From an uncultured Prevotella sp. (lineage in GTDB: Bacteria; Bacteroidota; Bacteroidia; Bacteroidales; Bacteroidaceae), in NCBI GenBank assembly GCA_946403845.1, contig CAMJBL010000004.1, positions 26,170-90,169 on the forward strand: DNA of 64,000 nt, read 5' to 3'. The notes beneath the pieces were generated by a model. That model saw nothing but the letters and a program-made list of their open reading frames with translations. It was not told the origin of the DNA and ran no database searches. The translations under genes and the position numbers were made by a program. Shown piece by piece: positions 1 through 64,000 of this stretch; position 1 is the first letter of the stretch, and every line of letters starts with the position of its first letter.

Positions 1-260
1 GTACAAAGATACGATGATTTTCGATACATTCCAAGCATTTTTCCTTCTGAAAATCTAAGATATATCAAGTTTAGGAATTTTAACTCAAATTTGGCTATCT
101 CGCTGATTTTTCGTATATTTGTATACAGAATTACACCCTGTGCCATGACCAGCCCGGCCTGCATGATCTGTTTCACTCCAAGCGCCAATACGTAACACCG
201 TCTGAATATGCGCTAATTGCCTCAAAATTAAGCACTTGGATTTGTAGTCGATGCAAAAAC

Positions 261-452
261 GTTTCATTTGTTTCATTTGTTTCATAACAAATTGGTTGTT
301 GCGAAAGTTCTCAAAATGGACCTATTGAGGGGGAAGATTATATATATTATTATAATTATATATATAATCTTTTATAAACTACCCCTTAAATCCCCCCAAA
401 AATGCATGTCGATCGAACCAATTTGTAATGAAACGTTTGAAACGTTTGAAAC
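261..452. repeat. Origin-like structure 1: 3x GTTTCA (9-bp period) / AT palindrome / 3x TGAAAC inverted
   Basis: 261-297 and 416-452 are inverted repeats (30/37 match); the central 334-371 is a near-perfect palindrome, almost entirely A/T. Confidence 0.7.
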
Positions 453-704
453 AAAACTAATGTTAACGCCCGTGTATACGAACCTTAAAAATCATCCCCA
501 GTGGTTAAAAGTAATAAACGATAACAATTTATTTTGTTTTAAAGAAAAAATAGAAATGTGTAAATCTGTGGGATCTTCTTCCGTATGGAAGGTCTATCTG
601 TATAGATCTATTCTATCTGTTTAGATCAGAGCGCACGGGGGGAAGCGCACGGGGGGACAGGAGTCGTGTGAGTTCAAGCATCACTCTGCCCTCGCTCAAC
701 CGCA

Positions 705-843
705 GACTTTGACGAACTTATCCTCGAGAAGCGTGGCACCACTTATTGGATTCACTTCGCTGTGCGGCCGAAGGATCGCTCGGCCCATGGGGGACGCTTG
801 CCAGAGCAAGAATCGCCGGAAAATTTTGTTTGATTGCAAATAA
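705..843 (+). pseudogene. 3' remnant of a peptidase M15 gene, paralog of 59817..60335, interrupted by a 34-bp insertion (777-810)
   Basis: Translates DFDELILEKRGTTYWIHFAVRPKD-[34 nt]-NRRKILFDCK* versus DFDELIQEKRGSTYWIHFAVRPKDNRRKIFFDCH* in the intact copy; no 5' part upstream. Confidence 0.9.
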
Positions 844-912
844 TATGAAGCGTTAGTTTCCTGAAGTCAGCAACTTTTCCCTCAAATCCTTTGCGGTTTG
901 AGGGATTTTCTT

Positions 913-920
913 TATCTTTG
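913..920 (+). promoter_or_regulatory. Bacteroidota sigma-A -7 element (TATCTTTG)
   Basis: TAnnTTTG with TTTG about 20 bp upstream, ahead of the ATG at 967. Confidence 0.65.
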
Positions 921-966
921 CACCATAAACTGTAAACATGTTACACATTATTTAATTTACTAACTT

Positions 967-1899
967 ATGAAAAAGAGATTATTCATGACCTTAACGTTTG
1001 CCCTCGCTATGAGTGCAAGCCTGTTTGCCCAAACCGAACCTACCGTCCTCGAAGAAGGCGGCACAGGCCCTTACAAGGCAGTGATGTACGAAATTGCCGG
1101 CTTCGGCGAGCACACCATCTTCGCCCCGAAGGACCTCTCCCAGTTCAATGCCAAGAAACCCCTGCCCGTGCTCGTATGGGGTAACGGCGGCTGCGCCAAC
1201 TCCCCCCGTGGCCATGAGAAGTTCCTCAACGACATCGCCTCCTATGGCTATCTCGTGCTCGCTACGGGTATCATGCCCAAGCAGGACGCACCCCGCGGCT
1301 TTGGCGGTATGGGCGGCGGCAACCAGTCGCGCTCCGAGCAACAGGTAGAGTCGATGGACTTCGCCTTTGCGCAGAATGCCGACAAGAACAGCCCGTTCTA
1401 TCAGAAGATCGACACCAAGAACATCTGCATATCAGGCATGTCGTGTGGTGGTCTGCAGGCCCTCTTCAACTGTTTCGACCCGCGTGTCACCTCGATCATG
1501 ATCTGCAACAGCGGACTGTTTGAGCAGCCCGAGGGCGACGCCGGAGGCCAGAATGCCCGTCGCATGCCCGGAATGCCCAGCGTTCCCAAGGCCAAGCTGA
1601 AGGAGATCCATTGCCCCATCATCTACATCCTGGGAGGCGAGAGCGATATTGCCTATAACAACGGTATGGACGATTTCAAGCGCATCGACCATGTGCCCGC
1701 CATCGCCGTCAACCTGCCCGTAGGCCACGGTGGCACCTACAACCAGCCTCATGGCGGTGAGTTCGCCATCGTTGCCCGTGCCTGGCTCGACTGGCAGCTC
1801 AAGGGCAATCAGGAGGCCTCGAAGATGTTCGTTGGCGACAAGCCCGCCATCCTCGACCGTCCTGACTGGACGCTCCAGAAGAATGGCAAGGTGAAGTAA
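967..1899 (+). CDS. Secreted alpha/beta hydrolase (esterase; chlorophyllase/cutinase-like)
   Basis: Signal peptide; GMSCGG nucleophile elbow; candidate Asp (ESDIA) and His (VGHGG); WGNGG oxyanion region. Confidence 0.8.
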   Translation: MKKRLFMTLTFALAMSASLFAQTEPTVLEEGGTGPYKAVMYEIAGFGEHTIFAPKDLSQFNAKKPLPVLVWGNGGCANSPRGHEKFLNDIASYGYLVLATGIMPKQDAPRGFGGMGGGNQSRSEQQVESMDFAFAQNADKNSPFYQKIDTKNICISGMSCGGLQALFNCFDPRVTSIMICNSGLFEQPEGDAGGQNARRMPGMPSVPKAKLKEIHCPIIYILGGESDIAYNNGMDDFKRIDHVPAIAVNLPVGHGGTYNQPHGGEFAIVARAWLDWQLKGNQEASKMFVGDKPAILDRPDWTLQKNGKVK

Positions 1900-1908
1900 C
1901 AGCGACAC

Positions 1909-2838
1909 ATGCGGAAATTCTGTCATTACATCTCCGAATACCTGGGTGTGCTGGTGCTGGCGGCAGCTGTCGTGGCATTGCTGTTCCCTGCTGCGCTGCA
2001 ACAGATACCGACGTCGGTCATCAATCCGCTGCTGGGCGTCATCATGTTCGGCATGGGACTGACGTTGAACCTCAACGACTTTAAGATCGTCTTCAGCCGC
2101 CCCAAGGATGTCATCGTGGGCTGTCTGGCGCAGTTCACCATCATGCCATTGCTGGCGTGGGGGCTGGCCAGCGCCTTCCAGCTCGACGAGGCGTTGGCCC
2201 TTGGCGTGGTGCTGGTGGGCTGCTGTCCTGGCGGCACGGCGTCGAATGTCATCACCTATCTGGCCAAGGGCGATCTGGCGCTTTCGGTGGGCATGACGGG
2301 TGTTTCCACCCTGCTGGCGCCGCTGCTCACGCCGTTGCTCACATGGGCGCTGGCGGGTAAGAGTGTCAATGTCGATGTGGTGGGTATGCTGCTGAGCATT
2401 CTCTGGGTGGTTATCCTGCCCATCGTCATCGGCTTGTCGGTAAAGGCGATATGGCCTAAGTTCACAGAGAAAGCCGTTGATTATCTCCCTGCCGTTTCGT
2501 CGATTGCCATTGCCATGATTGTGGCGATCGTCATCGGAGCCAATGCCAGTAAACTGTTGGCGGGAGGCTTGATCATCGTCGTGGTGGTGATGCTCCACAA
2601 CCTCTGCGGCCTGGGGCTTGGCTATCTGATAGGACGGCTGCTCGGCCTGTCTGAGCCCAAGAAGCGGGCCATCTCCATCGAGGTCGGCATGCAGAACTCC
2701 GGCCTCGCCTTGTCGCTGGCCACGCTCCACTTCGCCGCCTATCCCATGGCCACCATCCCGGGTGCCGTGTTCAGCGTATGGCATAACATCAGCGGCGCAA
2801 TGGTTGCCCGTTTATATACAAGAAATAAAGACAATTAG
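1909..2838 (+). CDS. Bile acid:sodium symporter (BASS) family transporter
   Basis: IMFGMG, CCPGGTASN and EVGMQNSGLA motifs; many TM helices. Confidence 0.92.
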   Translation: MRKFCHYISEYLGVLVLAAAVVALLFPAALQQIPTSVINPLLGVIMFGMGLTLNLNDFKIVFSRPKDVIVGCLAQFTIMPLLAWGLASAFQLDEALALGVVLVGCCPGGTASNVITYLAKGDLALSVGMTGVSTLLAPLLTPLLTWALAGKSVNVDVVGMLLSILWVVILPIVIGLSVKAIWPKFTEKAVDYLPAVSSIAIAMIVAIVIGANASKLLAGGLIIVVVVMLHNLCGLGLGYLIGRLLGLSEPKKRAISIEVGMQNSGLALSLATLHFAAYPMATIPGAVFSVWHNISGAMVARLYTRNKDN

Positions 2839-2848
2839 AACCGGAAAT

Positions 2849-4831
2849 ATGGAAGAGATTAAGACGCAACTTCCCGATAATGCGTTTCGGGAATTGAAGG
2901 AGGGTGAGAAGTATGAACCGCTGATGTCGCCAAAGGGGATTTATCCCGAGGTGAACGGCTGGTCGGTGACGTGGGGTATCCTGATGGCGATGCTCTTCTC
3001 GGCGGCGGCTGCCTACCTGGGACTGAAGGTGGGACAGGTGTTCGAGGCGGCCATCCCCATTGCCATCATCGCGGTGGGCGTGTCGACGGCTGCCCGGCGC
3101 AGCAAGGCCCTGGGCGAGAATGTGATCATCCAGTCGATCGGAGCCTGTTCGGGTGCTGTGGTGGCGGGTGCCATTTTCACCCTGCCGGCCATCTATATCC
3201 TGCAGGCGAAGTATCCGGAGATGTCGGCCTCGTTTCTGAAGATCTTCATCGCCTCGTTGCTGGGCGGTATCATCGGCATCCTGTTTCTGATACCCTTCCG
3301 GAAGTATTTCGTGAGCGACATGCATGGTAAATACCCCTTCCCGGAGGCAACGGCGACGACACAGGTGCTGGTGAGTGGTGCCAAGGGCGGCAATCAGGCG
3401 AAGCCCCTGCTGCTGGCGGGTATCGTGGGCGGACTGTATGACTTCGTCGTGGCGACGTTTGGCTGGTGGAATGAGAACTTCACCTCGCGCGTGGTAGAGT
3501 GGGGACAGTCGCTGGCCGATCAGGCGAAGCTGGTGTTTAAGATCAACACCGGTGCGGCTGTGCTGGGTCTGGGCTATATCATCGGTTTCAAATATGCGCT
3601 GATCATCACGCTGGGCTCGCTGAGCGTGTGGTGGCTGATTGTGCCGGGACTGTCGCTGCTGTTTGGCACGGAGGTTCTGAACCAATGGGATCCCTCGATT
3701 ACGATGGCTGTGGGCGATATGTCGCCTGAACAGATATTCAAGGCTTATGGCAAGTCGATTGGTATCGGTGGCATCGCGATGGCGGGCATCATCGGCATCA
3801 TTAAGTCGTGGGGCATCATCAAGGGTGCGGTGTCGCTGGCGGCGAAGGAGATGAAGGGCAGTGGCGGCGAGGCTGCTGTGGCGCAGGAGCGGACGCAACG
3901 CGACCTGCCGTTTAAGTTTATCGCCATCGCCTCGATCATTACCATTGTGCTGACGTTCCTCTTCTTCTGGTTCGGCGTGATGGACGGCAATATGCTGCAG
4001 GCGCTGGTGGCCATCGTGCTGGTGGCGGTGATCGCCTTCCTCTTTACGACGGTGGCGGCGAATGCCATTGCCATTGTGGGCTCGAACCCCGTCTCTGGTA
4101 TGACGCTGATGACACTTATCCTCGCCTCTGTCGTAATGGTGGGCGTAGGCCTGCAAGGCACGAGCGGTATGGTGGCTGCGCTGATCATGGGCGGTGTGGT
4201 GTGTACGGCCCTCTCGATGGCGGGTGCCTTCATCACCGACCTGAAGATCGGTTACTGGCTGGGAACGACGCCCCGGAAACAGGAGTCGTGGAAATTCCTG
4301 GGCACGCTGGTGTCTGCAGCCACGGTGGGTGGCGTGATGATGCTGCTCAACGAGACCTATGGCTTTGCCAGCGGACAGTTGGCAGCCCCTCAGGCCAATG
4401 CGATGGCAGCGGTGATCGATCCGCTGATGAACGGGGTGGGGGCACCCTGGGTGCTCTACGCCATCGGAGCGGCGATTGCTATCGTGCTGACGCTCTGTAA
4501 GGTGCCTGCCCTGGCCTTCGCTCTGGGTATGTTTATCCCGCTGGAGCTGAATGTGCCGCTGCTGGTGGGAGGCGCTGTGAACTGGTTCGTTACCACGCGC
4601 TCGAAGGACAAGGCGCAGAACGAGGCCCGTGGCGAGAAGGGTACGCTGATTGCCTCCGGCTTTATCGCCGGTGGTGCGCTGATGGGCGTGGTGAGTGCCC
4701 TGCTGCGCTTTGGCGGTTTCAACCCTGTGAGCGAGTCGTGGCTGGCCAATCCGCTGTCGGAGGTATTGTCGCTCGTGGCGTATATCCTGTTGATTGCTTA
4801 CTTCGTCCGCGCAACAAAACCGGCGAAGTGA
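2849..4831 (+). CDS. OPT family oligopeptide transporter
   Basis: YLGLKVG, ENVIIQ, FPEATAT, DLKIGYWLG and APQANAM motifs; start moved to MEEIK at 2849. Confidence 0.92.
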   Translation: MEEIKTQLPDNAFRELKEGEKYEPLMSPKGIYPEVNGWSVTWGILMAMLFSAAAAYLGLKVGQVFEAAIPIAIIAVGVSTAARRSKALGENVIIQSIGACSGAVVAGAIFTLPAIYILQAKYPEMSASFLKIFIASLLGGIIGILFLIPFRKYFVSDMHGKYPFPEATATTQVLVSGAKGGNQAKPLLLAGIVGGLYDFVVATFGWWNENFTSRVVEWGQSLADQAKLVFKINTGAAVLGLGYIIGFKYALIITLGSLSVWWLIVPGLSLLFGTEVLNQWDPSITMAVGDMSPEQIFKAYGKSIGIGGIAMAGIIGIIKSWGIIKGAVSLAAKEMKGSGGEAAVAQERTQRDLPFKFIAIASIITIVLTFLFFWFGVMDGNMLQALVAIVLVAVIAFLFTTVAANAIAIVGSNPVSGMTLMTLILASVVMVGVGLQGTSGMVAALIMGGVVCTALSMAGAFITDLKIGYWLGTTPRKQESWKFLGTLVSAATVGGVMMLLNETYGFASGQLAAPQANAMAAVIDPLMNGVGAPWVLYAIGAAIAIVLTLCKVPALAFALGMFIPLELNVPLLVGGAVNWFVTTRSKDKAQNEARGEKGTLIASGFIAGGALMGVVSALLRFGGFNPVSESWLANPLSEVLSLVAYILLIAYFVRATKPAK

Positions 4832-4903
4832 CAATTAAAGACCTTTAAATATTTGGATGCTTGCGCTTTTATTTGTATATTTGCAGCGTAATTAAGAGAG
4901 AAT

Positions 4904-5677
4904 ATGAAGAAATATCTGTTGGATCTCACGGTTGTGTCGGTGGAAAGGATTCATGAGCGCTATGTGCTCATCAGGCTCACCGACGGGCAGCCTCTGCCGG
5001 AGATGCTGCCAGGACAGTTTGTCGAGATCCGTGTGGACGGTTCGCCGACCACCTTCCTGCGTCGCCCTATCTCCATCAATTTCGTGAATACGGAGGCCAA
5101 TGAGCTCTGGCTGCTGGTGGCGGCTGTGGGCGACGGTACCCGCAGACTGGCGGCGCTGAAGGCCGGCGAGAAACTGAACTGCCTGTTGCCACTTGGCAAT
5201 GGCTTTACGATGCCTCAGAAACGCGAAGAGAAGATACTGCTCGTGGGCGGCGGCGTGGGGGTGGCTCCCTTGCTCTATATGGGGGCGCAGATGGCGCTGA
5301 TGGGTTGTCAGCCAACGTTCCTGCTGGGTGCCCGTACAGCCAAGGACCTGCTGATGATGGACGAGTTCAGGAAGTATGGTCGGGTGTGTGTGACGACGGA
5401 GGACGGCTCTGAGGGCGAGAAGGGCTTTGTGACCAATCACTCGCTGTTGCAGAAGGAACAGTTCGACCGTATCGCCACCTGTGGTCCTACGCCGATGATG
5501 AAGGCGGTGGCCCGCTATGCGCGTCAGGCGAATACGGAGTGCGAGGCCTCGTTGGAGAACCTGATGGCCTGCGGACTGGGCGCCTGTCTCTGTTGTGTGG
5601 AGAAGACCACCGAGGGTAATCTGTGTGTGTGTAAGGACGGACCAGTGTTCGACACAAAGCGGTTGCTTTGGGAGTGA
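4904..5677 (+). CDS. pyrK: Dihydroorotate dehydrogenase electron transfer subunit
   Basis: LRRPIS FAD motif, GGGVGVAP, CGP, and MACGLGACLCC...CKDGPVF 2Fe-2S motif; precedes pyrD. Confidence 0.95.
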   Translation: MKKYLLDLTVVSVERIHERYVLIRLTDGQPLPEMLPGQFVEIRVDGSPTTFLRRPISINFVNTEANELWLLVAAVGDGTRRLAALKAGEKLNCLLPLGNGFTMPQKREEKILLVGGGVGVAPLLYMGAQMALMGCQPTFLLGARTAKDLLMMDEFRKYGRVCVTTEDGSEGEKGFVTNHSLLQKEQFDRIATCGPTPMMKAVARYARQANTECEASLENLMACGLGACLCCVEKTTEGNLCVCKDGPVFDTKRLLWE

Positions 5678-5681
5678 AGGA

Positions 5682-5726
5682 TGAAAAATTGAAGAATTGA
5701 AAAATTGAAGAATTGAAGAATTGAAG
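5682..5726 (+). repeat. Octamer tandem repeat (GAARAATT)n; similar arrays at about 16412-16446, 55596-55641, 56927-57003 and 61209-61256
   Basis: Directly visible intergenic 8-bp periodic arrays immediately before start codons. Confidence 0.9.
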
Positions 5727-5728
5727 GA

Positions 5729-6637
5729 ATGGCTGATTTAAAGATAAAACTGGGCAAGCTGGCACTGAAGAATCCCGTGATGACGGCTTCGGGCACTTTC
5801 GGCTATGGGTTGGAATTTGCCGACCTGATGCCGTCGGACGGTATTGGCGGCATCATCGTGAAGGGCACCACGCTGAAGCCCCGCGAGGGCAACGACTACC
5901 CCAGAATGGCGGAGACGGCCAGTGGGATGCTCAACTGCGTGGGGCTGCAGAACAAGGGTGTGGACTATTTCTGCAAGAAGATCTATCCGCAGATCAAGGA
6001 TATCGACACGAACATGATCGTGAATGTGAGCGGTTCGTCGCCTGAGGACTATGCGGAATGTGCTGCCCGTATCGACGCGTTGGAGAGGATTCCCGCCATC
6101 GAGCTGAATATTTCGTGTCCGAACGTGAAGGACGGCGGTATGGCCTTCGGTGTGACCTGTGCAGGGGCCTCGAGTGTGGTGAAGGCCGTGCGTGCGCGCT
6201 ATCACAAGACACTCATCGTGAAGCTCTCGCCCAACGTGACGAATATCGCGGAGATTGCCCGTGCCGTGGAGGCGGAGGGGGCCGACAGCGTGTCGCTCAT
6301 CAATACGCTGATGGGTATGGCCATCGACATCGAGAAGCGCAAAACACTGTTAAGTATCAATACCGGCGGACTGAGTGGTCCTGCCGTGAAGCCCGTGGCC
6401 CTGCGCATGGTGTGGCAGGTGGCCAAGGCTGTGAAGATTCCCGTGGTGGGGTTGGGTGGCATCTGCTCGGCGAAGGATGCCATCGAGTTCCTGATGGCTG
6501 GTGCTACGGCGATTGAGATCGGCACCGCCAACTTCTTGGATCCTACCGTGAGCATCAAGGTGCGCGACGGTATCAACGACTGGCTCGACCGTCATGGTTG
6601 TAAGTCGGTGCAGGAGATTATTGGTGTGATTGACTAA
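5729..6637 (+). CDS. pyrD: Dihydroorotate dehydrogenase (class 1B) catalytic subunit
   Basis: [26 protein letters not shown] and GGLSG motifs. Confidence 0.95.
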
Positions 6638-6650
6638 AAACAGTAAGGAA

Positions 6651-7889
6651 ATGGAAATGGTGAGAACTTCTTTGGCCATACTGGCCTTGTGGCTGGTGAG
6701 CCTGTGCGCGATGGCGCAGGACGACGGGGTGTGGACCCTGAGCGGAAAGGTGATTGACGCCAAGACGCGAAAGCCGATGGCGCATGTGAGTGTGACCGAC
6801 CACCAGGTGGGCACGGTGACCAACGAAGCCGGTGAGTTCGTGCTCAAACTGCCACAGACGCCTAAGAGCGTCACCTTCTCCTGTCTGGGCTATAAGACAC
6901 AACGGCTCTCTGCAGCTGCCTTCGACGGTGTGAGGGTGGAGGTGAGAATGGAACCCAGCAGCGTGATGCTCGACGAGGTAGTGGTACGGGGTGCCGATGC
7001 CAAGAGCCTCGTGATGAAGGCGATGGAGAAGATCGACGACAACTATCCCAACGTGCCCAACCTGCTGCGTGGCTTCTATCGCGAAACGGTGGAGAAACGC
7101 AATCATTTCACAGGTATCTCGGAAGGTGTGGTTGATGTCTACAAGACCTCGTATAGCAAGGACAGCTGGCGTGACGGTGTGTCGATTCTGAAAGGCCGTC
7201 GCCTGTTGAGTCAGCGCGCCAGCGATACGCTGTCGGTGAAGTTGCAGGGCGGTCCTGTGCTGCCCATCATGCTCGATGTGGTGAAGGAGCGCGACGTGCT
7301 GCTCAATGAGGAGGAGCTGAAGAACTATACCTTCCGCTATGTCACGATGAGCAAGGCCGACGACAGGAATCAGTATGTGGTGGAGATCGCACCCTTGTAT
7401 CAATTGCCTTACGCCCTCTATAGCGGACGGCTCTATATCGACCAGGAGACGCTGGCCTTTACCCGTATCGAGCTGAGTCTGGATATGAGTGATCAGGCGA
7501 AGGTGACGCCGATGATCCTGAAGAAGAAACCCCTGGGACTGCGCTTCACACCACGGGAACTGTCGATCTATATCGACTACAAGACTGACGACGGTGTGAC
7601 GCGCATTAATTATATCCGTAACGTGATCCGATTCCGTTGCGACTGGAAGCGGAAGCTCTTCAAATCGAACTTCACAGTGACCTCGGAGATGGTGGTGACG
7701 GATCGTCAGGAGGGGGAGGACCTCAAACCGATCCGAATTCGCGACACCTTTAACCGGAAGGATAATTTCTATGATCAGGTGGTGTATTTCAACGATCCGG
7801 ATTTCTGGGGGAATGAGAATATCATCGAACCCACGGAGGATCTGCTGAAGGGCATCGAGAAGATCAAGAAACGCATCAGTCGCGAGTAA
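6651..7889 (+). CDS. Secreted protein with carboxypeptidase-like regulatory domain
   Basis: Signal peptide followed by the SGKVIDAKT...GTVTNEAGEF...SCLGY...LDEVVV signature. Confidence 0.8.
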   Translation: MEMVRTSLAILALWLVSLCAMAQDDGVWTLSGKVIDAKTRKPMAHVSVTDHQVGTVTNEAGEFVLKLPQTPKSVTFSCLGYKTQRLSAAAFDGVRVEVRMEPSSVMLDEVVVRGADAKSLVMKAMEKIDDNYPNVPNLLRGFYRETVEKRNHFTGISEGVVDVYKTSYSKDSWRDGVSILKGRRLLSQRASDTLSVKLQGGPVLPIMLDVVKERDVLLNEEELKNYTFRYVTMSKADDRNQYVVEIAPLYQLPYALYSGRLYIDQETLAFTRIELSLDMSDQAKVTPMILKKKPLGLRFTPRELSIYIDYKTDDGVTRINYIRNVIRFRCDWKRKLFKSNFTVTSEMVVTDRQEGEDLKPIRIRDTFNRKDNFYDQVVYFNDPDFWGNENIIEPTEDLLKGIEKIKKRISRE

Positions 7890-7909
7890 GATCGTTCGTT
7901 TTTGTGGGG

Positions 7910-8010
7910 GAAAAGAAACTGAGGGCTGGCAATCGCCAGCCCTCAACCAACACAAAAACTAAACTAGACTTAACTAAACATTTCGGGATTTTCACAAACC
8001 CTCGAATGCT
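7910..8010 (-). ncRNA. Candidate small RNA (~100 nt)
   Basis: Minus-strand TATATTTG -7 box at 8014-8021, a 5' hairpin, a U-rich body and the terminator at 7921-7944; no sizeable ORF. Confidence 0.45.
7921..7944. terminator. Intrinsic terminator hairpin (T tract on minus strand)
   Basis: GAGGGCTGGC-aatc-GCCAGCCCTC. Confidence 0.8.
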
Positions 8011-8081
8011 GTGCAAATATAGAACTATTATTTTAAAGTTGCAAGCATTTTAACGAATTTTTATTGGTTTCCTATTCGTTT

Positions 8082-9239
8082 TTACACCTTTTTGCTCTGA
8101 TAGAGCATAAAATGGTCTAAAATGGTCATGGCTGCCATTGCCTCGACCACGGGTACAGCCCTTGGCAAGACACACGGATCGTGGCGCCCTTTAGCCGTCA
8201 GTGTCGTGGGATTCCCTTCGACGTCGACCGTGTCCTGTTCCCTCAACAACGTGGCTACGGGCTTGAAGGCCACGCGGAAATAGATGTCCTGGCCGTTGCT
8301 GATGCCTCCCTGGATGCCACCGCTATGATTGGTCTTGGTTAAGAGGTGAGAAGTGAGAGGTGAGAGGTGAGAGATATGCGAAGAGTCGGAGGATTCAGCG
8401 TATTTGGAGTTATCAGAAGACTCCGAGTTTTCTGAGTGCTCCGAGATAAAGATATCATTCTGCTCTGAGCCACGGGCGGTGACGCCAGAGAAGCCTTCGC
8501 CATATTCGAAGCCCTTGACGGCATTGATGCTCAGCATGGCCCCTCCGAGGGCAGCATGCAGTTTACCGAATTCGGGCTCTCCCAAGCCTGTGGGACAGCC
8601 CTTGATGACACAGGTGATCACGCCACCGATGGTGTCGCCCTCGCCCTTGACCTGGGTGATGAGGGCCTCCATCTCAGCCGCCTTCTGCGCATCAGGACAG
8701 CGAACGGCATTGGTTTCCGTCAGCGAGAGGTCGTAGAGCCGGTAGTCGCGCTCGAGGGCAATGTCGCCCACCTGCGAGGTATAGGCCTGAACGCTGATGC
8801 CCAGCTGCTTGAGCACGAGCTTGGCCAGCGCGCCACCCACACAACGGCTGATGGTGATGCGGGCAGAGGAGCGTCCGCCACCACGATGGTCGCGGATGCC
8901 GTATTTCTGCTGATAGGTGTAGTCGGCATGCGAGGGACGGAACACGTTGCGCATATTCTCGTAGTCCTGCGAGTGCTGGTTGGTGTTACGCACGATGAAG
9001 CCGATGGGACAGCCCGTCGACTTGCCCTCGAAGACCCCGCTGAGCAGTTCCACCTGATCAGCTTCCTGTCGCGATGTCGTGATCTTGCTCTGTCCGGGAC
9101 GACGGCGGTTGAGCTCTGCCTGAATGAAGTCCACGTCGATGTCGATGCCTGCGGGCATGCCGTCGACCACGCCACCAATGGCCTCACCATGACTCTCGCC
9201 AAAGGTCGTCAGCCTGAAAATATTGCCAAACGTATTCAT
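8082..9239 (-). CDS. aroC: Chorismate synthase with a ~30-aa repeat-derived insertion
   Basis: [34 protein letters not shown] and GRHDPC motifs. Confidence 0.96.
8342..8445 (-). repeat. In-frame heptamer (TCTCACC) plus degenerate 9-mer repeats inside aroC
   Basis: Encodes [34 protein letters not shown]; the same heptamer array is intergenic at 9252-9283, 21104-21137 and 22368-22401. Confidence 0.85.
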
Positions 9240-9283
9240 ATCTCAGTGTATTCTCTCACCTCTCACCTCTCACTTCTCACCTC

Positions 9284-9883
9284 TTAATGACAATGTCCGC
9301 ATCCGCAGTCGTCGCCATGCTCGTGATCATGTCCGCAGCAGCCGTCTTCGCAGCCTTCGCCATGATGATGGCCACAACCATGACAACCGCCCGTGAGCAT
9401 CTTGATGGTCTTGTTGACCTCTTCGTCCGTGGCGTCGCGGTTCTCCACGATGGTACCTGTGAAATTGAGCGTCTTGCCAGCCAGGGGGTGGTTGGTGTCA
9501 ACTGTCACACCGTCCTCCTCGATCTTCACCACCTTGGCCATGAACTGATGGTCTTCGCCATCTGTCAGGGTGATAACGGCATCGGGGAAGATATTGTCGT
9601 GGTCGAAATGGCCATTGACAGAGAATACCTGACGGTCGATCTTATGAACGCCCTGGGGCTCGTAGGCACCGAAAGCCTGCTCGGGGGCTAGGGTGAAGTC
9701 GAAGGTGTCGCCCTTCGCATGCTTGGTCACCTCCTGCTCGAAAGCGTCGAGGGCGATGCCAAAACCTGTGATAAACTCGAAGGGGCGCTCTGTGCCTGTC
9801 TGTTCCTCGAGCTTCTTCTCTCCGTCGGAAATCGTGTACAACTCGTACACAACCGACATAAACTTATTGGGAGTCTTATCCAT
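9284..9883 (-). CDS. slyD: FKBP-type peptidyl-prolyl isomerase, SlyD-like, with His/Cys-rich tail
   Basis: PEQAFG and VDTNHPLAGKTLNF motifs; metal-binding C-terminal tail. Confidence 0.9.
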   Translation of the reverse strand: MDKTPNKFMSVVYELYTISDGEKKLEEQTGTERPFEFITGFGIALDAFEQEVTKHAKGDTFDFTLAPEQAFGAYEPQGVHKIDRQVFSVNGHFDHDNIFPDAVITLTDGEDHQFMAKVVKIEEDGVTVDTNHPLAGKTLNFTGTIVENRDATDEEVNKTIKMLTGGCHGCGHHHGEGCEDGCCGHDHEHGDDCGCGHCH

Positions 9884-10172
9884 ACCTTATTATATATAAT
9901 GTTTCAGGTTGCAAAGGTAATCATTTTAATCCATAAACGCGACTTTTTCGGGCAAAATTATAAAATTTTCCATATTCGGGCTATTCTTTGACCTGTGTCA
10001 ACAAAAGGGCTGTTTGCGCACACAATTCCGAAAAAATACTTGCGAGTGTCCGAAAATCGCCGTACCTTTGCACCGTCAAAAGACATTTAAGTCAAAACAA
10101 TTAAAGTTTAAAGTAGGGGCATCAGGATAACACATAACACGCCCCGAGTAAAGAAAAGAAAGGAAAAGAAAG

Positions 10173-10538
10173 ATGAAAAAGATGATTTTGACAATGGTAG
10201 CAATGCTGAGTATGACAATGGCATTTGCTGAAGGTGAGAACGTAAACAGTGTAAACAACGTAGCCGCTTATGACATGAGCTGCAATATGAACAAGCTTGC
10301 TGAGGCTCTGTCACTGAACGCTGATCAGAGAGAGGCTGTCGACAATGTCTACCAGACCTTCACCGCTGAGATGATGTTTGCTGCTGAGTATTACAGCAAC
10401 GACCAGCGCAATGAGATGGTGAAGAAGGCTATCGACAAGAACGTTGCCTGGATGAACTACATCCTCAACGACAAGCAGCGTCGTACTTACCTCATGTTGC
10501 TGAACACCACGCTCAACAATCGTGGTCTGAACAAGTAA
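10173..10538 (+). CDS. Secreted hypothetical helical protein
   Basis: Signal peptide MKKMILTMVAMLSMTMAFA; own promoter (TACCTTTG about 10063) and terminator. Confidence 0.75.
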   Translation: MKKMILTMVAMLSMTMAFAEGENVNSVNNVAAYDMSCNMNKLAEALSLNADQREAVDNVYQTFTAEMMFAAEYYSNDQRNEMVKKAIDKNVAWMNYILNDKQRRTYLMLLNTTLNNRGLNK

Positions 10539-10565
10539 GAAAGAACTAAATTAATCAATCAGGAG

Positions 10566-10597
10566 GAGGCGTTCCGAAGGGGATGCCTCTCTTTTTT
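10566..10597 (+). terminator. Intrinsic terminator
   Basis: GAGGCGTTCC-gaag-GGGATGCCTC followed by a T tract. Confidence 0.75.
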
Positions 10598-10673
10598 GTC
10601 TCAAAAACTTGCATATTTCAGATTTTTTTGCTTATTTTGCAGGCAGAATCGTTATTACTAAACAATAAGCAAT

Positions 10674-11600
10674 ATGAAAAGTCTGAAAGTTATCTTGATT
10701 TCCGTAGTGGCAGTTGTGTTTGTGAGCTGTGGCACTACCAACACGGTGCCTATCACAGGGCGCCAGCAGACGCTGATGGTGAGCGACGGTGAGGTGCTGA
10801 GCCTTTCCACCCAGCAGTATCAGGAGTTTATGAAGACGGCCAAGCTTTCCACCAACCAAGCCAACACGCAGATGGTGAAGCGGGTAGGGCAGAACCTGGC
10901 CAATGCTGTGGTTAACTACCTGAATAGCAATGGTTTGTCGAATGATGTGCAGAACTACAAATGGACCTTCAACCTGGTGCAGGACAAGCAGGTGAATGCT
11001 TGGTGTATGCCTGGTGGACTGATCTGCGTCTACGAGGGCTTGTTGCCCGTCACGCAGGACGAGGCTTCGCTGGCCATCGTCTTAGGTCATGAGATTGCCC
11101 ACGCTGTGGCCCGTCACTCCGCTGAGCAGATGAGCACGCAGATGAAGCAGCAGTATGGTCTGCAGATCGGTACGATGGTGGCTGGTGCCTTAGGCATGGG
11201 AACCAATACGCAGTCGATCGTGCAAGCCATTGTGGCACAGGGCTTTAACTTCAAGAATCTGAAATATTCGCGTAATCACGAGAACGAGGCTGACCACATG
11301 GGCTTGATCTTCGCAGCGATGGCGGGCTATGATCCGCAGGTGGCGACGACCTTCTGGCAGCGCATGGCTGCACAGTCGACGAACCAGACGGCTGAGTTCC
11401 TGAGCGATCACCCCTCGGATGCGACGCGTATCAAGAATATCCAGGGCTGGATGCCTGAGGCCTTGAAGTACTACAAGCCAAAGACCACCACCACGACTTC
11501 GACAGCGAAGAAGGCTACGACGACCACCAAGAAGGCTACGACGACCACCAAGAAGACGACTTCTACTGCTAAGAAAGCAACGTCGACCAAGAAGAAGTAA
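10674..11600 (+). CDS. M48 family metallopeptidase lipoprotein
   Basis: Lipobox VSC; NAWCMPGG, HEIAH, YSRNHENEAD and LSDHP motifs; Lys/Thr-rich tail. Confidence 0.92.
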   Translation: MKSLKVILISVVAVVFVSCGTTNTVPITGRQQTLMVSDGEVLSLSTQQYQEFMKTAKLSTNQANTQMVKRVGQNLANAVVNYLNSNGLSNDVQNYKWTFNLVQDKQVNAWCMPGGLICVYEGLLPVTQDEASLAIVLGHEIAHAVARHSAEQMSTQMKQQYGLQIGTMVAGALGMGTNTQSIVQAIVAQGFNFKNLKYSRNHENEADHMGLIFAAMAGYDPQVATTFWQRMAAQSTNQTAEFLSDHPSDATRIKNIQGWMPEALKYYKPKTTTTTSTAKKATTTTKKATTTTKKTTSTAKKATSTKKK

Positions 11601-11646
11601 TTCTCACAAAGAATTTTTATAACTCACACAGATCTGTGTGAATAAA

Positions 11647-13866
11647 TTATTTTCCCAATTCTTTCTGTGTGATAATGATTTTCCCGCCTTTGCGGAGGCT
11701 GCCGAAGAGGATCTCCCGCATGAGCAGGGGCTTGAGCTTGCCCGTGATGACGCGATCCATCTCGCGGGCACCGTATTCCTGCGTGAAGCCCTCCTTCAGC
11801 AGGTAGTCGAAGGCCTCGTCGCTGAGCGTCATCTCCACCTGCTTAGCCGTCAGTTTCTCCTGCAGCTCACCCAGTTTCTTGTGCAGGATGAGGGTGGCCA
11901 TCTGGCGATCCATATCGTTGAAGACGACAGTGCCCGAAAGACGGTTGATGAATTCGGGCTTGAAGGTCTTCTTCACCTGCTTGAGCATCGCCTCTCCGCG
12001 ACTCACGTTCCCTGAGAATCCGATACTCGCCTGCGCAGCATACTGCGCCCCCGCATTCGAGGTCATGATGACGATGACATTGCGGAAATCAGCCTTGCGA
12101 CCCTTGTTGTCGGTGAGCTTCGCATAGTCCATCACTTGTAAAAGAATATTGTAAATGTCCTGATGGGCTTTTTCTATCTCGTCGAGCAGCAACACGCAGT
12201 TGGGTGTTTTGCGGATCGCGTCTGTCAACAATCCGCCATCCTCATAGCCCACATAGCCTGCTGGCGAGCCGATGAGCTTCGCCACCGTATGCTTCTCCGT
12301 ATATTCGCTCATATCGAAACGCACCAGCGAAATGCCCAGTTCCTTGGCTAATACACGGGCTACCTCCGTTTTTCCGACGCCCGTAGGTCCCACGAACAAG
12401 AGCGAGGCGAGGGGCTTGTCGTCGTCGAGCAGTCCTGCCTTCGACAGCTGCACAGCCTCCACCACCTGACGCACCGCCTGATCCTGTCCGTAGATCTTGC
12501 TGCTGATACGTTCGTAGAGTGTTTCGAGGGCAGCATTGTCATCTTCTTTCATCGCCAAAGCGTCCACCTTACAGGTCTTCGCGAGGATATCGGCCACGAG
12601 GGCTTTGTCCACCGTCTGACGCTTCTGTCCGTAGAGGTGGTTCATCTCGCGATAGGCGCCTGCCTCATCTATCAGGTCGATGGCCTTATCGGGCAGGAAA
12701 CGTTCGTTGATATACTTCGCGCTGGCCGTAACGGCAAACTCCAGGGCCTTATCGGCATAGAATACGCCATGAAACTGCTCATAGCTCTTCTTCAGCTGTT
12801 TCAGGATCTCGAGGGTCTCCTCCGTCGAGGGCTCTGCGATGTCGATCTGCTGGAAGCGTCGCACCAGGCCTCTCGACTTCGAGAAATGACGGTTGTATTC
12901 CTCGTAGGTCGTCGAGCCGATAAAGCGGATCTTGGCGGATTCGAGATAGGGCTTGAGCATGTTCGAGGCATCCATCGTGCCCTCGCTGTTGCCGCCAGCG
13001 CCAACGAGGTTGTGGATCTCGTCGATGTAGACGATGTTGTTGTCGGATTCACTGATGATGCCGTCCATCACCTCCTTGATGCGCTTCTCGAAGTCACCGC
13101 GGAACTGCGTGCCAGCGAGCAAGGTGCCCAGGTCGAGCTGGTATATCTTACTGCCTTTCAGGCGTTTAGGCACTTGCGGATGGTTGGTGTCGATCCACGC
13201 TGCTAGACCATATACGATGGCCGTCTTTCCCACGCCGGGCTCGCCGATATGCAGGGGATTGTTCTTCTCCTTGCGACAGAGCACCTGGATGGTGCGCAGC
13301 AGCTCGTCCTTCCTTCCGATGAGGGGATTGTGGAGCATGTAGGTATCGTTCAGACAGGTCACCATCTTGCGCCAGGGCTCCTGATCCTCCTCCGCATCGC
13401 TGCCATCGCTCACCTGGTCGTGATCCGCCTCATAGCGTCCCACCAGCATGCTCAGGAACTCACTCTCCCAGTCGCCCAGCAGGTTTCTCAGCAGATAGGC
13501 GGCATACGACTCCTTGAGGTTGAGGATGCCCCTCACGATATGTGGCACGTAGATATACTGTGCGCTCGAGTTCTGCACCGTCTGGTAGGCGGAGAGCAGG
13601 GCAGCGCGCAACTGTTCGCTGGTGCCGATCACATAGTTGCCCACGTCCTCGGGCACACGTTCCATCTTCTCGAAATAGTCCTGCAGACTCTTGTTGACGA
13701 TGTTCAGGTCGACCCCGCAGTCGATGAGCGACTTGTTGAACTCATACTGTCTGAGCAGGGCGTAGATGAAGTGTTCGGGCGTGGTGAACTCGTGGCGGTA
13801 TTTCTCTGCCGCCTCGTGCATGTCTTGAAAGGCCTGGTTCACCTTTTGTGTATAGTAGATATCCAT
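11647..13866 (-). CDS. clpA: ATP-dependent Clp protease ATP-binding subunit ClpA
   Basis: Two AAA+ modules (GEPGVGKT, GPTGVGKT), DMSEY, no long M-domain; downstream of clpS. Confidence 0.92.
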   Translation of the reverse strand: MDIYYTQKVNQAFQDMHEAAEKYRHEFTTPEHFIYALLRQYEFNKSLIDCGVDLNIVNKSLQDYFEKMERVPEDVGNYVIGTSEQLRAALLSAYQTVQNSSAQYIYVPHIVRGILNLKESYAAYLLRNLLGDWESEFLSMLVGRYEADHDQVSDGSDAEEDQEPWRKMVTCLNDTYMLHNPLIGRKDELLRTIQVLCRKEKNNPLHIGEPGVGKTAIVYGLAAWIDTNHPQVPKRLKGSKIYQLDLGTLLAGTQFRGDFEKRIKEVMDGIISESDNNIVYIDEIHNLVGAGGNSEGTMDASNMLKPYLESAKIRFIGSTTYEEYNRHFSKSRGLVRRFQQIDIAEPSTEETLEILKQLKKSYEQFHGVFYADKALEFAVTASAKYINERFLPDKAIDLIDEAGAYREMNHLYGQKRQTVDKALVADILAKTCKVDALAMKEDDNAALETLYERISSKIYGQDQAVRQVVEAVQLSKAGLLDDDKPLASLLFVGPTGVGKTEVARVLAKELGISLVRFDMSEYTEKHTVAKLIGSPAGYVGYEDGGLLTDAIRKTPNCVLLLDEIEKAHQDIYNILLQVMDYAKLTDNKGRKADFRNVIVIMTSNAGAQYAAQASIGFSGNVSRGEAMLKQVKKTFKPEFINRLSGTVVFNDMDRQMATLILHKKLGELQEKLTAKQVEMTLSDEAFDYLLKEGFTQEYGAREMDRVITGKLKPLLMREILFGSLRKGGKIIITQKELGK

Positions 13867-13875
13867 ATTGCTTCG

Positions 13876-14181
13876 TTATTCTTCGGGTTCGTAGGTCAGA
13901 CGCAGGGGGAAGCCCTCGTCGCGGGCCATCTGCGTGGCCTTGTTCACTTTCGACACGGCGATGTCGTAGCTGTAGATGCCCACCACCGCCTTGTCGGAGT
14001 GGTGCACCATCAGCATGAGGGCCTCCGCATCGGCCTCGCTCTTGAAAAACACCACCCTGAGCACCTTCACCACAAACTCCATCGTGGTGAAATCGTCGTT
14101 GTAGATGGTCACCTTGTAGCGTCGTGGTTCGTCGAGATCCACGCGCTGCCTCTCCTTTACGCTTGACTGTTCTTTTGCCAT
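13876..14181 (-). CDS. clpS: Clp protease adaptor ClpS
   Basis: YNDDFTTMEFV and GFPL motifs; start moved to MAKEQ at 14181. Confidence 0.95.
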   Translation of the reverse strand: MAKEQSSVKERQRVDLDEPRRYKVTIYNDDFTTMEFVVKVLRVVFFKSEADAEALMLMVHHSDKAVVGIYSYDIAVSKVNKATQMARDEGFPLRLTYEPEE

Positions 14182-14254
14182 ACTGGCGGCAAAAGTACAC
14201 AAAAAAAGCCACATCTGCAAGAGATGTGGCCTAAATTATTAATTAAACCTCTGA

Positions 14255-14794
14255 TTAGAAGTTGTAATATACACCGAACATGATGTTGTTGCCATCGAGG
14301 TTCAGACCGAAAGCATTGCTGCTGTCACCATGCTTCGGGCTTGCGGTCTCGAAACCAACGAAACCGACGTGAGCCACGAGGCTGATCTTATCGCTGGCCT
14401 TCAGGGCGATACCAGGACGCAGACCTACCTGGAAGAGTGAACCGCCATCCTTCACACTTGCGAAGCCAAGACCACCGTCGATAAACACATTCACCATGTC
14501 TGAATTCAGGAAGGTGTAACGGGCATAGGGGTTCACACTGAAAACCTCAGTAGTGTTGAATGTGAAGTCATAGTTTCCGAAGTCGCAGTTACCCTTCTGA
14601 TAACCCAGAGCCACACCGATAGCCCACTCGCTGTTCAGATTATAACCGATCTCAGGAACAATCTTGTATGTTGACTCAGAACTTAGGCTACCGGCCTTAA
14701 CGCTACCGAAACCTACGCTACCACCAACATACACCTGTGCATTCATGTTCATAGCTGCAAAAACAGCAACCAATGTCATTAAAATCTTTTTCAT
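14255..14794 (-). CDS. Outer membrane beta-barrel (porin family) protein
   Basis: Signal peptide, alternating beta pattern, C-terminal YNF. Confidence 0.85.
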   Translation of the reverse strand: MKKILMTLVAVFAAMNMNAQVYVGGSVGFGSVKAGSLSSESTYKIVPEIGYNLNSEWAIGVALGYQKGNCDFGNYDFTFNTTEVFSVNPYARYTFLNSDMVNVFIDGGLGFASVKDGGSLFQVGLRPGIALKASDKISLVAHVGFVGFETASPKHGDSSNAFGLNLDGNNIMFGVYYNF

Positions 14795-15005
14795 ACTAAT
14801 ATCTTTTTAATTTGAAGTTTAAAAAATGTTCATATTCACACTTGGTTTCTAAAACCGCTGCAAAGATACGGCGTTTTTGGGTTCGTTGTATGCGTAAAGT
14901 CGATATTGTGTGCGCAAACAGTATAGATTTTTGATTCAAATCAATCGTATTTGGTTTTTTATTTGTAATTTTGTGCCCATATTGAATAAATAATCAGAAT
15001 GAAGT

Positions 15006-16412
15006 ATGAAAAAGATTTTTGTCTTAACCATCTGTCTGGGCGGTAGTCTGTTCTTCGCTCAGGCGCAGACCAAGGGTGGAGGGATCTCGAAGGAGATGCT
15101 CCAGCAGTTCCAGAAAGAGCAGAAGCACTGCACAGCCGGTAAGGCCCTGTCGAATGCCCTCTCAGGCGTGAGCATCGACGTGCTGGCCAAGAACTACCAG
15201 GCTGCTGCGATGCCCATCGACAAGAATTTCAGTATCGAGACCCGTAAGCAGAGCATCACCAACCAGAAGTCGTCAGGACGCTGCTGGATGTTCAGTGGCC
15301 TGAATGTGTTGCGCTCCAACTACACCATGCAGCACGACTCTGTGAGCATCGAGTTCTCGCAGGCCTACCTCTTCTTCTGGGATCAGCTGGAGAAGGCCAA
15401 CCTCATGCTGCAGGGCGTGATCGACACCGCCAAGGACCCCATCGACAACCAGCGGGTGCAGTTCTTCTTCCATTATCCCATCAACGATGGTGGCACTTTC
15501 TGTGGCATCGCCGACCTGGCTCCGAAGTATGGTCTGGTGCCTGCTGACGTGCAGCCCGAGACCTACACCAGCGAGAACACCGCGAAGGCCCGCAGTCTGA
15601 TAGCCTCGAAGCTCCGTGAGTTCGGACTCCAGCTGCGCGACATGGTGGCTAAGAAGCAGAAGCCCGCGGATATCACCAAGGCCAAGACCGATATGCTGGC
15701 ACAGATCTACCGTATGCTCGAGCTCACGCTGGGCGCTCCCACGCAGACGTTCACCTACGCCTTCAAGGATAAGACGGGCAAACCCCTCGGACAGCCTAAG
15801 GAGTATACCCCCCTATCGTTCTATCAGGAGGTGGTGGGAGGCCCCTTAAACGGCACCTTCATCATGGTGATGAACGACCCGCGTCGTGAGTATTACAAGA
15901 CCTACGAGGTGGAGTACGACCGTCATGTCTACGACGGCACCAACTGGAAATACCTCAACCTCCCGATGGAGGAGATCGAAAAGCTCGCCATCGCCTCGCT
16001 CAAGGATGGGCGTAAGCTCTACAGCTCCTACGATGTGGGTAAGCTGCTGGATCGTCCGCGTGGCTATGCCTCACTCGACAATTTCGACTACGGCTCGCTC
16101 TTCGGTACCACCTTCGGTATGGACAAGGCGCAGCGCATCTCTACCTTCGACAGCGGCTCTACGCATGCGATGACGCTGACGGCCGTCGACCTCGATGCCC
16201 AGGGAAAGCCCATCAAGTGGAAGGTCGAGAACTCCTGGGGCACGGACAGTGGCCAGCAGGGCTATCTCATCATGACGGCCGACTGGTTCCGTGAGTACAT
16301 GTTCCGCCTCGTGGTCAATAAGAAGTACGTCCCCGAGAACCTCCTCCAGGCTTTCAACACCAAGCCCATCCTCGTCATGCCCGAGGATCCCCTGTTCCTT
16401 CCAGATGAGTAA
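15006..16412 (+). CDS. pepC: Aminopeptidase C (peptidase C1B, bleomycin hydrolase family)
   Basis: QKSSGRCWMF catalytic Cys, HAM His and VENSWG Asn. Confidence 0.92.
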   Translation: MKKIFVLTICLGGSLFFAQAQTKGGGISKEMLQQFQKEQKHCTAGKALSNALSGVSIDVLAKNYQAAAMPIDKNFSIETRKQSITNQKSSGRCWMFSGLNVLRSNYTMQHDSVSIEFSQAYLFFWDQLEKANLMLQGVIDTAKDPIDNQRVQFFFHYPINDGGTFCGIADLAPKYGLVPADVQPETYTSENTAKARSLIASKLREFGLQLRDMVAKKQKPADITKAKTDMLAQIYRMLELTLGAPTQTFTYAFKDKTGKPLGQPKEYTPLSFYQEVVGGPLNGTFIMVMNDPRREYYKTYEVEYDRHVYDGTNWKYLNLPMEEIEKLAIASLKDGRKLYSSYDVGKLLDRPRGYASLDNFDYGSLFGTTFGMDKAQRISTFDSGSTHAMTLTAVDLDAQGKPIKWKVENSWGTDSGQQGYLIMTADWFREYMFRLVVNKKYVPENLLQAFNTKPILVMPEDPLFLPDE

Positions 16413-16448
16413 AGAATTGAAAAATTGAAAAATTGAAAGATTGAAGTT

Positions 16449-18578
16449 ATGAAGATTTTTAGGACAATTATGTGTATTGGAATTGCATCAGCAGTGATGG
16501 CATCGGTGTCATCCTGTCAGCAGGCGCAGCGGGAGAATCCGCTGTTAGTGGAAAGTAACCTGCCCTTCGGGGCCCCTGATTTCAGCAAGATCGACAGCAC
16601 CCACTACATGCCCGCCTTCGAGGCCGCCATCCAGCAGACGCGCGACGAGATAGCCTCTATTGTCGATAATCCCGACTCCGCCACCTTCGAGAACACCATT
16701 CTCGCCCTGGAGGAGAGCGGTAAGGCCCTCGACCGCGTAAGCCGCGTGTTCTTCGCCCTCGTCGAGGCCGACAAGACACCCGCCCTCGCCGATATCGAGA
16801 AGAAGGTGCAGCCCATGCTCACCGACCTCGAAAACGAGATCTCCTTCAACAAACCCCTCTTCGAGCGCATCAAGAAGGTCTACGACACCCAATACGAGTC
16901 GCTGCAGGGTGAGGACAAGAAACTCACCGAAGAAACCTACAAGTCATTTGTGCGCCAGGGAGCCCTCTTGCCCGACGACAAGATGGCGCGCATGAAGGAG
17001 ATCAACCTCCGCATCTCCGAGTTGCAGACAGAGTGGGGTGAGGTGCTCCCCGATGCCACCAACGATGCCGTCGTCTGGGTGGATAAGAAGGAAGATCTGG
17101 CAGGTCTCAGCGAGGCCGACCTCGCCCAGTGCCAGAAGGATGCTGAGAGTCGTGGCGGTAAGGCCCCCTATGCCATCGTCATCGTCAACACCACCCAGCA
17201 GGCCATCCTCGCCAGTCTCGACAACCGCGAGCTGCGCCGTAAGGTGTTCGAGGCCTCCGAGCATCGTGCTGACGGCACTGGCAAGTATAATACCTTCCCC
17301 ATCGTCTGCGAGATTGCCAAGCTGCGTGCTGAGAAGGCCGAGCTCATGGGCTATTCCAACTACGCCTCCTACTCGCTGGAGAATACGATGGCCAAGACGC
17401 CTGTGAATGTCTATGATTTCCTGATGAACCTGATTAAGGCCTATGTGCCTAAAGCTGATGCCGAGACCAAGGCCATCGAGAACTTCGCCCGCAAGACCGA
17501 GGGACCCGAATTCCAGTTGCAGGCCTACGACTATTTCTACTATTCCGCCAAGATGAAGAAGGAGCTGCTCAACGTGAGCGACGACGAGGTGAAGCCCTAT
17601 TTCAATGTCGACAGCGTGCTTCTCAATGGTGTCTTCTATGCCGCCAACCGTGTCTACGGCCTCACCTTCAAGCAGCGCGACGACATCCCCCTCTACCATC
17701 CCGACATGAAGGCCTTCGAGGTGATCGACAAGGACGGCAAGTCCAAGGCCCTCTTCTATTGCGACTACTACCGTCGTCCTACGAAGCGCGGTGGTGCGTG
17801 GATGGACGGTTTCCAGAAGCAGAGTCGTCAGCGTAACCAGCTGCCTATTATCTTTAATGTATGTAATAATGCGAAGGCCCCCGAAGGCAAACCCTCGCTG
17901 CTGACGTGGGACGAGGTGACCACCATGTTCCATGAGTTCGGCCACGCCCTGCACGGCATCCTCTCCGACTGCCAGTACAACAGTCTGAGCGGTACCAGTG
18001 TCTACCGCGACTTCGTCGAGATGCCCTCGCAGTTCAACGAGTCGTTTGCCGCCATCCCTGAGGTGTTCGATAACTACGCCCGTCATTGCGACACGGGAGA
18101 GCCCATGCCTCAAGACCTGAAGGAGCGCATGCTGAAGAGCATCAATTTCCAGCCGTGCTACGCCCTGGGTGAGAACCTTGCTGCCACCTGTGTCGACCTG
18201 GCTTGGCACATGCTGGCTTCGAAGGATATTCCCACAGCCGACAAGGCGATGGCGTTCGAGACCGAGGCGCTACGTAAGGTGGAACTCGTGAATCCCTTTA
18301 TTCCCATTCCCCCGCGCTATCACACCAGCTATTTCAACCACGTGTGGGGTGGGGGCTATGCTGCTGGCTATTACAGCTATCTCTGGACGGAGGTGCTGGC
18401 TGTCAACATCGCCGATGTCTTTGCTAAGCGTGGCGCTCTCGATCCTGCTACAGGTCAGGACTTCCGTGACAAGATCCTGAGTCGTGGCAATACCGGCGAC
18501 CTCATGCAGATGTTCACCGATTTCACCGGTATGGCGCAGCCCGATGCCGCCAGCCTCCTCAAAGCCCGCGGACTTTAA
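16449..18578 (+). CDS. dcp: M3 family metallopeptidase (peptidyl-dipeptidase Dcp-like), lipoprotein
   Basis: KRGGAWM, FHEFGHALH, DFVEMPSQ and GYAAGYYSYLW motifs. Confidence 0.88.
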   Translation: MKIFRTIMCIGIASAVMASVSSCQQAQRENPLLVESNLPFGAPDFSKIDSTHYMPAFEAAIQQTRDEIASIVDNPDSATFENTILALEESGKALDRVSRVFFALVEADKTPALADIEKKVQPMLTDLENEISFNKPLFERIKKVYDTQYESLQGEDKKLTEETYKSFVRQGALLPDDKMARMKEINLRISELQTEWGEVLPDATNDAVVWVDKKEDLAGLSEADLAQCQKDAESRGGKAPYAIVIVNTTQQAILASLDNRELRRKVFEASEHRADGTGKYNTFPIVCEIAKLRAEKAELMGYSNYASYSLENTMAKTPVNVYDFLMNLIKAYVPKADAETKAIENFARKTEGPEFQLQAYDYFYYSAKMKKELLNVSDDEVKPYFNVDSVLLNGVFYAANRVYGLTFKQRDDIPLYHPDMKAFEVIDKDGKSKALFYCDYYRRPTKRGGAWMDGFQKQSRQRNQLPIIFNVCNNAKAPEGKPSLLTWDEVTTMFHEFGHALHGILSDCQYNSLSGTSVYRDFVEMPSQFNESFAAIPEVFDNYARHCDTGEPMPQDLKERMLKSINFQPCYALGENLAATCVDLAWHMLASKDIPTADKAMAFETEALRKVELVNPFIPIPPRYHTSYFNHVWGGGYAAGYYSYLWTEVLAVNIADVFAKRGALDPATGQDFRDKILSRGNTGDLMQMFTDFTGMAQPDAASLLKARGL

Positions 18579-18656
18579 GAAGTAAAAAGTTCAAATCATA
18601 AAGTTTTTCGCAAGCTCAAGCATAAATGCAAAGCTCAAAGTTCAAAGTTCAAAGTA

Positions 18657-18929
18657 ATGAAGACCAAGCATATTCAATACGAAACAGTCGGCACGTGTTC
18701 GAAGCTGATCGACGTGACTGCCGATGAGAACGACATCATCCAGCAAGTGTTTTTCCTGGGCGGCTGCAATGGCAACCTCCAGGGCGTCAGCCAACTGGTC
18801 CGTGGCCAGCGCATCGACGATGTGATCAAGAAACTCGACGGTATCCGTTGCGGCACCAAAGGCACCTCCTGCCCCGACCAGCTCTGTCGCGCCCTCGAGC
18901 GCCTCAAGGCAGCACCCCTGCAAGACTAA
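18657..18929 (+). CDS. TSCPD-domain protein (TIGR03905-like)
   Basis: GTCS, GGCNGN and GIRCG...TSCPDQL motifs. Confidence 0.9.
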   Translation: MKTKHIQYETVGTCSKLIDVTADENDIIQQVFFLGGCNGNLQGVSQLVRGQRIDDVIKKLDGIRCGTKGTSCPDQLCRALERLKAAPLQD

Positions 18930-19034
18930 GCCGAAAAGCCCGATATCAGGCGCAATATGGCGTGTTCGTCTACTAAAAATTGCTAATCGGCTATTTTATT
19001 TTGGCGCGGGGAAAATTTGCAGTAATTTTGCAGC

Positions 19035-19102
19035 GTCAAAAGGTTAATAGATTGTTTTAGAGCGTCGCACTGTTCGAGAGAATCGTGCGACTTTCTTTTT
19101 TA
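19035..19102 (+). ncRNA. Candidate small RNA (~70 nt)
   Basis: TTTG(19000)-N19-TAATTTTG(19023) promoter followed within 60 nt by a GTCGCAC...GTGCGAC terminator and T tract. Confidence 0.45.
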
Positions 19103-20065
19103 TTTGTTTTTACTGATCAGCGCCCTGAGTGCTGGCAGCTGTCCCTTGGCAGCGGCCGTACCCGCCTGTATCATGCGGGCGGCATTTTTGTTGCCGAAAC
19201 TCGAGGCGTCGGCATCGGGCAGGTTAGGGTGGATATAGATATCCGCCTGTTTCACGTTCTCAAAGTATTTATCGATGTCAGGGCGGTTGGTAATCCACTC
19301 CAGGATGCCGCCAAAGCCGAACATGTTGGCGAGGCCGCTGAGCATGTTGAGGTCGGTTTTCTTGCGGGGCTTCTGCTCGTTCTGTTGCAGGTCAACGGCA
19401 ATCACGATGTCGGCACCCATCTGTCGGCAAACGTCCACGGGCAGGTTGTTCAGCATACCGCCGTCCACCAGCAGCCGTCCGTTATGCTCCACCGGCTTGA
19501 AGATGCCCGGTATCGACATCGAGGCCCGCAGCGCCTTGCAGAGAATCCCCTTCGACAGGATCACCTCCTTGGCTTCTCGGATATCGGCAGTCACGCAGCG
19601 GAAGGGAATCTTCAGGCTCTCAAAGTCCGTGCAGCCCTTTACCGAAGCCATCGAGTCGATCAGCTGCTCTATCCTACCTCCCGACATCACGCCGATGCCT
19701 CGGCTGTTGCGGTCCATCACGGGGAATCCGAAGATATAGGTCACGCCATCGATGGTGGTGTAAGGCTCGTTGTTCAGCGAGGCCTTGCGGTCGGTAAGCA
19801 GCGAGAGCCACTCCTGCGTCTGGAACATCGTCTCGAGTTCCGAGGCCGAATAGCCCGCGGCATAGAGCCCGCCCACAATAGAGCCGATCGAGGTGCCCAC
19901 GATATAGTCTACGTGTACGCCAGCCTCCTCGAGCACCTTCAGCACGCCCACCTCAGCAGCGCCCTTCGCACCGCCGCCTCCGAGGGCCAGCCCAATCTTC
20001 GGCCGCTGCGCCATCGCAGGGAGTACCAGCGTAGCAATCATCAATATGATCAATATCCTTTTCAT
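19100..20065 (-). CDS. Patatin-like phospholipase family protein
   Basis: GGGGAKG, GTSIG nucleophile and DGG motifs; signal peptide from MKRIL. Confidence 0.92.
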   Translation of the reverse strand: MKRILIILMIATLVLPAMAQRPKIGLALGGGGAKGAAEVGVLKVLEEAGVHVDYIVGTSIGSIVGGLYAAGYSASELETMFQTQEWLSLLTDRKASLNNEPYTTIDGVTYIFGFPVMDRNSRGIGVMSGGRIEQLIDSMASVKGCTDFESLKIPFRCVTADIREAKEVILSKGILCKALRASMSIPGIFKPVEHNGRLLVDGGMLNNLPVDVCRQMGADIVIAVDLQQNEQKPRKKTDLNMLSGLANMFGFGGILEWITNRPDIDKYFENVKQADIYIHPNLPDADASSFGNKNAARMIQAGTAAAKGQLPALRALISKNK

Positions 20066-20177
20066 CACCATTTCAATTTCCGCTGCAAAAATACTGCAAT
20101 TCAAACAAAATCCCAAATTTATTCAGTATTTTTAGCGAATATCAAGGGGGGATAACAAGCCTGTCCGGGCATAAATT

Positions 20178-20250
20178 TTGAGAATTTTGGGAAAAATGCC
20201 TAAAAAAAAATTGAGAATTTCGGGAAAAATAGCCAAATAAATTTTGAGGA
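20178..20250 (+). repeat. 33-bp-period direct repeats (TTGAGAATTTYGGGAAAAAT)
   Basis: Copies start at 20178, 20211 and (partial) 20244, upstream of TATCTTTG/TATTTG promoter boxes. Confidence 0.7.
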
Positions 20251-20357
20251 AATAGAAAAAAACATTATCTTTGCTCAAAATTTTGTATATTTGCATGCAG
20301 ATTCAGCAAACTATAAAAACGTTTCATAATAAAATACATAATCAAATTACAGAAACA

Positions 20358-20975
20358 ATGAAAAAGATCTTAGTAATGATAGTATCCGCCGTTCTTATTG
20401 GCGGCTTTACGCTGACATCATGCGATAAAAGCGATGAGGATGTGACTAATGAAGAGGCAAAGGCAAATGACAATGTCGCTGCCAAAGCAGAAGTGACTTA
20501 TTATGTGGACCTGGGAGCCAACACGCTCGAACTGGCTGACGTGGAAGTGACCTACCTCGATGAGAATATGCAGGAGAAGACTATTAAGATGACGCAGAAG
20601 CAATGGACGCTGAAGCGCACACTGGTCGCTTCTCAGCTGCCTGCAGACTTCTCGTTGAAGGTTAGTTTCGAACAGAAGTACGACGTAACACCTGAGGATG
20701 ACAAGGACTACGAGTTCGGTTGTGTTTCCAGAATCCCGTTCAAGGTCTACAATAGCAAGGGTGAAAAGATCTGTGACCACCCAGGAGCTGTTACCGTAAC
20801 TGATGCTAGCCATCCTAAGATGAAGGGTAATCAGATGTCTGGATGGTGGCTGACCTACGCTTTGGGCATCAATCCCGACAAACTATTGAATTTCGATAAG
20901 AAGACGCTGACCGTTAAGTCAGACCGCGCTGAATTCAACGACATGGATTATAAATATCCATATATCTCTGATTGA
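20358..20975 (+). CDS. Hypothetical lipoprotein
   Basis: MKKIL...LTSC lipobox followed by an acidic DKSDED export-like signal. Confidence 0.8.
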   Translation: MKKILVMIVSAVLIGGFTLTSCDKSDEDVTNEEAKANDNVAAKAEVTYYVDLGANTLELADVEVTYLDENMQEKTIKMTQKQWTLKRTLVASQLPADFSLKVSFEQKYDVTPEDDKDYEFGCVSRIPFKVYNSKGEKICDHPGAVTVTDASHPKMKGNQMSGWWLTYALGINPDKLLNFDKKTLTVKSDRAEFNDMDYKYPYISD

Positions 20976-21135
20976 CATTTTTGTAATTTTGTAGTCGGAA
21001 TTTTTATTGCGCGCAAGGCGGGATAGGAGTCTTGTGAGTTCAGTTACAAAAAGGGCTGGCACCCATCTTGGCGCCAGCCTGTTATTCACTATTCTTCAAG
21101 GTAATCTCTCACCTCTCACTTCTCACCTCTCACCT

Positions 21136-21246
21136 CTAAAACGGTCCATACCCCATGCAACTCGTGGTCGTGATGGCCGTCAGAAATGCCGTGAGCGCAG
21201 CTACTATCACCTTCACCGCAATCTCAACAATCCGCTTCTTCATCAT
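21136..21246 (-). CDS. Smalltalk-family small membrane peptide (36 aa, absent from the ORF track)
   Basis: MMKKRIVEIAVKVIVAALTAFLTAITTTSCMGYGPF*; AGAAGG upstream; lies downstream of the HU-like gene as is typical for the family. Confidence 0.85.
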   Translation of the reverse strand: MMKKRIVEIAVKVIVAALTAFLTAITTTSCMGYGPF

Positions 21247-21264
21247 ACACCTTCTTTTTTGTTC

Positions 21265-21380
21265 TCACACAGATCTCACTGATCTCACAGATTTTTTTAT
21301 TCCTCCGGAATGATAAGATCTCATTTTCCTCCCGCTTCCTTTAGGAAGCATATCTGTGAGATCTGTGAAGATCTGTGTGA
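21265..21380. repeat. Inverted arrays of the CACAGATCT 9-mer (REP-like)
   Basis: TCACACAGATCTCACTGATCTCACAGAT (21265-21292) and ATCTGTGAGATCTGTGAAGATCTGTGTGA (21352-21380); related palindrome at about 11624-11641. Confidence 0.8.
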
Positions 21381-21391
21381 CATTACTAATC

Positions 21392-22273
21392 CTAGATGGA
21401 GCTGTCGCCAGAGGCGCTGCCGGTGTTGATCACGAGGCTTGCGGCCTGTGCGGGCATCGCGAAGTTACCGGTGTACACTCCGTCGTTCTCCGTGAGCTCG
21501 ATGCTCGAGCCGTTCAGCGTAGCGCTGGGAGTCGTGCCCTCAGCAGGCGTGATGCTGATCTCCACCTCGTCGTCCTCATTCAGGCTTGCGCCCGAAGTTA
21601 CGGCGTTGCCGTCCTTGGTCACCTTGGCCGAACCACTACCCATCTTACTGATAGTCAGCGCATAGCCCTGCGCACCCTGCGAACCGCCCTGGTTCTCTGA
21701 GCCCTGACTCTGCGAGCCACCCTGGTTCTGGGAACCACCGCCACTTGGGTTATCATTACCACTGCCTCCGGATGGGCTAGGGGAGCTTCCGCCCTGAGCG
21801 GCAGCCTTGGCAGCAGCGATCTCAGCAGCCGCCTTGTCGGTCCAGCCCAGCTTGCCGTCCTTGTTCAGCTCCTCGCGGGTGTACTCGCCAGTGGCCTGTG
21901 CCAGCAGCTTCAGACTGTTCACGGCAGGACCGGTCTTGTCGTTCTTACCCAGCGAGCCGATGCTGGCGGTGATGGTCTTGTCGGTGTCGGCGTCGTACAG
22001 CTCCTTACAGCCGTTACCGATCACGCTCACCTTGAAGATGGCCAGGTTGTCCACCTTGACGGTGTTACCGTTCAGTGTCTGCTCACGCACGCACTTCACG
22101 AAGTCTCGCAGGATACCCTCGATGGTTCCCTCAGAGAACGGGGTGTTGTGCTCGGCCATATGCACGGCCATGTCGTGGATGTTCATCGTCTGCTTGTACG
22201 ATACACGAGGGTAGTACTTGCCATACGCCTCACTCGTGGTGTTCTTGTTCTGTGAAATGTAAAGTTCAATCAT
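21392..22273 (-). CDS. HU-like (Bacteroidota HU-HIG type) DNA-binding protein with G/S/Q linker and C-terminal Ig-like/InlB-B-repeat-like domain
   Basis: KYYPRV...MAEHNTPFSEGTIEGIL...LNGNTVKVDNLAIFKVSV; C-terminal YALTISKMGSGSAKVT...VYTGNFAMP beta domain. Confidence 0.82.
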   Translation of the reverse strand: MIELYISQNKNTTSEAYGKYYPRVSYKQTMNIHDMAVHMAEHNTPFSEGTIEGILRDFVKCVREQTLNGNTVKVDNLAIFKVSVIGNGCKELYDADTDKTITASIGSLGKNDKTGPAVNSLKLLAQATGEYTREELNKDGKLGWTDKAAAEIAAAKAAAQGGSSPSPSGGSGNDNPSGGGSQNQGGSQSQGSENQGGSQGAQGYALTISKMGSGSAKVTKDGNAVTSGASLNEDDEVEISITPAEGTTPSATLNGSSIELTENDGVYTGNFAMPAQAASLVINTGSASGDSSI

Positions 22274-22410
22274 AATTGTTTAATGGTTTTAATAGTTAAT
22301 AATTAGTTGATAGTTGAATCTTCGGTCAGTGTCATCGGTATCGGTCTCGACTCCTGGCGCCTTAGTAATCTCTCACCTCTCACTTCTCACCTCTCACCTC
22401 TGAATTCCAC

Positions 22411-22533
22411 TGCAAAGTTACTACTTGTGGAAGGCCTCTCATCGAGTTATGTCGAGTTTTATCGAGTTTTATCGAGTTGTTGGGCTCAAAAGCTGCAAAA
22501 ATTTGGTCATCTGCGAAAAAAATAGTAATTTTG
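22411..22533. promoter_or_regulatory. Divergent promoters (HU-like / DUF4248-like) with four 10-bp-phased TCGAGTT boxes
   Basis: Minus-strand TAACTTTG at 22413-22420, plus-strand TAATTTTG at 22526-22533, TCGAGTT at 22442, 22452, 22462 and 22472. Confidence 0.75.
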
Positions 22534-22578
22534 CAGTGTAAATCAAACATGTTTAACCCATTAAATTCTTTTCTATTT

Positions 22579-22791
22579 ATGTACAATCATTACGACCACC
22601 ATGCCACTAGTTTCAACCGTACTGCGCTTGCCCAGCGTTACTTTCCCTATCTCTTGCCCCTCTCTGCCTGGGCCAAGTTCCGCAGATGGCTGCTGACCAA
22701 TCCGCGCCTGAAGCCCATTCTCGCCTCCGGATCGCGCTCCTTCACGCCCGCGCAGGTTGCTTTAATATACAGTGAGATAGGAGAGCCTTGA
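22579..22791 (+). CDS. DUF4248-like small DNA-binding protein
   Basis: NRTALAQRYFP...AWAKFRRWL...RSFTPAQVALIYSEIGEP matches the family pattern; start moved to 22579. Confidence 0.82.
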   Translation: MYNHYDHHATSFNRTALAQRYFPYLLPLSAWAKFRRWLLTNPRLKPILASGSRSFTPAQVALIYSEIGEP

Positions 22792-22836
22792 ATAAGAGAC
22801 ACTTATTTTCTGATAATAGGAATTTTCTATACCATC

Positions 22837-22868
22837 AAGAGCCACTTGAAGAAATTCTGGTGGCTCTT
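22837..22868 (+). terminator. Hairpin terminator after the DUF4248-like gene
   Basis: AAGAGCCAC...GTGGCTCTT followed by ATTTT. Confidence 0.65.
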
Positions 22869-22897
22869 ATTTTATACCCTGAAAAAGTAGTCACGAC

Positions 22898-23085
22898 GCG
22901 GTAACGCGATAACACGATAACATTAAGTATTTTGCATTCCACACCCTCTTATTGATTTATATATATTATTATATATATTATAATATATATAATAATATAT
23001 ATAAATATACTTTATCAAAATCATTCCCCACCATAATTACAAACTCATTCAACCCAATGTTATCGCGTTATCGCGTTATCGCCTT
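22898..23085. other. Putative replication origin: 3x GCGATAAC-type iterons / perfect 52-bp A/T palindrome / 3x inverted iterons
   Basis: 22898-22924 GCGGTAACGCGATAACACGATAACATT; palindrome 22955-23006; 23056-23085 AATGTTATCGCGTTATCGCGTTATCGCCTT. Confidence 0.75.
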
Positions 23086-23147
23086 GTGAAAAACATAAAA
23101 ATGGGTGGCTTTTACACCACCCAATTATTAATGATAATTTTTTAATT

Positions 23148-23627
23148 TTAGAAGTCAATGACAATACCTGCTGAGAAAATGTACCAATCCCAAGTCACAC
23201 CATCTTTTTTACCGGTCTGATAAACAGCCTCAGCTTCGAGTTTCAGTTTGTCTGTTATATAGTACTCACAACCAGGACCAAAGTTGAAAGCAAGTGCTGA
23301 ATCAGAATAGTCATTAACCTTCCAACCTAGAAGACCAATACCACCAATAGGATAAACTGTAAACTTGTCACCAATGTGGAAAAGATAGTTAAAATTGAGG
23401 TTGGCATTCCAGTAGGAGATGTCATCCTTCTTTAGAAAGTATTTAGCACTAGCTTCACCACGGAGGTTGTCGATAAACTCATACTTTAACTTTGCACCAA
23501 TACCCAATTGGCTGTAATGGTCGTCAGTACCATAGTTGAGGTTTGCACCAACCCCCATCTTACCAGCCTGAGCAAATACACCAATGCTCATCAGCATCAT
23601 AACTGCGATCAAAAATAGTTTTCTCAT
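23148..23627 (-). CDS. Outer membrane beta-barrel (porin family) protein
   Basis: Signal peptide, 8-strand pattern, terminal Phe. Confidence 0.85.
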   Translation of the reverse strand: MRKLFLIAVMMLMSIGVFAQAGKMGVGANLNYGTDDHYSQLGIGAKLKYEFIDNLRGEASAKYFLKKDDISYWNANLNFNYLFHIGDKFTVYPIGGIGLLGWKVNDYSDSALAFNFGPGCEYYITDKLKLEAEAVYQTGKKDGVTWDWYIFSAGIVIDF

Positions 23628-23988
23628 AATGAATTGTTTTAAATGTTAATAATAAAATTGGTTAAAAACTCTTTTCGGTTGCAAATATACAAATAATTAT
23701 AGATAATAACAAATTTTATTGCTTTTTTTCTAAAAAAAATACATTTTCTGTAATAAACGATTCTGAGTTCAGAAGATATATTTGATCAATTCTTATTTAT
23801 AAAATAAGAGTCTTATATCGCTAAAAAGAGTAAAATACATATAAATATATCAGTTTTTCAGGTTTTATTACTTCTGTTTCAATTATTTTTTGTACCTTTG
23901 TACCATATTCTATAGACAATGGGCTTATTTACCCTATAGATCTAGAGTATACTTACTAAAAATATAACGTCAAATTGACATTACTAAG

Positions 23989-24720
23989 ATGAAATATATT
24001 CTCGTTACGGGAGCTTCTAGAGGCATTGGAAGAGCCATCTGTTTAAGATTGGTCTCAATGAATATGCCTATAATAATTAATTTTAATAGCAACCTATCTG
24101 CTGCAGGAGAGACAAAATCTCTTATCGAGGATTTAGGTGGTAAGGCAGAATTGTTACCATTTGATGTTTCAAATAGGTTGGAAGTTGAAAAAGCCATTCA
24201 AAGCTGGGAAGATTCTCACCCAGATGATTATATCTCTATTTTGGTTAACAATGCTGGTATCAGGCGTGATAATATCATGTTTATGATGTCTGACGAAGAC
24301 TGGCATCAGGTTTTAGATACAACGCTTGATGGATTCTTCTACTTAACACGTTGCTTATTAAAACATATGATGCCCCGTAAGCGAGGGGGGAGAATTATAA
24401 ATATTGCATCGTTGTCAGGAGTTAAGGGCTTGCCAGGCCAGGTTAATTACAGTGCTGCAAAAGCTGCCTTAATTGGAGCGACAAAGGCATTGGCTCAAGA
24501 AGTTGCTCCTCGCAATATAACAGTAAATGCGATTGCACCTGGATTTATAGAAACAGATATGACAAAGGATCTGCCTGAGGATGATCTGAAGAAGTTGATT
24601 CCTGTTAGCAGATTCGGGAAACCAGAAGAAGTCGCAGCATTGGTTGCTTTCTTAGCTTCTGATGATGCGTCTTATATCACAGGTGAAGTTATAAATATCA
24701 ATGGAGGTCTTTATACATAA
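23989..24720 (+). CDS. fabG: 3-oxoacyl-ACP reductase (cluster ketoreductase)
   Basis: TGASRGIG, NNAG, YSAAK and PGFIETDM motifs. Confidence 0.92.
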   Translation: MKYILVTGASRGIGRAICLRLVSMNMPIIINFNSNLSAAGETKSLIEDLGGKAELLPFDVSNRLEVEKAIQSWEDSHPDDYISILVNNAGIRRDNIMFMMSDEDWHQVLDTTLDGFFYLTRCLLKHMMPRKRGGRIINIASLSGVKGLPGQVNYSAAKAALIGATKALAQEVAPRNITVNAIAPGFIETDMTKDLPEDDLKKLIPVSRFGKPEEVAALVAFLASDDASYITGEVININGGLYT

Positions 24721-24731
24721 TTTTTTTGTAT

Positions 24732-25616
24732 ATGAAGTATTTTTTGTCGTTTTATTTTTTTATAGTTAGCACATTATTATATGCTCAAAGCTCACAAGTA
24801 AAGGTGACATTGAAAAATGATGTTGTCGTTGTTGGAGAATTGGTGGAGTTTGACCCATTAGATCATGTGACTTTCAAAGTTGCCGGTAAAGAAACTACCG
24901 TTCCGATGACAAACGTGAAATCTGTTGAAACAGATGGGCTAGTGAATAATGGGAATATAGTTTCAGTAGAAACAAATAAAAATGTCTTCCCGATAGGTCA
25001 AGTTGGGTATTATGAGATTACAGACAAGAAGGATTATCCAGATAGTTATTCCTTTACTATTGATGGCCAAACAATAAAAATGAAATTAGTTAGAGGTGGT
25101 TCTTTTAATATGGGATACGATGGAGATGGGAGTCTTGGAATGAAAAGTGAGCCAATACATCAAGTAAACATATCTTCCTATTATATTAGTGAAACTTGTA
25201 TCAATGAAAAAACAGCGAATTCTCTTTTAGGAAAAGAAAAATTTAAAGATAGATATTATGCTGGTATATGGAAGAATGCAAATCTGGTTGTAGAAAAAAT
25301 TGCGAATCAAGTCCAAAAACCATATAGGCTATTAACTGAAGCAGAATGGGAATATGCTTCATTGATGCCATTTGCCGATGATATATTTGGCGTAGATAAA
25401 TATGCTGAATGGTGTTCTGATTTTTTTGCTGAATATACACCATCTATTCAAACAAATCCTAAAGGTCCTGTTACGGGAAATAAACATGTAGTTCGTTCAT
25501 ATAGGATGGGAAAAAACAAATGGGATAGGAGACTAAGCCATCTAAGTGGGTTCACTGGGGATAATTTAACACAAGCTTTTTTTAGAGTTGCAATTAGTGC
25601 AGATGCTATTAAATAG
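24732..25616 (+). CDS. Secreted FGE-sulfatase/SUMF1-domain protein
   Basis: MKLVRGGSFNMG...EPIHQVNISSYYI...YRLLTEAEWEYA...EWCSD. Confidence 0.75.
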   Translation: MKYFLSFYFFIVSTLLYAQSSQVKVTLKNDVVVVGELVEFDPLDHVTFKVAGKETTVPMTNVKSVETDGLVNNGNIVSVETNKNVFPIGQVGYYEITDKKDYPDSYSFTIDGQTIKMKLVRGGSFNMGYDGDGSLGMKSEPIHQVNISSYYISETCINEKTANSLLGKEKFKDRYYAGIWKNANLVVEKIANQVQKPYRLLTEAEWEYASLMPFADDIFGVDKYAEWCSDFFAEYTPSIQTNPKGPVTGNKHVVRSYRMGKNKWDRRLSHLSGFTGDNLTQAFFRVAISADAIK

Positions 25617-25622
25617 ATTATA

Positions 25623-26846
25623 ATGACAAAACGTGTAGTAATAACAGGTATAGGCATTTGGTCTTGCTTAGGAACAGATATAGAAACGGTTAAACAATCT
25701 CTATTTGAGGGTAAATCTGGTATTGGTTTACAACCAGAACGTCTTGAATATGGATATCGCTCAGGGCTTACAGGAATTGTAGAAACGCCAGTTATAACGA
25801 AACAAATGCTTGACAGGCATACCCGCGCAGGAATGTCGGAAGAAGCCCAGTATGCTTATATGGCCAGTCGTCAGGCGTTTGATCAGGCTCTAATTAGTGA
25901 CGAGTATCTTCGTGAAAACGAGGTCGGTTGTATCTTCGGAAATGACTCTTCTGCCAAGCCAGTCATAGAATCTTCGAAGATTATGGATGAAAAGCATGAC
26001 TCGGCTATGCTGGGTTATGGCCTGATCTTTCAGTCAATGAACTCTACGGTGAATATGAACCTCAGCACCATTTTCCATCTGCGAGGTGTAAATTTCACGA
26101 TCAGTGCAGCCTGCGCCAGTGGCAGCCATAGTATTGGCTTGGGTTATATGCTGATCAACCAGGGACTTCAGGATATGGTGCTCTGTGGAGGTGCTCAGGA
26201 GACAAATTACTACTCAATGGCATCGTTTGATGCGCTTGGAGCTTTTTCCGTAAGAATGGACGAACCAACAAAAGCAAGTCGCCCGTTCGACAAAGATCGT
26301 GATGGTTTGATCCCTAGTGGTGGTGCAGCAGCTCTGGTTCTGGAGGATTATGAGCATGCCATTGCCCGTGGCGCCAATATTCTTGCAGAAGTGGTTGGAT
26401 ATGGATTCTCCAGTAACGGAGGAGGAATTTCTGAACCAAGTGACAATGGGAGTGTGATAGCCATGACAAGGGCAATAAAGGATGCAGGCATTGAGCTTGA
26501 TGATATTGATTATATCAATGCTCATGCAACATCCACGCTTCAGGGTGATATGTATGAGGCGATTGCTCTTGATAGAATGTTCAGGGGCCAAAGGGCTTTA
26601 ATCAGTTCTACTAAATCTATGACAGGTCACGAATGTTGGATGGCTGGTGCCAGCGAGATAGTTTATAGCATTATTATGATGCAGAACAATTTCGTGGCTC
26701 CAAATATCAACTTCGAGAATCCTGACGAATATTCTGAGAAGTTAAATCTTACAGCAAAGACCATAGAGACTGAGGTCAATACCGTACTCAGTAATTCTTT
26801 CGGCTTTGGTGGTACAAATAGTGCATTGGTAATAAAACATATATAA
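25623..26846 (+). CDS. Beta-ketoacyl-ACP synthase (FabB/FabF-like KS)
   Basis: SAACAS Cys, NAHATST and TGHECW His residues, SNSFGFGG. Confidence 0.93.
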   Translation: MTKRVVITGIGIWSCLGTDIETVKQSLFEGKSGIGLQPERLEYGYRSGLTGIVETPVITKQMLDRHTRAGMSEEAQYAYMASRQAFDQALISDEYLRENEVGCIFGNDSSAKPVIESSKIMDEKHDSAMLGYGLIFQSMNSTVNMNLSTIFHLRGVNFTISAACASGSHSIGLGYMLINQGLQDMVLCGGAQETNYYSMASFDALGAFSVRMDEPTKASRPFDKDRDGLIPSGGAAALVLEDYEHAIARGANILAEVVGYGFSSNGGGISEPSDNGSVIAMTRAIKDAGIELDDIDYINAHATSTLQGDMYEAIALDRMFRGQRALISSTKSMTGHECWMAGASEIVYSIIMMQNNFVAPNINFENPDEYSEKLNLTAKTIETEVNTVLSNSFGFGGTNSALVIKHI

Positions 26847-26852
26847 GAAAAT

Positions 26853-27401
26853 ATGAGAACGACAACGCTACTAATTCTTTTCCTATTTGCTGCTCTTTAT
26901 ACAACAGCTCAGAGTTTAGATAGAGATATCAATAATCTTGATGGATCAAGAATTCTGGTGACATCGGAAGAAGAATTTTATGATGACGAAACTGTTGGAA
27001 TGACCTATTTAATATCTTCAAATAAAAGGGATACTATAAGAATCATTAATATTACACTAGAAGACTGGGGAAAGATGGAAAAAGGTCGTTCGTTTTTTTT
27101 AAAGTTCAAGGATGGTAGCATCATGGAACTGAAAAACGAGATAGACCAAATAGCCCATCCTGTTTCTGGACATTTTGCAATGTTTGGACCAGCAATGTGC
27201 CTTCAGCCCCAATTCGTGGTAACTAATGAACAATTGGAACAGATAATCTCTAAAGAAGTTATAAAACTCCGTTTTGAACAAGGAGATGATTTGTTGGATA
27301 GAAAGATAAAGAAAAATATTATTTCACGTATAATTAAAAATTGTGTAGAAATACTGGAAGACTCGTCCAGTAAGCAAATTGATAAACTTAAAGGATTTTA
27401 A
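26853..27401 (+). CDS. Secreted hypothetical protein
   Basis: Signal peptide; tight operon spacing. Confidence 0.7.
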   Translation: MRTTTLLILFLFAALYTTAQSLDRDINNLDGSRILVTSEEEFYDDETVGMTYLISSNKRDTIRIINITLEDWGKMEKGRSFFLKFKDGSIMELKNEIDQIAHPVSGHFAMFGPAMCLQPQFVVTNEQLEQIISKEVIKLRFEQGDDLLDRKIKKNIISRIIKNCVEILEDSSSKQIDKLKGF

Positions 27402-27403
27402 TT

Positions 27404-27919
27404 ATGAATTTCAAACGTTTTATTACTTTATCGCTAATGCTGAGCTTCTTGATGGTGGTTCAAGCACAAGTTGTTACAAAGAACTCTCTATCTGTATTAA
27501 AGCCAGGTTCAAAGATCGGATTTGTCTGCGACTTCTCCGAAGCAGTTATCATGGGAATGGACGAAGAAGCTTTTAGTAAATATGAGGAAGACTGGACAAC
27601 GGACAAGCCAACTATAGTGGCAAACTTTATGAATGGCATTAATAATAGACTTGATGACATATTGGTCTTTGGTCAGCTCAAAGACACTCAATACACTTTA
27701 AAAATCTCAGTCAAGCTTGTCAACACAAAAGGATATATGCTCTGTGATGCAGTAATTGTTGATAATGCCGGAAAATCTATTTTTGAAGCCAAACAGGTAA
27801 ATGGTGGAAAGGAACCCCCATTCTTACCAGGAACAAAACTTGCCAAGATGAAGGCTTGGGCTTTGCTAACAGGCCGTGCATTAGGCGGTATTATTAAATC
27901 TGAGTATTTAAATCAATAA
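27404..27919 (+). CDS. Secreted hypothetical protein
   Basis: Signal peptide ending VQA; resembles the next ORF. Confidence 0.72.
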   Translation: MNFKRFITLSLMLSFLMVVQAQVVTKNSLSVLKPGSKIGFVCDFSEAVIMGMDEEAFSKYEEDWTTDKPTIVANFMNGINNRLDDILVFGQLKDTQYTLKISVKLVNTKGYMLCDAVIVDNAGKSIFEAKQVNGGKEPPFLPGTKLAKMKAWALLTGRALGGIIKSEYLNQ

Positions 27920-27935
27920 CTAAAATAAGAAGATT

Positions 27936-28457
27936 ATGAAAAAGTATTTGCTATTATTGTTGGTGATTGTTTTGACCAGTGTAAATTGCATGGCTGGTGG
28001 TGTTAAAGTAAAGGAGGGGAAGGCCTCATTTCTTAAAGAAAACGCAAGTGCCATAGTTGAGTTTGATTTTTCTAAAACAACCTGGGAAGAAGATGAAGAT
28101 TTTAAGACATGGTGTGGCGATCAATATGAAAAGAGAAAGGCTGTGATGCAAAATGCCTTTGTTACGTCTTTTAATGAGAATTCAAAAGGACTCAAAATTA
28201 ATAGTGGAGCTAAAGATGCGAAGTATAAGATTGTTGTAGAAGTAAAAGATTTAGAGCGCCATCAATCTTTTACAGGCATGTGGGGACAAGGTAAAATTAG
28301 TACAACCGGATATATTAAAGTTTTTGAATTATCATCTAATCAAATAATATGTGATATATATATTGATGGATATGGTTCAGGAAAGGATTTTGATATTACT
28401 GATGGTATGGAGAAATGCTATAAAGCTTTAGCCAAGGAAGTCACAAAAGTGAAATAA
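27936..28457 (+). CDS. Secreted hypothetical protein
   Basis: Signal peptide; alpha/beta pattern similar to 27404..27919. Confidence 0.72.
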   Translation: MKKYLLLLLVIVLTSVNCMAGGVKVKEGKASFLKENASAIVEFDFSKTTWEEDEDFKTWCGDQYEKRKAVMQNAFVTSFNENSKGLKINSGAKDAKYKIVVEVKDLERHQSFTGMWGQGKISTTGYIKVFELSSNQIICDIYIDGYGSGKDFDITDGMEKCYKALAKEVTKVK

Positions 28458-28472
28458 TCTTCTTTTTATTCA

Positions 28473-29588
28473 ATGCAATTGTTTCCTGAATTACAAAAGA
28501 AATATACAAAAGATTCTCTGTCAGCCCGAGAAGCTCAAAGGCTGGCAGAGTTCATTGCGTGGGGGCCAGTTGTTTTTCAGGCCTCGCGTATAATGGTCAA
28601 ATGGGGTATCCTTGATTTGATCCGCAATTCCAAGAATGGTTTGACTCGTGAGGAGATATGTAAGGAAACGGGGAAGTCTGACTATGCAATAAAATGTTTA
28701 TTAGAAGCATCCTTGTGTATAGGAATAATCCTTGTTGACTTAGCAACGAATCGTTTTTCTTTGTCAAAGACAGGGTGGTTCTTGCTTAATGATCCTGCCA
28801 CTCGAGTTAATATCGACTTTAATCATGACGTGAATTATGAAGGTTGGTTTAAGCTTGAAGAGTCCCTTTTAAATGGAAAACCAGAAGGCCTGAAGCATTT
28901 CGGACCATGGCCTACCGTTTATGAAGGCCTTTCAAGTCTTCCAGACAAGGTTCAAAAGAGCTGGTTCGGATTTGACCATTTCTATAGTGACTCTTCTTTC
29001 CCAGAGGCTTTGAAGATTATTTTTGACGAGCATCATGTGCAATCATTATATGATGTTGGAGGGAATACGGGAAAGTGGGCATTACAATGTGTTGGCTATA
29101 ACAAGGCAGCAGATGTGACTATTTTGGATTTGCCTCAACAGATTGCAATGATGCAAATGAATGTGAATGGTAAAGAGGGAGCAGAACGTATACATGGATA
29201 TGGTATTAATTTACTTGATTCAAATGCGCAATTCCCTAAGCGTGCTGGTGGTCTTGATGCAATTTGGATGAGTCAGTTCCTGGATTGTTTCAGCATGGAT
29301 GAAATCATCAGCATCTTGAAACGAGCTAAAGAAGCAATGACTCCACAAACAAGGATTTACATCATGGAGACATTGTGGGATAGGCAAAAGTATGAGCCCG
29401 CAGCATTCTGTCTGACAATGACCAGTTTGTATTTTACTGCTATTGCAAATGGTAATTCTAAGATGTACAATACTGAAGATATGCAGCAATGTATAGACAG
29501 GTCAGGCTTGGAAATAGAACAGATCCATGACCATTTAGGACAAGGTCACTCAATAATTGTATGTAAACTCAAACAAACAAATATTTAA
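28473..29588 (+). CDS. SAM-dependent methyltransferase (Methyltransf_2 type) of aryl polyene/flexirubin clusters
   Basis: YDVGGNTG, LDLP and WMSQFLDCF motifs; N-terminal winged-helix dimerisation region. Confidence 0.88.
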   Translation: MQLFPELQKKYTKDSLSAREAQRLAEFIAWGPVVFQASRIMVKWGILDLIRNSKNGLTREEICKETGKSDYAIKCLLEASLCIGIILVDLATNRFSLSKTGWFLLNDPATRVNIDFNHDVNYEGWFKLEESLLNGKPEGLKHFGPWPTVYEGLSSLPDKVQKSWFGFDHFYSDSSFPEALKIIFDEHHVQSLYDVGGNTGKWALQCVGYNKAADVTILDLPQQIAMMQMNVNGKEGAERIHGYGINLLDSNAQFPKRAGGLDAIWMSQFLDCFSMDEIISILKRAKEAMTPQTRIYIMETLWDRQKYEPAAFCLTMTSLYFTAIANGNSKMYNTEDMQQCIDRSGLEIEQIHDHLGQGHSIIVCKLKQTNI

Positions 29589-29592
29589 TAAA

Positions 29593-29835
29593 ATGACAAG
29601 AACAGAAATTGAAGAGAAAGTAAAAGCATTCCTCATTGATGATCTCGAAATTGATGAGGATAAGATTTTTGATGATGCGAAGTTGAAGGAGGATATGGGA
29701 ATTGATAGCCTAGACTTCGTAGACATTGTTGTAATTGTAGAAAAGAACTTTGGCTTTAAGATCAAACCTGAAGAAATGGCAGGTGTAACGACTCTCAGCC
29801 AGTTCTGCGACTATATCGAGAGTAAGGTAGGGTAG
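29593..29835 (+). CDS. Acyl carrier protein
   Basis: DMGIDSLDFVD phosphopantetheine motif; acidic, 80 aa. Confidence 0.93.
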   Translation: MTRTEIEEKVKAFLIDDLEIDEDKIFDDAKLKEDMGIDSLDFVDIVVIVEKNFGFKIKPEEMAGVTTLSQFCDYIESKVG

Positions 29836-29840
29836 GAAAA

Positions 29841-30719
29841 GTGGCTGAAAGAAAGTGGGAAGGCACGACATATGGTAACAGCCTGATGCATAAATGGCTA
29901 ATTTCGCTGTTACGTGTTATAGATATCAGAATTATCTATATCTTTACCTATGTGTTTGTCATTCCACCATGCCTGTTCCGCCCTGGCTTTAAATATATTT
30001 ATCGCTATTTTCGTGAACGCTGGTGTTTTGGTCCATTAAAATCATTCTTTAAGACCTATCAGAATCACTGTTTGTTCAGCCAAGTTGTGATCGACAGGTT
30101 CGCAATGTATGCTGGAAAGCATTTTGATGCTGACATAGATGGCTATGAGTTCTTTCAGCAGTTGGAAAGCGAGCCAGATGCTTTCATCCAATTGAGTTCC
30201 CATATTGGCAACTACGAGATGGCTGGTTATACGTTAGTATCTACCAAGAAGCCATTTAATGCGCTGGTATATTGGGGTGAGAAACAATCTGTCATGGAGA
30301 ATCGTGCAAACATGTTTTCGGATAAGAACATTCGTATGATATCCATTAAGGAAGACATGAGTCATCTGTTCCTCATAGACAATGCGCTTCAAAAAGGCGA
30401 GATTGTCAGTATGCCTGCTGATCGGATCTTTGGATCGAAAAAGAGTGTGAACGAGCGCCTGTTAGGTGCAAACGTAAAATTGCCTTTAGGACCATTTAGT
30501 GTGGCTACTATGCGAGGACTGAATGTCCTGGCGGTAAACGTAATGAAAAGCTCAACAAAGGGGTATACAATTTATGTAAAACCTCTTAGTTACGATAAAC
30601 AGGCCCCTCGAAATATGCAGATAGAACAGTTGGCCCATAGTTATGTGACTGAATTGGAGCGCATCTTAAAATTGTATCCTACACAATGGTATAACTATTA
30701 TGATTTCTGGAATGTATGA
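29841..30719 (+). CDS. LpxL-family (lipid A lauroyl transferase-like) acyltransferase
   Basis: SHIGNYE, MPADR and PTQWYNYYDFW motifs. Confidence 0.88.
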   Translation: MAERKWEGTTYGNSLMHKWLISLLRVIDIRIIYIFTYVFVIPPCLFRPGFKYIYRYFRERWCFGPLKSFFKTYQNHCLFSQVVIDRFAMYAGKHFDADIDGYEFFQQLESEPDAFIQLSSHIGNYEMAGYTLVSTKKPFNALVYWGEKQSVMENRANMFSDKNIRMISIKEDMSHLFLIDNALQKGEIVSMPADRIFGSKKSVNERLLGANVKLPLGPFSVATMRGLNVLAVNVMKSSTKGYTIYVKPLSYDKQAPRNMQIEQLAHSYVTELERILKLYPTQWYNYYDFWNV

Positions 30720-31171
30720 CAAAAGACGCACAAAACTTCTCATCATCGTTTCTTAAGCAGATAGATATTCATAGCCTTCTGCCCCAGCAAGAGCCTTTCG
30801 TTATGATTGGTAGTCTTGTTTATTTCGATGAACGACGTACAATTACAGAAACGACCATTAAAGAAGATATTATTTTTGTTGATGACGGAATGTTCAGCGC
30901 ATCGGGGCTTATTGAGAATATAGCCCAGACTTGTGCTGCCCGCATAGGATTTGTCAATAAGTACATCCTTAAGAAGGGTATTCAGATTGGCTTTATTGGA
31001 GCTATCCGGAACTTGGAACTCTTTCGCCTGCCCAATGTGGGTGAGACGATAACCACTACAATGGACGTTGTCGAAGAGGTTTTTGGTATGACGCTTGCAC
31101 AGGCGAGGGTCAGTTGTGGTGAAGAGACATTGGTCTCGACAGATATTAAAATTGCATTAAAAGAAGGCTAG
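30716..31171 (+). CDS. Hotdog-fold 3-hydroxyacyl-ACP dehydratase (ApeP-like)
   Basis: LLPQQEPFVMI, LIENIAQTCAA and IGFIGAI motifs. Confidence 0.85.
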   Translation: MTKDAQNFSSSFLKQIDIHSLLPQQEPFVMIGSLVYFDERRTITETTIKEDIIFVDDGMFSASGLIENIAQTCAARIGFVNKYILKKGIQIGFIGAIRNLELFRLPNVGETITTTMDVVEEVFGMTLAQARVSCGEETLVSTDIKIALKEG

Positions 31172-31173
31172 GT

Positions 31174-31596
31174 ATGGAGCTAAAAGCATCAAAGGAATTC
31201 GAAATACGATTTAGCGAGGTGGACTCTATGAATGTGGTCTGGCATGGGTCATACATGCTCTATTTTGAAGATGCTCGCGAGGAATTTGGCAAGAAGTTTG
31301 ATCTTACCTATATGGGCTTTTTTGACCATGGTTATTTTGCGCCACTTGTGGAGATGAGTTTTCAGTGGAAGAAGCCTATCAAGTATGGCATGAAACCCAG
31401 AATAGACATTGTATACAGACCAACGGAAGCTGCTAAGATTATCTTTGACTACGAGATTCATGACACCGAGGATGAGAGCCTGATAGCTACTGGCCATAGT
31501 GTTCAGGTTTTTATGGACACCAATTACCAATTGGTTTTGTATAGCCCGGAGTTCTATGATGAATGGCGACAGCGTTGGGGCGTCCTAGAAAAATGA
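31174..31596 (+). CDS. Acyl-CoA/ACP thioesterase (4HBT family)
   Basis: IRFSEVDSMNVVWHGSYMLYFEDARE. Confidence 0.9.
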   Translation: MELKASKEFEIRFSEVDSMNVVWHGSYMLYFEDAREEFGKKFDLTYMGFFDHGYFAPLVEMSFQWKKPIKYGMKPRIDIVYRPTEAAKIIFDYEIHDTEDESLIATGHSVQVFMDTNYQLVLYSPEFYDEWRQRWGVLEK

Positions 31597-33302
31597 GAAG
31601 AAATATGGTATATAGAATAGCTGATAATGTGTTGACGCCATTGGGAACCACTACAATGGCAAACTATGAGGCTCTGAAAGCAGGGCGCTCTGCGCTGGCT
31701 CAATATGCAAGCTATTCTGGAAGAAAGGAAGATGATTTTGTAGCTTCACGATTCAGCGACGAACAAAGAAAAGAACTTATGGTTAGTGGGCTAACATGGT
31801 TTGAGTCGTTGGTATATCATAGCGTTAAAGAAGCTTTGACAAATTGTACGATTGATGTGGCTAGTCATCGCACCTTGCTTGTCGTCAGTACAACAAAGGC
31901 TAATATCGAGAATCTTTCTTCAAACGAATATGACAGGATTCTGCCTGCAGAGTCTGCTAAAAGGATTGCTGATATTCTTGGGATTCAAACTCAACCAATA
32001 GTCATATGCAACGCATGTATATCTGGAGTGGCTGCGATCGTAACTGCTCAACGCTTGTTACTTGCAGAATATTACGACACAGCTATAGTAGTGGGGTGCG
32101 ACGTCGTTAGTCATTTCGTAGTTTCTGGTTTCCAGTCACTCAAAGCAATGTCACCAGAGCCCTGTCGACCATTTGATATTGAACGCATAGGATTAAATCT
32201 TGGTGAAGCAGCTGCAACCTTGATTCTGAGTAATAAAAGAACTCTGAATGATAATTGGCAGATTGTTAATGGAGCTATTCGAAATGATGCTTATCACATC
32301 AGTAGCCCATCGCCCAAAGGGGAGGGGTGTGCCAATGCGATCAAATATGTCACTGAAGGTATAGACCTCCACTCTCTCTCAGCTGTGAATGTTCATGGTA
32401 CAGCCACGATGTATAACGATCAGATGGAGTCAAAAGCAATTGCAGCCTCTGGCTTATCTGAGATACCTATCAATACCCTGAAAGGTTATTTCGGACATAC
32501 GCTTGGCGCCTCAGGAATTCTTGAAACCATCATCACGATGCATTCTGTAGAAGAAGGTGAACTATTGGCCACACGAGGATTTAGCGAGATCGGTGTTTCT
32601 GGTAAAGTGAACATTTCTGCTAATCCTATAAAGATTGCCCCGCATTCTTTTGTGAAGATTATATCAGGTTTTGGAGGCTGCAATGCTGCATTGTATTGCA
32701 CGCTTAAACCAATATCCGATAATGATAGCCCGGTTGCAGGCTCACTTTCTATAGAACATTCTGTGAAGATTACGCCTTCTGGAGTTATGATCGATGGCAG
32801 ACAACTCAATGTTGAGGCTGAAGGTGGCAGTATGCTTACTGAAATATATAAAGGCCAAATAGGATCATACCCTAAATTCTACAAAATGGATAAGCTCTCT
32901 CAATTGGGATTTGTGGCAAGTGAGTTGTTGTTATCAAAAGAGAATCCACGCCAGGAACTATGTTGGGATAGAGCTGTGGTATTGTTTAATCATACTTCAT
33001 CTGTCTGTGTCGATCGTGAATATGAACAGAGTATTACCATAGGCGAAGACTATTTCCCAAGCCCATCTCTATTTGTCTACACTTTGCCAAACATTGTATG
33101 TGGCGAAATCGCCCTTCGTAATGGATATCACGCAGAGACATCCTTCTATATTATGAAGTCGAAGGATGAGGCAATGATGAATAAAGTTATAGAATCAACT
33201 TTTCTTGATAAGACTTTGCAAAGTATTGTTACTGGGTGGATTGATTATCAAGATGATAATACATTTGAAGCGGATATAAAATTATATAAAAAGATAAAAT
33301 AA
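31593..33302 (+). CDS. Beta-ketoacyl synthase fused to a C-terminal inactive KS-like domain
   Basis: NACISG, HGTAT, GHTLG and SGFGG motifs; C-terminal YPKFYKMD...SPSLFVYTLPN; start by ATGA coupling. Confidence 0.88.
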   Translation: MRRNMVYRIADNVLTPLGTTTMANYEALKAGRSALAQYASYSGRKEDDFVASRFSDEQRKELMVSGLTWFESLVYHSVKEALTNCTIDVASHRTLLVVSTTKANIENLSSNEYDRILPAESAKRIADILGIQTQPIVICNACISGVAAIVTAQRLLLAEYYDTAIVVGCDVVSHFVVSGFQSLKAMSPEPCRPFDIERIGLNLGEAAATLILSNKRTLNDNWQIVNGAIRNDAYHISSPSPKGEGCANAIKYVTEGIDLHSLSAVNVHGTATMYNDQMESKAIAASGLSEIPINTLKGYFGHTLGASGILETIITMHSVEEGELLATRGFSEIGVSGKVNISANPIKIAPHSFVKIISGFGGCNAALYCTLKPISDNDSPVAGSLSIEHSVKITPSGVMIDGRQLNVEAEGGSMLTEIYKGQIGSYPKFYKMDKLSQLGFVASELLLSKENPRQELCWDRAVVLFNHTSSVCVDREYEQSITIGEDYFPSPSLFVYTLPNIVCGEIALRNGYHAETSFYIMKSKDEAMMNKVIESTFLDKTLQSIVTGWIDYQDDNTFEADIKLYKKIK

Positions 33303-33559
33303 TGGAAGAATTGATTTTAGAATTAAAGGAAAAGATAATCGAGGCTTTGAATTTGGAGGAAATGACTCCAGAAGATATCGATGCTGATGATGCATTGTTT
33401 GGTGAAGGCCTTGGTTTGGACTCTATTGATGCCTTAGAGCTGATAGTTTTAATAGAAAAGAACTATGGCATCAAGTTGGCAAACCCCTCAGAAGGTAAGG
33501 CCATTTTTAAGAGTGTTCGCACTATTGCAGAATACGTAAACGAACATAGAACAAAGTAA
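33302..33559 (+). CDS. Acyl carrier protein
   Basis: LFGEGLGLDSIDALEL, typical of aryl polyene ACPs. Confidence 0.93.
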   Translation: MEELILELKEKIIEALNLEEMTPEDIDADDALFGEGLGLDSIDALELIVLIEKNYGIKLANPSEGKAIFKSVRTIAEYVNEHRTK

Positions 33560-33563
33560 GCTC

Positions 33564-35336
33564 ATGAAAGAAAATATCGTCATAACCGGTGAAGGTATTG
33601 TCTGTGCTATCGGAATGGATAAGTCATCAGTTCTCGCTTCTCTCAGAGAGAAACGTTTTGGTGTTGGCACAATGAGATACCTTAACTCCGTTCATAAGGA
33701 ATTGCCTGTTGGAGAAGTGCCGATGTCAAATGACGATATGCGTATTCAGCTAGGATTAAAAGATGCTTCCCATATAAACCGCACCACTTTAATGGGTATG
33801 TTGGCAGTTCGTCAGGCATTGGATGATGCTGGAGTCAATAAAGCCCTGGTTAAGGAGAAATCTTTGCGACTGGTACTTGTCTCGGGAACAACTGTTGCTG
33901 GCATGGATATTACAGAGAGTTTCTTTAGTCAGATGGATTATTCTGATGAGGCTCTTAAATATCTGAAATACCATAGTGCAGGCATGAGTACCCGTATGAT
34001 CGCTGATTATTTTAATCTCTTTGCTGAGTATACAACTATTTCTACTGCGTGCTCATCAGCAGCCAATGCCATATTGTTAGGCGCACGTATGTTAGAAAAT
34101 GGGGAGGCTGATATGGTAGTGGCAGGTGGAACAGAGGCTTTATCTGTTTTCCATCTTAATGGGTTTAACTCGCTGATGATACTTGACCATGAGCCATCCC
34201 GTCCGTTTGATGCCACTCGCGCAGGATTAAATTTAGGCGAAGGCGCTGCTTTTGTTGTGTTGGAAACAGCTGCCAATGCAAATCGAAGGGATATCAAGCC
34301 TCATGCCTATCTTGTTGGATATGGTAATGCCTGTGACGCATTCCATCAGACCGCCTCATCGGAGAATGGCGAAGGCGCTTATTTGGCCATGACAGAAGCT
34401 TTGAAAATGGCAGGGTTGAAACCTGCTGATATTCAATATGTTAATGCCCATGGAACAGGTACTCCTAATAATGATTTGTCAGAAAGTGTAGCGTTGAAGC
34501 GTGTATTTGGTGACAGTATGCCCCTGGTCAGCTCTACAAAATCATTTACTGGTCATACCACAAGTGCCTCAGGGAGCATAGAATCTGTCATTAGTTTGTT
34601 GGCCTTGAAATATCAGTTTGTGCCAGCAAATCTGGGATGGTCACAAGCAGCTGAAGATGTCGTCGTTCCGACATTGGGGGAGGATTCTTATCATCTTTGT
34701 AATGTTGTTTGTAATTCCTTTGGTTTTGGAGGAAATGACACATCACTTATATTCTCGTTATCACCCTCTGTTTCTATTTCGACTCCACATTCAACACACG
34801 AAATAAAGGTGCTTTCAAAAGTTGAGATATGTTCTGAGGAGGAATTAGCAGAAATTCGGGATTATGTAAAACCATTAGAGGCCCGACGTATGGGTAAGAT
34901 CATGAAGAGTTCTTTGTTGTCCTCGCTCAAGGCTTTAAAACAGGCAGGTATTGATAAACCTGACGCTATTATCACTGGAACTGCAATGGGATGTTGGGAA
35001 AACTCAGAGCAGTTATTATTCCAACTGAAAAATGAAGGTGAGACTATGCTGAAGCCTACATACTTTATGCAAAGTACTCATAATACAATAAGTAGTAATA
35101 TTGCTATTCGTCTTGGCTGTCATGGGTATAATGTTACCTATACTCAAGATGATGATTCTCTTGATTGGGCTATGCGTGATGCCAAGCAATTGTTAAAAAG
35201 CGGAATGTGTAAAACAGTGCTGGTAGGGTGTCATGATGAGACCACTCCTTTTTATCGACAACTAATGGCGCGATTAGGTTATAACAATCTGCCATCTATA
35301 CACTCTTTAGCTATTGTACTGTCATGTGGAGAATAA
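33564..35336 (+). CDS. Beta-ketoacyl synthase fused to a chain-length-factor-like domain
   Basis: TACSSA, HGTGT, GHTT and NSFGFGG motifs; C-terminal ARRMGK...PTYFMQSTHNT. Confidence 0.88.
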   Translation: MKENIVITGEGIVCAIGMDKSSVLASLREKRFGVGTMRYLNSVHKELPVGEVPMSNDDMRIQLGLKDASHINRTTLMGMLAVRQALDDAGVNKALVKEKSLRLVLVSGTTVAGMDITESFFSQMDYSDEALKYLKYHSAGMSTRMIADYFNLFAEYTTISTACSSAANAILLGARMLENGEADMVVAGGTEALSVFHLNGFNSLMILDHEPSRPFDATRAGLNLGEGAAFVVLETAANANRRDIKPHAYLVGYGNACDAFHQTASSENGEGAYLAMTEALKMAGLKPADIQYVNAHGTGTPNNDLSESVALKRVFGDSMPLVSSTKSFTGHTTSASGSIESVISLLALKYQFVPANLGWSQAAEDVVVPTLGEDSYHLCNVVCNSFGFGGNDTSLIFSLSPSVSISTPHSTHEIKVLSKVEICSEEELAEIRDYVKPLEARRMGKIMKSSLLSSLKALKQAGIDKPDAIITGTAMGCWENSEQLLFQLKNEGETMLKPTYFMQSTHNTISSNIAIRLGCHGYNVTYTQDDDSLDWAMRDAKQLLKSGMCKTVLVGCHDETTPFYRQLMARLGYNNLPSIHSLAIVLSCGE

Positions 35337-35677
35337 TACCATACGCTATTTTACAAAGCATCTTGTTAACAGGTGGTCAAGTTTTCTTAAAATTTGCCTT
35401 GACTCGAATGCCCGCATTTGCTTGGACTCGAGATTTTTGGTTAAGTCTTCTTACCAATTGGTATTTTGCTGCTTGTGGCCTTTTCTTTGGCTTAGCCTCG
35501 TTGCTTTGGATGTATATTGTAAAGGTATTCCCCTTTAGCTCCGCCTATCCAATGGTAAGTCTGAGTTATGTGTTTGGTATGCTGGCTGCCATTCTTTTTT
35601 TTCATGAAGAAGTATCGGTTATAAAGTGGGTTGGGGTGATGTTTATTGTTTTAGGTTGCATGTTAATAGCGAAATGA
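35324..35677 (+). CDS. EamA/SMR-like small membrane transporter (ArnE/F-like)
   Basis: GGQVFLK, SSAYPMVSLSYV and FFHEEV motifs; 4 TM helices. Confidence 0.85.
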   Translation: MWRIIPYAILQSILLTGGQVFLKFALTRMPAFAWTRDFWLSLLTNWYFAACGLFFGLASLLWMYIVKVFPFSSAYPMVSLSYVFGMLAAILFFHEEVSVIKWVGVMFIVLGCMLIAK

Positions 35678-36300
35678 ATATGAAAAAGGGACTCTTTATA
35701 CTATATCTGCTTTTCACCGCTTATTTTACGCTGATGGCGCAACAGAGTGATACTCAGATCAGACAAAAGATCAGCCAAATTGCATCTTCAATAAAGACGA
35801 TGCAGTGTGATTTTATACAGACCAAGCATTTAAAGATGCTTAATGATGATATGGTTTCAAAAGGGCGAATGTATTATCAACAAAGTAATCGTCTGCGCTG
35901 GGAATATACGACACCTTATACCTATACCTTTATAATCAATAATGATAAGGTTTTATTGAAGAATAGTCAACGTAATGATGTTATAGACGTCAACAAAAAT
36001 AAATTGTTTAAGGAGATAGCCCGAATTATGATGAATAGTGTTGTAGGTAGCTGTCTTAATGATGAGAAGAGTTTTAAGAGTAGTATCTCTGTATCGGGAG
36101 GGGAGTGGGTGGCCACCCTTTTACCACAACGCAAGGATATGAAACAGATGTTCCAAAAGATTGTGCTTCATTTTAGCCAGAAACTGGCGATGGTGACACA
36201 AGTAGAACTGATAGAAAAGAATGGCGATAAGACATTTATAGACCTGAAGAATATTAGAACGAATGAGACGATTAGCACTAATATGTTTACTATTCGTTAG
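35674..36300 (+). CDS. LolA-like outer membrane lipoprotein carrier protein
   Basis: CDFIQTKHL...SKGRMYY...LRWEYTTPY...EKNGDKT. Confidence 0.88.
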   Translation: MNMKKGLFILYLLFTAYFTLMAQQSDTQIRQKISQIASSIKTMQCDFIQTKHLKMLNDDMVSKGRMYYQQSNRLRWEYTTPYTYTFIINNDKVLLKNSQRNDVIDVNKNKLFKEIARIMMNSVVGSCLNDEKSFKSSISVSGGEWVATLLPQRKDMKQMFQKIVLHFSQKLAMVTQVELIEKNGDKTFIDLKNIRTNETISTNMFTIR

Positions 36301-36685
36301 CCCATTGTATGCAATTTTGTTGCATGCACAGTCTACGTTCCCCACTAATGAGGGGGAACGCGTCAAGTATAATGCCTATATAGAAATGCCTCGTGCCTAC
36401 ATCAGCGGTATTAGCGTTCTATTGAAAGAAGGTAATGTGATTAAGGGTAGCTTATTCAATGAGTTTGGCATTACAGCTCTTGATTTTACTTATGATCCGA
36501 AACGCCAGAAGGTGAAATTACATAATGTTATTAAGATGATGGATAAATGGTATATCCGTCGTGTGATTCGTAAGGACATTGCTAAAATGATGATATGCCT
36601 TCAAAAAGGCGAAACGCAATATGTGAACGAAAAACGACATATTAACTATCATTTTATACCGATAGAGAATGAAGCTACTAAATAA
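36263..36685 (+). CDS. Secreted hypothetical protein of the cluster
   Basis: Signal peptide; GSLFNEFGITALDF; overlaps both neighbours. Confidence 0.7.
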   Translation: MRRLALICLLFVSPLYAILLHAQSTFPTNEGERVKYNAYIEMPRAYISGISVLLKEGNVIKGSLFNEFGITALDFTYDPKRQKVKLHNVIKMMDKWYIRRVIRKDIAKMMICLQKGETQYVNEKRHINYHFIPIENEATK

Positions 36686-37046
36686 TTTATATAGTATCCG
36701 GTTGAAGGATGTAACAGAATCCTTTGTACGTTATGACATTCGGTTGGATGCCAGTCACTTTATATATCAGGCACATTTCCCCGGAGACCCCATCACGCCT
36801 GGTGTCTGTATCATTCAGATAGCCAAAGAACTGTTAGAAGACCACCTCGGGCGGAATCTCGGAATCCAGATTGTAAAGAATGTGAAGTTCCTGAATGTCA
36901 TATCGCCATTGGAGACGCCTGATATATCTTATACCTTCGAAAAAATAGTGACGGATGATGTTGATAAGACCTATAAAGTCCAGACCCTGATCTTTTCTGA
37001 CGAATTATCAATGGCAAAAATATCTTTTACCTGTAGAAAGCAATGA
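36669..37046 (+). CDS. FabZ/ApeI-like dehydratase
   Basis: HFIYQAHFPGDPITPGVC and NVKFL motifs. Confidence 0.88.
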   Translation: MKLLNNLYSIRLKDVTESFVRYDIRLDASHFIYQAHFPGDPITPGVCIIQIAKELLEDHLGRNLGIQIVKNVKFLNVISPLETPDISYTFEKIVTDDVDKTYKVQTLIFSDELSMAKISFTCRKQ

Positions 37047-38548
37047 CAGAAAGCGACAAAAATAAACAACGCCAGCAGTTACACGACAGAGGTATATGTG
37101 TCGTGATTCCAACATATAATAATGATGGAACGATTGCTACTATTATTGGCGATACACTAAAAGAGTGTTGCGATGTTATTGTTGTTAATGATGGATCTAC
37201 AGATAATACATCGAACATTCTACATTCTATAGAAGGTATAACGATTGTTGAATATGGAAGGAATCGTGGGAAGGGCTATGCATTGAAATGTGGTTTTAAG
37301 CGGGCGCTACAAATGGGGTTTGCCTATGCTATTACGCTCGATGCTGATGGCCAGCATTATCCAAGTGATATTCAGCATTTCTTAGAAGCAAACCAACAAC
37401 ATCCTGGTGCATTGATTATTGGAAGTCGGAAGCTTGATGGTGTAGATCGTTCTAAAGGTAGTAATTTTGCAAACAAGTTTTCAAATTTCTGGTTTTATAT
37501 CCAGACAGGACGCAAATTGCCCGATACCCAGACAGGATATCGTTTGTACCCTCTAAAGAAATTGCATGGTCTTTGTCTGCTTACTTCACGCTATGAGGCA
37601 GAACTTGAGTTACTCGTATTTGCATCATGGCATGGCGTAGAATTGGTGCCAATTAACATTGATGTTTATTATCCACCAAGAGAACAGCGAGTGAGCCATT
37701 TCCGCCCAGGAATGGATTTTGCCCGAATTAGCGTGCTTAATACAGTCTTATGCTTTCTGGCAATCGTCTATGGTTTGCCATTGAGGATTTTCAGATGGTT
37801 AGGCAACTTCTTTAGAACAGCTTACGCCATATTATTTGTGTCGTTTTTTTGTTTCTGTGTTATCACGCCAGCAGTATGGTTATATGTTAAGATTGGTAAG
37901 ATGACAGAGCGGAAGCGTCAGAATTTACATAAAGTTATATACCACTCCATTCGTTTTGTGATGTTGAAACACGGTTTTCCTGGGACGTCATTTACATATA
38001 AAGTGAGTGAAAAAGTAGATTTCTCAAAACCATCTGTTGTAATATGTAACCACCAGTCGCATATTGATTTGGCATGCCAGTTAATTTTTACCCCCAATAT
38101 CATCTTCTTAACAAATCAGTGGGTGTGGCATAATCCGTTGTATGGATTATTAATTCGTAATGCAGAGTTCTATCCTGTAGCAAATGGTATTGATGAATTA
38201 ATGCCTAAGTTACAATCATTAGTAGATAGAGGATATAGTATAGCTGTATATCCGGAGGGACATCGATCAAAAGATTGTCGTATTACTCGATTTCATCAGG
38301 GCGCATTCCATATAGCAGAACAATTAGGACTTGATGTCATTCCAATGTATCTTTATGGGCCAGGTCGGATTCTCCCCCCCAAAACCTATCATTTAAAAAA
38401 GGGACCGTTATATATAGAAGTTGGTGACCCCATTACCCCGAATGATTTAGCATCAATGGGCGACACCAAAGCTCAGGCATCAAAGATGCGCAAGCACTAT
38501 ATAGACAAATATGAACAGATAGCAAATCGTATAGAACAAAATGTCTAA
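37043..38548 (+). CDS. GT2 glycosyltransferase fused to a PlsC-type acyltransferase
   Basis: IPTYNN, VNDGSTD, DADGQH and DTQTGYR; then NHQSHID and YPEG. Confidence 0.9.
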   Translation: MTESDKNKQRQQLHDRGICVVIPTYNNDGTIATIIGDTLKECCDVIVVNDGSTDNTSNILHSIEGITIVEYGRNRGKGYALKCGFKRALQMGFAYAITLDADGQHYPSDIQHFLEANQQHPGALIIGSRKLDGVDRSKGSNFANKFSNFWFYIQTGRKLPDTQTGYRLYPLKKLHGLCLLTSRYEAELELLVFASWHGVELVPINIDVYYPPREQRVSHFRPGMDFARISVLNTVLCFLAIVYGLPLRIFRWLGNFFRTAYAILFVSFFCFCVITPAVWLYVKIGKMTERKRQNLHKVIYHSIRFVMLKHGFPGTSFTYKVSEKVDFSKPSVVICNHQSHIDLACQLIFTPNIIFLTNQWVWHNPLYGLLIRNAEFYPVANGIDELMPKLQSLVDRGYSIAVYPEGHRSKDCRITRFHQGAFHIAEQLGLDVIPMYLYGPGRILPPKTYHLKKGPLYIEVGDPITPNDLASMGDTKAQASKMRKHYIDKYEQIANRIEQNV

Positions 38549-40043
38549 ACAGCGCGTAGTCATCATAGGAAGTGGCATGGGCGGCCTTTCATGTGGGGTT
38601 GTCTTGGCCAAAAACGGCTATGATGTTACTGTGTTAGAACAAGGCACCCAAATAGGGGGCTGTTTACAATGTTTCTCTCGTAAAGGAGCTCTTTTTGAGA
38701 CAGGTATGCACTTCATTGGTAGTGCTGCAGAGGGGCAGACACTCGATAAACTGTTGCAATATCTTGAGGTAAAAAAGGATATTCAGTTGTCAGAATTAGA
38801 TAGGGGAGGGTACGATGTCATATGTTTAGATGGTAAAAAATACCTTTTTGCAAATGGTCGCGATGCTTTCATTGAGCAGATGGCCAGTTATTTCCCCCAT
38901 CAGCGCAAGCAATTGAATCAGTATTTTGATTTGATAGAGAAAGTGGCAGGAGCCTCATCGCTTCATTCATTGAAACATGCGGAGAGCGATGCAGCTATCA
39001 ATACGGAGTATCAGTTGCGCTCTATCAATGAGGTTATTGATAGTGTAATCACAGACCCATTGCTTGCCAAGGTTCTTGTGGGATCATTACCATTGTATGC
39101 AGCAGAGAAAGACAAGACACCTTTTTCTACGCATGCTTTTATTATGGACTTCTATAATCAAAGTGCCTATCGAATAGTAGGTGGAAGTGATAAGATAGCT
39201 AAATCGATGGCACACACCTTAGAGCATTATGATTGCAAGGTTCTGACTCGAAGCAAAGTAACTCGAATAATATGTGACGACACACACGCTACTGGTGTTG
39301 AAATTAATGGGAGTGACTTCATGCCATGCGATTACGTTATCTCTGATGCCCACCCAATGCGAACACTTGAACTGATAGATTCAAAGCTCATTCGCCCTTC
39401 ATTCCGGTCCCGCATTAATTCCATTCCTCAAACAGTAGGCGGTTTTTCTGTTTATATTGAATATAAAGATGAAACAGTGCCCTACCAAAACTACAATTTT
39501 TATGGTTATAATGATGGAACACCATGGGATTGTGAAAAATACAATGAATTAACGTGGCCTAAAGGCTATTTATATATGCATTTTTGTTCTGAGTCTCATC
39601 CTCGCTATGCTAAAACTGGCGTTATCTTGTCTTATATGCATATGAGAGAGGTTGAGCAATGGGTCGGAACAGAAATTGGGCATAGAGGTAAAGCTTATGA
39701 GGTATTTAAAAAGCAAAAAGCAGAAAAGTTGCTGGAAATAGTAGAGCGACAATTCCCTGGTTTGAGAGCTAATATCAAACACTATTATACCTCTACACCC
39801 TTGACATACCAAGATTATACTGGTACAGAAGGAGGTAGCATGTATGGTGTTGCTCGCGACATACATATGGGAGCTGCATGTAGAGTTCCACACCGAACAA
39901 AGATCCCTAACGTATTACAAACAGGCCAGAACATCAATTCGCATGGCATATTAGGCGTAACAGTTGGAACTATTGTTACATGTAGTGAGTTATTAACAGC
40001 AGAGCGTATCTATCAACAAATCATCGAGGCAAATAGAAGATGA
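38541..40043 (+). CDS. Phytoene desaturase/retinol saturase family FAD oxidoreductase
   Basis: IIGSGMGGL, ETGMHFIG, STPLT, GSMYG and TGQNINSHG motifs. Confidence 0.88.
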   Translation: MSKQRVVIIGSGMGGLSCGVVLAKNGYDVTVLEQGTQIGGCLQCFSRKGALFETGMHFIGSAAEGQTLDKLLQYLEVKKDIQLSELDRGGYDVICLDGKKYLFANGRDAFIEQMASYFPHQRKQLNQYFDLIEKVAGASSLHSLKHAESDAAINTEYQLRSINEVIDSVITDPLLAKVLVGSLPLYAAEKDKTPFSTHAFIMDFYNQSAYRIVGGSDKIAKSMAHTLEHYDCKVLTRSKVTRIICDDTHATGVEINGSDFMPCDYVISDAHPMRTLELIDSKLIRPSFRSRINSIPQTVGGFSVYIEYKDETVPYQNYNFYGYNDGTPWDCEKYNELTWPKGYLYMHFCSESHPRYAKTGVILSYMHMREVEQWVGTEIGHRGKAYEVFKKQKAEKLLEIVERQFPGLRANIKHYYTSTPLTYQDYTGTEGGSMYGVARDIHMGAACRVPHRTKIPNVLQTGQNINSHGILGVTVGTIVTCSELLTAERIYQQIIEANRR

Positions 40044-41548
40044 ATCAAAATGTTATCATAATAGGAGCTGGTTTGGGTGGTCTATTTACTGGGGCGATTC
40101 TGAGCAAAGAAGGTTTCAAAGTCACAATATTTGAAAAGAATGCTATCATTGGTGGTGGGTTGCAGACCTTCCAGCGCTTTGGTGAGCATTTTGATACAGG
40201 TATGCACGTTATTGGAGGCTTGCAGCCTGGTGGAAATATCTGGAAAATATGTCGCTATCTTGGTATCCTTGATAAGATTAAAGTGAGGGATGTTGACGAA
40301 AAATGTACTGACCGTCTTTATTTTTCTGAAGACAAGACCTATTATATAATAGGAAAAGGTCGGGATGGTTTTATCAGTTCTTTAACCAAGCAATTCCCTA
40401 AGGAAAAAGAAAATCTAGAGCAATATGTAGATGCTATCATGGCAATCTCTGATAAGGTAGACCTGTTTAATCTACGCCCTTCACAGGGACAGGTAAGTCT
40501 GTTTACAGGGTCTGATGATTTCCTAATGTCAGCTGATGCTTTTATTGCCAAATATATTTCTGATGAACGTTTGCGTAGCGTACTTGCTTATATGAACCCC
40601 CTATATGGTGGTAAAGCTCATGAAACTCCAGCATATATACATGCCATCATAAGTACCTTGTACATTAATGGAGCGAGTCGCTTTGTTGGCGGAAGTAGAC
40701 AGTTTGCTGATGTGTTGGCGAATGTGATCAAACAGAATGGAGGTGATGTGTTTGCAAATGATGGCGTAGAATGGATAGAAGTCAATGACCGAAAGGTGGA
40801 TTTTGCCAGGACAAAGAGTGGAAAGCAACTAACAGCAGACTATTACATCTCGGATGTACATCCTTGTACACTTTTAAAACTGATGGACGAAAAAGCGTTC
40901 CCCAAGTCTTATCGTGAGCGATTGGAGATGATTCCCAATACCCACTCCGCTTTCTCATTGTACATCAAATTGAAGCCAAACAGTTTTCCGTACATTAACC
41001 ATTCGGAATACTATATGACGAAATATGCTGATGTATGGAACTTCAGCCGAACAGATCGTCCTTGGCCCCTTGGATTCTTAATGATGACACCACCCAACGA
41101 GAACCAAGGAGAGTATGCTACTAAAATACTCGTTACAGCGCCCATGCCTTTCCAGATGGTAAAGAAATGGGAGAATACGACAGTGGGACATCGTGGTGCA
41201 GAGTATGAGAAGTGGAAGGAAGAGCGAGCAAATGAGTTGTTGGCACAAATGGAAGAGATGTATCCAGGCTTCTCAAATGCTATAGAGGCAATGAACACAT
41301 CTTCTCCTCTTAGTATACGCGATTTCTATGGAGTTAAAGAAGGTAGCATCTGTGGTTTTGCCAAAAATTGTCAGAATATTACCCTTTCTCAAGTGCCTGT
41401 TGTTACAAAGGTCCATAATCTACTTCTTACGGGGCAGAACAATAATCTACATGGTTTTTGTGGTGTGCCACTCACAGCAATCAATACCTGTGAAGCTATT
41501 CTGGGTATGAATTATGTAATTAATAAGATTAATGAATGTATAGGTTAG
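40040..41548 (+). CDS. Phytoene desaturase/retinol saturase family FAD oxidoreductase (paralog)
   Basis: IIGAGLGGL, DTGMHVIG, SSPLS and TGQNNNLHG motifs. Confidence 0.88.
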   Translation: MNQNVIIIGAGLGGLFTGAILSKEGFKVTIFEKNAIIGGGLQTFQRFGEHFDTGMHVIGGLQPGGNIWKICRYLGILDKIKVRDVDEKCTDRLYFSEDKTYYIIGKGRDGFISSLTKQFPKEKENLEQYVDAIMAISDKVDLFNLRPSQGQVSLFTGSDDFLMSADAFIAKYISDERLRSVLAYMNPLYGGKAHETPAYIHAIISTLYINGASRFVGGSRQFADVLANVIKQNGGDVFANDGVEWIEVNDRKVDFARTKSGKQLTADYYISDVHPCTLLKLMDEKAFPKSYRERLEMIPNTHSAFSLYIKLKPNSFPYINHSEYYMTKYADVWNFSRTDRPWPLGFLMMTPPNENQGEYATKILVTAPMPFQMVKKWENTTVGHRGAEYEKWKEERANELLAQMEEMYPGFSNAIEAMNTSSPLSIRDFYGVKEGSICGFAKNCQNITLSQVPVVTKVHNLLLTGQNNNLHGFCGVPLTAINTCEAILGMNYVINKINECIG

Positions 41549-42393
41549 TATTCATCCTGTTATTTAATATGCTTTTTACAATGGCATATGCCCAAGTAAA
41601 CATTTGGGAAGGGTCAACAGTTCATAAGCGGGTGGAACTAACTCCATATATTACTGAGCCCCAGCAAACATCAGGGAATTTGACTATTATTGTATGTCCA
41701 GGTGGTAGCTATTTTTGGCATGATATTGAGACAGAGGGGCATGAGGTTGGCCGATGGTTGCAGAATAATGGAATCAATGCCTTTGTATTAAATTATCGTA
41801 CAGCCTACGTTCCTGCGTTTATAACGCATTATCGCTTGATATCTCGAGGTAATCGTTATCCTGATCCACAAGATGACTTATGTCAGGCCATACGCTATGT
41901 CAAGACAAATGCTGAGAAATATCATGTAGATTCATCGAAAATAGGTATAATGGGTTTTTCTGCAGGCGGTCACTTGGCAATGTCAGCTGCAGAATTATTT
42001 GATGGCAAGGATCTTCCAGCTTTTGTTGTGGCAATCTATCCTGTTGTTACGATGATAGAGCCTTGTGTTCACAAACGTTCGCGTAGAGGATTGTTAGGTG
42101 ACTCTAGAGTTGGAAATAAGGAATTACGAGATCTGTTATCATTAGAACGCCATGTTCCTTCGGCCTGTCCTCCTGTTTTCTTAGTTAACTGTATTGATGA
42201 TCCAATTGTGGATTATCGAAATTCCGTACTACTCGACTCTGCATTGACAGCTAATAATATAGAGCATCGATATGTTCAATTTGATACAGGTGGTCATGGC
42301 TTTGGAGTAAGTGATCATAAAGGAACAGTTGAGAGCCGCCAATGGAAATCTATTTTTTTGGAATGGATAGAAAGAATAAAGAAACTAATATAA
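41536..42393 (+). CDS. Secreted alpha/beta hydrolase (esterase/lipase)
   Basis: CPGGSY, GFSAGGH, DDPIV and GGHGFG motifs. Confidence 0.88.
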   Translation: MYRLVFILLFNMLFTMAYAQVNIWEGSTVHKRVELTPYITEPQQTSGNLTIIVCPGGSYFWHDIETEGHEVGRWLQNNGINAFVLNYRTAYVPAFITHYRLISRGNRYPDPQDDLCQAIRYVKTNAEKYHVDSSKIGIMGFSAGGHLAMSAAELFDGKDLPAFVVAIYPVVTMIEPCVHKRSRRGLLGDSRVGNKELRDLLSLERHVPSACPPVFLVNCIDDPIVDYRNSVLLDSALTANNIEHRYVQFDTGGHGFGVSDHKGTVESRQWKSIFLEWIERIKKLI

Positions 42394-42400
42394 AATAGGT

Positions 42401-43531
42401 ATGGTAAAGAATCCAAAGTTTGACGATATTCGTCCATATTACGAAGAGGAAATACCAGATGCTATGCAGCGTATAGCAGAAAGTGATGCTTTCCCCTTAA
42501 TGGCTTCATTTGTATATCCCTCAGATCCAATTGAGGATGTACGTGCTCGGATTCGTTCATTCAAAACTGTGAGAGAATTCCAGCACGACACTATGCGTCG
42601 TGTGAATGAACAGATTATTTCTCGTAGTATCAGTGAATTTACTGTCACAGGATTGGAACGTTTATCTCCGGATAAGCATTATCTTTTTGTTTCTAACCAT
42701 CGGGATATTATGCTTGACGCAAGTCTCTTGCAATATTATTTTGTAATTAACGGTTTTGATACAACTGAGATTACTTTCGGTGCAAATCTGATGATGCATC
42801 CTGTGGTTATTGATGTAGGAAAAAGCAATAAGATGTTCAAAGTTGCTCGTCCAGGTGGAGATATCAAGGAATTTTATCGTAGCTCAATGCATCTATCCGA
42901 ATACATCCGTTATACCATCATGGAAAAGGGACAGTCAGTTTGGATTGCTCAGCGAAACGGTCGTACCAAGAATGGTATTGATCAGACAGATCAGGGCATT
43001 ATTAAAATGTTTTGTTTGAGCGATAGTAAAGACAAAATTAGAGCTTTAGCAGATTTGAATATCGTCCCAATTTCCATCTCTTACGAATGGGAGTCATGTG
43101 ATATCCTGAAAGCTTTAGAGTTGTATGAATCCCAATATACTAAATATACAAAAAAGCCAGGTGAGGATCTAAATAGTATCCTTACTGGTATCTTGCAACC
43201 CAAAGGGCATGTACATATTGCTATTTGTCAGCCTATTCGAATGGCAGAGTTGTCCGCATTCGAACGACAGACCAATAATGAATATCACAAGTCTGTTGCC
43301 CGATTAATCGATAGTCGTATCAATATGGCATATCGTTTGTTCCCAAACAACTACATCGCTCATGATATACTATATGGGAATACACGCTATCAGTCGATGT
43401 ACACCGAGGAAGAATACGAATTGTTCCGTCAACATTTACAGAAACTTGACCGTTACGAAGACACTTGTGATATAGAACGGCTTCGAGAGATTTTTGTTGG
43501 AATCTATGCTAATCCTGTTGACAATCGTTAG
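42401..43531 (+). CDS. Glycerol-phosphate acyltransferase family protein
   Basis: FDDIRPY, SNHRDIMLD and WIAQRNGRTKNG motifs. Confidence 0.87.
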   Translation: MVKNPKFDDIRPYYEEEIPDAMQRIAESDAFPLMASFVYPSDPIEDVRARIRSFKTVREFQHDTMRRVNEQIISRSISEFTVTGLERLSPDKHYLFVSNHRDIMLDASLLQYYFVINGFDTTEITFGANLMMHPVVIDVGKSNKMFKVARPGGDIKEFYRSSMHLSEYIRYTIMEKGQSVWIAQRNGRTKNGIDQTDQGIIKMFCLSDSKDKIRALADLNIVPISISYEWESCDILKALELYESQYTKYTKKPGEDLNSILTGILQPKGHVHIAICQPIRMAELSAFERQTNNEYHKSVARLIDSRINMAYRLFPNNYIAHDILYGNTRYQSMYTEEEYELFRQHLQKLDRYEDTCDIERLREIFVGIYANPVDNR

Positions 43532-43541
43532 GAGTTAGAAA

Positions 43542-46061
43542 ATGACAAGGCTGATACTTCATATATTCGAATTGTTAAAGGCAAACGCATTGCTACGTTG
43601 GATATCGCTGGCGGTGCTTACTTTAGTCTTAGGGCTGCTATTAACAAAGCAGTCGTATAAGGAAGATATCTCTGATTTCCTTCCACTTGACAATGGGCAG
43701 CAGCAGGCTTTTCAGGACTATCAGAACACTTCGAGTGCGCGTCGTATCTTTGTTATTTTTGAAACCCCGGATAGTTTGTCTCAGACTGTTTTAGACCAGT
43801 TCTGTGAAGTATTGGAAAAAGCAGATACTGCAGAGATTATTGACTATATGACAGCAGACGATCCTCAAGTGATGCAGGATGCTATGAATGCCATATATGC
43901 TCAAATTCCTTACCTGCTGACAACTGACGACTATGCACGTATTGATAGTCTAATGGCAGAGCCGGACTTTATAACCCGCCAATTAGACAATGACAAGCAG
44001 ATGTTGATGTTGCCTACTGCAGGAATGACGACCTTGCAAATCCAGCATGATCCGTTAAATCTGTTTATGCCTGTTTTGGAGCGACTGAAACCGACTTTTC
44101 TATCCAATCATACGATGCTCTTGATAGACTCTCCTTATGGAGCCAGTGAAACAGAGCATAATGCTCAGTTGGTAGCCATGTTACAAAAGGTGTGTGACAG
44201 TGTCAGTAGTGAGCACGCAGATGTTGCCATTCGCCTAACGGGAGGCCCGGTAATAGCTGTTGGAAATGCTCAACAAATAAAAAGTGACAGCATGTTATCT
44301 GTCGTCATCGCTGTCATCCTGATTCTTCTACTGCTATGGTTCACATTCCGGAATGTACGCAACTTGTTCTTAATAGTACTTAGCATAGGTTGGGGCTGGC
44401 TTTTTGCCATGGGCTGTCTGACACTAATACATAATGATGTTTCTATCATAGTAATTGGAATCTCATCAGTCATCTTGGGTATTGCAGTCAATTATCCGCT
44501 TCACCTCATAGCTCATCTTTCTCATACGGTCGACATGCGTTCTGCATTAAAAGAGATTGTAATGCCCCTGGTAGTTGGTAACATTACTACAGTAGGAGCA
44601 TTTCTCGCGCTTGTGCCATTAGAGTCTGTGGCATTGCGCGACTTAGGTCTCTTCAGCGCTTTTCTATTAATAGGTACCATCCTATTTGTCCTCTTCTGGT
44701 TGCCTCATATGGCGCATCAGACATCAATAGCCTCTCATGACCTTTTTGGCAAGATTGGAGATGTGCAATTAGAGAACAAATCATGGATAGTCTGGACTGT
44801 TTTGGCCCTGACTCTTTTATTGGGCTACTTTAGTTTGCAGACTTCTTTCGATGCGGATCTTCGTAACATCAACTATATCACAGAAGAACAGAAACAAGAT
44901 ATGCAATATCTGGATCAGTTCTCAACGATGAAGTCTCAGGCATCAGACCTAAATCAGTGGAATGAATGGCGGAAGAGTAGGGGGACTGTGTTGTGTCAGG
45001 AGCTCAGGAATGTCGCTATGCAGGAAGGTTTTGCAGATGATTCTTTCGAAGACTTTTACAAATTAGTTTCTACTGCGCCAAAAGATGAAATACAATCGTT
45101 AACTACTACCATTGTCAATAACCTCTCAGACAACTTTAATTATATTGGATGGGCCTGCGGTTTTATTGTCTTCTTCTTCCTCTGGTTCTCATTAGGTAGC
45201 ATCGAGTTGGCTCTGTTGTCATTTCTTCCTATGGCTGTCAGTTGGATATGGATATTAGGCATTATGTCATTGTTTGGAATCCAGTTTAATGTTGTTAATA
45301 TCATTTTAGCGACCTTTATTTTTGGGCAGGGCGATGACTATACAATCTTTATGACTGAGGGTTGTCAGTACGAATATGCCTATCGTCGGAAGATGCTCAG
45401 TTCTTATAAGTATAGCATCATCATCTCAGCTCTGATCATGTTTATTGGTATTGGTGCCCTGATTGTTGCTAAACATCCCGCTCTTTTTTCTCTGGCTGAG
45501 GTAACAATCATCGGAATGTTCTCCGTCGTTTTGATGGCCTATCTTTTCCCGCCCCTCATTTTCCGATGGCTGGTTTATATTCACGGAAAAGAGCGATATA
45601 GGCCTCTAACTTTAAAAAATTTGGTAAAAAGAAATAGTATCCGAACGACAGATCTTATATCCGATTTTTATCGGTACAGAGGTATAGAGATCGTAACAGC
45701 AGTCAATAAACGACTGCGGAGATTTAATAAGAAAGGCTATTTCCAGTCCATAGAAGAACAATTATTGCCTTCAACCAAGACTGTCATGTTTATCAATAGT
45801 GGTTGGGGGGAGATCGTGATGTATTATGCGTTACAAAGACCGAATATGACTATTATATCCATAGAAAAGGATCATGACAAGTCTTGTGTGGCTCAGAATG
45901 TTGCAGAAGATCGTATTACCAATGTGTCCTTTTATGAAGATTATAATACTGTTATACAATCGATGGGTATCGGGAACTCAACATTTCAGACAATTCTTCT
46001 CGACCCATGCGAGAAAGATGTTTTAGATTATTCATTTCTTAATCCGATAATCATAAAGTAA
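43542..46061 (+). CDS. MMPL/RND family exporter with degenerate methyltransferase-like C-terminus
   Basis: Two TM bundles; GIAVNY, GNITT and GQGDDY motifs; C-terminal INSGWGE. Confidence 0.85.
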   Translation: MTRLILHIFELLKANALLRWISLAVLTLVLGLLLTKQSYKEDISDFLPLDNGQQQAFQDYQNTSSARRIFVIFETPDSLSQTVLDQFCEVLEKADTAEIIDYMTADDPQVMQDAMNAIYAQIPYLLTTDDYARIDSLMAEPDFITRQLDNDKQMLMLPTAGMTTLQIQHDPLNLFMPVLERLKPTFLSNHTMLLIDSPYGASETEHNAQLVAMLQKVCDSVSSEHADVAIRLTGGPVIAVGNAQQIKSDSMLSVVIAVILILLLLWFTFRNVRNLFLIVLSIGWGWLFAMGCLTLIHNDVSIIVIGISSVILGIAVNYPLHLIAHLSHTVDMRSALKEIVMPLVVGNITTVGAFLALVPLESVALRDLGLFSAFLLIGTILFVLFWLPHMAHQTSIASHDLFGKIGDVQLENKSWIVWTVLALTLLLGYFSLQTSFDADLRNINYITEEQKQDMQYLDQFSTMKSQASDLNQWNEWRKSRGTVLCQELRNVAMQEGFADDSFEDFYKLVSTAPKDEIQSLTTTIVNNLSDNFNYIGWACGFIVFFFLWFSLGSIELALLSFLPMAVSWIWILGIMSLFGIQFNVVNIILATFIFGQGDDYTIFMTEGCQYEYAYRRKMLSSYKYSIIISALIMFIGIGALIVAKHPALFSLAEVTIIGMFSVVLMAYLFPPLIFRWLVYIHGKERYRPLTLKNLVKRNSIRTTDLISDFYRYRGIEIVTAVNKRLRRFNKKGYFQSIEEQLLPSTKTVMFINSGWGEIVMYYALQRPNMTIISIEKDHDKSCVAQNVAEDRITNVSFYEDYNTVIQSMGIGNSTFQTILLDPCEKDVLDYSFLNPIIIK

Positions 46062-46066
46062 TAACG

Positions 46067-46291
46067 ATGAAAGAGAAAATCAGACAGTTGCTGGAAGATG
46101 CACTTCCTTTGGTGGATTTCGATTCCGATTTCCTTTTCAGCGAACTCGATTCTCTGGGTGTCACAACCATCCTTATGATGCTTTCAGATGAATTTGACAT
46201 AGAATTGGAATCAAGGGATGCTACACCCAAAAACCTGAAATCAATTGATAGTATTGTCGCACTTGTAGAGAAAAAAATAGCAGAAAAGTAA
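46067..46291 (+). CDS. Carrier protein (ACP/DltC-like)
   Basis: FSELDSLGV; 74 aa, acidic; adjacent to the adenylation enzyme. Confidence 0.85.
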   Translation: MKEKIRQLLEDALPLVDFDSDFLFSELDSLGVTTILMMLSDEFDIELESRDATPKNLKSIDSIVALVEKKIAEK

Positions 46292-46292
46292 T

Positions 46293-47612
46293 ATGATGAC
46301 ATTAGAAGGTTATATTGAGCAGAACTCCAAACTTTATCCCGATAAGGTCGCAATTATTTGTAATCAGGAAAAATGTACCTATCAGGAACTGCAGGAGAAA
46401 ATCGTCAATAAGACCATTGAACTGAAGGGCAAGTCATATCAGAAGGGGCAAATCGTTTGTCTCAGGGCATTGCCTGGTCTGGATTTTATTGTAACTTATT
46501 TTGCATTACATCTGATAGGATGCGTCGTAGCTCCGCTGGAAAAAGACACACCAGAGTCCTCATTCCAAAGGATTTCAGATGAGCTTTGTTCTCATTCTGT
46601 CCCAGACGGATCTGCTGATATCCTGTACACGACTGGCACAACCGGGAAATCAAAAGGAGCCATCATCAGCCATCGTACAATTATAGCTGATGCGGAGAAC
46701 CTGATAGAAGGTCAGGGCTTCAGTCACGATCTGGTATTTGTTGTGAACGGGCCGTTAAACCATATTGGGAGTCTGTCCAAGATCTATCCCGTTATGATGT
46801 TGGGTGGTACGCTCATTATTGTTGACGGATTAAAAGATATCAATGCTTTCTATCAGGCCTTTGATTATCCTGCACACAAAATGGCAACATTCCTTGTCCC
46901 TGCAAGCATTCGGATTCTCCTGCAATTCAGTGCAAACAGGCTAGCTGCATTGGCTGACAAGATAGATTTTATTGAGACTGGCGCTGCTGCTATTTCCCAA
47001 GCTGACATGGAGTTGTTATGTAAACTTTTGCCAAACAGTAGATTATATAACACCTATGCCTCAACAGAAACAGGCATCATCAGTACCTATAACTTTAATG
47101 ATGGCAAATGTCAGGCAGGCTGTTTAGGAAAGCCCATGAAGCACTCTGAAATCGTTATTACAGACAAAGGACTCATTTCATGTAAGGGAGATACGATCAT
47201 GAGTGGATATGTGGGGGATCCGGAGAGGACTGCCTCAGTGCTTCGAGATGGCGTCATATATACGTCAGATCTTGGGATGCTTGACGATGAGGGGATGCTC
47301 CATCTCGCTGGGCGTGAAGATGATGTGATTAATGTCGGTGGATTTAAAGTCGCCCCCACTGAGGTGGAAAATGTCGCAATGGAATTGCCAGAAATCACCG
47401 ACTGTATCTGCGTAGCGACTCAGCACCCTGTATTGGGAACGGCATTAAAACTCCTTGTCGTGCTCGAAAGTGGCGCTCAATTGGACAAGAAAAAAATAGC
47501 CCGCTATATCAATTCGAAACTTGAAAGCTACAAAGTTCCCTTTGTCTATGAGGCCATTGATTCGGTTCACAGGACCTACAACGGAAAAGTAGACCGCAAG
47601 TATTATCGTTAA
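46293..47612 (+). CDS. AMP-binding (adenylate-forming) ligase
   Basis: YTTGTTGKSKG, YASTE, TSDLG, GREDDVINVGG and NGKVDR motifs. Confidence 0.9.
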   Translation: MMTLEGYIEQNSKLYPDKVAIICNQEKCTYQELQEKIVNKTIELKGKSYQKGQIVCLRALPGLDFIVTYFALHLIGCVVAPLEKDTPESSFQRISDELCSHSVPDGSADILYTTGTTGKSKGAIISHRTIIADAENLIEGQGFSHDLVFVVNGPLNHIGSLSKIYPVMMLGGTLIIVDGLKDINAFYQAFDYPAHKMATFLVPASIRILLQFSANRLAALADKIDFIETGAAAISQADMELLCKLLPNSRLYNTYASTETGIISTYNFNDGKCQAGCLGKPMKHSEIVITDKGLISCKGDTIMSGYVGDPERTASVLRDGVIYTSDLGMLDDEGMLHLAGREDDVINVGGFKVAPTEVENVAMELPEITDCICVATQHPVLGTALKLLVVLESGAQLDKKKIARYINSKLESYKVPFVYEAIDSVHRTYNGKVDRKYYR

Positions 47613-47622
47613 AAGTTACGCA

Positions 47623-50157
47623 TTGCTGTATCGTGTCATCATATTATTATTGTCATTGGCCATATCGAATGTAGCTCAAGCACAGATATATGGTCAGGTT
47701 ATAGATGCCACAAACAATGAGCCTGTACCTTTGGCTACGATTTCGTACCACAACGGTGATTGGATGACCAAGGCTGATCATAATGGAAAGTTCTCCATCG
47801 AAAGACATAATGGCTGGCGACTGTTTATCAGTTCTGTAGGGCATAAGGCGCAAGAAATCCTTATCGACAGGAATACTCCTAACAAGCTGAATATCAAGCT
47901 GGAGCCGGAAATTAAGATGTTAGAAGAAGTTACGGTCAAGTCGAAACGGTCGACTAAATACAGGAGGAAAAACAATCCAGCTGTAGATCTGATGCGTAAG
48001 GTGATCGCAGCCAAGAAAAAAACAGATTTACGTTCTCATTCGTATTATCGCTATTCAAACTATCAACAAATCATAGCTGCCATCAATGACCTTAAACAGG
48101 AAGATCTGAAACAAGGACTTTTCAAGAATAGGCCTTGGTTAAATGACTATCTGAAAGTCAGTCCTCACACGGGAAAACTTATTCTCCCTTTCTCCCTTGA
48201 AGAAACTGTGACGGAAAAGTTGTATCGAAAATCACCAATGTTTGAAAAGGAAATTGTCCAGGCTCATGAAGTATCTGGATTGACAGAATTATTTCAAACA
48301 GGTGATATATTCAATGTGATACTGAAAGAATACTTTACTGACATCGATATCTATGATGACCATATACGTCTTCTCCAAAACTCTTTTACAAGTCCCATAA
48401 GTAATGATGCCATTCTGTTTTATCATTACTACATCACGGACACATTAGATATTGATGGCTCACGATGCTATCAATTGGATTTTATTCCAAGCAATCCTCA
48501 GGATTTCGGATTCAGGGGACAACTGTTTGTCATGGCAGACTCCTCCTATTTGGTGAAACGATGCGACATGATCTTACCCAGAGTCTCTGAGGTTAACTGG
48601 GTACAAGGTATGAAATGTATCCAGGCGTTCGGTAAATTGGAAAATGGGGAATGGGTATTGGAGCGTGACGATTTGGTAGTTGAGATGAAAGTCACCAATC
48701 AGGCTGCGAGGGGAGTGGTCATGAGAACGACTCGCCGCTCTGATTTCTCATTCGACGAACTACCCGATACGATAGGCCTCAAAGAATTTGCTGATAGTTA
48801 TGACCAGCGAGACAGTTGTTATTGGAACAAGTATAGAACGATAGAACAAACGACCAATAAAGAAATGATGGAATCGCTGAGTGGAAACATCCAACAACTC
48901 AAAGGCTTCCCTTATTTCCGTTTCTTTGCGCGTGCCCTATTTGAGAATTTCATAGAGACTGGTAGCAAAAACCATCCAAGTAAATTTGATATCGGACCTG
49001 TGACATCTACCATATCTTCAAACTTCTATGACGGGTTACGTCTGCGAATTGGTGGTCAGACAACGGTAAATATGAGCCAACATTATTACTTAAAGGGTTA
49101 TTATGCTTACGGGGCAAAATCTCACCAAAACTATTATGATGCCCAATTTACCTATACATTTAATACACCCCAATATCTACCTCAAGATTTCCCCAGGCGA
49201 TCTATTACAATTGAATCGTTACGAGATATAGCCCTACCTAGTGATAAGTTTATGAATACTGATAAGGACAATATGTTCTCGTCTATTAGGACAAACGGAA
49301 TAGACAAGATGTTTTTATATAATACAAATTCACTTCGAATCGATTATGAATTCTATTCCAGACTTAAACTGTTTGGTGAAATAAAAATAGAGAAGATAAG
49401 GCCAATAGGAAACATTGCTTTCCATTCTTTAGCAGATATATATTCCCCTCATTTAAGATATACAGAGACTACATTTGGACTAAGATACGCTCCTGGAGAA
49501 AAATACCTGAATACTAAACAGCAGCGATGGGCTATGAATTATAACAGTCCAATTATTAGAATTCAACATACCTTTGGATTAAAAGGATTTCTAGGTGGAC
49601 AATATCGTTATAATTATTCAGAGGTAGAAATGTCTAAACCATTCTGGCTTCCATTGAATTTAGGGTGTATGTGTACTTTTGTTAAATTGGCCTCACAATG
49701 GAATCAGGTTCCATATCCGCTTCTTATTATGCCAGAGTCAAACACAAGTTTTTTACTTGAAGATCATACGTTTGACCTTATTAATAATATGGAGTTCCTA
49801 AATGATAGATCTCTTTTTGCCGAATTAGATTGGGATTTGAATGGCAAATTATTCAATATGCTTCCCTTGCTTAAGAAACTAAAATGTAGAGAACACATAG
49901 GAATAAAATGTCTTTGGGGTAATTTAACAGATAAAAATAATCCTAATTTGATAAAAAACAATAATTCTGAAGTATTAATGGCATTTCCTGAAGGGGGTTA
50001 TATTATGAACCCCTCACATCCATATTATGAGGTATCAGTAGGTATACATAATATTATCAACCTTATTAAGGTAGAATACATAAGAAGGTTGAATTATTTA
50101 TATTTGCCAACGTCAAGCAAATATGCGATAAAATTATCTATTGATTTTAAATTCTGA
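47623..50157 (+). CDS. Outer membrane protein with carboxypeptidase-like regulatory domain (DUF5686-like)
   Basis: GQVIDAT...LEEVTV, NPAVDLMRKVI, YHYYITDT; terminal FKF. Confidence 0.82.
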   Translation: MLYRVIILLLSLAISNVAQAQIYGQVIDATNNEPVPLATISYHNGDWMTKADHNGKFSIERHNGWRLFISSVGHKAQEILIDRNTPNKLNIKLEPEIKMLEEVTVKSKRSTKYRRKNNPAVDLMRKVIAAKKKTDLRSHSYYRYSNYQQIIAAINDLKQEDLKQGLFKNRPWLNDYLKVSPHTGKLILPFSLEETVTEKLYRKSPMFEKEIVQAHEVSGLTELFQTGDIFNVILKEYFTDIDIYDDHIRLLQNSFTSPISNDAILFYHYYITDTLDIDGSRCYQLDFIPSNPQDFGFRGQLFVMADSSYLVKRCDMILPRVSEVNWVQGMKCIQAFGKLENGEWVLERDDLVVEMKVTNQAARGVVMRTTRRSDFSFDELPDTIGLKEFADSYDQRDSCYWNKYRTIEQTTNKEMMESLSGNIQQLKGFPYFRFFARALFENFIETGSKNHPSKFDIGPVTSTISSNFYDGLRLRIGGQTTVNMSQHYYLKGYYAYGAKSHQNYYDAQFTYTFNTPQYLPQDFPRRSITIESLRDIALPSDKFMNTDKDNMFSSIRTNGIDKMFLYNTNSLRIDYEFYSRLKLFGEIKIEKIRPIGNIAFHSLADIYSPHLRYTETTFGLRYAPGEKYLNTKQQRWAMNYNSPIIRIQHTFGLKGFLGGQYRYNYSEVEMSKPFWLPLNLGCMCTFVKLASQWNQVPYPLLIMPESNTSFLLEDHTFDLINNMEFLNDRSLFAELDWDLNGKLFNMLPLLKKLKCREHIGIKCLWGNLTDKNNPNLIKNNNSEVLMAFPEGGYIMNPSHPYYEVSVGIHNIINLIKVEYIRRLNYLYLPTSSKYAIKLSIDFKF

Positions 50158-50162
50158 AATAA

Positions 50163-50190
50163 ATTAGGCTCGCATAGATGCGAGCCTAAT
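50163..50190. terminator. Bidirectional terminator ending the biosynthetic operon
   Basis: ATTAGGCTCGCAT-ag-ATGCGAGCCTAAT perfect stem. Confidence 0.85.
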
Positions 50191-50406
50191 AAAAGTGATA
50201 AAACACTTTTCGCCTCAATGAGGCACCATTTTTAAACCCAAAAACGTCATCTCGACGGAGTTTTTTAATTCATGATGCAAATATAGGTGTTTTTTTTAAT
50301 ACAACCAAATATTTAGGCATTTTTTATTTGTAAGCAATTGATAACTACAGGTATTAATACAAATATACTATTGCATTGTCAGCTACAATAACATAACCTT
50401 AAAAAA

Positions 50407-51132
50407 TTAGAAATCAATACCAATTTTAGCAAAGACGCCCCATATGTCAGTCCTTTTTTTGCTACGTGATGTATGATAACTACCATTGTAATATGATCTG
50501 TATTTGTATGTTATTTCTGCAGACTGAATTTCTGTTCCGGTGCTTAAGCTAAGTCCAAAAGATTTGCCTAAACGGAATCTGCATCCAAGACTAACAGATG
50601 CATAAGCGCCTTCAACGTCTTTGAGCGGGCTATATCCACCCTTGGCATCAACAAAAGGATTAATTTTGGCATTGATAAAATCTGCTCTAAAATTAAGGAA
50701 GACAGGGAGAGATGTTACTTCGCTATCTAAATAATGAAATCCTCCAGCACCAACACCAAGATAAATGTAAGGATTGAATTGATAACCCATAGAAACTGTA
50801 CCGCCAACTCTATCTTCTTTATAGTCAGATTCCTCAACACCAAATACATATGTAGGTTCGATTATTACACGAAATTTACTATGTAAGCCATTCCCTCCAC
50901 GAAAGCCTTCACTCTTTTCTATAGCCTGAATGTGGTCAACATCGCTCATTTTATAAACAAACAAGCTGCCATCTGATGTTTGTATCTTAATAAGATCCTC
51001 AACATGGTTTTGCTCAATAATAGTACCGTTGATAATGCTACCGTTTTTTAGATAAACGCGTTCGTTGCTTTTTTGTGCATAAATAGAAATGCAACATGCA
51101 AGAAAGGATAATAGAAATAATACCTTTTTCAT
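50407..51132 (-). CDS. Outer membrane beta-barrel protein with small N-terminal beta domain
   Basis: Signal peptide, VYLKNGSIINGTIIEQ domain, terminal GIDF. Confidence 0.8.
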   Translation of the reverse strand: MKKVLFLLSFLACCISIYAQKSNERVYLKNGSIINGTIIEQNHVEDLIKIQTSDGSLFVYKMSDVDHIQAIEKSEGFRGGNGLHSKFRVIIEPTYVFGVEESDYKEDRVGGTVSMGYQFNPYIYLGVGAGGFHYLDSEVTSLPVFLNFRADFINAKINPFVDAKGGYSPLKDVEGAYASVSLGCRFRLGKSFGLSLSTGTEIQSAEITYKYRSYYNGSYHTSRSKKRTDIWGVFAKIGIDF

Positions 51133-51425
51133 ACTGATAATAATTTTAGGATGATAGAATAAATTGTTCTGGGTGCAAATATAGTGATTTTGTTTGATAT
51201 TACAAAATACAAAAGCAAAAACCTTTATTATTTATCGAGTAATTTGTTTTTTGTGCATAATCGTATCTTTGCAAACACATCGTTCCTGGATCAGTGTGTG
51301 TTAGGATACATATTATTATATATAAAGGACTGCCGTGCGTAAGAAAAAACGGAAAACTTTTGGAGATTTCGAATATTTACTCTATCTTTGCAGCAGATTA
51401 ATGTCTAACCCTCAAATTTAAAACT

Positions 51426-52463
51426 ATGGCAAAAAAGATCAAAGCTCAGAAAAGTAGCAAGAAGAAGGTTAATGAAGATGTTCATGAACCGGTCACAAAT
51501 CGTGACCAGTCCGAAGAGGTAGTCGCAAAACGCGACCACCTTGAAAAGGGCGAAATATCGCTTACCCAACATGATATTGAGAGCCTAATTCGCACTATCC
51601 GAGGGCAGAAGGTGATGGTGGATTTCGATTTGGCTATGCTCTATGGTGTGAAGAACAAACGTCTTAACGAGCAGGTAAAACGTAATATAAAACGTTTCCC
51701 AGATGACTTTATGTTCCAACTTACAAAAGAGGAATGGAATACTTTGCGGTCGCAAATTGCGACCACAAAATCATCTGTAAATCAGGCTGATAACATCTTG
51801 AAGTCGCAAATTGCGACATCAAGTTGGGGTGGAACAAGAAAACTGCCCTATGCATTTACAAGAAACGGAATCGGAATGCTGAGTAGTGTGCTTGGGTCTG
51901 ACACAGCAGTAGAAATGAACATCCGCATCATGCGTGTTTTTACTGCGGCTCACCAGATAATGGAAAACAACGCTATCTTATTTAAAAAGGTACTTCATTT
52001 AGAACAGCACCAGATAGAAACGGATGAAAAGATTGATCATCTAATTGCAAAGATGGATGAGAATTCGCCCAAGTTTCTGCCTGAGCATATATTTCAGACG
52101 GGTTGTGTGTGGGATGCCTGGTCGTATGTGTCGGATCTGGTGAGGAAAGCTGATCAGCGAATTATATTGATAGACAACTTCGTGGATGATCGTGTACTAT
52201 CATTGTTTTCTAAACGAAGAGATGGCGTAAATGCTACCATACATACGCGCTATACTGAACAGTTCCTGACGGACTTGGAGAAGCACAACGAGCAGTATCC
52301 GGCTATTGAATTCATACAGTTGCGTCATAAGAATCATGACCGTTTTCTCATTATCGACGATACCGCCTATTTGCTTGGTGCCAGTTTGAAGGATATGGGT
52401 GTTGGCTTATGTGCCATTACTCCCCTCAGTACTTCACCAGAAACAATACTTGGGATGCTATAA
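51426..52463 (+). CDS. ORF6N-domain DNA-binding protein with C-terminal PLD-like domain
   Basis: IRGQKVMVDFDLAMLYGV...LNEQVKRNIKRFPDDFMFQL; PYAFT; IILIDNF; HDRFLIIDD. Confidence 0.88.
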   Translation: MAKKIKAQKSSKKKVNEDVHEPVTNRDQSEEVVAKRDHLEKGEISLTQHDIESLIRTIRGQKVMVDFDLAMLYGVKNKRLNEQVKRNIKRFPDDFMFQLTKEEWNTLRSQIATTKSSVNQADNILKSQIATSSWGGTRKLPYAFTRNGIGMLSSVLGSDTAVEMNIRIMRVFTAAHQIMENNAILFKKVLHLEQHQIETDEKIDHLIAKMDENSPKFLPEHIFQTGCVWDAWSYVSDLVRKADQRIILIDNFVDDRVLSLFSKRRDGVNATIHTRYTEQFLTDLEKHNEQYPAIEFIQLRHKNHDRFLIIDDTAYLLGASLKDMGVGLCAITPLSTSPETILGML

Positions 52464-52745
52464 CACATTCAGGTATAGCTACGCGACCGCCTGCTGCATT
52501 TGGCTTTTTGCTAATGTGGCAGTTTTTTTTGTTAGAAATTTGGAAATATAAAATAAAATTACTATCTTTGTCGTCGATTACTAAAATTAATCAACTAAAA
52601 TTATGAATATTATTAGACTAAAACATCGGATTGGACTTAGTCCATAAATATATCAAACATACCAAATGTTAGAGATTTTTCAATTATAGCGCAGGGCATG
52701 GATTTGCTTTGTGTAGGGAGAATAATAATTAAAAACTAAAGAATT

Positions 52746-53456
52746 ATGATCAACTTAAAAACCAATTCAAAAGAGTTATGGCGAGTGCTCCCAGAAGAGC
52801 ACGACAAAGCCTTGTACTGGCTGAAGAAGCATTTCGGGGGGGAGGATCGCTATGAGATGATGCGCGACGACCTGCTGATCAGATGCAGGCAGGCCCGATG
52901 GCCAATCGCATCGGAGGTGGTGGATTACACCTCGAAGGAGGGAAACCGATGGGTTTGTTTTGAACAGGCCACGTATTACCCTGAAAGACATGGATCGCAT
53001 TGCATGCCTTATGCATTCTGCTATTATGAGACAGCGGTGTCGTTAGGGGTGTTTTCGCTTGGCTACCATTCTGAAAACGGCAGGGATGAGGTGGGCTCCA
53101 TCTTTATCTACACGCCTCACTTCTTTCAGCGATACTGCGAAAGGATGCGCGTTAAGGGCTCTCCAAAGGGGATACTCATGAGCTTTATGAAAATGTCGCC
53201 TCTGATTACTACTGCCCTTCTGCCTAAGGATGAGGACGGACTGCAGAAGGTGATTGTGAGATTTCCCGGATGTGTAGGGCATGGTATTGCACGAAGGGAT
53301 CATGAGCGGGTGTTTGAGGTGCGCACCTTGTTGACAGATGGTCAGCTGAGTGGCAAGCAGTCGCAGGATACCCAGGAGCTGCGTGAATATGGAGATTATT
53401 TGAAAGTCGTTAGAGGCTACACTGTATTTAATAACTGTAAAACTATAGAATTATGA
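52746..53456 (+). CDS. Hypothetical protein
   Basis: 236-aa ORF with YTPHFFQRYCER motif; ATGA-coupled to the next gene. Confidence 0.7.
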   Translation: MINLKTNSKELWRVLPEEHDKALYWLKKHFGGEDRYEMMRDDLLIRCRQARWPIASEVVDYTSKEGNRWVCFEQATYYPERHGSHCMPYAFCYYETAVSLGVFSLGYHSENGRDEVGSIFIYTPHFFQRYCERMRVKGSPKGILMSFMKMSPLITTALLPKDEDGLQKVIVRFPGCVGHGIARRDHERVFEVRTLLTDGQLSGKQSQDTQELREYGDYLKVVRGYTVFNNCKTIEL

Positions 53457-54490
53457 ACCAAGACCAATTTTTTGATGATCCATTAGCGAAGGGCTCGCAG
53501 GCAGGGAAGCTCATCACAAAGCTGCAAAACGAAAACAAATGGCTGCGAGCAACATTGAAAAGTATCACATCTAATACCTTGATGCTGGATCCCACAACAG
53601 AAAACCTGTGGGAAGAGTTGATAAAGAAATATAAGGATGATGCTGTGCTTGAAGAATATAGTGACTGGAAAGAGGAAATAGACGGTTATAAGTTTGAGGA
53701 TCTGAAAGCCAGACAGAATCAAGAAGTTTACAAACTGCTTAAATCGAGATTTTTCCGATATAGTAAAACACCAACGGGCGCTGAGGTGAAGCGTAGGAAG
53801 TTGGTCATTTCTGAAGATGATTTGGAAGTGGGGTCGGAGATTCCCCAGTTTCTGGCTGCTGAATGCTCGAAGTTTGAGCGCTTTTACGAGTTGCGTGGGG
53901 AGCATATCTTTATTCTAAACTACGTGAAGCTGGAACACTATATCAGAAAGCATTTCCATAAACTGAAACCTCAGGATTTACAGATTATTGCTGCCTTCGA
54001 CCAGTGTATGGATCTGATACATGATGACATGGCGAAATTAAGGACTAGCCTTGCCGTTCACCTGAAATGCTATGAAAACAATCTGATCATGCAAAAGAAG
54101 ATGGTTTGTCTGGAGGTGCTAAGCGTCTGCAAACAATATATGAATAATAAGGTACGCGAGAAGTTTATTGATGACTATGTGGATATGCTGCTCTTTGATG
54201 AGGACATGAGAGAGGAGGCGAGGAATAAGCTGAAAGGACAGTCGATGAAGAAGTATCTCTGTGAGATGGTGGCTGCGCTCAGATGGTTTGATATCTTCCG
54301 TCATGATGTGACGCCTCAGATGCTGGCGCATGTAATCAGCAAGAAACTGGAGGGTGTCGCTTCGAAAACTCTACAAACCTATATCGAGAAATTCTATAAT
54401 GCCCGAGAGGGGCGATTATATGTTTGGACGAAAGCTAATATTGACCAATTGAAGGTGGCACCATATAATCCTTTTGCTCAGATTATTTAA
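53453..54490 (+). CDS. Hypothetical helical protein, possible regulator
   Basis: 345-aa ORF; C-terminal helix-turn-helix-like segment; followed by a TCCGAC inverted repeat. Confidence 0.65.
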   Translation: MNQDQFFDDPLAKGSQAGKLITKLQNENKWLRATLKSITSNTLMLDPTTENLWEELIKKYKDDAVLEEYSDWKEEIDGYKFEDLKARQNQEVYKLLKSRFFRYSKTPTGAEVKRRKLVISEDDLEVGSEIPQFLAAECSKFERFYELRGEHIFILNYVKLEHYIRKHFHKLKPQDLQIIAAFDQCMDLIHDDMAKLRTSLAVHLKCYENNLIMQKKMVCLEVLSVCKQYMNNKVREKFIDDYVDMLLFDEDMREEARNKLKGQSMKKYLCEMVAALRWFDIFRHDVTPQMLAHVISKKLEGVASKTLQTYIEKFYNAREGRLYVWTKANIDQLKVAPYNPFAQII

Positions 54491-54722
54491 TCCGACAATT
54501 TGTTTTTTATACTGTTCCGACTGACTGAATTGTCGGAGCAAATTATATCTCTCTGAAAATCAACCCTTTCAGAGAGATTTTTTTTTATGATTTTTCTTCC
54601 TTGCTTTCGGAATTAATCGGTTCTACCTTTGCAACCGCAATTAAGATTTAGACATAGGAACATATGAACAAATATTTAATTCAGACATAAAAACATAAGA
54701 ACAAAATTAAAATTTAAAAGGT

Positions 54723-55346
54723 ATGGAAGAAGAAAAATGTGAAGTGCTGACCATTCCGGAAAGCATGAAGAAAGAAGAACTTGTTGATGAGGTGTATCGC
54801 CTGCGAAGGATGGGCATCGCCAAAGATGAGAAGGAAAAGGGGTTGATCATTGAGGTGGACTATCTGAGGAATGAACTGAAAGAATCGCGCAGGCAGATCG
54901 TGGAAATGAAGTACCATCTGGAGGAAGTGCAGCAGGAGTATGGTCGGGAGCGTGAGGTGGCCAGCAACTGTGTTGGGATCTTGAAGGAATTCCTCTTCAA
55001 ATGGCTCACACCTGACAATCAAGATCTCGTGAAACGTATGTTGAGGTTTTATGATGATTACGATAAGGCGCGATTGATCTATGCTATCCTGAAATTCCTG
55101 CTCTTTGGTGAGATGTCGAACTTTCACAAGGAGGTGCAGAAATGGCATTTCAACATCATCTGCGATAAGATCGACGAGGATGCGATTCATCTGCCTTCGC
55201 ATTCGCTGATGGTGAAATTGATGGAAAAATATGGACTCTTTGATAAAATTGATAATGAAGTATTAACTAACGAAAATGAGAACGATGGAAACAGTGAAAG
55301 TAACAGTGGTGAGAAAGAACAAACGACTGGTGAGGGTGGTTGTTGA
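54723..55346 (+). CDS. Hypothetical coiled-coil protein with phage replication-initiator-like (DUF6291-like) segment
   Basis: DKARLIYAILKFLLFGE resembles that family; first gene after the TACCTTTG promoter at about 54624. Confidence 0.55.
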   Translation: MEEEKCEVLTIPESMKKEELVDEVYRLRRMGIAKDEKEKGLIIEVDYLRNELKESRRQIVEMKYHLEEVQQEYGREREVASNCVGILKEFLFKWLTPDNQDLVKRMLRFYDDYDKARLIYAILKFLLFGEMSNFHKEVQKWHFNIICDKIDEDAIHLPSHSLMVKLMEKYGLFDKIDNEVLTNENENDGNSESNSGEKEQTTGEGGC

Positions 55347-55599
55347 GGATTTGCAGGACGAGTATGGCGTGGACATCGAAGCCCTGGTGATCATGGAGTG
55401 TATCAGGCCCCACGTGAGTACGACGCTCTTCGATATGTTGATGATGCAGTTGCCAGCCTTTACAAGCGACATGCAGGTGGAGGTGGCAGACAATCTGCTG
55501 GACTTCGTGAACGAGGGCGTGCTGAAATACACGGGCTGCACCAGCGCGGACATGGTGCTCGATGCCTGCTATAAATGGATTGAAGATGAAAATAGTTGA
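55276..55599 (+). CDS. Hypothetical protein
   Basis: ORF in operon context with host-like codon use; start may be 55285. Confidence 0.6.
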   Translation: MRTMETVKVTVVRKNKRLVRVVVEDLQDEYGVDIEALVIMECIRPHVSTTLFDMLMMQLPAFTSDMQVEVADNLLDFVNEGVLKYTGCTSADMVLDACYKWIEDENS

Positions 55600-55644
55600 A
55601 GAATTAAAGAATTGAAGAATTAAAGAATTGAAAAATTGAAGTTT

Positions 55645-56589
55645 ATGGAAGGAAGACCATTGAATTTTGCTGAGGCACCAGTACAGGTGCTGACGCTCGA
55701 TGAGCTCGAAAAGAGCTATCATGAGAACCTGCCAACGGGCGATCCCGTAGGTGGAATCTATCACTTCGCCCTGATCCAACAGGTGCTGGAGCTATTTGAA
55801 AAGCGGGGACTGAAGCCTGTGGTGCAGGAGATTTTCGCTGCTGCAAATAGGGATTCGAAACGCCCGGGTGTGACGCTGCTGCCTCAGCTGGAGGAGAAGT
55901 TTGGAGAAAGGGCGATTGAAGCGCATCTGCTTCGAAGGGTGTATGCGAACATCGAGATCCGTTCGGACGAAACTGATGATGTCGTGACTTGCCTCGCAGT
56001 AGCTTATCATCAGAAGGGTATTCAACTGGGAATTGGTCCGATGGTGAAGGTGTGTCATAACCAGACGATTCTCGGGGCGCAGGATGTGGTAAGTAACTAT
56101 ACTTGCTTCGGAGGGCGCAAGGACACAAAGGGGTCAGGCACCTCTGTGTCGTCTGCGACAACACATAAATGCCAGACCCCATTGCGTCCCTCTCTGGAGA
56201 TGGTGCTGGCAAGGGCTGAACAGTGGGCGGAGGATTATGAACCTTATCAGAAGATTCGTGCAGAAAGGGTTTCGGCCATGAAGTCTGTGCAGATGGATCG
56301 CGAGGGGATGCTGAGGCTGATTGGCGTGCTCGTTGAGAAAAGAATTCTGCATGATTCTGCAAATGAGGTGCTGCGTGTGGCGACCCCATATCCGCTGAAC
56401 TCGGGACAGATCAACGAGACGGCTGAGCAACTGATTGCGCTAATGCGCCACGATGAACCAATCACGTATTGGGATGCATACCAGCAGCTGAACACCGTGC
56501 TGAAACCCGGGCGCATGGATATCCCACAGGTGCTGCCACAGAGTCTGGCGCTCTATGAGGCTCTACAAGATCAGATAAACCAGGGCTAA
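55645..56589 (+). CDS. DUF932-like phage/plasmid protein with in-frame hairpin insertion
   Basis: IGPMVKVCHNQTIL resembles the DUF932 VCxN motif; TYWDAYQ C-terminal motif. Confidence 0.6.
   Translation: MEGRPLNFAEAPVQVLTLDELEKSYHENLPTGDPVGGIYHFALIQQVLELFEKRGLKPVVQEIFAAANRDSKRPGVTLLPQLEEKFGERAIEAHLLRRVYANIEIRSDETDDVVTCLAVAYHQKGIQLGIGPMVKVCHNQTILGAQDVVSNYTCFGGRKDTKGSGTSVSSATTHKCQTPLRPSLEMVLARAEQWAEDYEPYQKIRAERVSAMKSVQMDREGMLRLIGVLVEKRILHDSANEVLRVATPYPLNSGQINETAEQLIALMRHDEPITYWDAYQQLNTVLKPGRMDIPQVLPQSLALYEALQDQINQG
56121..56189. repeat. 69-bp REP-like hairpin inserted in frame
   Basis: Arms 56121-56153 and 56157-56189 are inverted (26/33 match); core GGGGTCAGGCACC. Confidence 0.78.
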
Positions 56590-56614
56590 TGAATCATTTA
56601 AAAAAGGAGGAAAA

Positions 56615-56938
56615 ATGAAGAAAGAAGTATCAATTTTGAATGCGCTCGCAGTCATGGCTAGACTGGAGCAGGGTAAGAGTGTGGAAGGTAGCTTCTTCAA
56701 GGACAAGGAATCGGGTGTGCTGACGTTCAGGCCCTACAACCGATTGTCGCGAGAACCGGGGTATGTTCCGCCCACGGTGACGCTTTATGAAACGGCCAAT
56801 GGGGCGCTGCGCCAGACAGCCAAGCGAAACAAGATCGTGGTGAGTGTGAAACGAAGTCTTGGTAAGCTTCGTGGGGCCACAGAACTCCTGTCGCAGGCGA
56901 GGGAGCTAACCGATTACCTGAAAACGTTGAAGAATTGA
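56615..56938 (+). CDS. Hypothetical basic protein
   Basis: AGGAGG before the ATG; operon context. Confidence 0.7.
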   Translation: MKKEVSILNALAVMARLEQGKSVEGSFFKDKESGVLTFRPYNRLSREPGYVPPTVTLYETANGALRQTAKRNKIVVSVKRSLGKLRGATELLSQARELTDYLKTLKN

Positions 56939-57004
56939 AAAATTGAAGAATTGGAAAATTGAAGTTTTAAAAATTGAAAAATTGAAGTTTTAAGAATTGA
57001 AAGG

Positions 57005-57292
57005 ATGGAAGCATTAGTAACAATTGTAGAGGTGGGCGCATACTCTGAGCGCCAGTATCAGAAACAGGACGGAACACCTGAATATTTTAAGAGTAGAGGA
57101 TTCGTTCTGAAGCGGGGCGGGGACTCCTTCTATGGAGAGCTCACTGGTGATGGAGCCAGCAAGAATCGCGACACCCAGTATGACCAGCAGATTCCATACA
57201 TCGTGAAGGGATTCTGGAAGGTGCGCACATGGGGCGATAATCATGACCGCCACGAGAACGTCTTTTATATCACAGATCTTCAAACGCTCTAG
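57005..57292 (+). CDS. Small OB-fold, SSB-like (DUF3127-like) protein
   Basis: All-beta pattern ERQYQKQDG...FVLK...KVRTW...ENVFYITDL; directly upstream of the primase-helicase. Confidence 0.6.
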   Translation: MEALVTIVEVGAYSERQYQKQDGTPEYFKSRGFVLKRGGDSFYGELTGDGASKNRDTQYDQQIPYIVKGFWKVRTWGDNHDRHENVFYITDLQTL

Positions 57293-57295
57293 CCG

Positions 57296-59767
57296 ATGGG
57301 ATTTAGCTATCAGAAGAATTTCTTTAATCCTACGTTGCCCGTTGACGAAGCGCAGTTTTATGCGCTCGTCAGGGCGACGAAGTGGGGCGAGACAATTGAT
57401 GAGTTTCGTAAGACAGGTGACCAGAAACTGAAACGTGGACTGCCTGCGTTCATCTTCCAGGCGACGTTCGATGAGACCGAATCTGCCAAGGGAAAAACCG
57501 GTCGCTGGCGCAAACAGGCTGCCACACGACTGACGGGATTGGTTGTGATGGACATAGATCACGTTGAAAGTGAAGAGTTAAGAGTGAAGAGTGAAGAATA
57601 TGCTTCCGCCGACTTTCCTCGGAAAGCACAGGAACTGGGCATCTTACTCATCTATATCACGCCTTCTGGACATGGCTTGAAGATTGTGTTCAAAGCTCGT
57701 CCGGAATGGGGTAATCTCATCGACAACCAGCACGCCATGGCGAAGGTGCTTGGTGTGGAGGTTGACGAAAGTTGCAAGGATGCATCGCGTATGTCGTTCA
57801 TCTGCAAGGAATCGGATATATTATTTATTGATAAGGAATTATTTACTTATGAAAACAAGGAATTTGCTGAGAAATATGAGCCTGAGTATCGGGCTAATAA
57901 TAGTGCTGCTACTAAGACTGCTGCTGTGGCCAGTCAGAAAACTGAGTCAGGGTCTGGCAATGTCGGCCAAGTGGATGATCAGCCGGTGGAACTAAAGTGG
58001 CGTGGGTATGATCTGCAAGGTATTATTGATGCTCGCTATGGCGACAAACTGCCATGCAAGGCAGACTCCAACAGACATAATGAGAGCCTTAAACTCGCCA
58101 CAGACCTGCTGCTCATGCTCGACGGTGACAGAAAGCTGGTGGAGCGTATCGTGGAAGCTCAGCCATGGGTGCAGGAAATCATCGCAGAGCGCGATGAGAA
58201 CGTGGCCCAGACGGTTGCCTCGGCAGCGGAATGCGTGGCGCAGAAAGAGAAGAAATATGCGAGTTCGCTACCATCCAAGGCCATGCTCGAAGCGGTTTTG
58301 AAGGCGACGGGACATTCTTACCAAGAGATTGTAAAATCGAGGAGTGAGGAGTGTGGAGTGAGGAGTGAGAATACTATTAATTCCCAGCTAGTGTTGTGGG
58401 GAGAAGAGATAGAGGCGCTGAGTGAGGATTTCCCGCTGTTGAAGGATATCTGCAAGGGATTGAAGAAGAACCAGTATCCTGCAGCGATGTTCGTAGGCGG
58501 TGGATTGTTGATGACGCTGATGACAAGATGTACTTATAGATTCTACCACCGCCCCGAGGAACTTCGCAGGTTGAATAATTCGACGCTGATTATCGGTGAT
58601 CCTGCCAGCGGAAAGAGCTTTGCGACGCGATTGTTCAAACTCCTCGCAGCGCCCATCGTCGCAGCAGACAAGGTTGGCAAGGATGCCATCAACGCCTATC
58701 GTGAGCAGATGCGCACCAAGGGCGCGAATAAGGAGAAACCCAAGAAGCCTAAGGTGATTGTCCGCGTGCATCCGGCCCGAACCTCGAATGCGCAGTTCAT
58801 TCAGGACATGGTGAACAGTGTGGAGGAGGTGGATGGCGAGAAGATGCAGTTGCACATGTTGACGTTCGATACGGAGCTCGACAACACTGTGACCGTTCAG
58901 AAGGGTGGAAGCTGGATTGACAAGCAGTCGCTCGAACTGAAAGCGTTTCACAACGAGGAAGATGGTCAGGCGTATTCAAACAACGACTCGATCCTGCAGG
59001 ACTTCTACGTCACCTGGAACTTCATCTATACGGGCACGCCCATTGCGCTGAAGAAGAAAGTAAATGAGCAGAATTTTGGAAGCGGCCTGGCCACGCGCCT
59101 CACCTGCATCCCGCTGCCTGCCACCAACTTCGAGATGCTAAGTCGTGAGAGTCATGTGGACTTTGAGAGCGATGGCCGTTTGAAGGCCTGGGCCTTTAAG
59201 TTGGATCGCACGAAGGGTCTGTTGAGTCTCGACAAGATTGTGGATGAACTCTATGACTGGACAGAGCGTCGTATGTTGGATGCTCAGGAGAACGAATCGA
59301 AGGCGGACGAGATGCTGCTGAAGCGTTGCGCCTATCATGGCTTGAATTTCTCGGCTCCGTTCATCGTGATGCGTCACTGGGATCAGCTGAAAAAGGATGG
59401 CGACTTCTGGTGCGGTGAGTTCGAGACGGATGATGTGGATTGGCGTTTGGCTGAACTGATAACCAATATCCAGTATGCCTGCCAGCGCCACTACTTCGGA
59501 GCCTTGGCTGAAACCTACTTCGACAACAAAGACCGTGATGCGGTTTCGAATGTGCAGCGGAAGTCGAAGACCGTTGAGGCCTTCCATCGGTTGCCTGAGG
59601 AATTCACCGTCAATGACATCATGCGCTGTTTCGAGCTGAGTATAGAATCTGCTAAAGTCAGAGTGGCGAGGTTGCAGAAAGATCATCTGGTCAAAAAGGT
59701 TGGTGATTTTAAAGAGAATGGCACGAAAAAAGCCAAGTATCAGAAAATTCCCAACATCATGATTTAA
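57296..59767 (+). CDS. BT4734/BF3469-like (VirE N-terminal primase-like) protein with P-loop helicase domain
   Basis: KLKRGLPAF, LVVMDIDH, ITPSGHGLK and DESCKDASRMSF; Walker A GDPASGKS; GLATR; C-terminal winged-helix-like end. Confidence 0.85.
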   Translation: MGFSYQKNFFNPTLPVDEAQFYALVRATKWGETIDEFRKTGDQKLKRGLPAFIFQATFDETESAKGKTGRWRKQAATRLTGLVVMDIDHVESEELRVKSEEYASADFPRKAQELGILLIYITPSGHGLKIVFKARPEWGNLIDNQHAMAKVLGVEVDESCKDASRMSFICKESDILFIDKELFTYENKEFAEKYEPEYRANNSAATKTAAVASQKTESGSGNVGQVDDQPVELKWRGYDLQGIIDARYGDKLPCKADSNRHNESLKLATDLLLMLDGDRKLVERIVEAQPWVQEIIAERDENVAQTVASAAECVAQKEKKYASSLPSKAMLEAVLKATGHSYQEIVKSRSEECGVRSENTINSQLVLWGEEIEALSEDFPLLKDICKGLKKNQYPAAMFVGGGLLMTLMTRCTYRFYHRPEELRRLNNSTLIIGDPASGKSFATRLFKLLAAPIVAADKVGKDAINAYREQMRTKGANKEKPKKPKVIVRVHPARTSNAQFIQDMVNSVEEVDGEKMQLHMLTFDTELDNTVTVQKGGSWIDKQSLELKAFHNEEDGQAYSNNDSILQDFYVTWNFIYTGTPIALKKKVNEQNFGSGLATRLTCIPLPATNFEMLSRESHVDFESDGRLKAWAFKLDRTKGLLSLDKIVDELYDWTERRMLDAQENESKADEMLLKRCAYHGLNFSAPFIVMRHWDQLKKDGDFWCGEFETDDVDWRLAELITNIQYACQRHYFGALAETYFDNKDRDAVSNVQRKSKTVEAFHRLPEEFTVNDIMRCFELSIESAKVRVARLQKDHLVKKVGDFKENGTKKAKYQKIPNIMI

Positions 59768-59768
59768 G

Positions 59769-59795
59769 GCGGTAACGCGATAACACGATAACATT
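59769..59795 (+). repeat. Exact 27-bp copy of the left iteron block at 22898-22924
   Basis: GCGGTAACGCGATAACACGATAACATT, beginning 2 bp after the primase-helicase stop codon. Confidence 0.95.
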
Positions 59796-59816
59796 TGCGA
59801 ATAATTAAGAGTATAT

Positions 59817-60335
59817 ATGAAAGTAGAAATCAACAAGGATATGAAACTCTCCGAGCACTTTACTTTAGGAGAGCTCTGCAAGACAAGTTATGACACATTG
59901 GATAAGAACATCCCATCACATGTGGCGATCGAGAATCTGAAGAATATCTGCGAGAATTGGCTGGAGGATTTGAGGTATAGCCAGAATACGCTGTATGGCG
60001 ATGTTTCGAGGAGTGAGGAGTGCGGAGTGAGGAGTGAGAATACTCAGAAAGCAGAGATTCCGATTATCATATCCTCTGGATATCGATCAGAAGAGGTGAA
60101 TCGACTTTGTGGGGGAGCGAAGAATTCAAATCATCTGACTGGCTGCGCGGTGGATATTAAGTGCTATGGGCCTGAGCAGATGATAAGGATGGCTGGCATC
60201 CTGCTCGACATCGCGGATGGAACCAAGCGCGACTTCGATGAACTGATTCAGGAGAAGCGGGGCTCGACCTATTGGATTCACTTCGCGGTGCGTCCGAAGG
60301 ATAACCGCAGGAAAATTTTCTTTGACTGCCACTAA
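59817..60335 (+). CDS. Peptidase M15 (D-Ala-D-Ala carboxypeptidase/endolysin-like)
   Basis: LSEHFTLGEL, ISSGYRS, SNHLTGCAVDI and WIH motifs; no signal peptide. Confidence 0.9.
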   Translation: MKVEINKDMKLSEHFTLGELCKTSYDTLDKNIPSHVAIENLKNICENWLEDLRYSQNTLYGDVSRSEECGVRSENTQKAEIPIIISSGYRSEEVNRLCGGAKNSNHLTGCAVDIKCYGPEQMIRMAGILLDIADGTKRDFDELIQEKRGSTYWIHFAVRPKDNRRKIFFDCH

Positions 60336-60367
60336 TCAAAGACCAAGATTTTTTGAAGACAGAAAAG

Positions 60368-60398
60368 ATCCCGTATATTTGGCTATACGGGATTTTTT
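60368..60398 (+). terminator. Intrinsic terminator
   Basis: ATCCCGTATA-tttggc-TATACGGGAT plus T tract. Confidence 0.75.
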
Positions 60399-60446
60399 GT
60401 TTATCTTTGTCCCCTGAAAATAATAATTGTTATACTTTTATAAACA

Positions 60447-61211
60447 ATGAAGCGTATGAAAAGACCTAAAAGACTAAGTATTGCGATGGTTGCAGCCTTG
60501 GCGATGAGCGTGTTTGCACTGCCTGTGCAGGCGCAGGAAAAAGTGGATGAGTTTGGCGTCTTCGACCACGTGTCGCTGGGTGTGACCTTGGGAACGACGG
60601 GTGTCGGCGTAGACCTGGCAGCTCCCGTGACCGACTATCTGCAGGTGAGGGCAGGCTACAATTTCTTCTCAGGATTCAAGTACAAGGAGGATGTGGATTA
60701 CCGTGCCAAGGGCAAGCCTACAAGGGGTAAGACCACCGCAGAGGGTACGAACTACATGGGTACCGGGCATCTGCTGATTGATGTGTATCCCTTTCCTGAC
60801 TACACCTTCCACATTACTGGCGGATGCTACCTTGGCACCGACGAGGTGGTGAAAATCGAGAATACCATTCCTGTGAAAGATTTTGACAGAGGGGAGGGTA
60901 TTGTGATTGGCAATCATATCGTGGGTTTCGACGATGACGGTTATGCCCATGGCTCCATCAAGGTGAAGAAGTTCAGGCCTTACGTGGGCATCGGATTCGG
61001 ACGTTCCGTGCCCCGCAGCCGCTTCGGTGTGAGTGGTGACTTCGGTGTGCAGTTCTGGGGCAAGCCCAAGGTGTATGAGAAGCAGACGGGCATGGATCTG
61101 GAAGTGACGAAAGAGGACCTGGGCGACGAGAGCAACAAGTATTATGATGTGATCTCGAAATTTCCGGTATGGCCTGTGCTGACGTTCAGAATGACGTACA
61201 GGATTTTTTAG
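60447..61211 (+). CDS. Outer membrane beta-barrel hypothetical protein
   Basis: Signal peptide, GTTGVG, RPYVGIGFGR, terminal YRIF. Confidence 0.8.
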   Translation: MKRMKRPKRLSIAMVAALAMSVFALPVQAQEKVDEFGVFDHVSLGVTLGTTGVGVDLAAPVTDYLQVRAGYNFFSGFKYKEDVDYRAKGKPTRGKTTAEGTNYMGTGHLLIDVYPFPDYTFHITGGCYLGTDEVVKIENTIPVKDFDRGEGIVIGNHIVGFDDDGYAHGSIKVKKFRPYVGIGFGRSVPRSRFGVSGDFGVQFWGKPKVYEKQTGMDLEVTKEDLGDESNKYYDVISKFPVWPVLTFRMTYRIF

Positions 61212-61261
61212 AATTGAAGAATTGAAGAATTGAAAAATTGAAAATTGAAGAGTTGAGAGTT

Positions 61262-62176
61262 ATGAAGAAGATATTGATGATGATGGCCGTGGGGGCGATG
61301 GCGATGTTTGCCTTGATGGCGTGCGACAAGAATGATGACGACAACAGCGGTGGCAATGGCGACAATGATAATGCGCTTGTGACGCTTACGGCGCCGCCTT
61401 ACAAGGATGTGGCAGTGGTGCTGAACCTGCAGAGCAATGCTGAGGCTATTACCCAGCTGCGCATCATGGAGAGTGGCGCCTATATGATTGCACGTGCCTA
61501 TATGAATGCACGTCAGATGAATGTCTTGTCGGCATGTGCCACGCGTGCTGGTTTGGGCGACCAGCTCTATGAGTTCGGCAAGTTTACTTATACTGATGGC
61601 AAGTTCGTGTTTGACAACGGTATGACTATCTCCTTTGAGCCGTCAGGATCTGCCTATGAGGTCACTATCACGTGGAAGAACGGCACCTGCATCAAGACTA
61701 CCGCCACCCTCGACACTTCCGCATCGGTGATGGCTGGCGTGATTACCGACAACCTCTGCAGTCGTCCGTGGACCATTGAACGGGTGATTATCAGCACAGG
61801 TTTCGGTGGCCAGACACTGGGTAAGGAGTTTAAGGGCCCCATCGACCTGGCTGAGGTGAAGGCGTGGTATGAGAAGAACTTCGGTACGCTGAAGGATCAG
61901 TTTGATGCCAATACCATCATTAAGGGTATCTATTTCGACTCGAAAGGTCTGTTTGCCATCCACTACCAGAACCGCAAGGACGATGTGGGCGTATGGCGCT
62001 GGACGGATATGAATGGCGGAAAGCTGAACTACAACTGGAACGACAAGCTGCAGGCCATCTCGCTCTTTACCGGCAATGCCTCTGTGGCGTTCGAGAAGAA
62101 TCCGGAGAGCTGTAAACTGACGCTGTCAGGCACTGTCAATGGCATCGATATCGAGTTTGTGTTCTACTTGAAGTAA
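61262..62176 (+). CDS. Hypothetical lipoprotein
   Basis: LMAC lipobox followed by DKNDDD. Confidence 0.8.
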   Translation: MKKILMMMAVGAMAMFALMACDKNDDDNSGGNGDNDNALVTLTAPPYKDVAVVLNLQSNAEAITQLRIMESGAYMIARAYMNARQMNVLSACATRAGLGDQLYEFGKFTYTDGKFVFDNGMTISFEPSGSAYEVTITWKNGTCIKTTATLDTSASVMAGVITDNLCSRPWTIERVIISTGFGGQTLGKEFKGPIDLAEVKAWYEKNFGTLKDQFDANTIIKGIYFDSKGLFAIHYQNRKDDVGVWRWTDMNGGKLNYNWNDKLQAISLFTGNASVAFEKNPESCKLTLSGTVNGIDIEFVFYLK

Positions 62177-62252
62177 AGATGAAAGATCTTGACATTATAA
62201 AAGCCACATCTCGAAAGAGGTGTGGCTTTGGTTATTTTGCTAAAGATGGGGT

Positions 62253-62852
62253 TTAGAACGGAATCTTATAGCCAACGGTCAGCATGATGACACCATTCTT
62301 GATTTTTTCATCATCTCCGTCGTTGATTTTTGTCAGACCCAGATTGTAGCGGGCGTCGATCACGAAGTCGCTGATCTCGTAAGACAGACCCAGAGGAATG
62401 GAGAGGTCGAACTTCTTCAAGCCATCGGTGCCTGTTTTCTCAAACTCTTCCCAAGAGTTGTTTCCAATTAGCATATCACCCTTTGCCTTTTGTGAGAGCA
62501 GGAATCCGGGCTGAAGACCTGCCTTGATGGCCAAACCAGGTGCCACATAGACATTGGCGAGAACAGGGATGTTCAAATAGGTCAGGGTTGTAGACACATC
62601 CTTGGTTAACGGGGTGTCATCGCTCTTTGCGCCCTGCATGGATACCAAAGCACCGGCAGTAACGGCAAACATGTCGTTGATGTTATAGCCGAACTCGGCA
62701 CCTCCAACGAGGCCGATCTTCATCTTAGCGCCATCTGCATCGCCGGTCAGAGTGGACAGTGTACCACCCACCATGGGCTTGATAAACATCTGCTGCGCAT
62801 TAGCACTCAGTGTAGCCACCATCAGGGCGGCAATCATCATTAATTTCTTCAT
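62253..62852 (-). CDS. Porin family outer membrane beta-barrel protein
   Basis: SMQGAK, YLNIP, DARYNLGL; terminal YKIPF. Confidence 0.88.
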   Translation of the reverse strand: MKKLMMIAALMVATLSANAQQMFIKPMVGGTLSTLTGDADGAKMKIGLVGGAEFGYNINDMFAVTAGALVSMQGAKSDDTPLTKDVSTTLTYLNIPVLANVYVAPGLAIKAGLQPGFLLSQKAKGDMLIGNNSWEEFEKTGTDGLKKFDLSIPLGLSYEISDFVIDARYNLGLTKINDGDDEKIKNGVIMLTVGYKIPF

Positions 62853-62892
62853 AATTCTTACGTTTTTTGGTTAATACTATATATTAGATAAA

Positions 62893-63465
62893 TTAATAAA
62901 GAGGTATCTTATAACCGATAGTTAGCATAAATACGCTGTTTTTAACCTTATTGCCCAGGGCATCGGCAATATCTTTGTTGACGATGTTTGAAAGGCCGAT
63001 GTTGTAGCGGAAGTCGAGGGCCACTTCGTCGAACTCATACGACAGGCCGACGGGAATCGAGAAGTCGTGCTTGTTATATGAATCCTTGATGCTCTCGTCG
63101 CCTTCTTTGGCCTTCATGAGGAAGCCGAACTGTGCACCGACCTTGATACCGAACTCCTTGACGGGATAGACGGCCAGCATGATGGGCACGTTGAGGTAGT
63201 CGACATTGATGTTATACTTGGTCTTGTCGTTGTCGAATCTGGCTCCCTGCATGGAGTAGAGGGCACCTGCCGTCAGTGCGAAGTAATCGTTGAACTGGCA
63301 GCCTAATTCAGCACCGCCCACGAAGCCGGGTCGGTATTTGAGATCGACGACATCACCAGTCTGGGTTGAAAGTGTGGCACCTGCCATGGGTTTGATAAAC
63401 ATGCCCTGTGCGCTTGCACTCAGTGTAGCCACCAGCAGGGCGGCCATCATAATCAGTTTTTTCAT
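62893..63465 (-). CDS. Porin family outer membrane beta-barrel protein (tandem paralog)
   Basis: YSMQGA, YLNVP and DFRYNIGL; similar to its neighbour. Confidence 0.88.
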   Translation of the reverse strand: MKKLIMMAALLVATLSASAQGMFIKPMAGATLSTQTGDVVDLKYRPGFVGGAELGCQFNDYFALTAGALYSMQGARFDNDKTKYNINVDYLNVPIMLAVYPVKEFGIKVGAQFGFLMKAKEGDESIKDSYNKHDFSIPVGLSYEFDEVALDFRYNIGLSNIVNKDIADALGNKVKNSVFMLTIGYKIPLY

Positions 63466-63554
63466 CTTTCTATTTTTATGTTTAAATACTTTGCAAAGTT
63501 AAGAATAATATCGATACTTGCTATTTTAATTAACGATTTTTAAGACTTTACGCC

Positions 63555-64000
63555 TTATTTGCGCACAATTACGCTGCCGCTGGCCTGATGTGTGGCCAGA
63601 ATGAGCACTTCGGCAATCTGCACGTGGGCGGGGGCGTTGGCGGCATAGACGGCCACATCGGCGATGTCGTCGCCCGTCAGGGGTGTGATGCCCTGATAGA
63701 GCTTGGAGGCACGCGCTGTGTCGCCCTTGAAACGGATGTTGCTGAAGTTGGTCTCGACGAGGCCGGGCTTGAGGTTGGTGACGCGGACGGCGGTGTCGGC
63801 CACATCGATGCGCAGACCGTCGGAGAGAGCCTTCACGGCTGCCTTCGTGGCGCAGTAGACATTGCCTCCGGCATAGGCGGCATCGCCCGCCACGCTACCT
63901 ATATTAATAATGTGTCCGCTGTTGCGACTGATCATCTGGGGCACGATGAGGCGCGTCATCGTGAGCAGACCCTTGATATTGGTGTCGATCATCGTCTCCC
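63555..64000 (-). CDS. SDR family oxidoreductase (YdfG-like), 5' end outside the window
   Basis: NIGSVAG, YCATK and PGLVETNFS motifs. Confidence 0.88.
   Translation of the reverse strand, partial: ETMIDTNIKGLLTMTRLIVPQMISRNSGHIINIGSVAGDAAYAGGNVYCATKAAVKALSDGLRIDVADTAVRVTNLKPGLVETNFSNIRFKGDTARASKLYQGITPLTGDDIADVAVYAANAPAHVQIAEVLILATHQASGSVIVRK

Follow-up and report, generated by a model that had tools for sequence, protein, structure and literature searches.

Gene content and boundaries of the locus

The window, meaning the whole 64,000-nucleotide stretch that was analysed, contains a unit of about 39 kb (about 21.1-60.4 kb) that is probably an integrase-free island running from a smalltalk-like gene to a peptidase M15 gene (Table 1). 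A 27-mer occurs on its + strand in two exact copies spaced 36,871 bp apart, and a third copy lies inverted at 23056-23082 with 2 mismatches. The left exact copy belongs to an origin-like site in which two arms flank a perfect AT palindrome, and the right copy begins at 59769, one base past the rep stop codon, which ends at 59767. Both placements had been given in a preliminary description of this DNA and were recovered here. The locus thus has the inverted iterons around an AT-rich core that are typical of SaPI/PICI origins, and also extra cognate iterons outside the origin, as in iteron replicons with control iterons. No match to the 27-mer appeared in 100 shuffles of the sequence. Across the 2.99-Mb assembly there were 2 exact copies, 3 copies at ≤2 mismatches and 4 at ≤5 mismatches, so the 27-mer is not a genome-wide repeat, and a search for a degenerate version in 200 other genomes of the genus gave none. 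These counts ruled out its reading as a high-copy repeat.

Table 1. Features of the island in the window, from left to right
Feature	Position	Strand	Basis or remark
Smalltalk-like membrane peptide, 36 aa	21136..21246	-	NF033879, 21 bits, below the 24.7 cut-off
HU-like DNA-binding protein (HU-HIG)	21392..22273	-	PF18291, E 3.6e-9
Four repeats spaced 10 bp, between HU and DUF4248	22440..22479	+	Sequence
DUF4248 small protein	22579..22791	+	PF14053, E 7.5e-11
Left iteron array of origin-like site, 3 x 8 bp	22898..22924	+	Sequence repeats
AT palindrome, perfect, 52 bp	22955..23006		Likely unwinding core
Right inverted iteron array of origin-like site	23056..23089	-	Sequence repeats
Cargo, 39% GC, aryl-polyene/flexirubin-type cluster	23148..51132		
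Accessory ORFs: ORF6N antirepressor-like gene, then unknowns	51426..56938	+	
95-aa protein, DUF3127-like lead	57005..57292	+	Atlas feature match 0.94, DUF3127 cluster, low recognition
Rep primase-helicase	57296..59767	+	Predicted BT4734-type AEP primase, MCM-like AAA+ ATPase, winged helix
Third iteron array, between rep stop and M15 start	59769..59795	+	Sequence
Peptidase M15 (endolysin-like)	59817..60335	+	PF08291; phrog_894, E 3e-26
Terminator-like hairpin, bidirectional	60363..60398		Hairpin prediction from sequence

Comparison with paralogous islands delimited the unit. Homology among the paralogs starts at about 21095-21140 and stops at 60335-60344; the smalltalk-like gene probably adjoins the left end, and the hairpin behind M15 probably marks the right one. 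HU is the left arm common to these islands and M15 the right arm. Compared with the paralog on contig C20, positions 21501-22200 in HU are 100% identical and M15 is 96% identical at the amino acid level; DUF4248 is 50% identical, and the repeats between HU and DUF4248 are different. Those four repeats are a possible candidate site for DUF4248. No terminator was found between the rep stop and the M15 start. Four origins (L118, L128, L216 and L217) adjoin the host flank without an intervening HU, and the outer ends are therefore not fixed. The two flanks of L112, and likewise those of L113, were not found adjacent in the other four genomes (G001-G005), and therefore the exact ends could not be fixed. 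Two types of end were considered and rejected. At the two ends of the C20 island the terminators are homologous; the window's island does not share them between its ends, and terminal inverted repeats are therefore not general. Nor did transposon-type ends of the form TG...CA hold up: CATT closes many of the arrays but not several others, and no transposase turned up.

The GC content falls from 55% in the left flank to 39% in the cargo, which confirms the AT-rich cargo described just inside the left 27-mer. Equally borne out was the claim that mobility genes are lacking: a profile search of 46 ORFs between 16.4 and 63.5 kb returned no recombinase, transposase, relaxase, terminase or capsid family. 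By profile matches, which replaced an initial assignment as a glycan locus, the cargo is a predicted type II fatty-acid/polyketide cluster of the aryl-polyene/flexirubin type, presumably for a pigment-lipid. It encodes three ketosynthases, an ACP, an FlxJ methyltransferase (594 bits, cut-off 560), acyltransferases, LolA, an MMPL exporter, a CoA ligase, a DUF5686 protein and two outer-membrane barrels. The aryl-polyene/flexirubin set of ketosynthases, ACP, dehydratase, reductase, methyltransferase, acyltransferases, LolA and exporter is all present. Complete flexirubin pathways also include ammonia-lyase and dialkylresorcinol genes; these families were absent among the scanned ORFs, several of which have no assigned family. 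DNA relatives of the cargo occurred in 41 of 300 family genomes. Several of the accessory ORFs that follow were found again upstream of Rep in other islands, and profile searches gave no family for the ORF at 55636-56589. The 95-aa DUF3127-like protein, which we take to be possibly a single-strand DNA-binding protein, is 78-96% identical ahead of three paralogous rep genes.

The Rep primase domain matched PF08800 with 51.1 bits (cut-off 22.4). Its motifs are D86xD88, GLK127-129 and VD156-157, followed by a Walker A motif at 434-441, and D86, D88, G127 and D157 were invariant in 65 aligned Rep sequences, which had been chosen as full-length. These correspond to motif I (DxD), motif II with Lys (GLK) and motif III (hD), by which BT4734-like (VirE_N) AEPs are defined in the accessible text of PMC11724360. 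By motifs and profile, Rep is therefore a predicted BT4734-type AEP primase. Structure comparison with Foldseek gave MCM helicases as the top matches (E 2.5e-5), and the C-terminus has the predicted fold of a winged helix, none of its fold matches reaching E 0.001. By profile and predicted fold, Rep thus combines a primase, a self-loading helicase and a C-terminal winged helix, as in SaPI/PICI. The DUF3987 match was weak (E 0.012), and PDB sequence searches returned nothing useful. In the available part of PMC11724360, primase-polymerase and helicase functions are proven for a BT4734-family primase and its DUF3987 partner, respectively, primase and polymerase activity being demonstrated for AgaPP only.

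A family of islands with paired origins and Rep proteins

Seventeen origin-like sites were found in the genome, most of them carrying their own 8-bp repeat. Matching inverted arms were present at 17 of 21 testable AT cores; among the controls they were present in 27 of 2000 AT-rich windows, and for mismatched arm pairs the count was 6 of 420. The islands share the order HU, DUF4248, origin, cargo, rep, array and wall hydrolase, and the distance from the origin to the rep stop ranges from 4 to 37 kb. The cargo itself is unrelated between islands. The expectation that relatives would carry different cargo in the same slot was upheld, with the flexirubin-type cluster here and, in other islands, restriction systems and Cas9. 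Islands also contain phage-like genes for antirepressors and lysozymes.

In 24 of 31 pairs from relatives, the origin upstream of a rep gene was the best match of the array behind that gene, and none of 100,000 permutations reached the observed mean, kin not being independent in this comparison. Five of the 31 pairs failed to match, and many origins have no rep nearby. Origin and array are matched over many specificity types, including paralogs only about 20% identical. The 27-mer is low-copy and the post-gene arrays match distant origins, and therefore two of the three objections that the preliminary description had raised against itself fell away; on the third, a lack of circles or coverage gain under any condition, the data covered the uninduced state. 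It had also proposed that the iterons co-vary with the helicase C-terminus, and this was seen: pairs sharing an iteron were recognised by the identity of the Rep C-terminus, or winged helix, with an AUC of 0.98 (nearest neighbour 31 of 40), against 0.80 (15 of 40) for the helicase core. Within rep, the sequences of other strains diverge from that of the window at 59598. The array adjoins the winged-helix codons, and therefore linkage alone explains that pairing. As judged from these sequence comparisons, only the match to the distant origin would require a function.

Identity in HU and in Rep was uncorrelated across 27 islands (rho -0.04; nearest neighbours agreed in 13 of the 27), and no overall co-descent of the two genes was found. 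The inner part of an island can therefore be swapped relative to its arms. The uncoupling counts in favour of the exchange proposed earlier and against our main reading. Tracts of 100% identity between paralogs in HU, the helicase core and M15 gave the islands a mosaic appearance, and the same flank adjoined different islands in different genomes. One internal deletion had 11 bp of junction homology with 1 mismatch.

No tyrosine integrase was found on G000 contigs with island modules or within 90 kb of the origins and reps found in G001, and neither genome gave a resolvase-domain match. A helicase and an origin without excision machinery are likewise the trait of run-off (escape) replication loci. 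In distant VapE-type relatives the origin lies directly behind rep. Near DUF3987/VapE/DnaB cassettes, origins were detected in 2 of 20 stretches by a detector that recovers 13 of 20 known origins. The literature searched, mostly open papers, gave no account of this island layout.

Proposed mode of replication and its alternatives

Our main reading, at a probability of roughly one half, is that of a multi-copy integrase-free island in which Rep binds the arrays, the island is copied in place under control of the third array, and movement proceeds by recombination of the arms and not by excision at the repeats. The winged helix of Rep likely docks on the three matching iteron arrays; in SaPIs the Rep winged helix binds inverted iterons around an AT core, according to the part of PMC9371898 available. 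By analogy with SaPI Rep and MCM, two hexamers would self-load on the inverted arms and melt the AT palindrome. Two forks could then start and, upon induction, amplify the island in place by run-off replication. The weakest steps concern the third array, which might titrate Rep or pair with the origin (handcuffing), and may additionally stop read-through into M15. Homologous or microhomology recombination via the conserved arms would move and swap islands, helped by extra island copies and perhaps by lysis.

Copy number and site occupancy were examined in uninduced material. Depth was flat in the uninduced metagenome and no amplification was seen, contig means being blind to local gradients; the C20 island contig had a depth of 35-39 inside and 39-44 outside. 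No circles were detected in the uninduced contigs, where rare ones could escape notice. An empty allele of the C20 paralog, known from short contigs only about 92% identical, lacks both HU and M15; its joint contains 17 letters of other sequence, and the filled site is longer by about 650 bases on the left side of the smalltalk terminator. For the window's own island, no empty site was found in 40 relatives or in four runs, which covered the right end only. No transfer vehicle for the islands was identified.

The preliminary description is upheld in its layout of an integrase-free replicon and not in its use of the repeats as attachment sites that release a circle. There, recombination across the left arm and the end array, or a template switch from one to the other, would give a circle with rep directly before a complete origin; HU, DUF4248, an array and M15 would remain as a platform for reuse. 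Opening a SaPI-type rep-ori circle at the left arm would produce exactly this geometry, the direct pair in the window is identical while the inverted arm is off by 2 bases, and HU and Rep are uncoupled across the 27 islands. For a relative of the primase, end joining at microhomologies is described in vitro in the accessible text of PMC11724360, which also reports that the helicase partner inhibits this activity. Nonetheless, the end array was as near to the inverted arm (14) as to the direct one (13, with 2 ties) in 29 elements, and it was absent in 7 of the 14 elements with an upstream origin in a family-wide draw. A complete origin right behind rep occurred at 0 of 73 loci, where the sole AT-rich match had no second arm. 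A scan of metagenomes for the junction pattern gave 5 matches, all in AT-rich DNA and none with rep; the pattern required one exact AT core, so that many iteron types would escape it. The residue of DUF4248, half site and M15 was seen at 0 of 15 informative HU arms, and emptied island copies retain the whole origin with both arms. One metagenome contig, from the likely source run, spanned the end array without a break (depth 39, against 33-34 in the flank). Rep had no match among 72,556 PLSDB records, where rumen plasmids are probably under-represented, or among the phage records of INPHARED; at the edge of one IMG/VR record of the provirus class lie rep, the array and M15, and the record shows no origin pattern. 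Taken together, we consider release of such a circle unlikely.

Three other explanations were weighed. Rep bound at the third array might halt the rightward fork, so that amplification is confined to the cargo and linear or tandem copies end at the array. The array is cognate to the origin, it does occupy the distal end of the segment formed by cargo and rep, and no AT core follows it; but the window has no matching barrier array left of the origin, half of the family-wide sample has no third array and the depth shows no step, and we doubt this explanation. We judge it similarly improbable that the islands descend from satellites or small mobile elements as stranded remnants, having lost their integrase or relying on an integrase or helper in trans, and that they now serve as ordinary variable-gene hotspots with a mostly silent replicon. 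This would suit the many orphan origins, truncated rep genes and chimeric minis, the phage-like antirepressor and lysozyme genes, and the flat depth. In the available texts, an integrase is present on AgaPP elements, which have the same types of enzyme (PMC11724360), and a related amidase block was regarded as a putative phage by Xu et al. (PMC1892571). Against decay, Rep is intact, with catalytic residues invariant in the 65 copies chosen as full-length, the match of origin and array is kept over many specificity types and in paralogs of about 20% identity, and none of 93 cargo ORFs from 20 stretches was an integrase gene. The least probable explanation is a switch in which the right origin arm and the end array act as inverted repeats, and flipping of cargo plus rep sets rep before the origin as an on/off state. 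In several islands the match between the right arm and the end array extends into the flanks and takes in the stop-codon context, and rep stands directly before the origin in distant relatives. The flipped state was found at 0 of 73 loci, however, no strand-switch joint lay at arrays among the joints listed (15 of 69 in one set), and there is no invertase nearby.

In-place copying with recombination of the arms is thus the reading that we prefer. More tentatively, and with clearly less confidence, it could be extended to a new class of mobile elements in rumen Prevotellaceae: inducible replicons, a dozen or more per genome, addressed by winged helix and iteron, that would amplify defence or surface cargo of up to 30 kb in place, be released by the wall hydrolase and re-insert without an integrase via arm homology or primase-polymerase end joining. 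The array linked to the winged helix would then be a master copy that re-codes the distant origin at specificity swaps. If the model holds, it would account for the turnover of restriction systems, CRISPR-Cas9 and surface or pigment clusters at fixed hotspots of a dominant rumen lineage. Integrases, on which most island finders depend, would play no part in this turnover. The model would also give a role to the long-unexplained HU/DUF4248/smalltalk/amidase cassette of Bacteroidales. The bacterial family of MCM-like self-loading helicases, with dozens of natural pairs of winged helix and 8-bp repeat, could then be used for studies of origin recognition and for orthogonal replicons in Bacteroidota genetics.

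Comparison with known systems

The Cch protein of SCCmec is a self-loading MCM-like helicase with a winged helix, encoded on a chromosomal cassette with variable cargo, and the island, with its predicted MCM-like helicase and winged helix, its chromosomal site and its variable cargo, resembles it. SCC elements encode serine recombinases, unlike G000 and G001, which gave no resolvase-domain match. Cognate initiator sites beyond the origin are familiar from iteron replicons; P1 incA and F incC lie downstream of rep. In Vibrio ori2, iterons outside the origin titrate and handcuff (PMC6090056). Such replicons are free plasmids or chromids whose initiators, in contrast to the predicted Rep, are not helicases.

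In Bacteroides capsule loci, a block of a T7-lysozyme gene and four hypothetical genes is multi-copy and places a wall hydrolase by variable loci, as here (PMC1892571). The block of Xu et al. 2007 is probably the DUF4248/HU/amidase cassette seen in other genera, where it is compact and adjoins DUF3987, VapE or DnaB helicases. A primase, helicase, origin or iterons are not named in the accessible text of that paper (PMC1892571), whose Table S5 may list related loci.

AgaPP/AgaPH share with the island the primase family, the GLK motif II and defence-gene neighbours, along with a DUF3987 helicase, to which the match is weak here (E 0.012). They are a BT4734-like PrimPol and a PriCT-DUF3987 protein encoded by two genes, on tRNA-integrated elements with an integrase and Argonaute, and no origin or iterons are described in the available part of the source (PMC11724360); the island has a fused gene and no integrase. 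In Bartonella, run-off replication from a chromosomal phage-derived helicase and origin likewise amplifies a variable region in place without excision. This is one conserved locus coupled to a gene transfer agent in the text available (PMC2697382), whereas the islands have many specificity types per genome, no capsid genes were found in them, and their amplification is only proposed.

A further comparison is with SaPI/PICI, as described in the accessible part of PMC9371898. An integrase, att direct repeats or an att core at the ends, and a packaging-interference gene were not found here, nor was an origin immediately downstream of rep. Instead, rep is followed by only one array, the complete origin being 4-37 kb upstream on the other side of the cargo, on a chromosome with many origins of different specificity, and the primase is of the predicted BT4734 type. 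What the island shares with SaPI/PICI is a predicted fusion of primase and helicase that ends in a winged helix, short iterons in inverted order on either side of an AT core, and iterons that begin directly behind the rep stop.

Repeat arrays and Rep of the window

The 27-mer that the preliminary description placed at both ends of the unit is exact at both positions, with 0 matches in 100 shuffles, and is composed of three 8-bp units (iterons). An inverted near-copy lies in the right arm of the origin-like site, and between the two origin arms is a perfect AT palindrome of 52 bp. Within the assembly of the same genome (G000; 2.99 Mb, 80% complete) these two are the only exact copies, and allowing up to four mismatches added, besides the inverted near-copy, one array, on contig C56. 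The 27-mer is thus not the high-copy genome-wide repeat that would have spoken against the idea. Short 7-8-bp repeat runs, distinct from the iterons, were also seen in the window, some within the rep and M15 coding sequences. A similar class is dispersed genome-wide, and these runs inflate summed depth in read mapping.

The gene preceding the right 27-mer copy encodes Rep (823 aa), which carries a BT4734-like primase domain. Its catalytic motifs were invariant across 65 aligned relatives, and the GLK motif II of the BT4734 family is present. The AlphaFold model (mean pLDDT 84, pTM 0.52) best matched MCM helicases (E 2.5e-5, with low TM-scores), and the final 74 residues adopted a winged helix in the predicted fold, with weak structure-library matches. 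Relatives (E < 1e-20) occurred in 27 of 120 genomes of the family and 9 of 27 genera; G000 held nine matches, mostly partial or on short contigs. At three loci (G000:C57, L099 and L153) a helicase-only gene, lacking the primase, stands immediately behind an origin-like site, a type with counterparts in G001, G003, G004 and G005. Such genes are possibly domesticated.

Features of the window and of related loci
Feature	Location	Strand
Smalltalk-like peptide	21136-21246	
Left origin arm (direct 27-mer)	22898-22924	
Right origin arm (inverted)	23056-23089; near-copy 23056-23082	
rep	57296..59767	+
End array (direct 27-mer)	59769-59795	
M15 wall peptidase gene	59817..60335	+
Short 7-8-bp repeat runs	21101-21140, 22365-22404, 55584-55670, 56915-57016, 58337-58375, 60006-60044, 61202-61264	
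Emptied second island	window ~260-780 (G000:C4:24800-26950)	
Mini island	G000:C50:17560-18494	
Three arrays in series (L233)	G000:C56:15440-15560	
Arms with two arrays	L128 ~7390-7480; L123 ~7480-7560	
Helicase-only gene with origin-like site	G000:C57:10685-12290	
Compact VapE-like module	G000:C9:25168-28731	
Cas9 and partial Cas1 cargo	L096:10742-15863	
Relative of the window cargo cluster	G081:C7:61390-73744	

Array sequence and the winged helix

Of 80 related loci, 75 reached the C-terminus of the gene, and most carried a short tandem array directly behind the stop, with a unit that differed by locus. The array threshold was passed by 64 of the 70 sequences in the statistics set, from which 12 further sequences had been left out (10 without the anchor motif, 2 without the core); the automatic choice picked the wrong repeat for at least two sequences (L010 and L055). 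A wall hydrolase lay downstream in 62 of the 70 loci (M15 in 51, amidase in 11). Among the 22 AT cores of G000, matching inverted arms were found in 17 of 21 testable cases, vs 27 of 2000 control windows.

In 24 of 31 same-contig pairs the array behind the gene best matched its own origin, contrary to the possibility that such loci lack a downstream repeat matching a distant origin. Two pairs ranked second, behind an origin of similar repeat type, and five had no match: two without an array, one chimera and two helicase-only genes. The observed mean match was reached by none of 100,000 permutations, a certainty that is overstated because the pairs include kin. As had been anticipated, the iterons co-varied with the helicase C-terminus: C-terminal identity predicted same-iteron pairs with an AUC of 0.98 (46/54 pairs > 80% identity), compared with 0.80 for the helicase core. 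Contigs from two other runs tracked the window as far as 59598, where the winged helix begins, and diverged beyond that point. Judged from these sequences, the array is a predicted specificity code read with the winged helix. Linkage explains why winged helix and array travel together, but it does not account for a matching origin 4-37 kb distant. SaPI Rep is described as recognising iterons of this kind through the same domain, a winged helix (PMC9371898).

Some loci carry unlike arrays side by side. At L233, arrays of the C20 type (that of a paralogous island in G000), the window type and the L026 type are followed by what is probably the end of an insertion sequence, where the contig stops, with neither rep nor AT core adjoining; the series could have been left by islands that succeeded one another, or could serve as a binding site with more than one specificity. 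In L128 and L123 the origin arms contain two unlike arrays one after the other, as though a new specificity had been added and its predecessor kept.

Cargo, ends and probable movement of the islands

The preliminary description expected different cargo between equivalent arms, and this was borne out. The window carries an aryl-polyene/flexirubin-type cluster (39% GC vs 50% for the genome; 28 kb of biosynthetic cargo). The C20 paralog shares the layout of the window island and has another iteron; its cargo is a type I restriction system, and 14.5 kb separate its origin from the rep stop. Elsewhere, 93 ORFs from 20 stretches included type III and ISP restriction genes, Cas9, Cas1, MoxR, WYL, UmuDC, leucine-rich repeats, a TonB receptor, antirepressors and phage lysozymes, with no integrase among them. 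The closest related loci are assigned to Prevotella and Xylanibacter, many in rumen assemblies, and a rumen Prevotella is the likely host of the window. At L096 the Cas9 cargo sits between origin and rep; in G081 the relative of the window cluster lies ~6 kb downstream of rep, on the side opposite to that in the window.

Homology among the G000 paralogs ended near 21,100 at the left side and near 60,340 at the right. The window and C20 islands were 100% identical over parts of HU, helicase core and M15, and divergent in two blocks, DUF4248 with the origin and the winged helix with the array, a mosaic that points to recent recombination among copies. For the C20 site, two runs from other studies each have a contig that joins the two host genes and lacks 17,490 bases, reaching from beyond smalltalk on the left to beyond M15 on the right. 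Being short and ~92% identical, these contigs fix the extent of the island only roughly. From genome to genome, one and the same host flank borders islands that differ in iteron type and orientation. A single internal deletion had 11 bases of junction homology with one mismatch, which ordinary slippage also explains. Over 27 islands, HU and Rep identities were uncorrelated (rho -0.04; nearest neighbours agreed in 13), and four origins adjoin host DNA without HU; both observations count against a fixed unit. None of the four tyrosine recombinases in G000 and four in G001 lay beside an island, and resolvase had no match in either genome. On G003:C18 the near-identical origins L118 and L119 face the same way and are separated by 48 kb, a stretch that includes a distant rep relative. 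Inspected by eye, the end of the smalltalk-like peptide resembles a lipobox preceding a cysteine, so that the peptide could function alongside the wall hydrolase as a small lipoprotein.

The direct repeats had been proposed as attachment sites that release a circle and leave DUF4248, half a site and M15 behind. The geometry permits this, but five tests went against it. All three arrays were about equally alike, the end array being nearer the inverted arm in 14 of 29 elements and the direct arm in 13, with 2 ties. In a family-wide draw of 20 stretches, 6 of them without a visible origin, a matching end array was missing from 7 of the 14 elements with an upstream origin. A complete origin lay behind the rep gene in 0 of 73 loci, and a circle-junction pattern built on one exact AT core hit no rep-bearing contig of the metagenome collection. 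The predicted scar, a single array and then M15, occurred in 0 of 19 HU-arm regions of G001, G003, G004 and G005 (13 with a complete origin, 4 reaching the contig end, 2 of other module types), and emptied copies, such as those at the window start and L098, retained both arms. In the likely source run (a sheep gut metagenome), a single 479-base contig ran across the end array; its depth was 39, compared with 33-34 in the flank. Rare inducible circles could escape detection, since contigs drop rare variants. Lying 22 kb leftward, the emptied second island holds smalltalk, HU, a complete origin of a different iteron type and then only an M15 fragment. The mini islands on C50 and at L098 consist of an origin followed by only the winged-helix end of rep, array and M15, with array and origin mismatched at L098.

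We favour an in-place replicon, in keeping with the layout, the code, the variety of cargo, the absence of integrase and the mosaic arms. Replication by the island origin and Rep is putative: Rep would load itself at the inverted arms and start two forks and, as there is no excision, run-off amplification would follow. In-place run-off amplification has a precedent in Bartonella (PMC2697382). Depth was flat at the window and C20 islands in one uninduced sample. The third array would most likely act in control, by titrating Rep or pairing it, and may also gate M15, because no terminator separates rep from M15. For such an array P1 incA is the closer parallel. Extra iterons are reported to titrate or pair the initiator in Vibrio ori2 (PMC6090056). 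Additional island copies and the wall hydrolase would together promote recombination into the arms or flanks of kin. A BT4734-family primase is described as joining ends at microhomologies, with its helicase partner inhibiting the joining (PMC11724360).

Comparison with known systems

The literature searched yielded no published account of the origin-cargo-rep-array layout. Xu et al. described a lysozyme block, present in several copies at capsule loci, as a putative phage (PMC1892571), and PMC5862659 deals only with classification of the domains. The island is a real and apparently undescribed variant of satellite-type replicon. In other genera, DUF4248, HU and amidase genes adjoin DUF3987, VapE or DnaB helicases. 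VapE-type modules place the origin directly behind rep (2 of 20 stretches, and C9 of G000). The compact C9 module comprises, by eye, a VapE-like rep, a small DUF4248-like gene, HU and amidase; at the very stop of rep, a GC-containing palindrome is flanked by inverted iterons. The window module falls outside the PICIs on three counts, namely integrase, att sites and origin position, but its predicted working resembles that of SaPI pri-rep-ori, and it shares its enzyme types with AgaPP/AgaPH.

What the first reader, a model, noticed from the sequence alone, without database searches (positions are those of the whole stretch)
22898..23085. SaPI-like origin architecture with a perfect 52-bp A/T-only palindrome
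Seen: three 8-bp-period GCGATAAC-like units, then ATTTATATATATTATTATATATATTA|TAATATATATAATAATATATATAAAT (22955-23006, perfect palindrome), then three inverted units. The inverted block (23056-23085) matches 59766-59795 at 28/30. Inference: a double-helicase loading site with a melting or cruciform centre, located about 34 kb from its presumed initiator gene. A hairpin-telomere-type resolution site is an alternative, but no protelomerase is visible.
Basis: partly seen in the sequence, partly recalled or inferred. Interest (0 to 1): 0.8.

Follow-up and report, generated by a model that had tools for sequence, protein, structure and literature searches.

The report
Private chromosomal replication origins in Prevotella
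This mirror-image DNA site is one of about twenty in a rumen Prevotella-type genome, most with their own repeat code, and is likely a replication start point read by a matching primase-helicase encoded 34 kb away; strand bias in the neighbouring host genes suggests that such sites copy the chromosome outwards in place, which would give these bacteria an undescribed, integrase-free way to amplify and likely spread defence and pigment genes.

Summary
The site belongs to a widespread, integrase-less Prevotella cassette: HU-like gene, site (inverted 3x8-bp iterons around an A/T palindrome), 4-37 kb of cargo (here a flexirubin cluster), a BT4734-type primase fused to an MCM-like ATPase and winged helix, a third iteron array after its stop codon, and a wall hydrolase. 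This genome holds 19 such sites. Upstream sites match the post-stop array in 19 of 23 loci (null 4%), and iterons follow the predicted recognition helix, not the helicase core. In conserved host genes on both flanks, GC skew diverges from the cassette like leading strands from an origin and fades over about 10 kb; this survives orthologue pairing. Best reading: a SaPI-like double-helicase origin that fires in the chromosome (0.75). No protelomerase, target-site duplication or circle junction was found. Binding, melting and replication are untested; outward transcription could mimic the skew. The scan noted this cassette type before in other genomes; my look-up found no note on the skew footprint.

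The parts
21136..21246 (-). 36-aa hydrophobic ORF behind the HU-like gene (resembles the 'smalltalk' family; label recalled, not from a call)
   Evidence: a similar ORF read by eye at the same place in L274
21392..22273 (-). HU-HIG family DNA-binding protein, constant left partner of the site
   Evidence: PF18291 E 3.6e-9; an HU gene lies left of the site in all 14 long regions where a site was detected
22579..22791 (+). DUF4248 small protein
   Evidence: PF14053 E 2.2e-10; detected in only 1 of 19 long regions, so optional or diverged
22898..22924 (+). left iteron array, 3 x 8 bp (GCGATAAC-like) ending in CATT, pointing to the core
22955..23006 (.). perfect 52-bp A/T-only palindrome, predicted melting centre; centre 56 bp from the left array, 75 bp from the right
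23056..23085 (-). right iteron array, inverted
23148..50157 (+). cargo: flexirubin-type pigment cluster (first ORF, an outer-membrane protein, on the - strand)
   Evidence: FlxB, FlxJ and LolA2_flexi above NCBIfam cut-offs; Pfam
51426..52463 (+). ORF6N / antirepressor-like gene, also matching PADLOC PDC-S05
54723..57292 (+). five small unnamed ORFs before the replicase; three have homologues before other copies of it in this genome
57296..59767 (+). 823-aa BT4734-type primase-polymerase + MCM-like AAA+ ATPase + C-terminal winged helix; predicted initiator
   Evidence: PF08800 E 1.9e-13; motifs DID86, GLK127, VDE156, Walker A 434, Walker B 524 present; folds
59769..59795 (+). third iteron array straight after the stop codon, 27/27 identical to the left array
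59817..60335 (+). peptidase M15 / endolysin-like wall hydrolase
   Evidence: PF08291 E 3.8e-14; phrog_894 E 3e-26

Best explanation
The site is likely the replication origin of an integrase-less chromosomal cassette, predicted to be bound by the winged helix of the primase-helicase at 57296..59767 and likely to fire in both directions while still in the chromosome. Shown by sequence and calls: three matching iteron arrays, an intact AEP + MCM-like ATPase + winged-helix gene, the same layout in many Prevotella genomes, iterons that change with the predicted recognition helix, and a skew switch across the cassette. Inferred, by analogy with SaPI Reps: one hexamer self-loads at each inverted array, the A/T palindrome melts (perhaps through a cruciform held by the HU-like protein), the fused primase primes, and forks run through the cargo and some kilobases into host DNA. 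The third array would be an accessory looping or titration site rather than a recombination site. Each cassette's own iteron code would keep the many copies of one genome independent.
For: Anatomy: ATPase best matches MCM (the ten best rows are all MCM; best Z 10.3, rmsd 4.5, 275 aligned; SCCmec Cch Z 6.7); C-terminus is a winged helix (Z 8.6, rmsd 3.0, 68 aligned). Post-stop tandem arrays in 108 of 155 homologues against 112 of 1088 other ORF ends. Upstream site cognate in 19 of 23 loci, null 4.0%; in 19 long regions of 10 genomes 14 had a site by filter, 11 of these with a cognate array. Nearest neighbour by the 18-aa helix shares the iteron in 74% of 105 proteins, by the helicase core in 39%, background 4.6%; pairs >=90% alike in the core but <60% in the winged helix have background iteron similarity, 0.47. 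Paralogues C4/C20: 6 differences in residues 251-750, 28 in 751-823, different iterons. Skew at four-fold sites of conserved genes within 7 kb, pointing away minus pointing towards: left 0.28 (0.09-0.47; 15 loci), right 0.37 (0.30-0.44; 90 loci); none of 500 random-point sets exceeded 0.15 on both sides. Paired to orthologues lying away from cassettes: right +0.15 and -0.16, left +0.27. Near-left polarity negative in 12 of 13, near-right positive in 12 of 14 elements. 19 sites of this genome pooled 0.24 (0.17-0.31).
Against: No experiment shows binding or replication. The winged helix and the third array are neighbours, so linkage alone explains part of their co-variation (not the match of the distant site). 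Left 'towards' genes show no significant paired shift (-0.06, interval spans 0); G108a shows no right-hand switch, and the reversal is weak in the 5 elements whose host fork runs leftwards (+0.05). In a blind scan only 13 of 34 divergent skew switches lay within 5 kb of a cassette mark (background 14.7%), and the three strongest did not. Right-flank skew did not depend on distance to the site (0.28 against 0.26). 4 of 23 upstream sites were not cognate and 3 of 14 cassettes lack the third array. Foldseek gave no match at E<=0.001; the full model is of modest quality (pLDDT 60). Related genomes are not independent.
Confidence: 0.75

Rival explanations
1. The left array and the post-stop array are attL/attR-like direct repeats; recombination between them frees a 36.9-kb circle in which the origin sits right behind the replicase gene, as in SaPIs, and the element replicates only as a circle.
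For: 27/27 direct identity in the window; the circle would restore the SaPI order described in PMC9371898; antirepressor-like and lysin-like genes resemble satellites.
Against: Across 32 pairs the post-stop array fits the left arm better in 14, the right (inverted) arm in 15, tie in 3; no site directly behind the gene in 155 loci; HU-like and hydrolase genes are conserved outside the repeats; 4 tyrosine-recombinase matches in the 80%-complete genome, none on a site-bearing contig, a rough integrase profile hit 1 of 19 long regions and 2 of 160 loci; skew extends into host genes outside the repeats.
Confidence: 0.1
2. The arrays are operators for the winged helix (or another protein) controlling divergent transcription, and the skew comes from strong outward transcription.
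For: HU-like and replicase-hydrolase genes are both transcribed outwards, which predicts the same sign of skew; the skew fades from the cassette end rather than from the site; winged-helix matches are mostly transcription factors.
Against: The reader domain is fused to a primase and an MCM-like ATPase; spacing of about 56-60 bp from one array to the palindrome centre recurs in many sites; a hairpin terminator follows the hydrolase gene; near-flank amplitude (0.36-0.50) exceeds the host's own leading-lagging difference of about 0.2; the one primase-less locus tested shows no switch (n=1).
Confidence: 0.08
3. The palindrome is a hairpin-telomere or cruciform resolution site that linearises or releases the element.
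For: Palindromes are kept perfect although their letters differ: 15 of 19 A/T runs of 30 bp or more have arms >=13, against 242 of 3800 shuffles; melting alone would not need symmetry.
Against: No protelomerase family match (PF16684) in 5 of 5 genomes, two of them single-contig, control rang in 1 of 14; sites lie inside contigs with host genes on both sides; some sites have short palindromes (arms 7-12). Template switching by the primase-polymerase at a melted origin could restore symmetry (inference).
Confidence: 0.06

Closest known systems
SaPI/PICI Rep and fused PriRep self-loading helicases with their ori (PMC9371898, passages read)
   Same: Primase + AAA+ helicase + C-terminal winged helix; iterons in opposite orientation on each side of an A/T-rich centre; specificity in the winged helix; MCM-like ATPase as in SaPI Rep2 and SCCmec Cch.
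   Different: SaPI ori lies immediately behind rep; here the full site lies 4-37 kb upstream and only one array follows the gene. Iterons are 8 bp, not 5-6; the core is often a perfect palindrome; no integrase or att sites found; many copies per genome; BT4734-type primase.
Satellite phage P4 replicon, alpha protein with ori1 and crr (details recalled; searches found no paper giving them, PMC9942202 passages only name crr and the origin)
   Same: Primase-helicase-winged-helix initiator; 8-bp iterons at two separate places, one next to the initiator gene.
   Different: Different primase and helicase classes; no capsid-diversion or integrase genes; the second array is missing in 3 of 14 cassettes.
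Bartonella run-off replication origin feeding the BaGTA (PMC5496983, passages read; PMC2697382, listing only)
   Same: A phage-like origin that fires in the chromosome and amplifies neighbouring accessory genes.
   Different: One locus per genome acting over hundreds of kb with a known particle; here up to about 20 sites, a footprint of about 10 kb, unrelated proteins, no particle genes found.
BT4734-like (VirE_N) primase-polymerases, AgaPP with its PriCT-DUF3987 partner (PMC11724360, PMC5862659, passages read)
   Same: Same primase family (PF08800; lysine in motif II); Walker A/B ATPase partner.
   Different: Here fused in one chain with a winged helix; the passages read describe no origin, iterons or cassette of this layout.

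Membership tests
SaPI/PICI-type replicon | iterons in opposite orientation flanking an A/T-rich centre | tested here: met
SaPI/PICI-type replicon | primase plus AAA+ helicase with C-terminal winged helix | tested here: met
   (predicted folds), motifs
SaPI/PICI-type replicon | ori immediately downstream of rep | tested here: not met
   34 kb upstream here; no site directly behind the gene in 155 loci
SaPI/PICI-type replicon | initiator binds and melts the cognate ori | not testable with these tools
   indirect only:
PICI / phage satellite | integrase and att sites | tested here: not met
   no integrase among 50 window ORFs scanned; no target-site duplication at the arrays; genome 80% complete, so a trans-acting enzyme is not excluded
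PICI / phage satellite | helper-phage induction, excision and packaging | not testable with these tools
   no tblastn match in phage or plasmid records; one viral-contig locus, L031, whose neighbours look like host genes by eye
Protelomerase hairpin-telomere site | cognate protelomerase / ResT | tested here: not met
   0 of 5 genomes
Protelomerase hairpin-telomere site | linear hairpin-ended form | not tested
   no read data across the site were obtained
Run-off replication origin (Bartonella type) | replication extends into flanking chromosome | tested here: inconclusive
   compositional footprint present, no direct copy-number evidence
Run-off replication origin (Bartonella type) | linked transfer particle | not tested
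   no capsid family among the window and cassette ORFs scanned; whole genome not searched
BT4734-like AEP family | PF08800 domain with motifs I-III, lysine in motif II | tested here: met

The most novel reading that the evidence does not exclude
Prevotella chromosomes carry a multiplexed set of private, mutually orthogonal origins. Each is switched on by its own primase-MCM-winged-helix protein, amplifies its cargo and about 10 kb of host flank in place, and, with the cassette's wall hydrolase releasing the DNA, is transferred and re-installed by homologous recombination in the flanks: an integrase-free, particle-free transfer system, and at the limit auxiliary MCM-driven origins on a bacterial chromosome.
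Probability: 0.3. Interest if true: 0.9.

Novelty: new variant of a known kind. Interest (0 to 1): 0.72.

Why it matters
Restriction systems and other defence genes of a dominant rumen and gut genus sit in these cassettes, yet no integrase explains how they move or are replaced. An in-place origin offers a mechanism, predicts where strand bias of Prevotella chromosomes breaks, and is directly testable in cultured Xylanibacter ruminicola strains that carry intact copies. The set of over 100 natural helix-iteron pairs is also a ready-made recognition code and a source of compatible replicons for Bacteroidales genetics.

Tried and rejected
Assembly or low-complexity artefact: rejected; the same design with other letters occurs in isolate genomes and palindromes exceed shuffles. 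Plasmid or phage home: no tblastn match among 72,556 plasmid and 50,697 phage records. Pristine empty sites: the G317:C7 allele keeps the hydrolase gene's 3' end and terminator, so it is a deletion remnant; G317:C4 shares a terminator hairpin with both ends of the G321:C3 cassette, one case only. Copy number: contigs of run X1 gave depth 28.5 inside the cassette and 33-37 in the right flank; contig depth is no copy number and the run may be the source sample, so this is no test of inducible amplification. No RNA holder listed. No read data across the site itself. A flanking direct-repeat search beyond the arrays was not run separately; one search listed none among its 20 largest families. Chromosomal inversions between cassettes as the cause of the skew: would give convergent switches as often, but 1 of 32 convergent against 13 of 34 divergent switches lay near marks. 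Looser search for hidden sites at 19 chosen places found weak candidates at 2. Literature: searches found no description of this cassette or site; subscription journals are not covered, PMC1176014 was not held, and no supplements were read, so those of PMC5499826 and PMC5862659 (gene neighbourhoods) may bear on novelty.

Full report
Observation. The palindrome, the two inverted arrays and the 28/30 match are as stated. The left array is also a 27/27 direct copy of a third array that begins two bases after the stop codon of 57296..59767. Shuffle controls put the palindrome and the fold beyond chance.

Context. The genome (G000, 3.0 Mb, 80% complete) is a Prevotella-type organism by inference from its homologues, whose records are mostly rumen Prevotella and Xylanibacter. 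Left of the site lie an HU-HIG gene and DUF4248; right of it a flexirubin cluster, an antirepressor-like gene, small ORFs, the 823-aa gene and a peptidase M15 gene. The same order occurs on contig C20 with a type I restriction system as cargo and a different iteron. I counted 19 sites in the genome; most carry their own repeat, two pairs share one. Of 9 replicase genes or fragments examined, 7 have a post-stop array; by eye 6 of these match a full site, 2 on the same contig.

The protein. PF08800 primase domain with motifs I-III and intact Walker A and B. The predicted ATPase fold matches MCM in the ten best rows (best Z 10.3, rmsd 4.5, 275 aligned; Foldseek weak, best E 3.6e-3), and the last 73 residues fold as a winged helix (Z 8.6). 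This is the anatomy of SaPI self-loading Reps, whose winged helix reads iterons set in opposite directions around an A/T centre (PMC9371898, passages).

The family. Among 160 loci (the best 80 of 431 in genomes and the best 80 of 488 in a partial metagenome scan), 155 had a complete C-terminus; 108 had a post-stop tandem array against 112 of 1088 control ORF ends. With at most 10 kb of flank, 23 loci showed an upstream site and 1 a downstream, non-cognate one; 19 of 23 matched their own array, null 4.0%. In 19 regions of up to 40 kb from 10 genomes, 14 had a site by filter (2 more by eye), always just right of an HU-like gene; 11 of the 14 had a cognate array and 3 none. Cargo in the 83 of 127 ORFs scanned includes type I and III restriction genes, McrBC, AbiEii, antirepressor domains and wall hydrolases.

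Specificity. After keeping 113 of 155 loci with a definable array and removing duplicates (105), the nearest neighbour by residues 780-797 shared the iteron in 74%, by the wing in 65%, by the helicase core in 39%, background 4.6%. Positions 782, 784, 788 and 791 of that helix are among the most variable. L136 and L165 have nearly the window's helix and its iteron. Linkage between helix and third array inflates this test; the match of the distant site is not subject to it.

Mobility. No integrase lies near the cassettes. The third array resembles the inverted arm as often as the direct one (14, 15, 3 ties), so it is not a target-site duplication; the three arrays seem to be homogenised together. 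The same chromosomal spot holds different cassettes in related strains, and a 95% identical replicase region sits at different spots. The close relative G185 has the pigment cluster at the same locus, at 72-80% identity against 80-91% in the flanks, without the HU-site or replicase modules, and G079 lacks the island. How cassettes arrive is therefore open; homologous replacement is my inference.

Evidence of firing in place. On G000 contigs, four-fold-site GC skew of coding strands is about -0.1 on one strand and -0.28 on the other. Around cassettes, genes pointing away look leading-like and genes pointing inwards lagging-like on both sides, with a difference of 0.36 within 3.5 kb falling to 0.13-0.15 at 7-10 kb. 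It holds for genes with a conserved homologue in G000 (left 0.28, right 0.37), for one locus per insertion spot (69 spots, 0.38) and when each gene is paired with its orthologue away from cassettes, except for left inward genes. In 15 cassettes with both flanks, near-left polarity was negative in 12 of 13 scorable and near-right positive in 12 of 14; the five lying on a rightward host fork reversed on the left from +0.07 to -0.17. The window's cassette goes from +0.29 far left to -0.19 near left and +0.22 to +0.25 inside and right. Against: G108a, the weak reversal in leftward-fork cases, the lack of dependence on distance from the site, and 21 of 34 divergent switches without a cassette mark. 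A footprint of this size need not mean frequent firing; error-prone, single-strand-exposing synthesis would do (inference). Outward transcription predicts the same sign and is not excluded.

Mechanism. Most likely two hexamers load through their winged helices on the inverted arrays, melt the palindrome and replicate outwards with the fused primase; the HU-like protein may bend the site or bind a cruciform, and the third array may loop to or titrate against the origin, as recalled for P4 crr (no call). These steps are inferred. The site works like a SaPI origin but is not a member of the PICI family, since origin position and integrase tests failed. It parallels Bartonella run-off replication (PMC5496983, passages) in firing on the chromosome. 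PMC5499826 (passages) reports almost no conserved neighbours for HU-HIG genes; the constant link to the site here differs from that.

Novelty. Ten literature searches found no description (listed under Tried and rejected). Earlier notes of this scan describe the same cassette type in other genomes; a look-up for the skew footprint returned nothing. Verdict: real, a new variant of a known origin type, with indirect evidence of activity in the chromosome; interest 0.72.

Noticed in passing
window 261-452: A second site of the same family with another iteron and a decayed palindrome (arm 7), an HU-like gene just left of the window start and a peptidase M15 remnant at 705-776; no replicase. Skew still diverges there (+0.20 against -0.27). 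G185 has a site with different iterons at the matching locus (L237).
   Followed up: partly
G000 C57:10697-12287; G317:C8:47840-49234: A primase-less helicase-winged-helix gene directly behind a site, with similar short forms in several Xylanibacter genomes; no skew switch at the one locus tested.
   Followed up: partly
window 5672-5753, 16408-16481, 55571-55668, 56910-57022, 61205-61278; 8339-8391, 9248-9295, 21101-21148, 22365-22412; 58337-58375, 60006-60044: Dispersed 7-8-bp tandem repeats between and inside genes; one type lies in frame within both the replicase and the hydrolase gene.
   Followed up: no
G000 C35:6058, C54:5960, C9:21143, C2:102451, C1:20465: Strong divergent skew switches without a cassette mark within 5 kb; could be lost cassettes, other origins, the host origin or codon-bias effects.
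   Followed up: partly
L274:2897-2950 and 9330-9425; L297: Both ends of one cassette and the cassette-free allele share a terminator-like hairpin, a possible insertion target.
   Followed up: partly
L033 (G015:C9): Site and post-stop array of one cassette do not match each other, but each matches a different site of G000 (C42, C26): a likely recombinant or tandem of two cassettes.
   Followed up: no
window 62253-62852: Outer-membrane protein gene 97% identical in G185, where it lies at the other end of the island.
   Followed up: no
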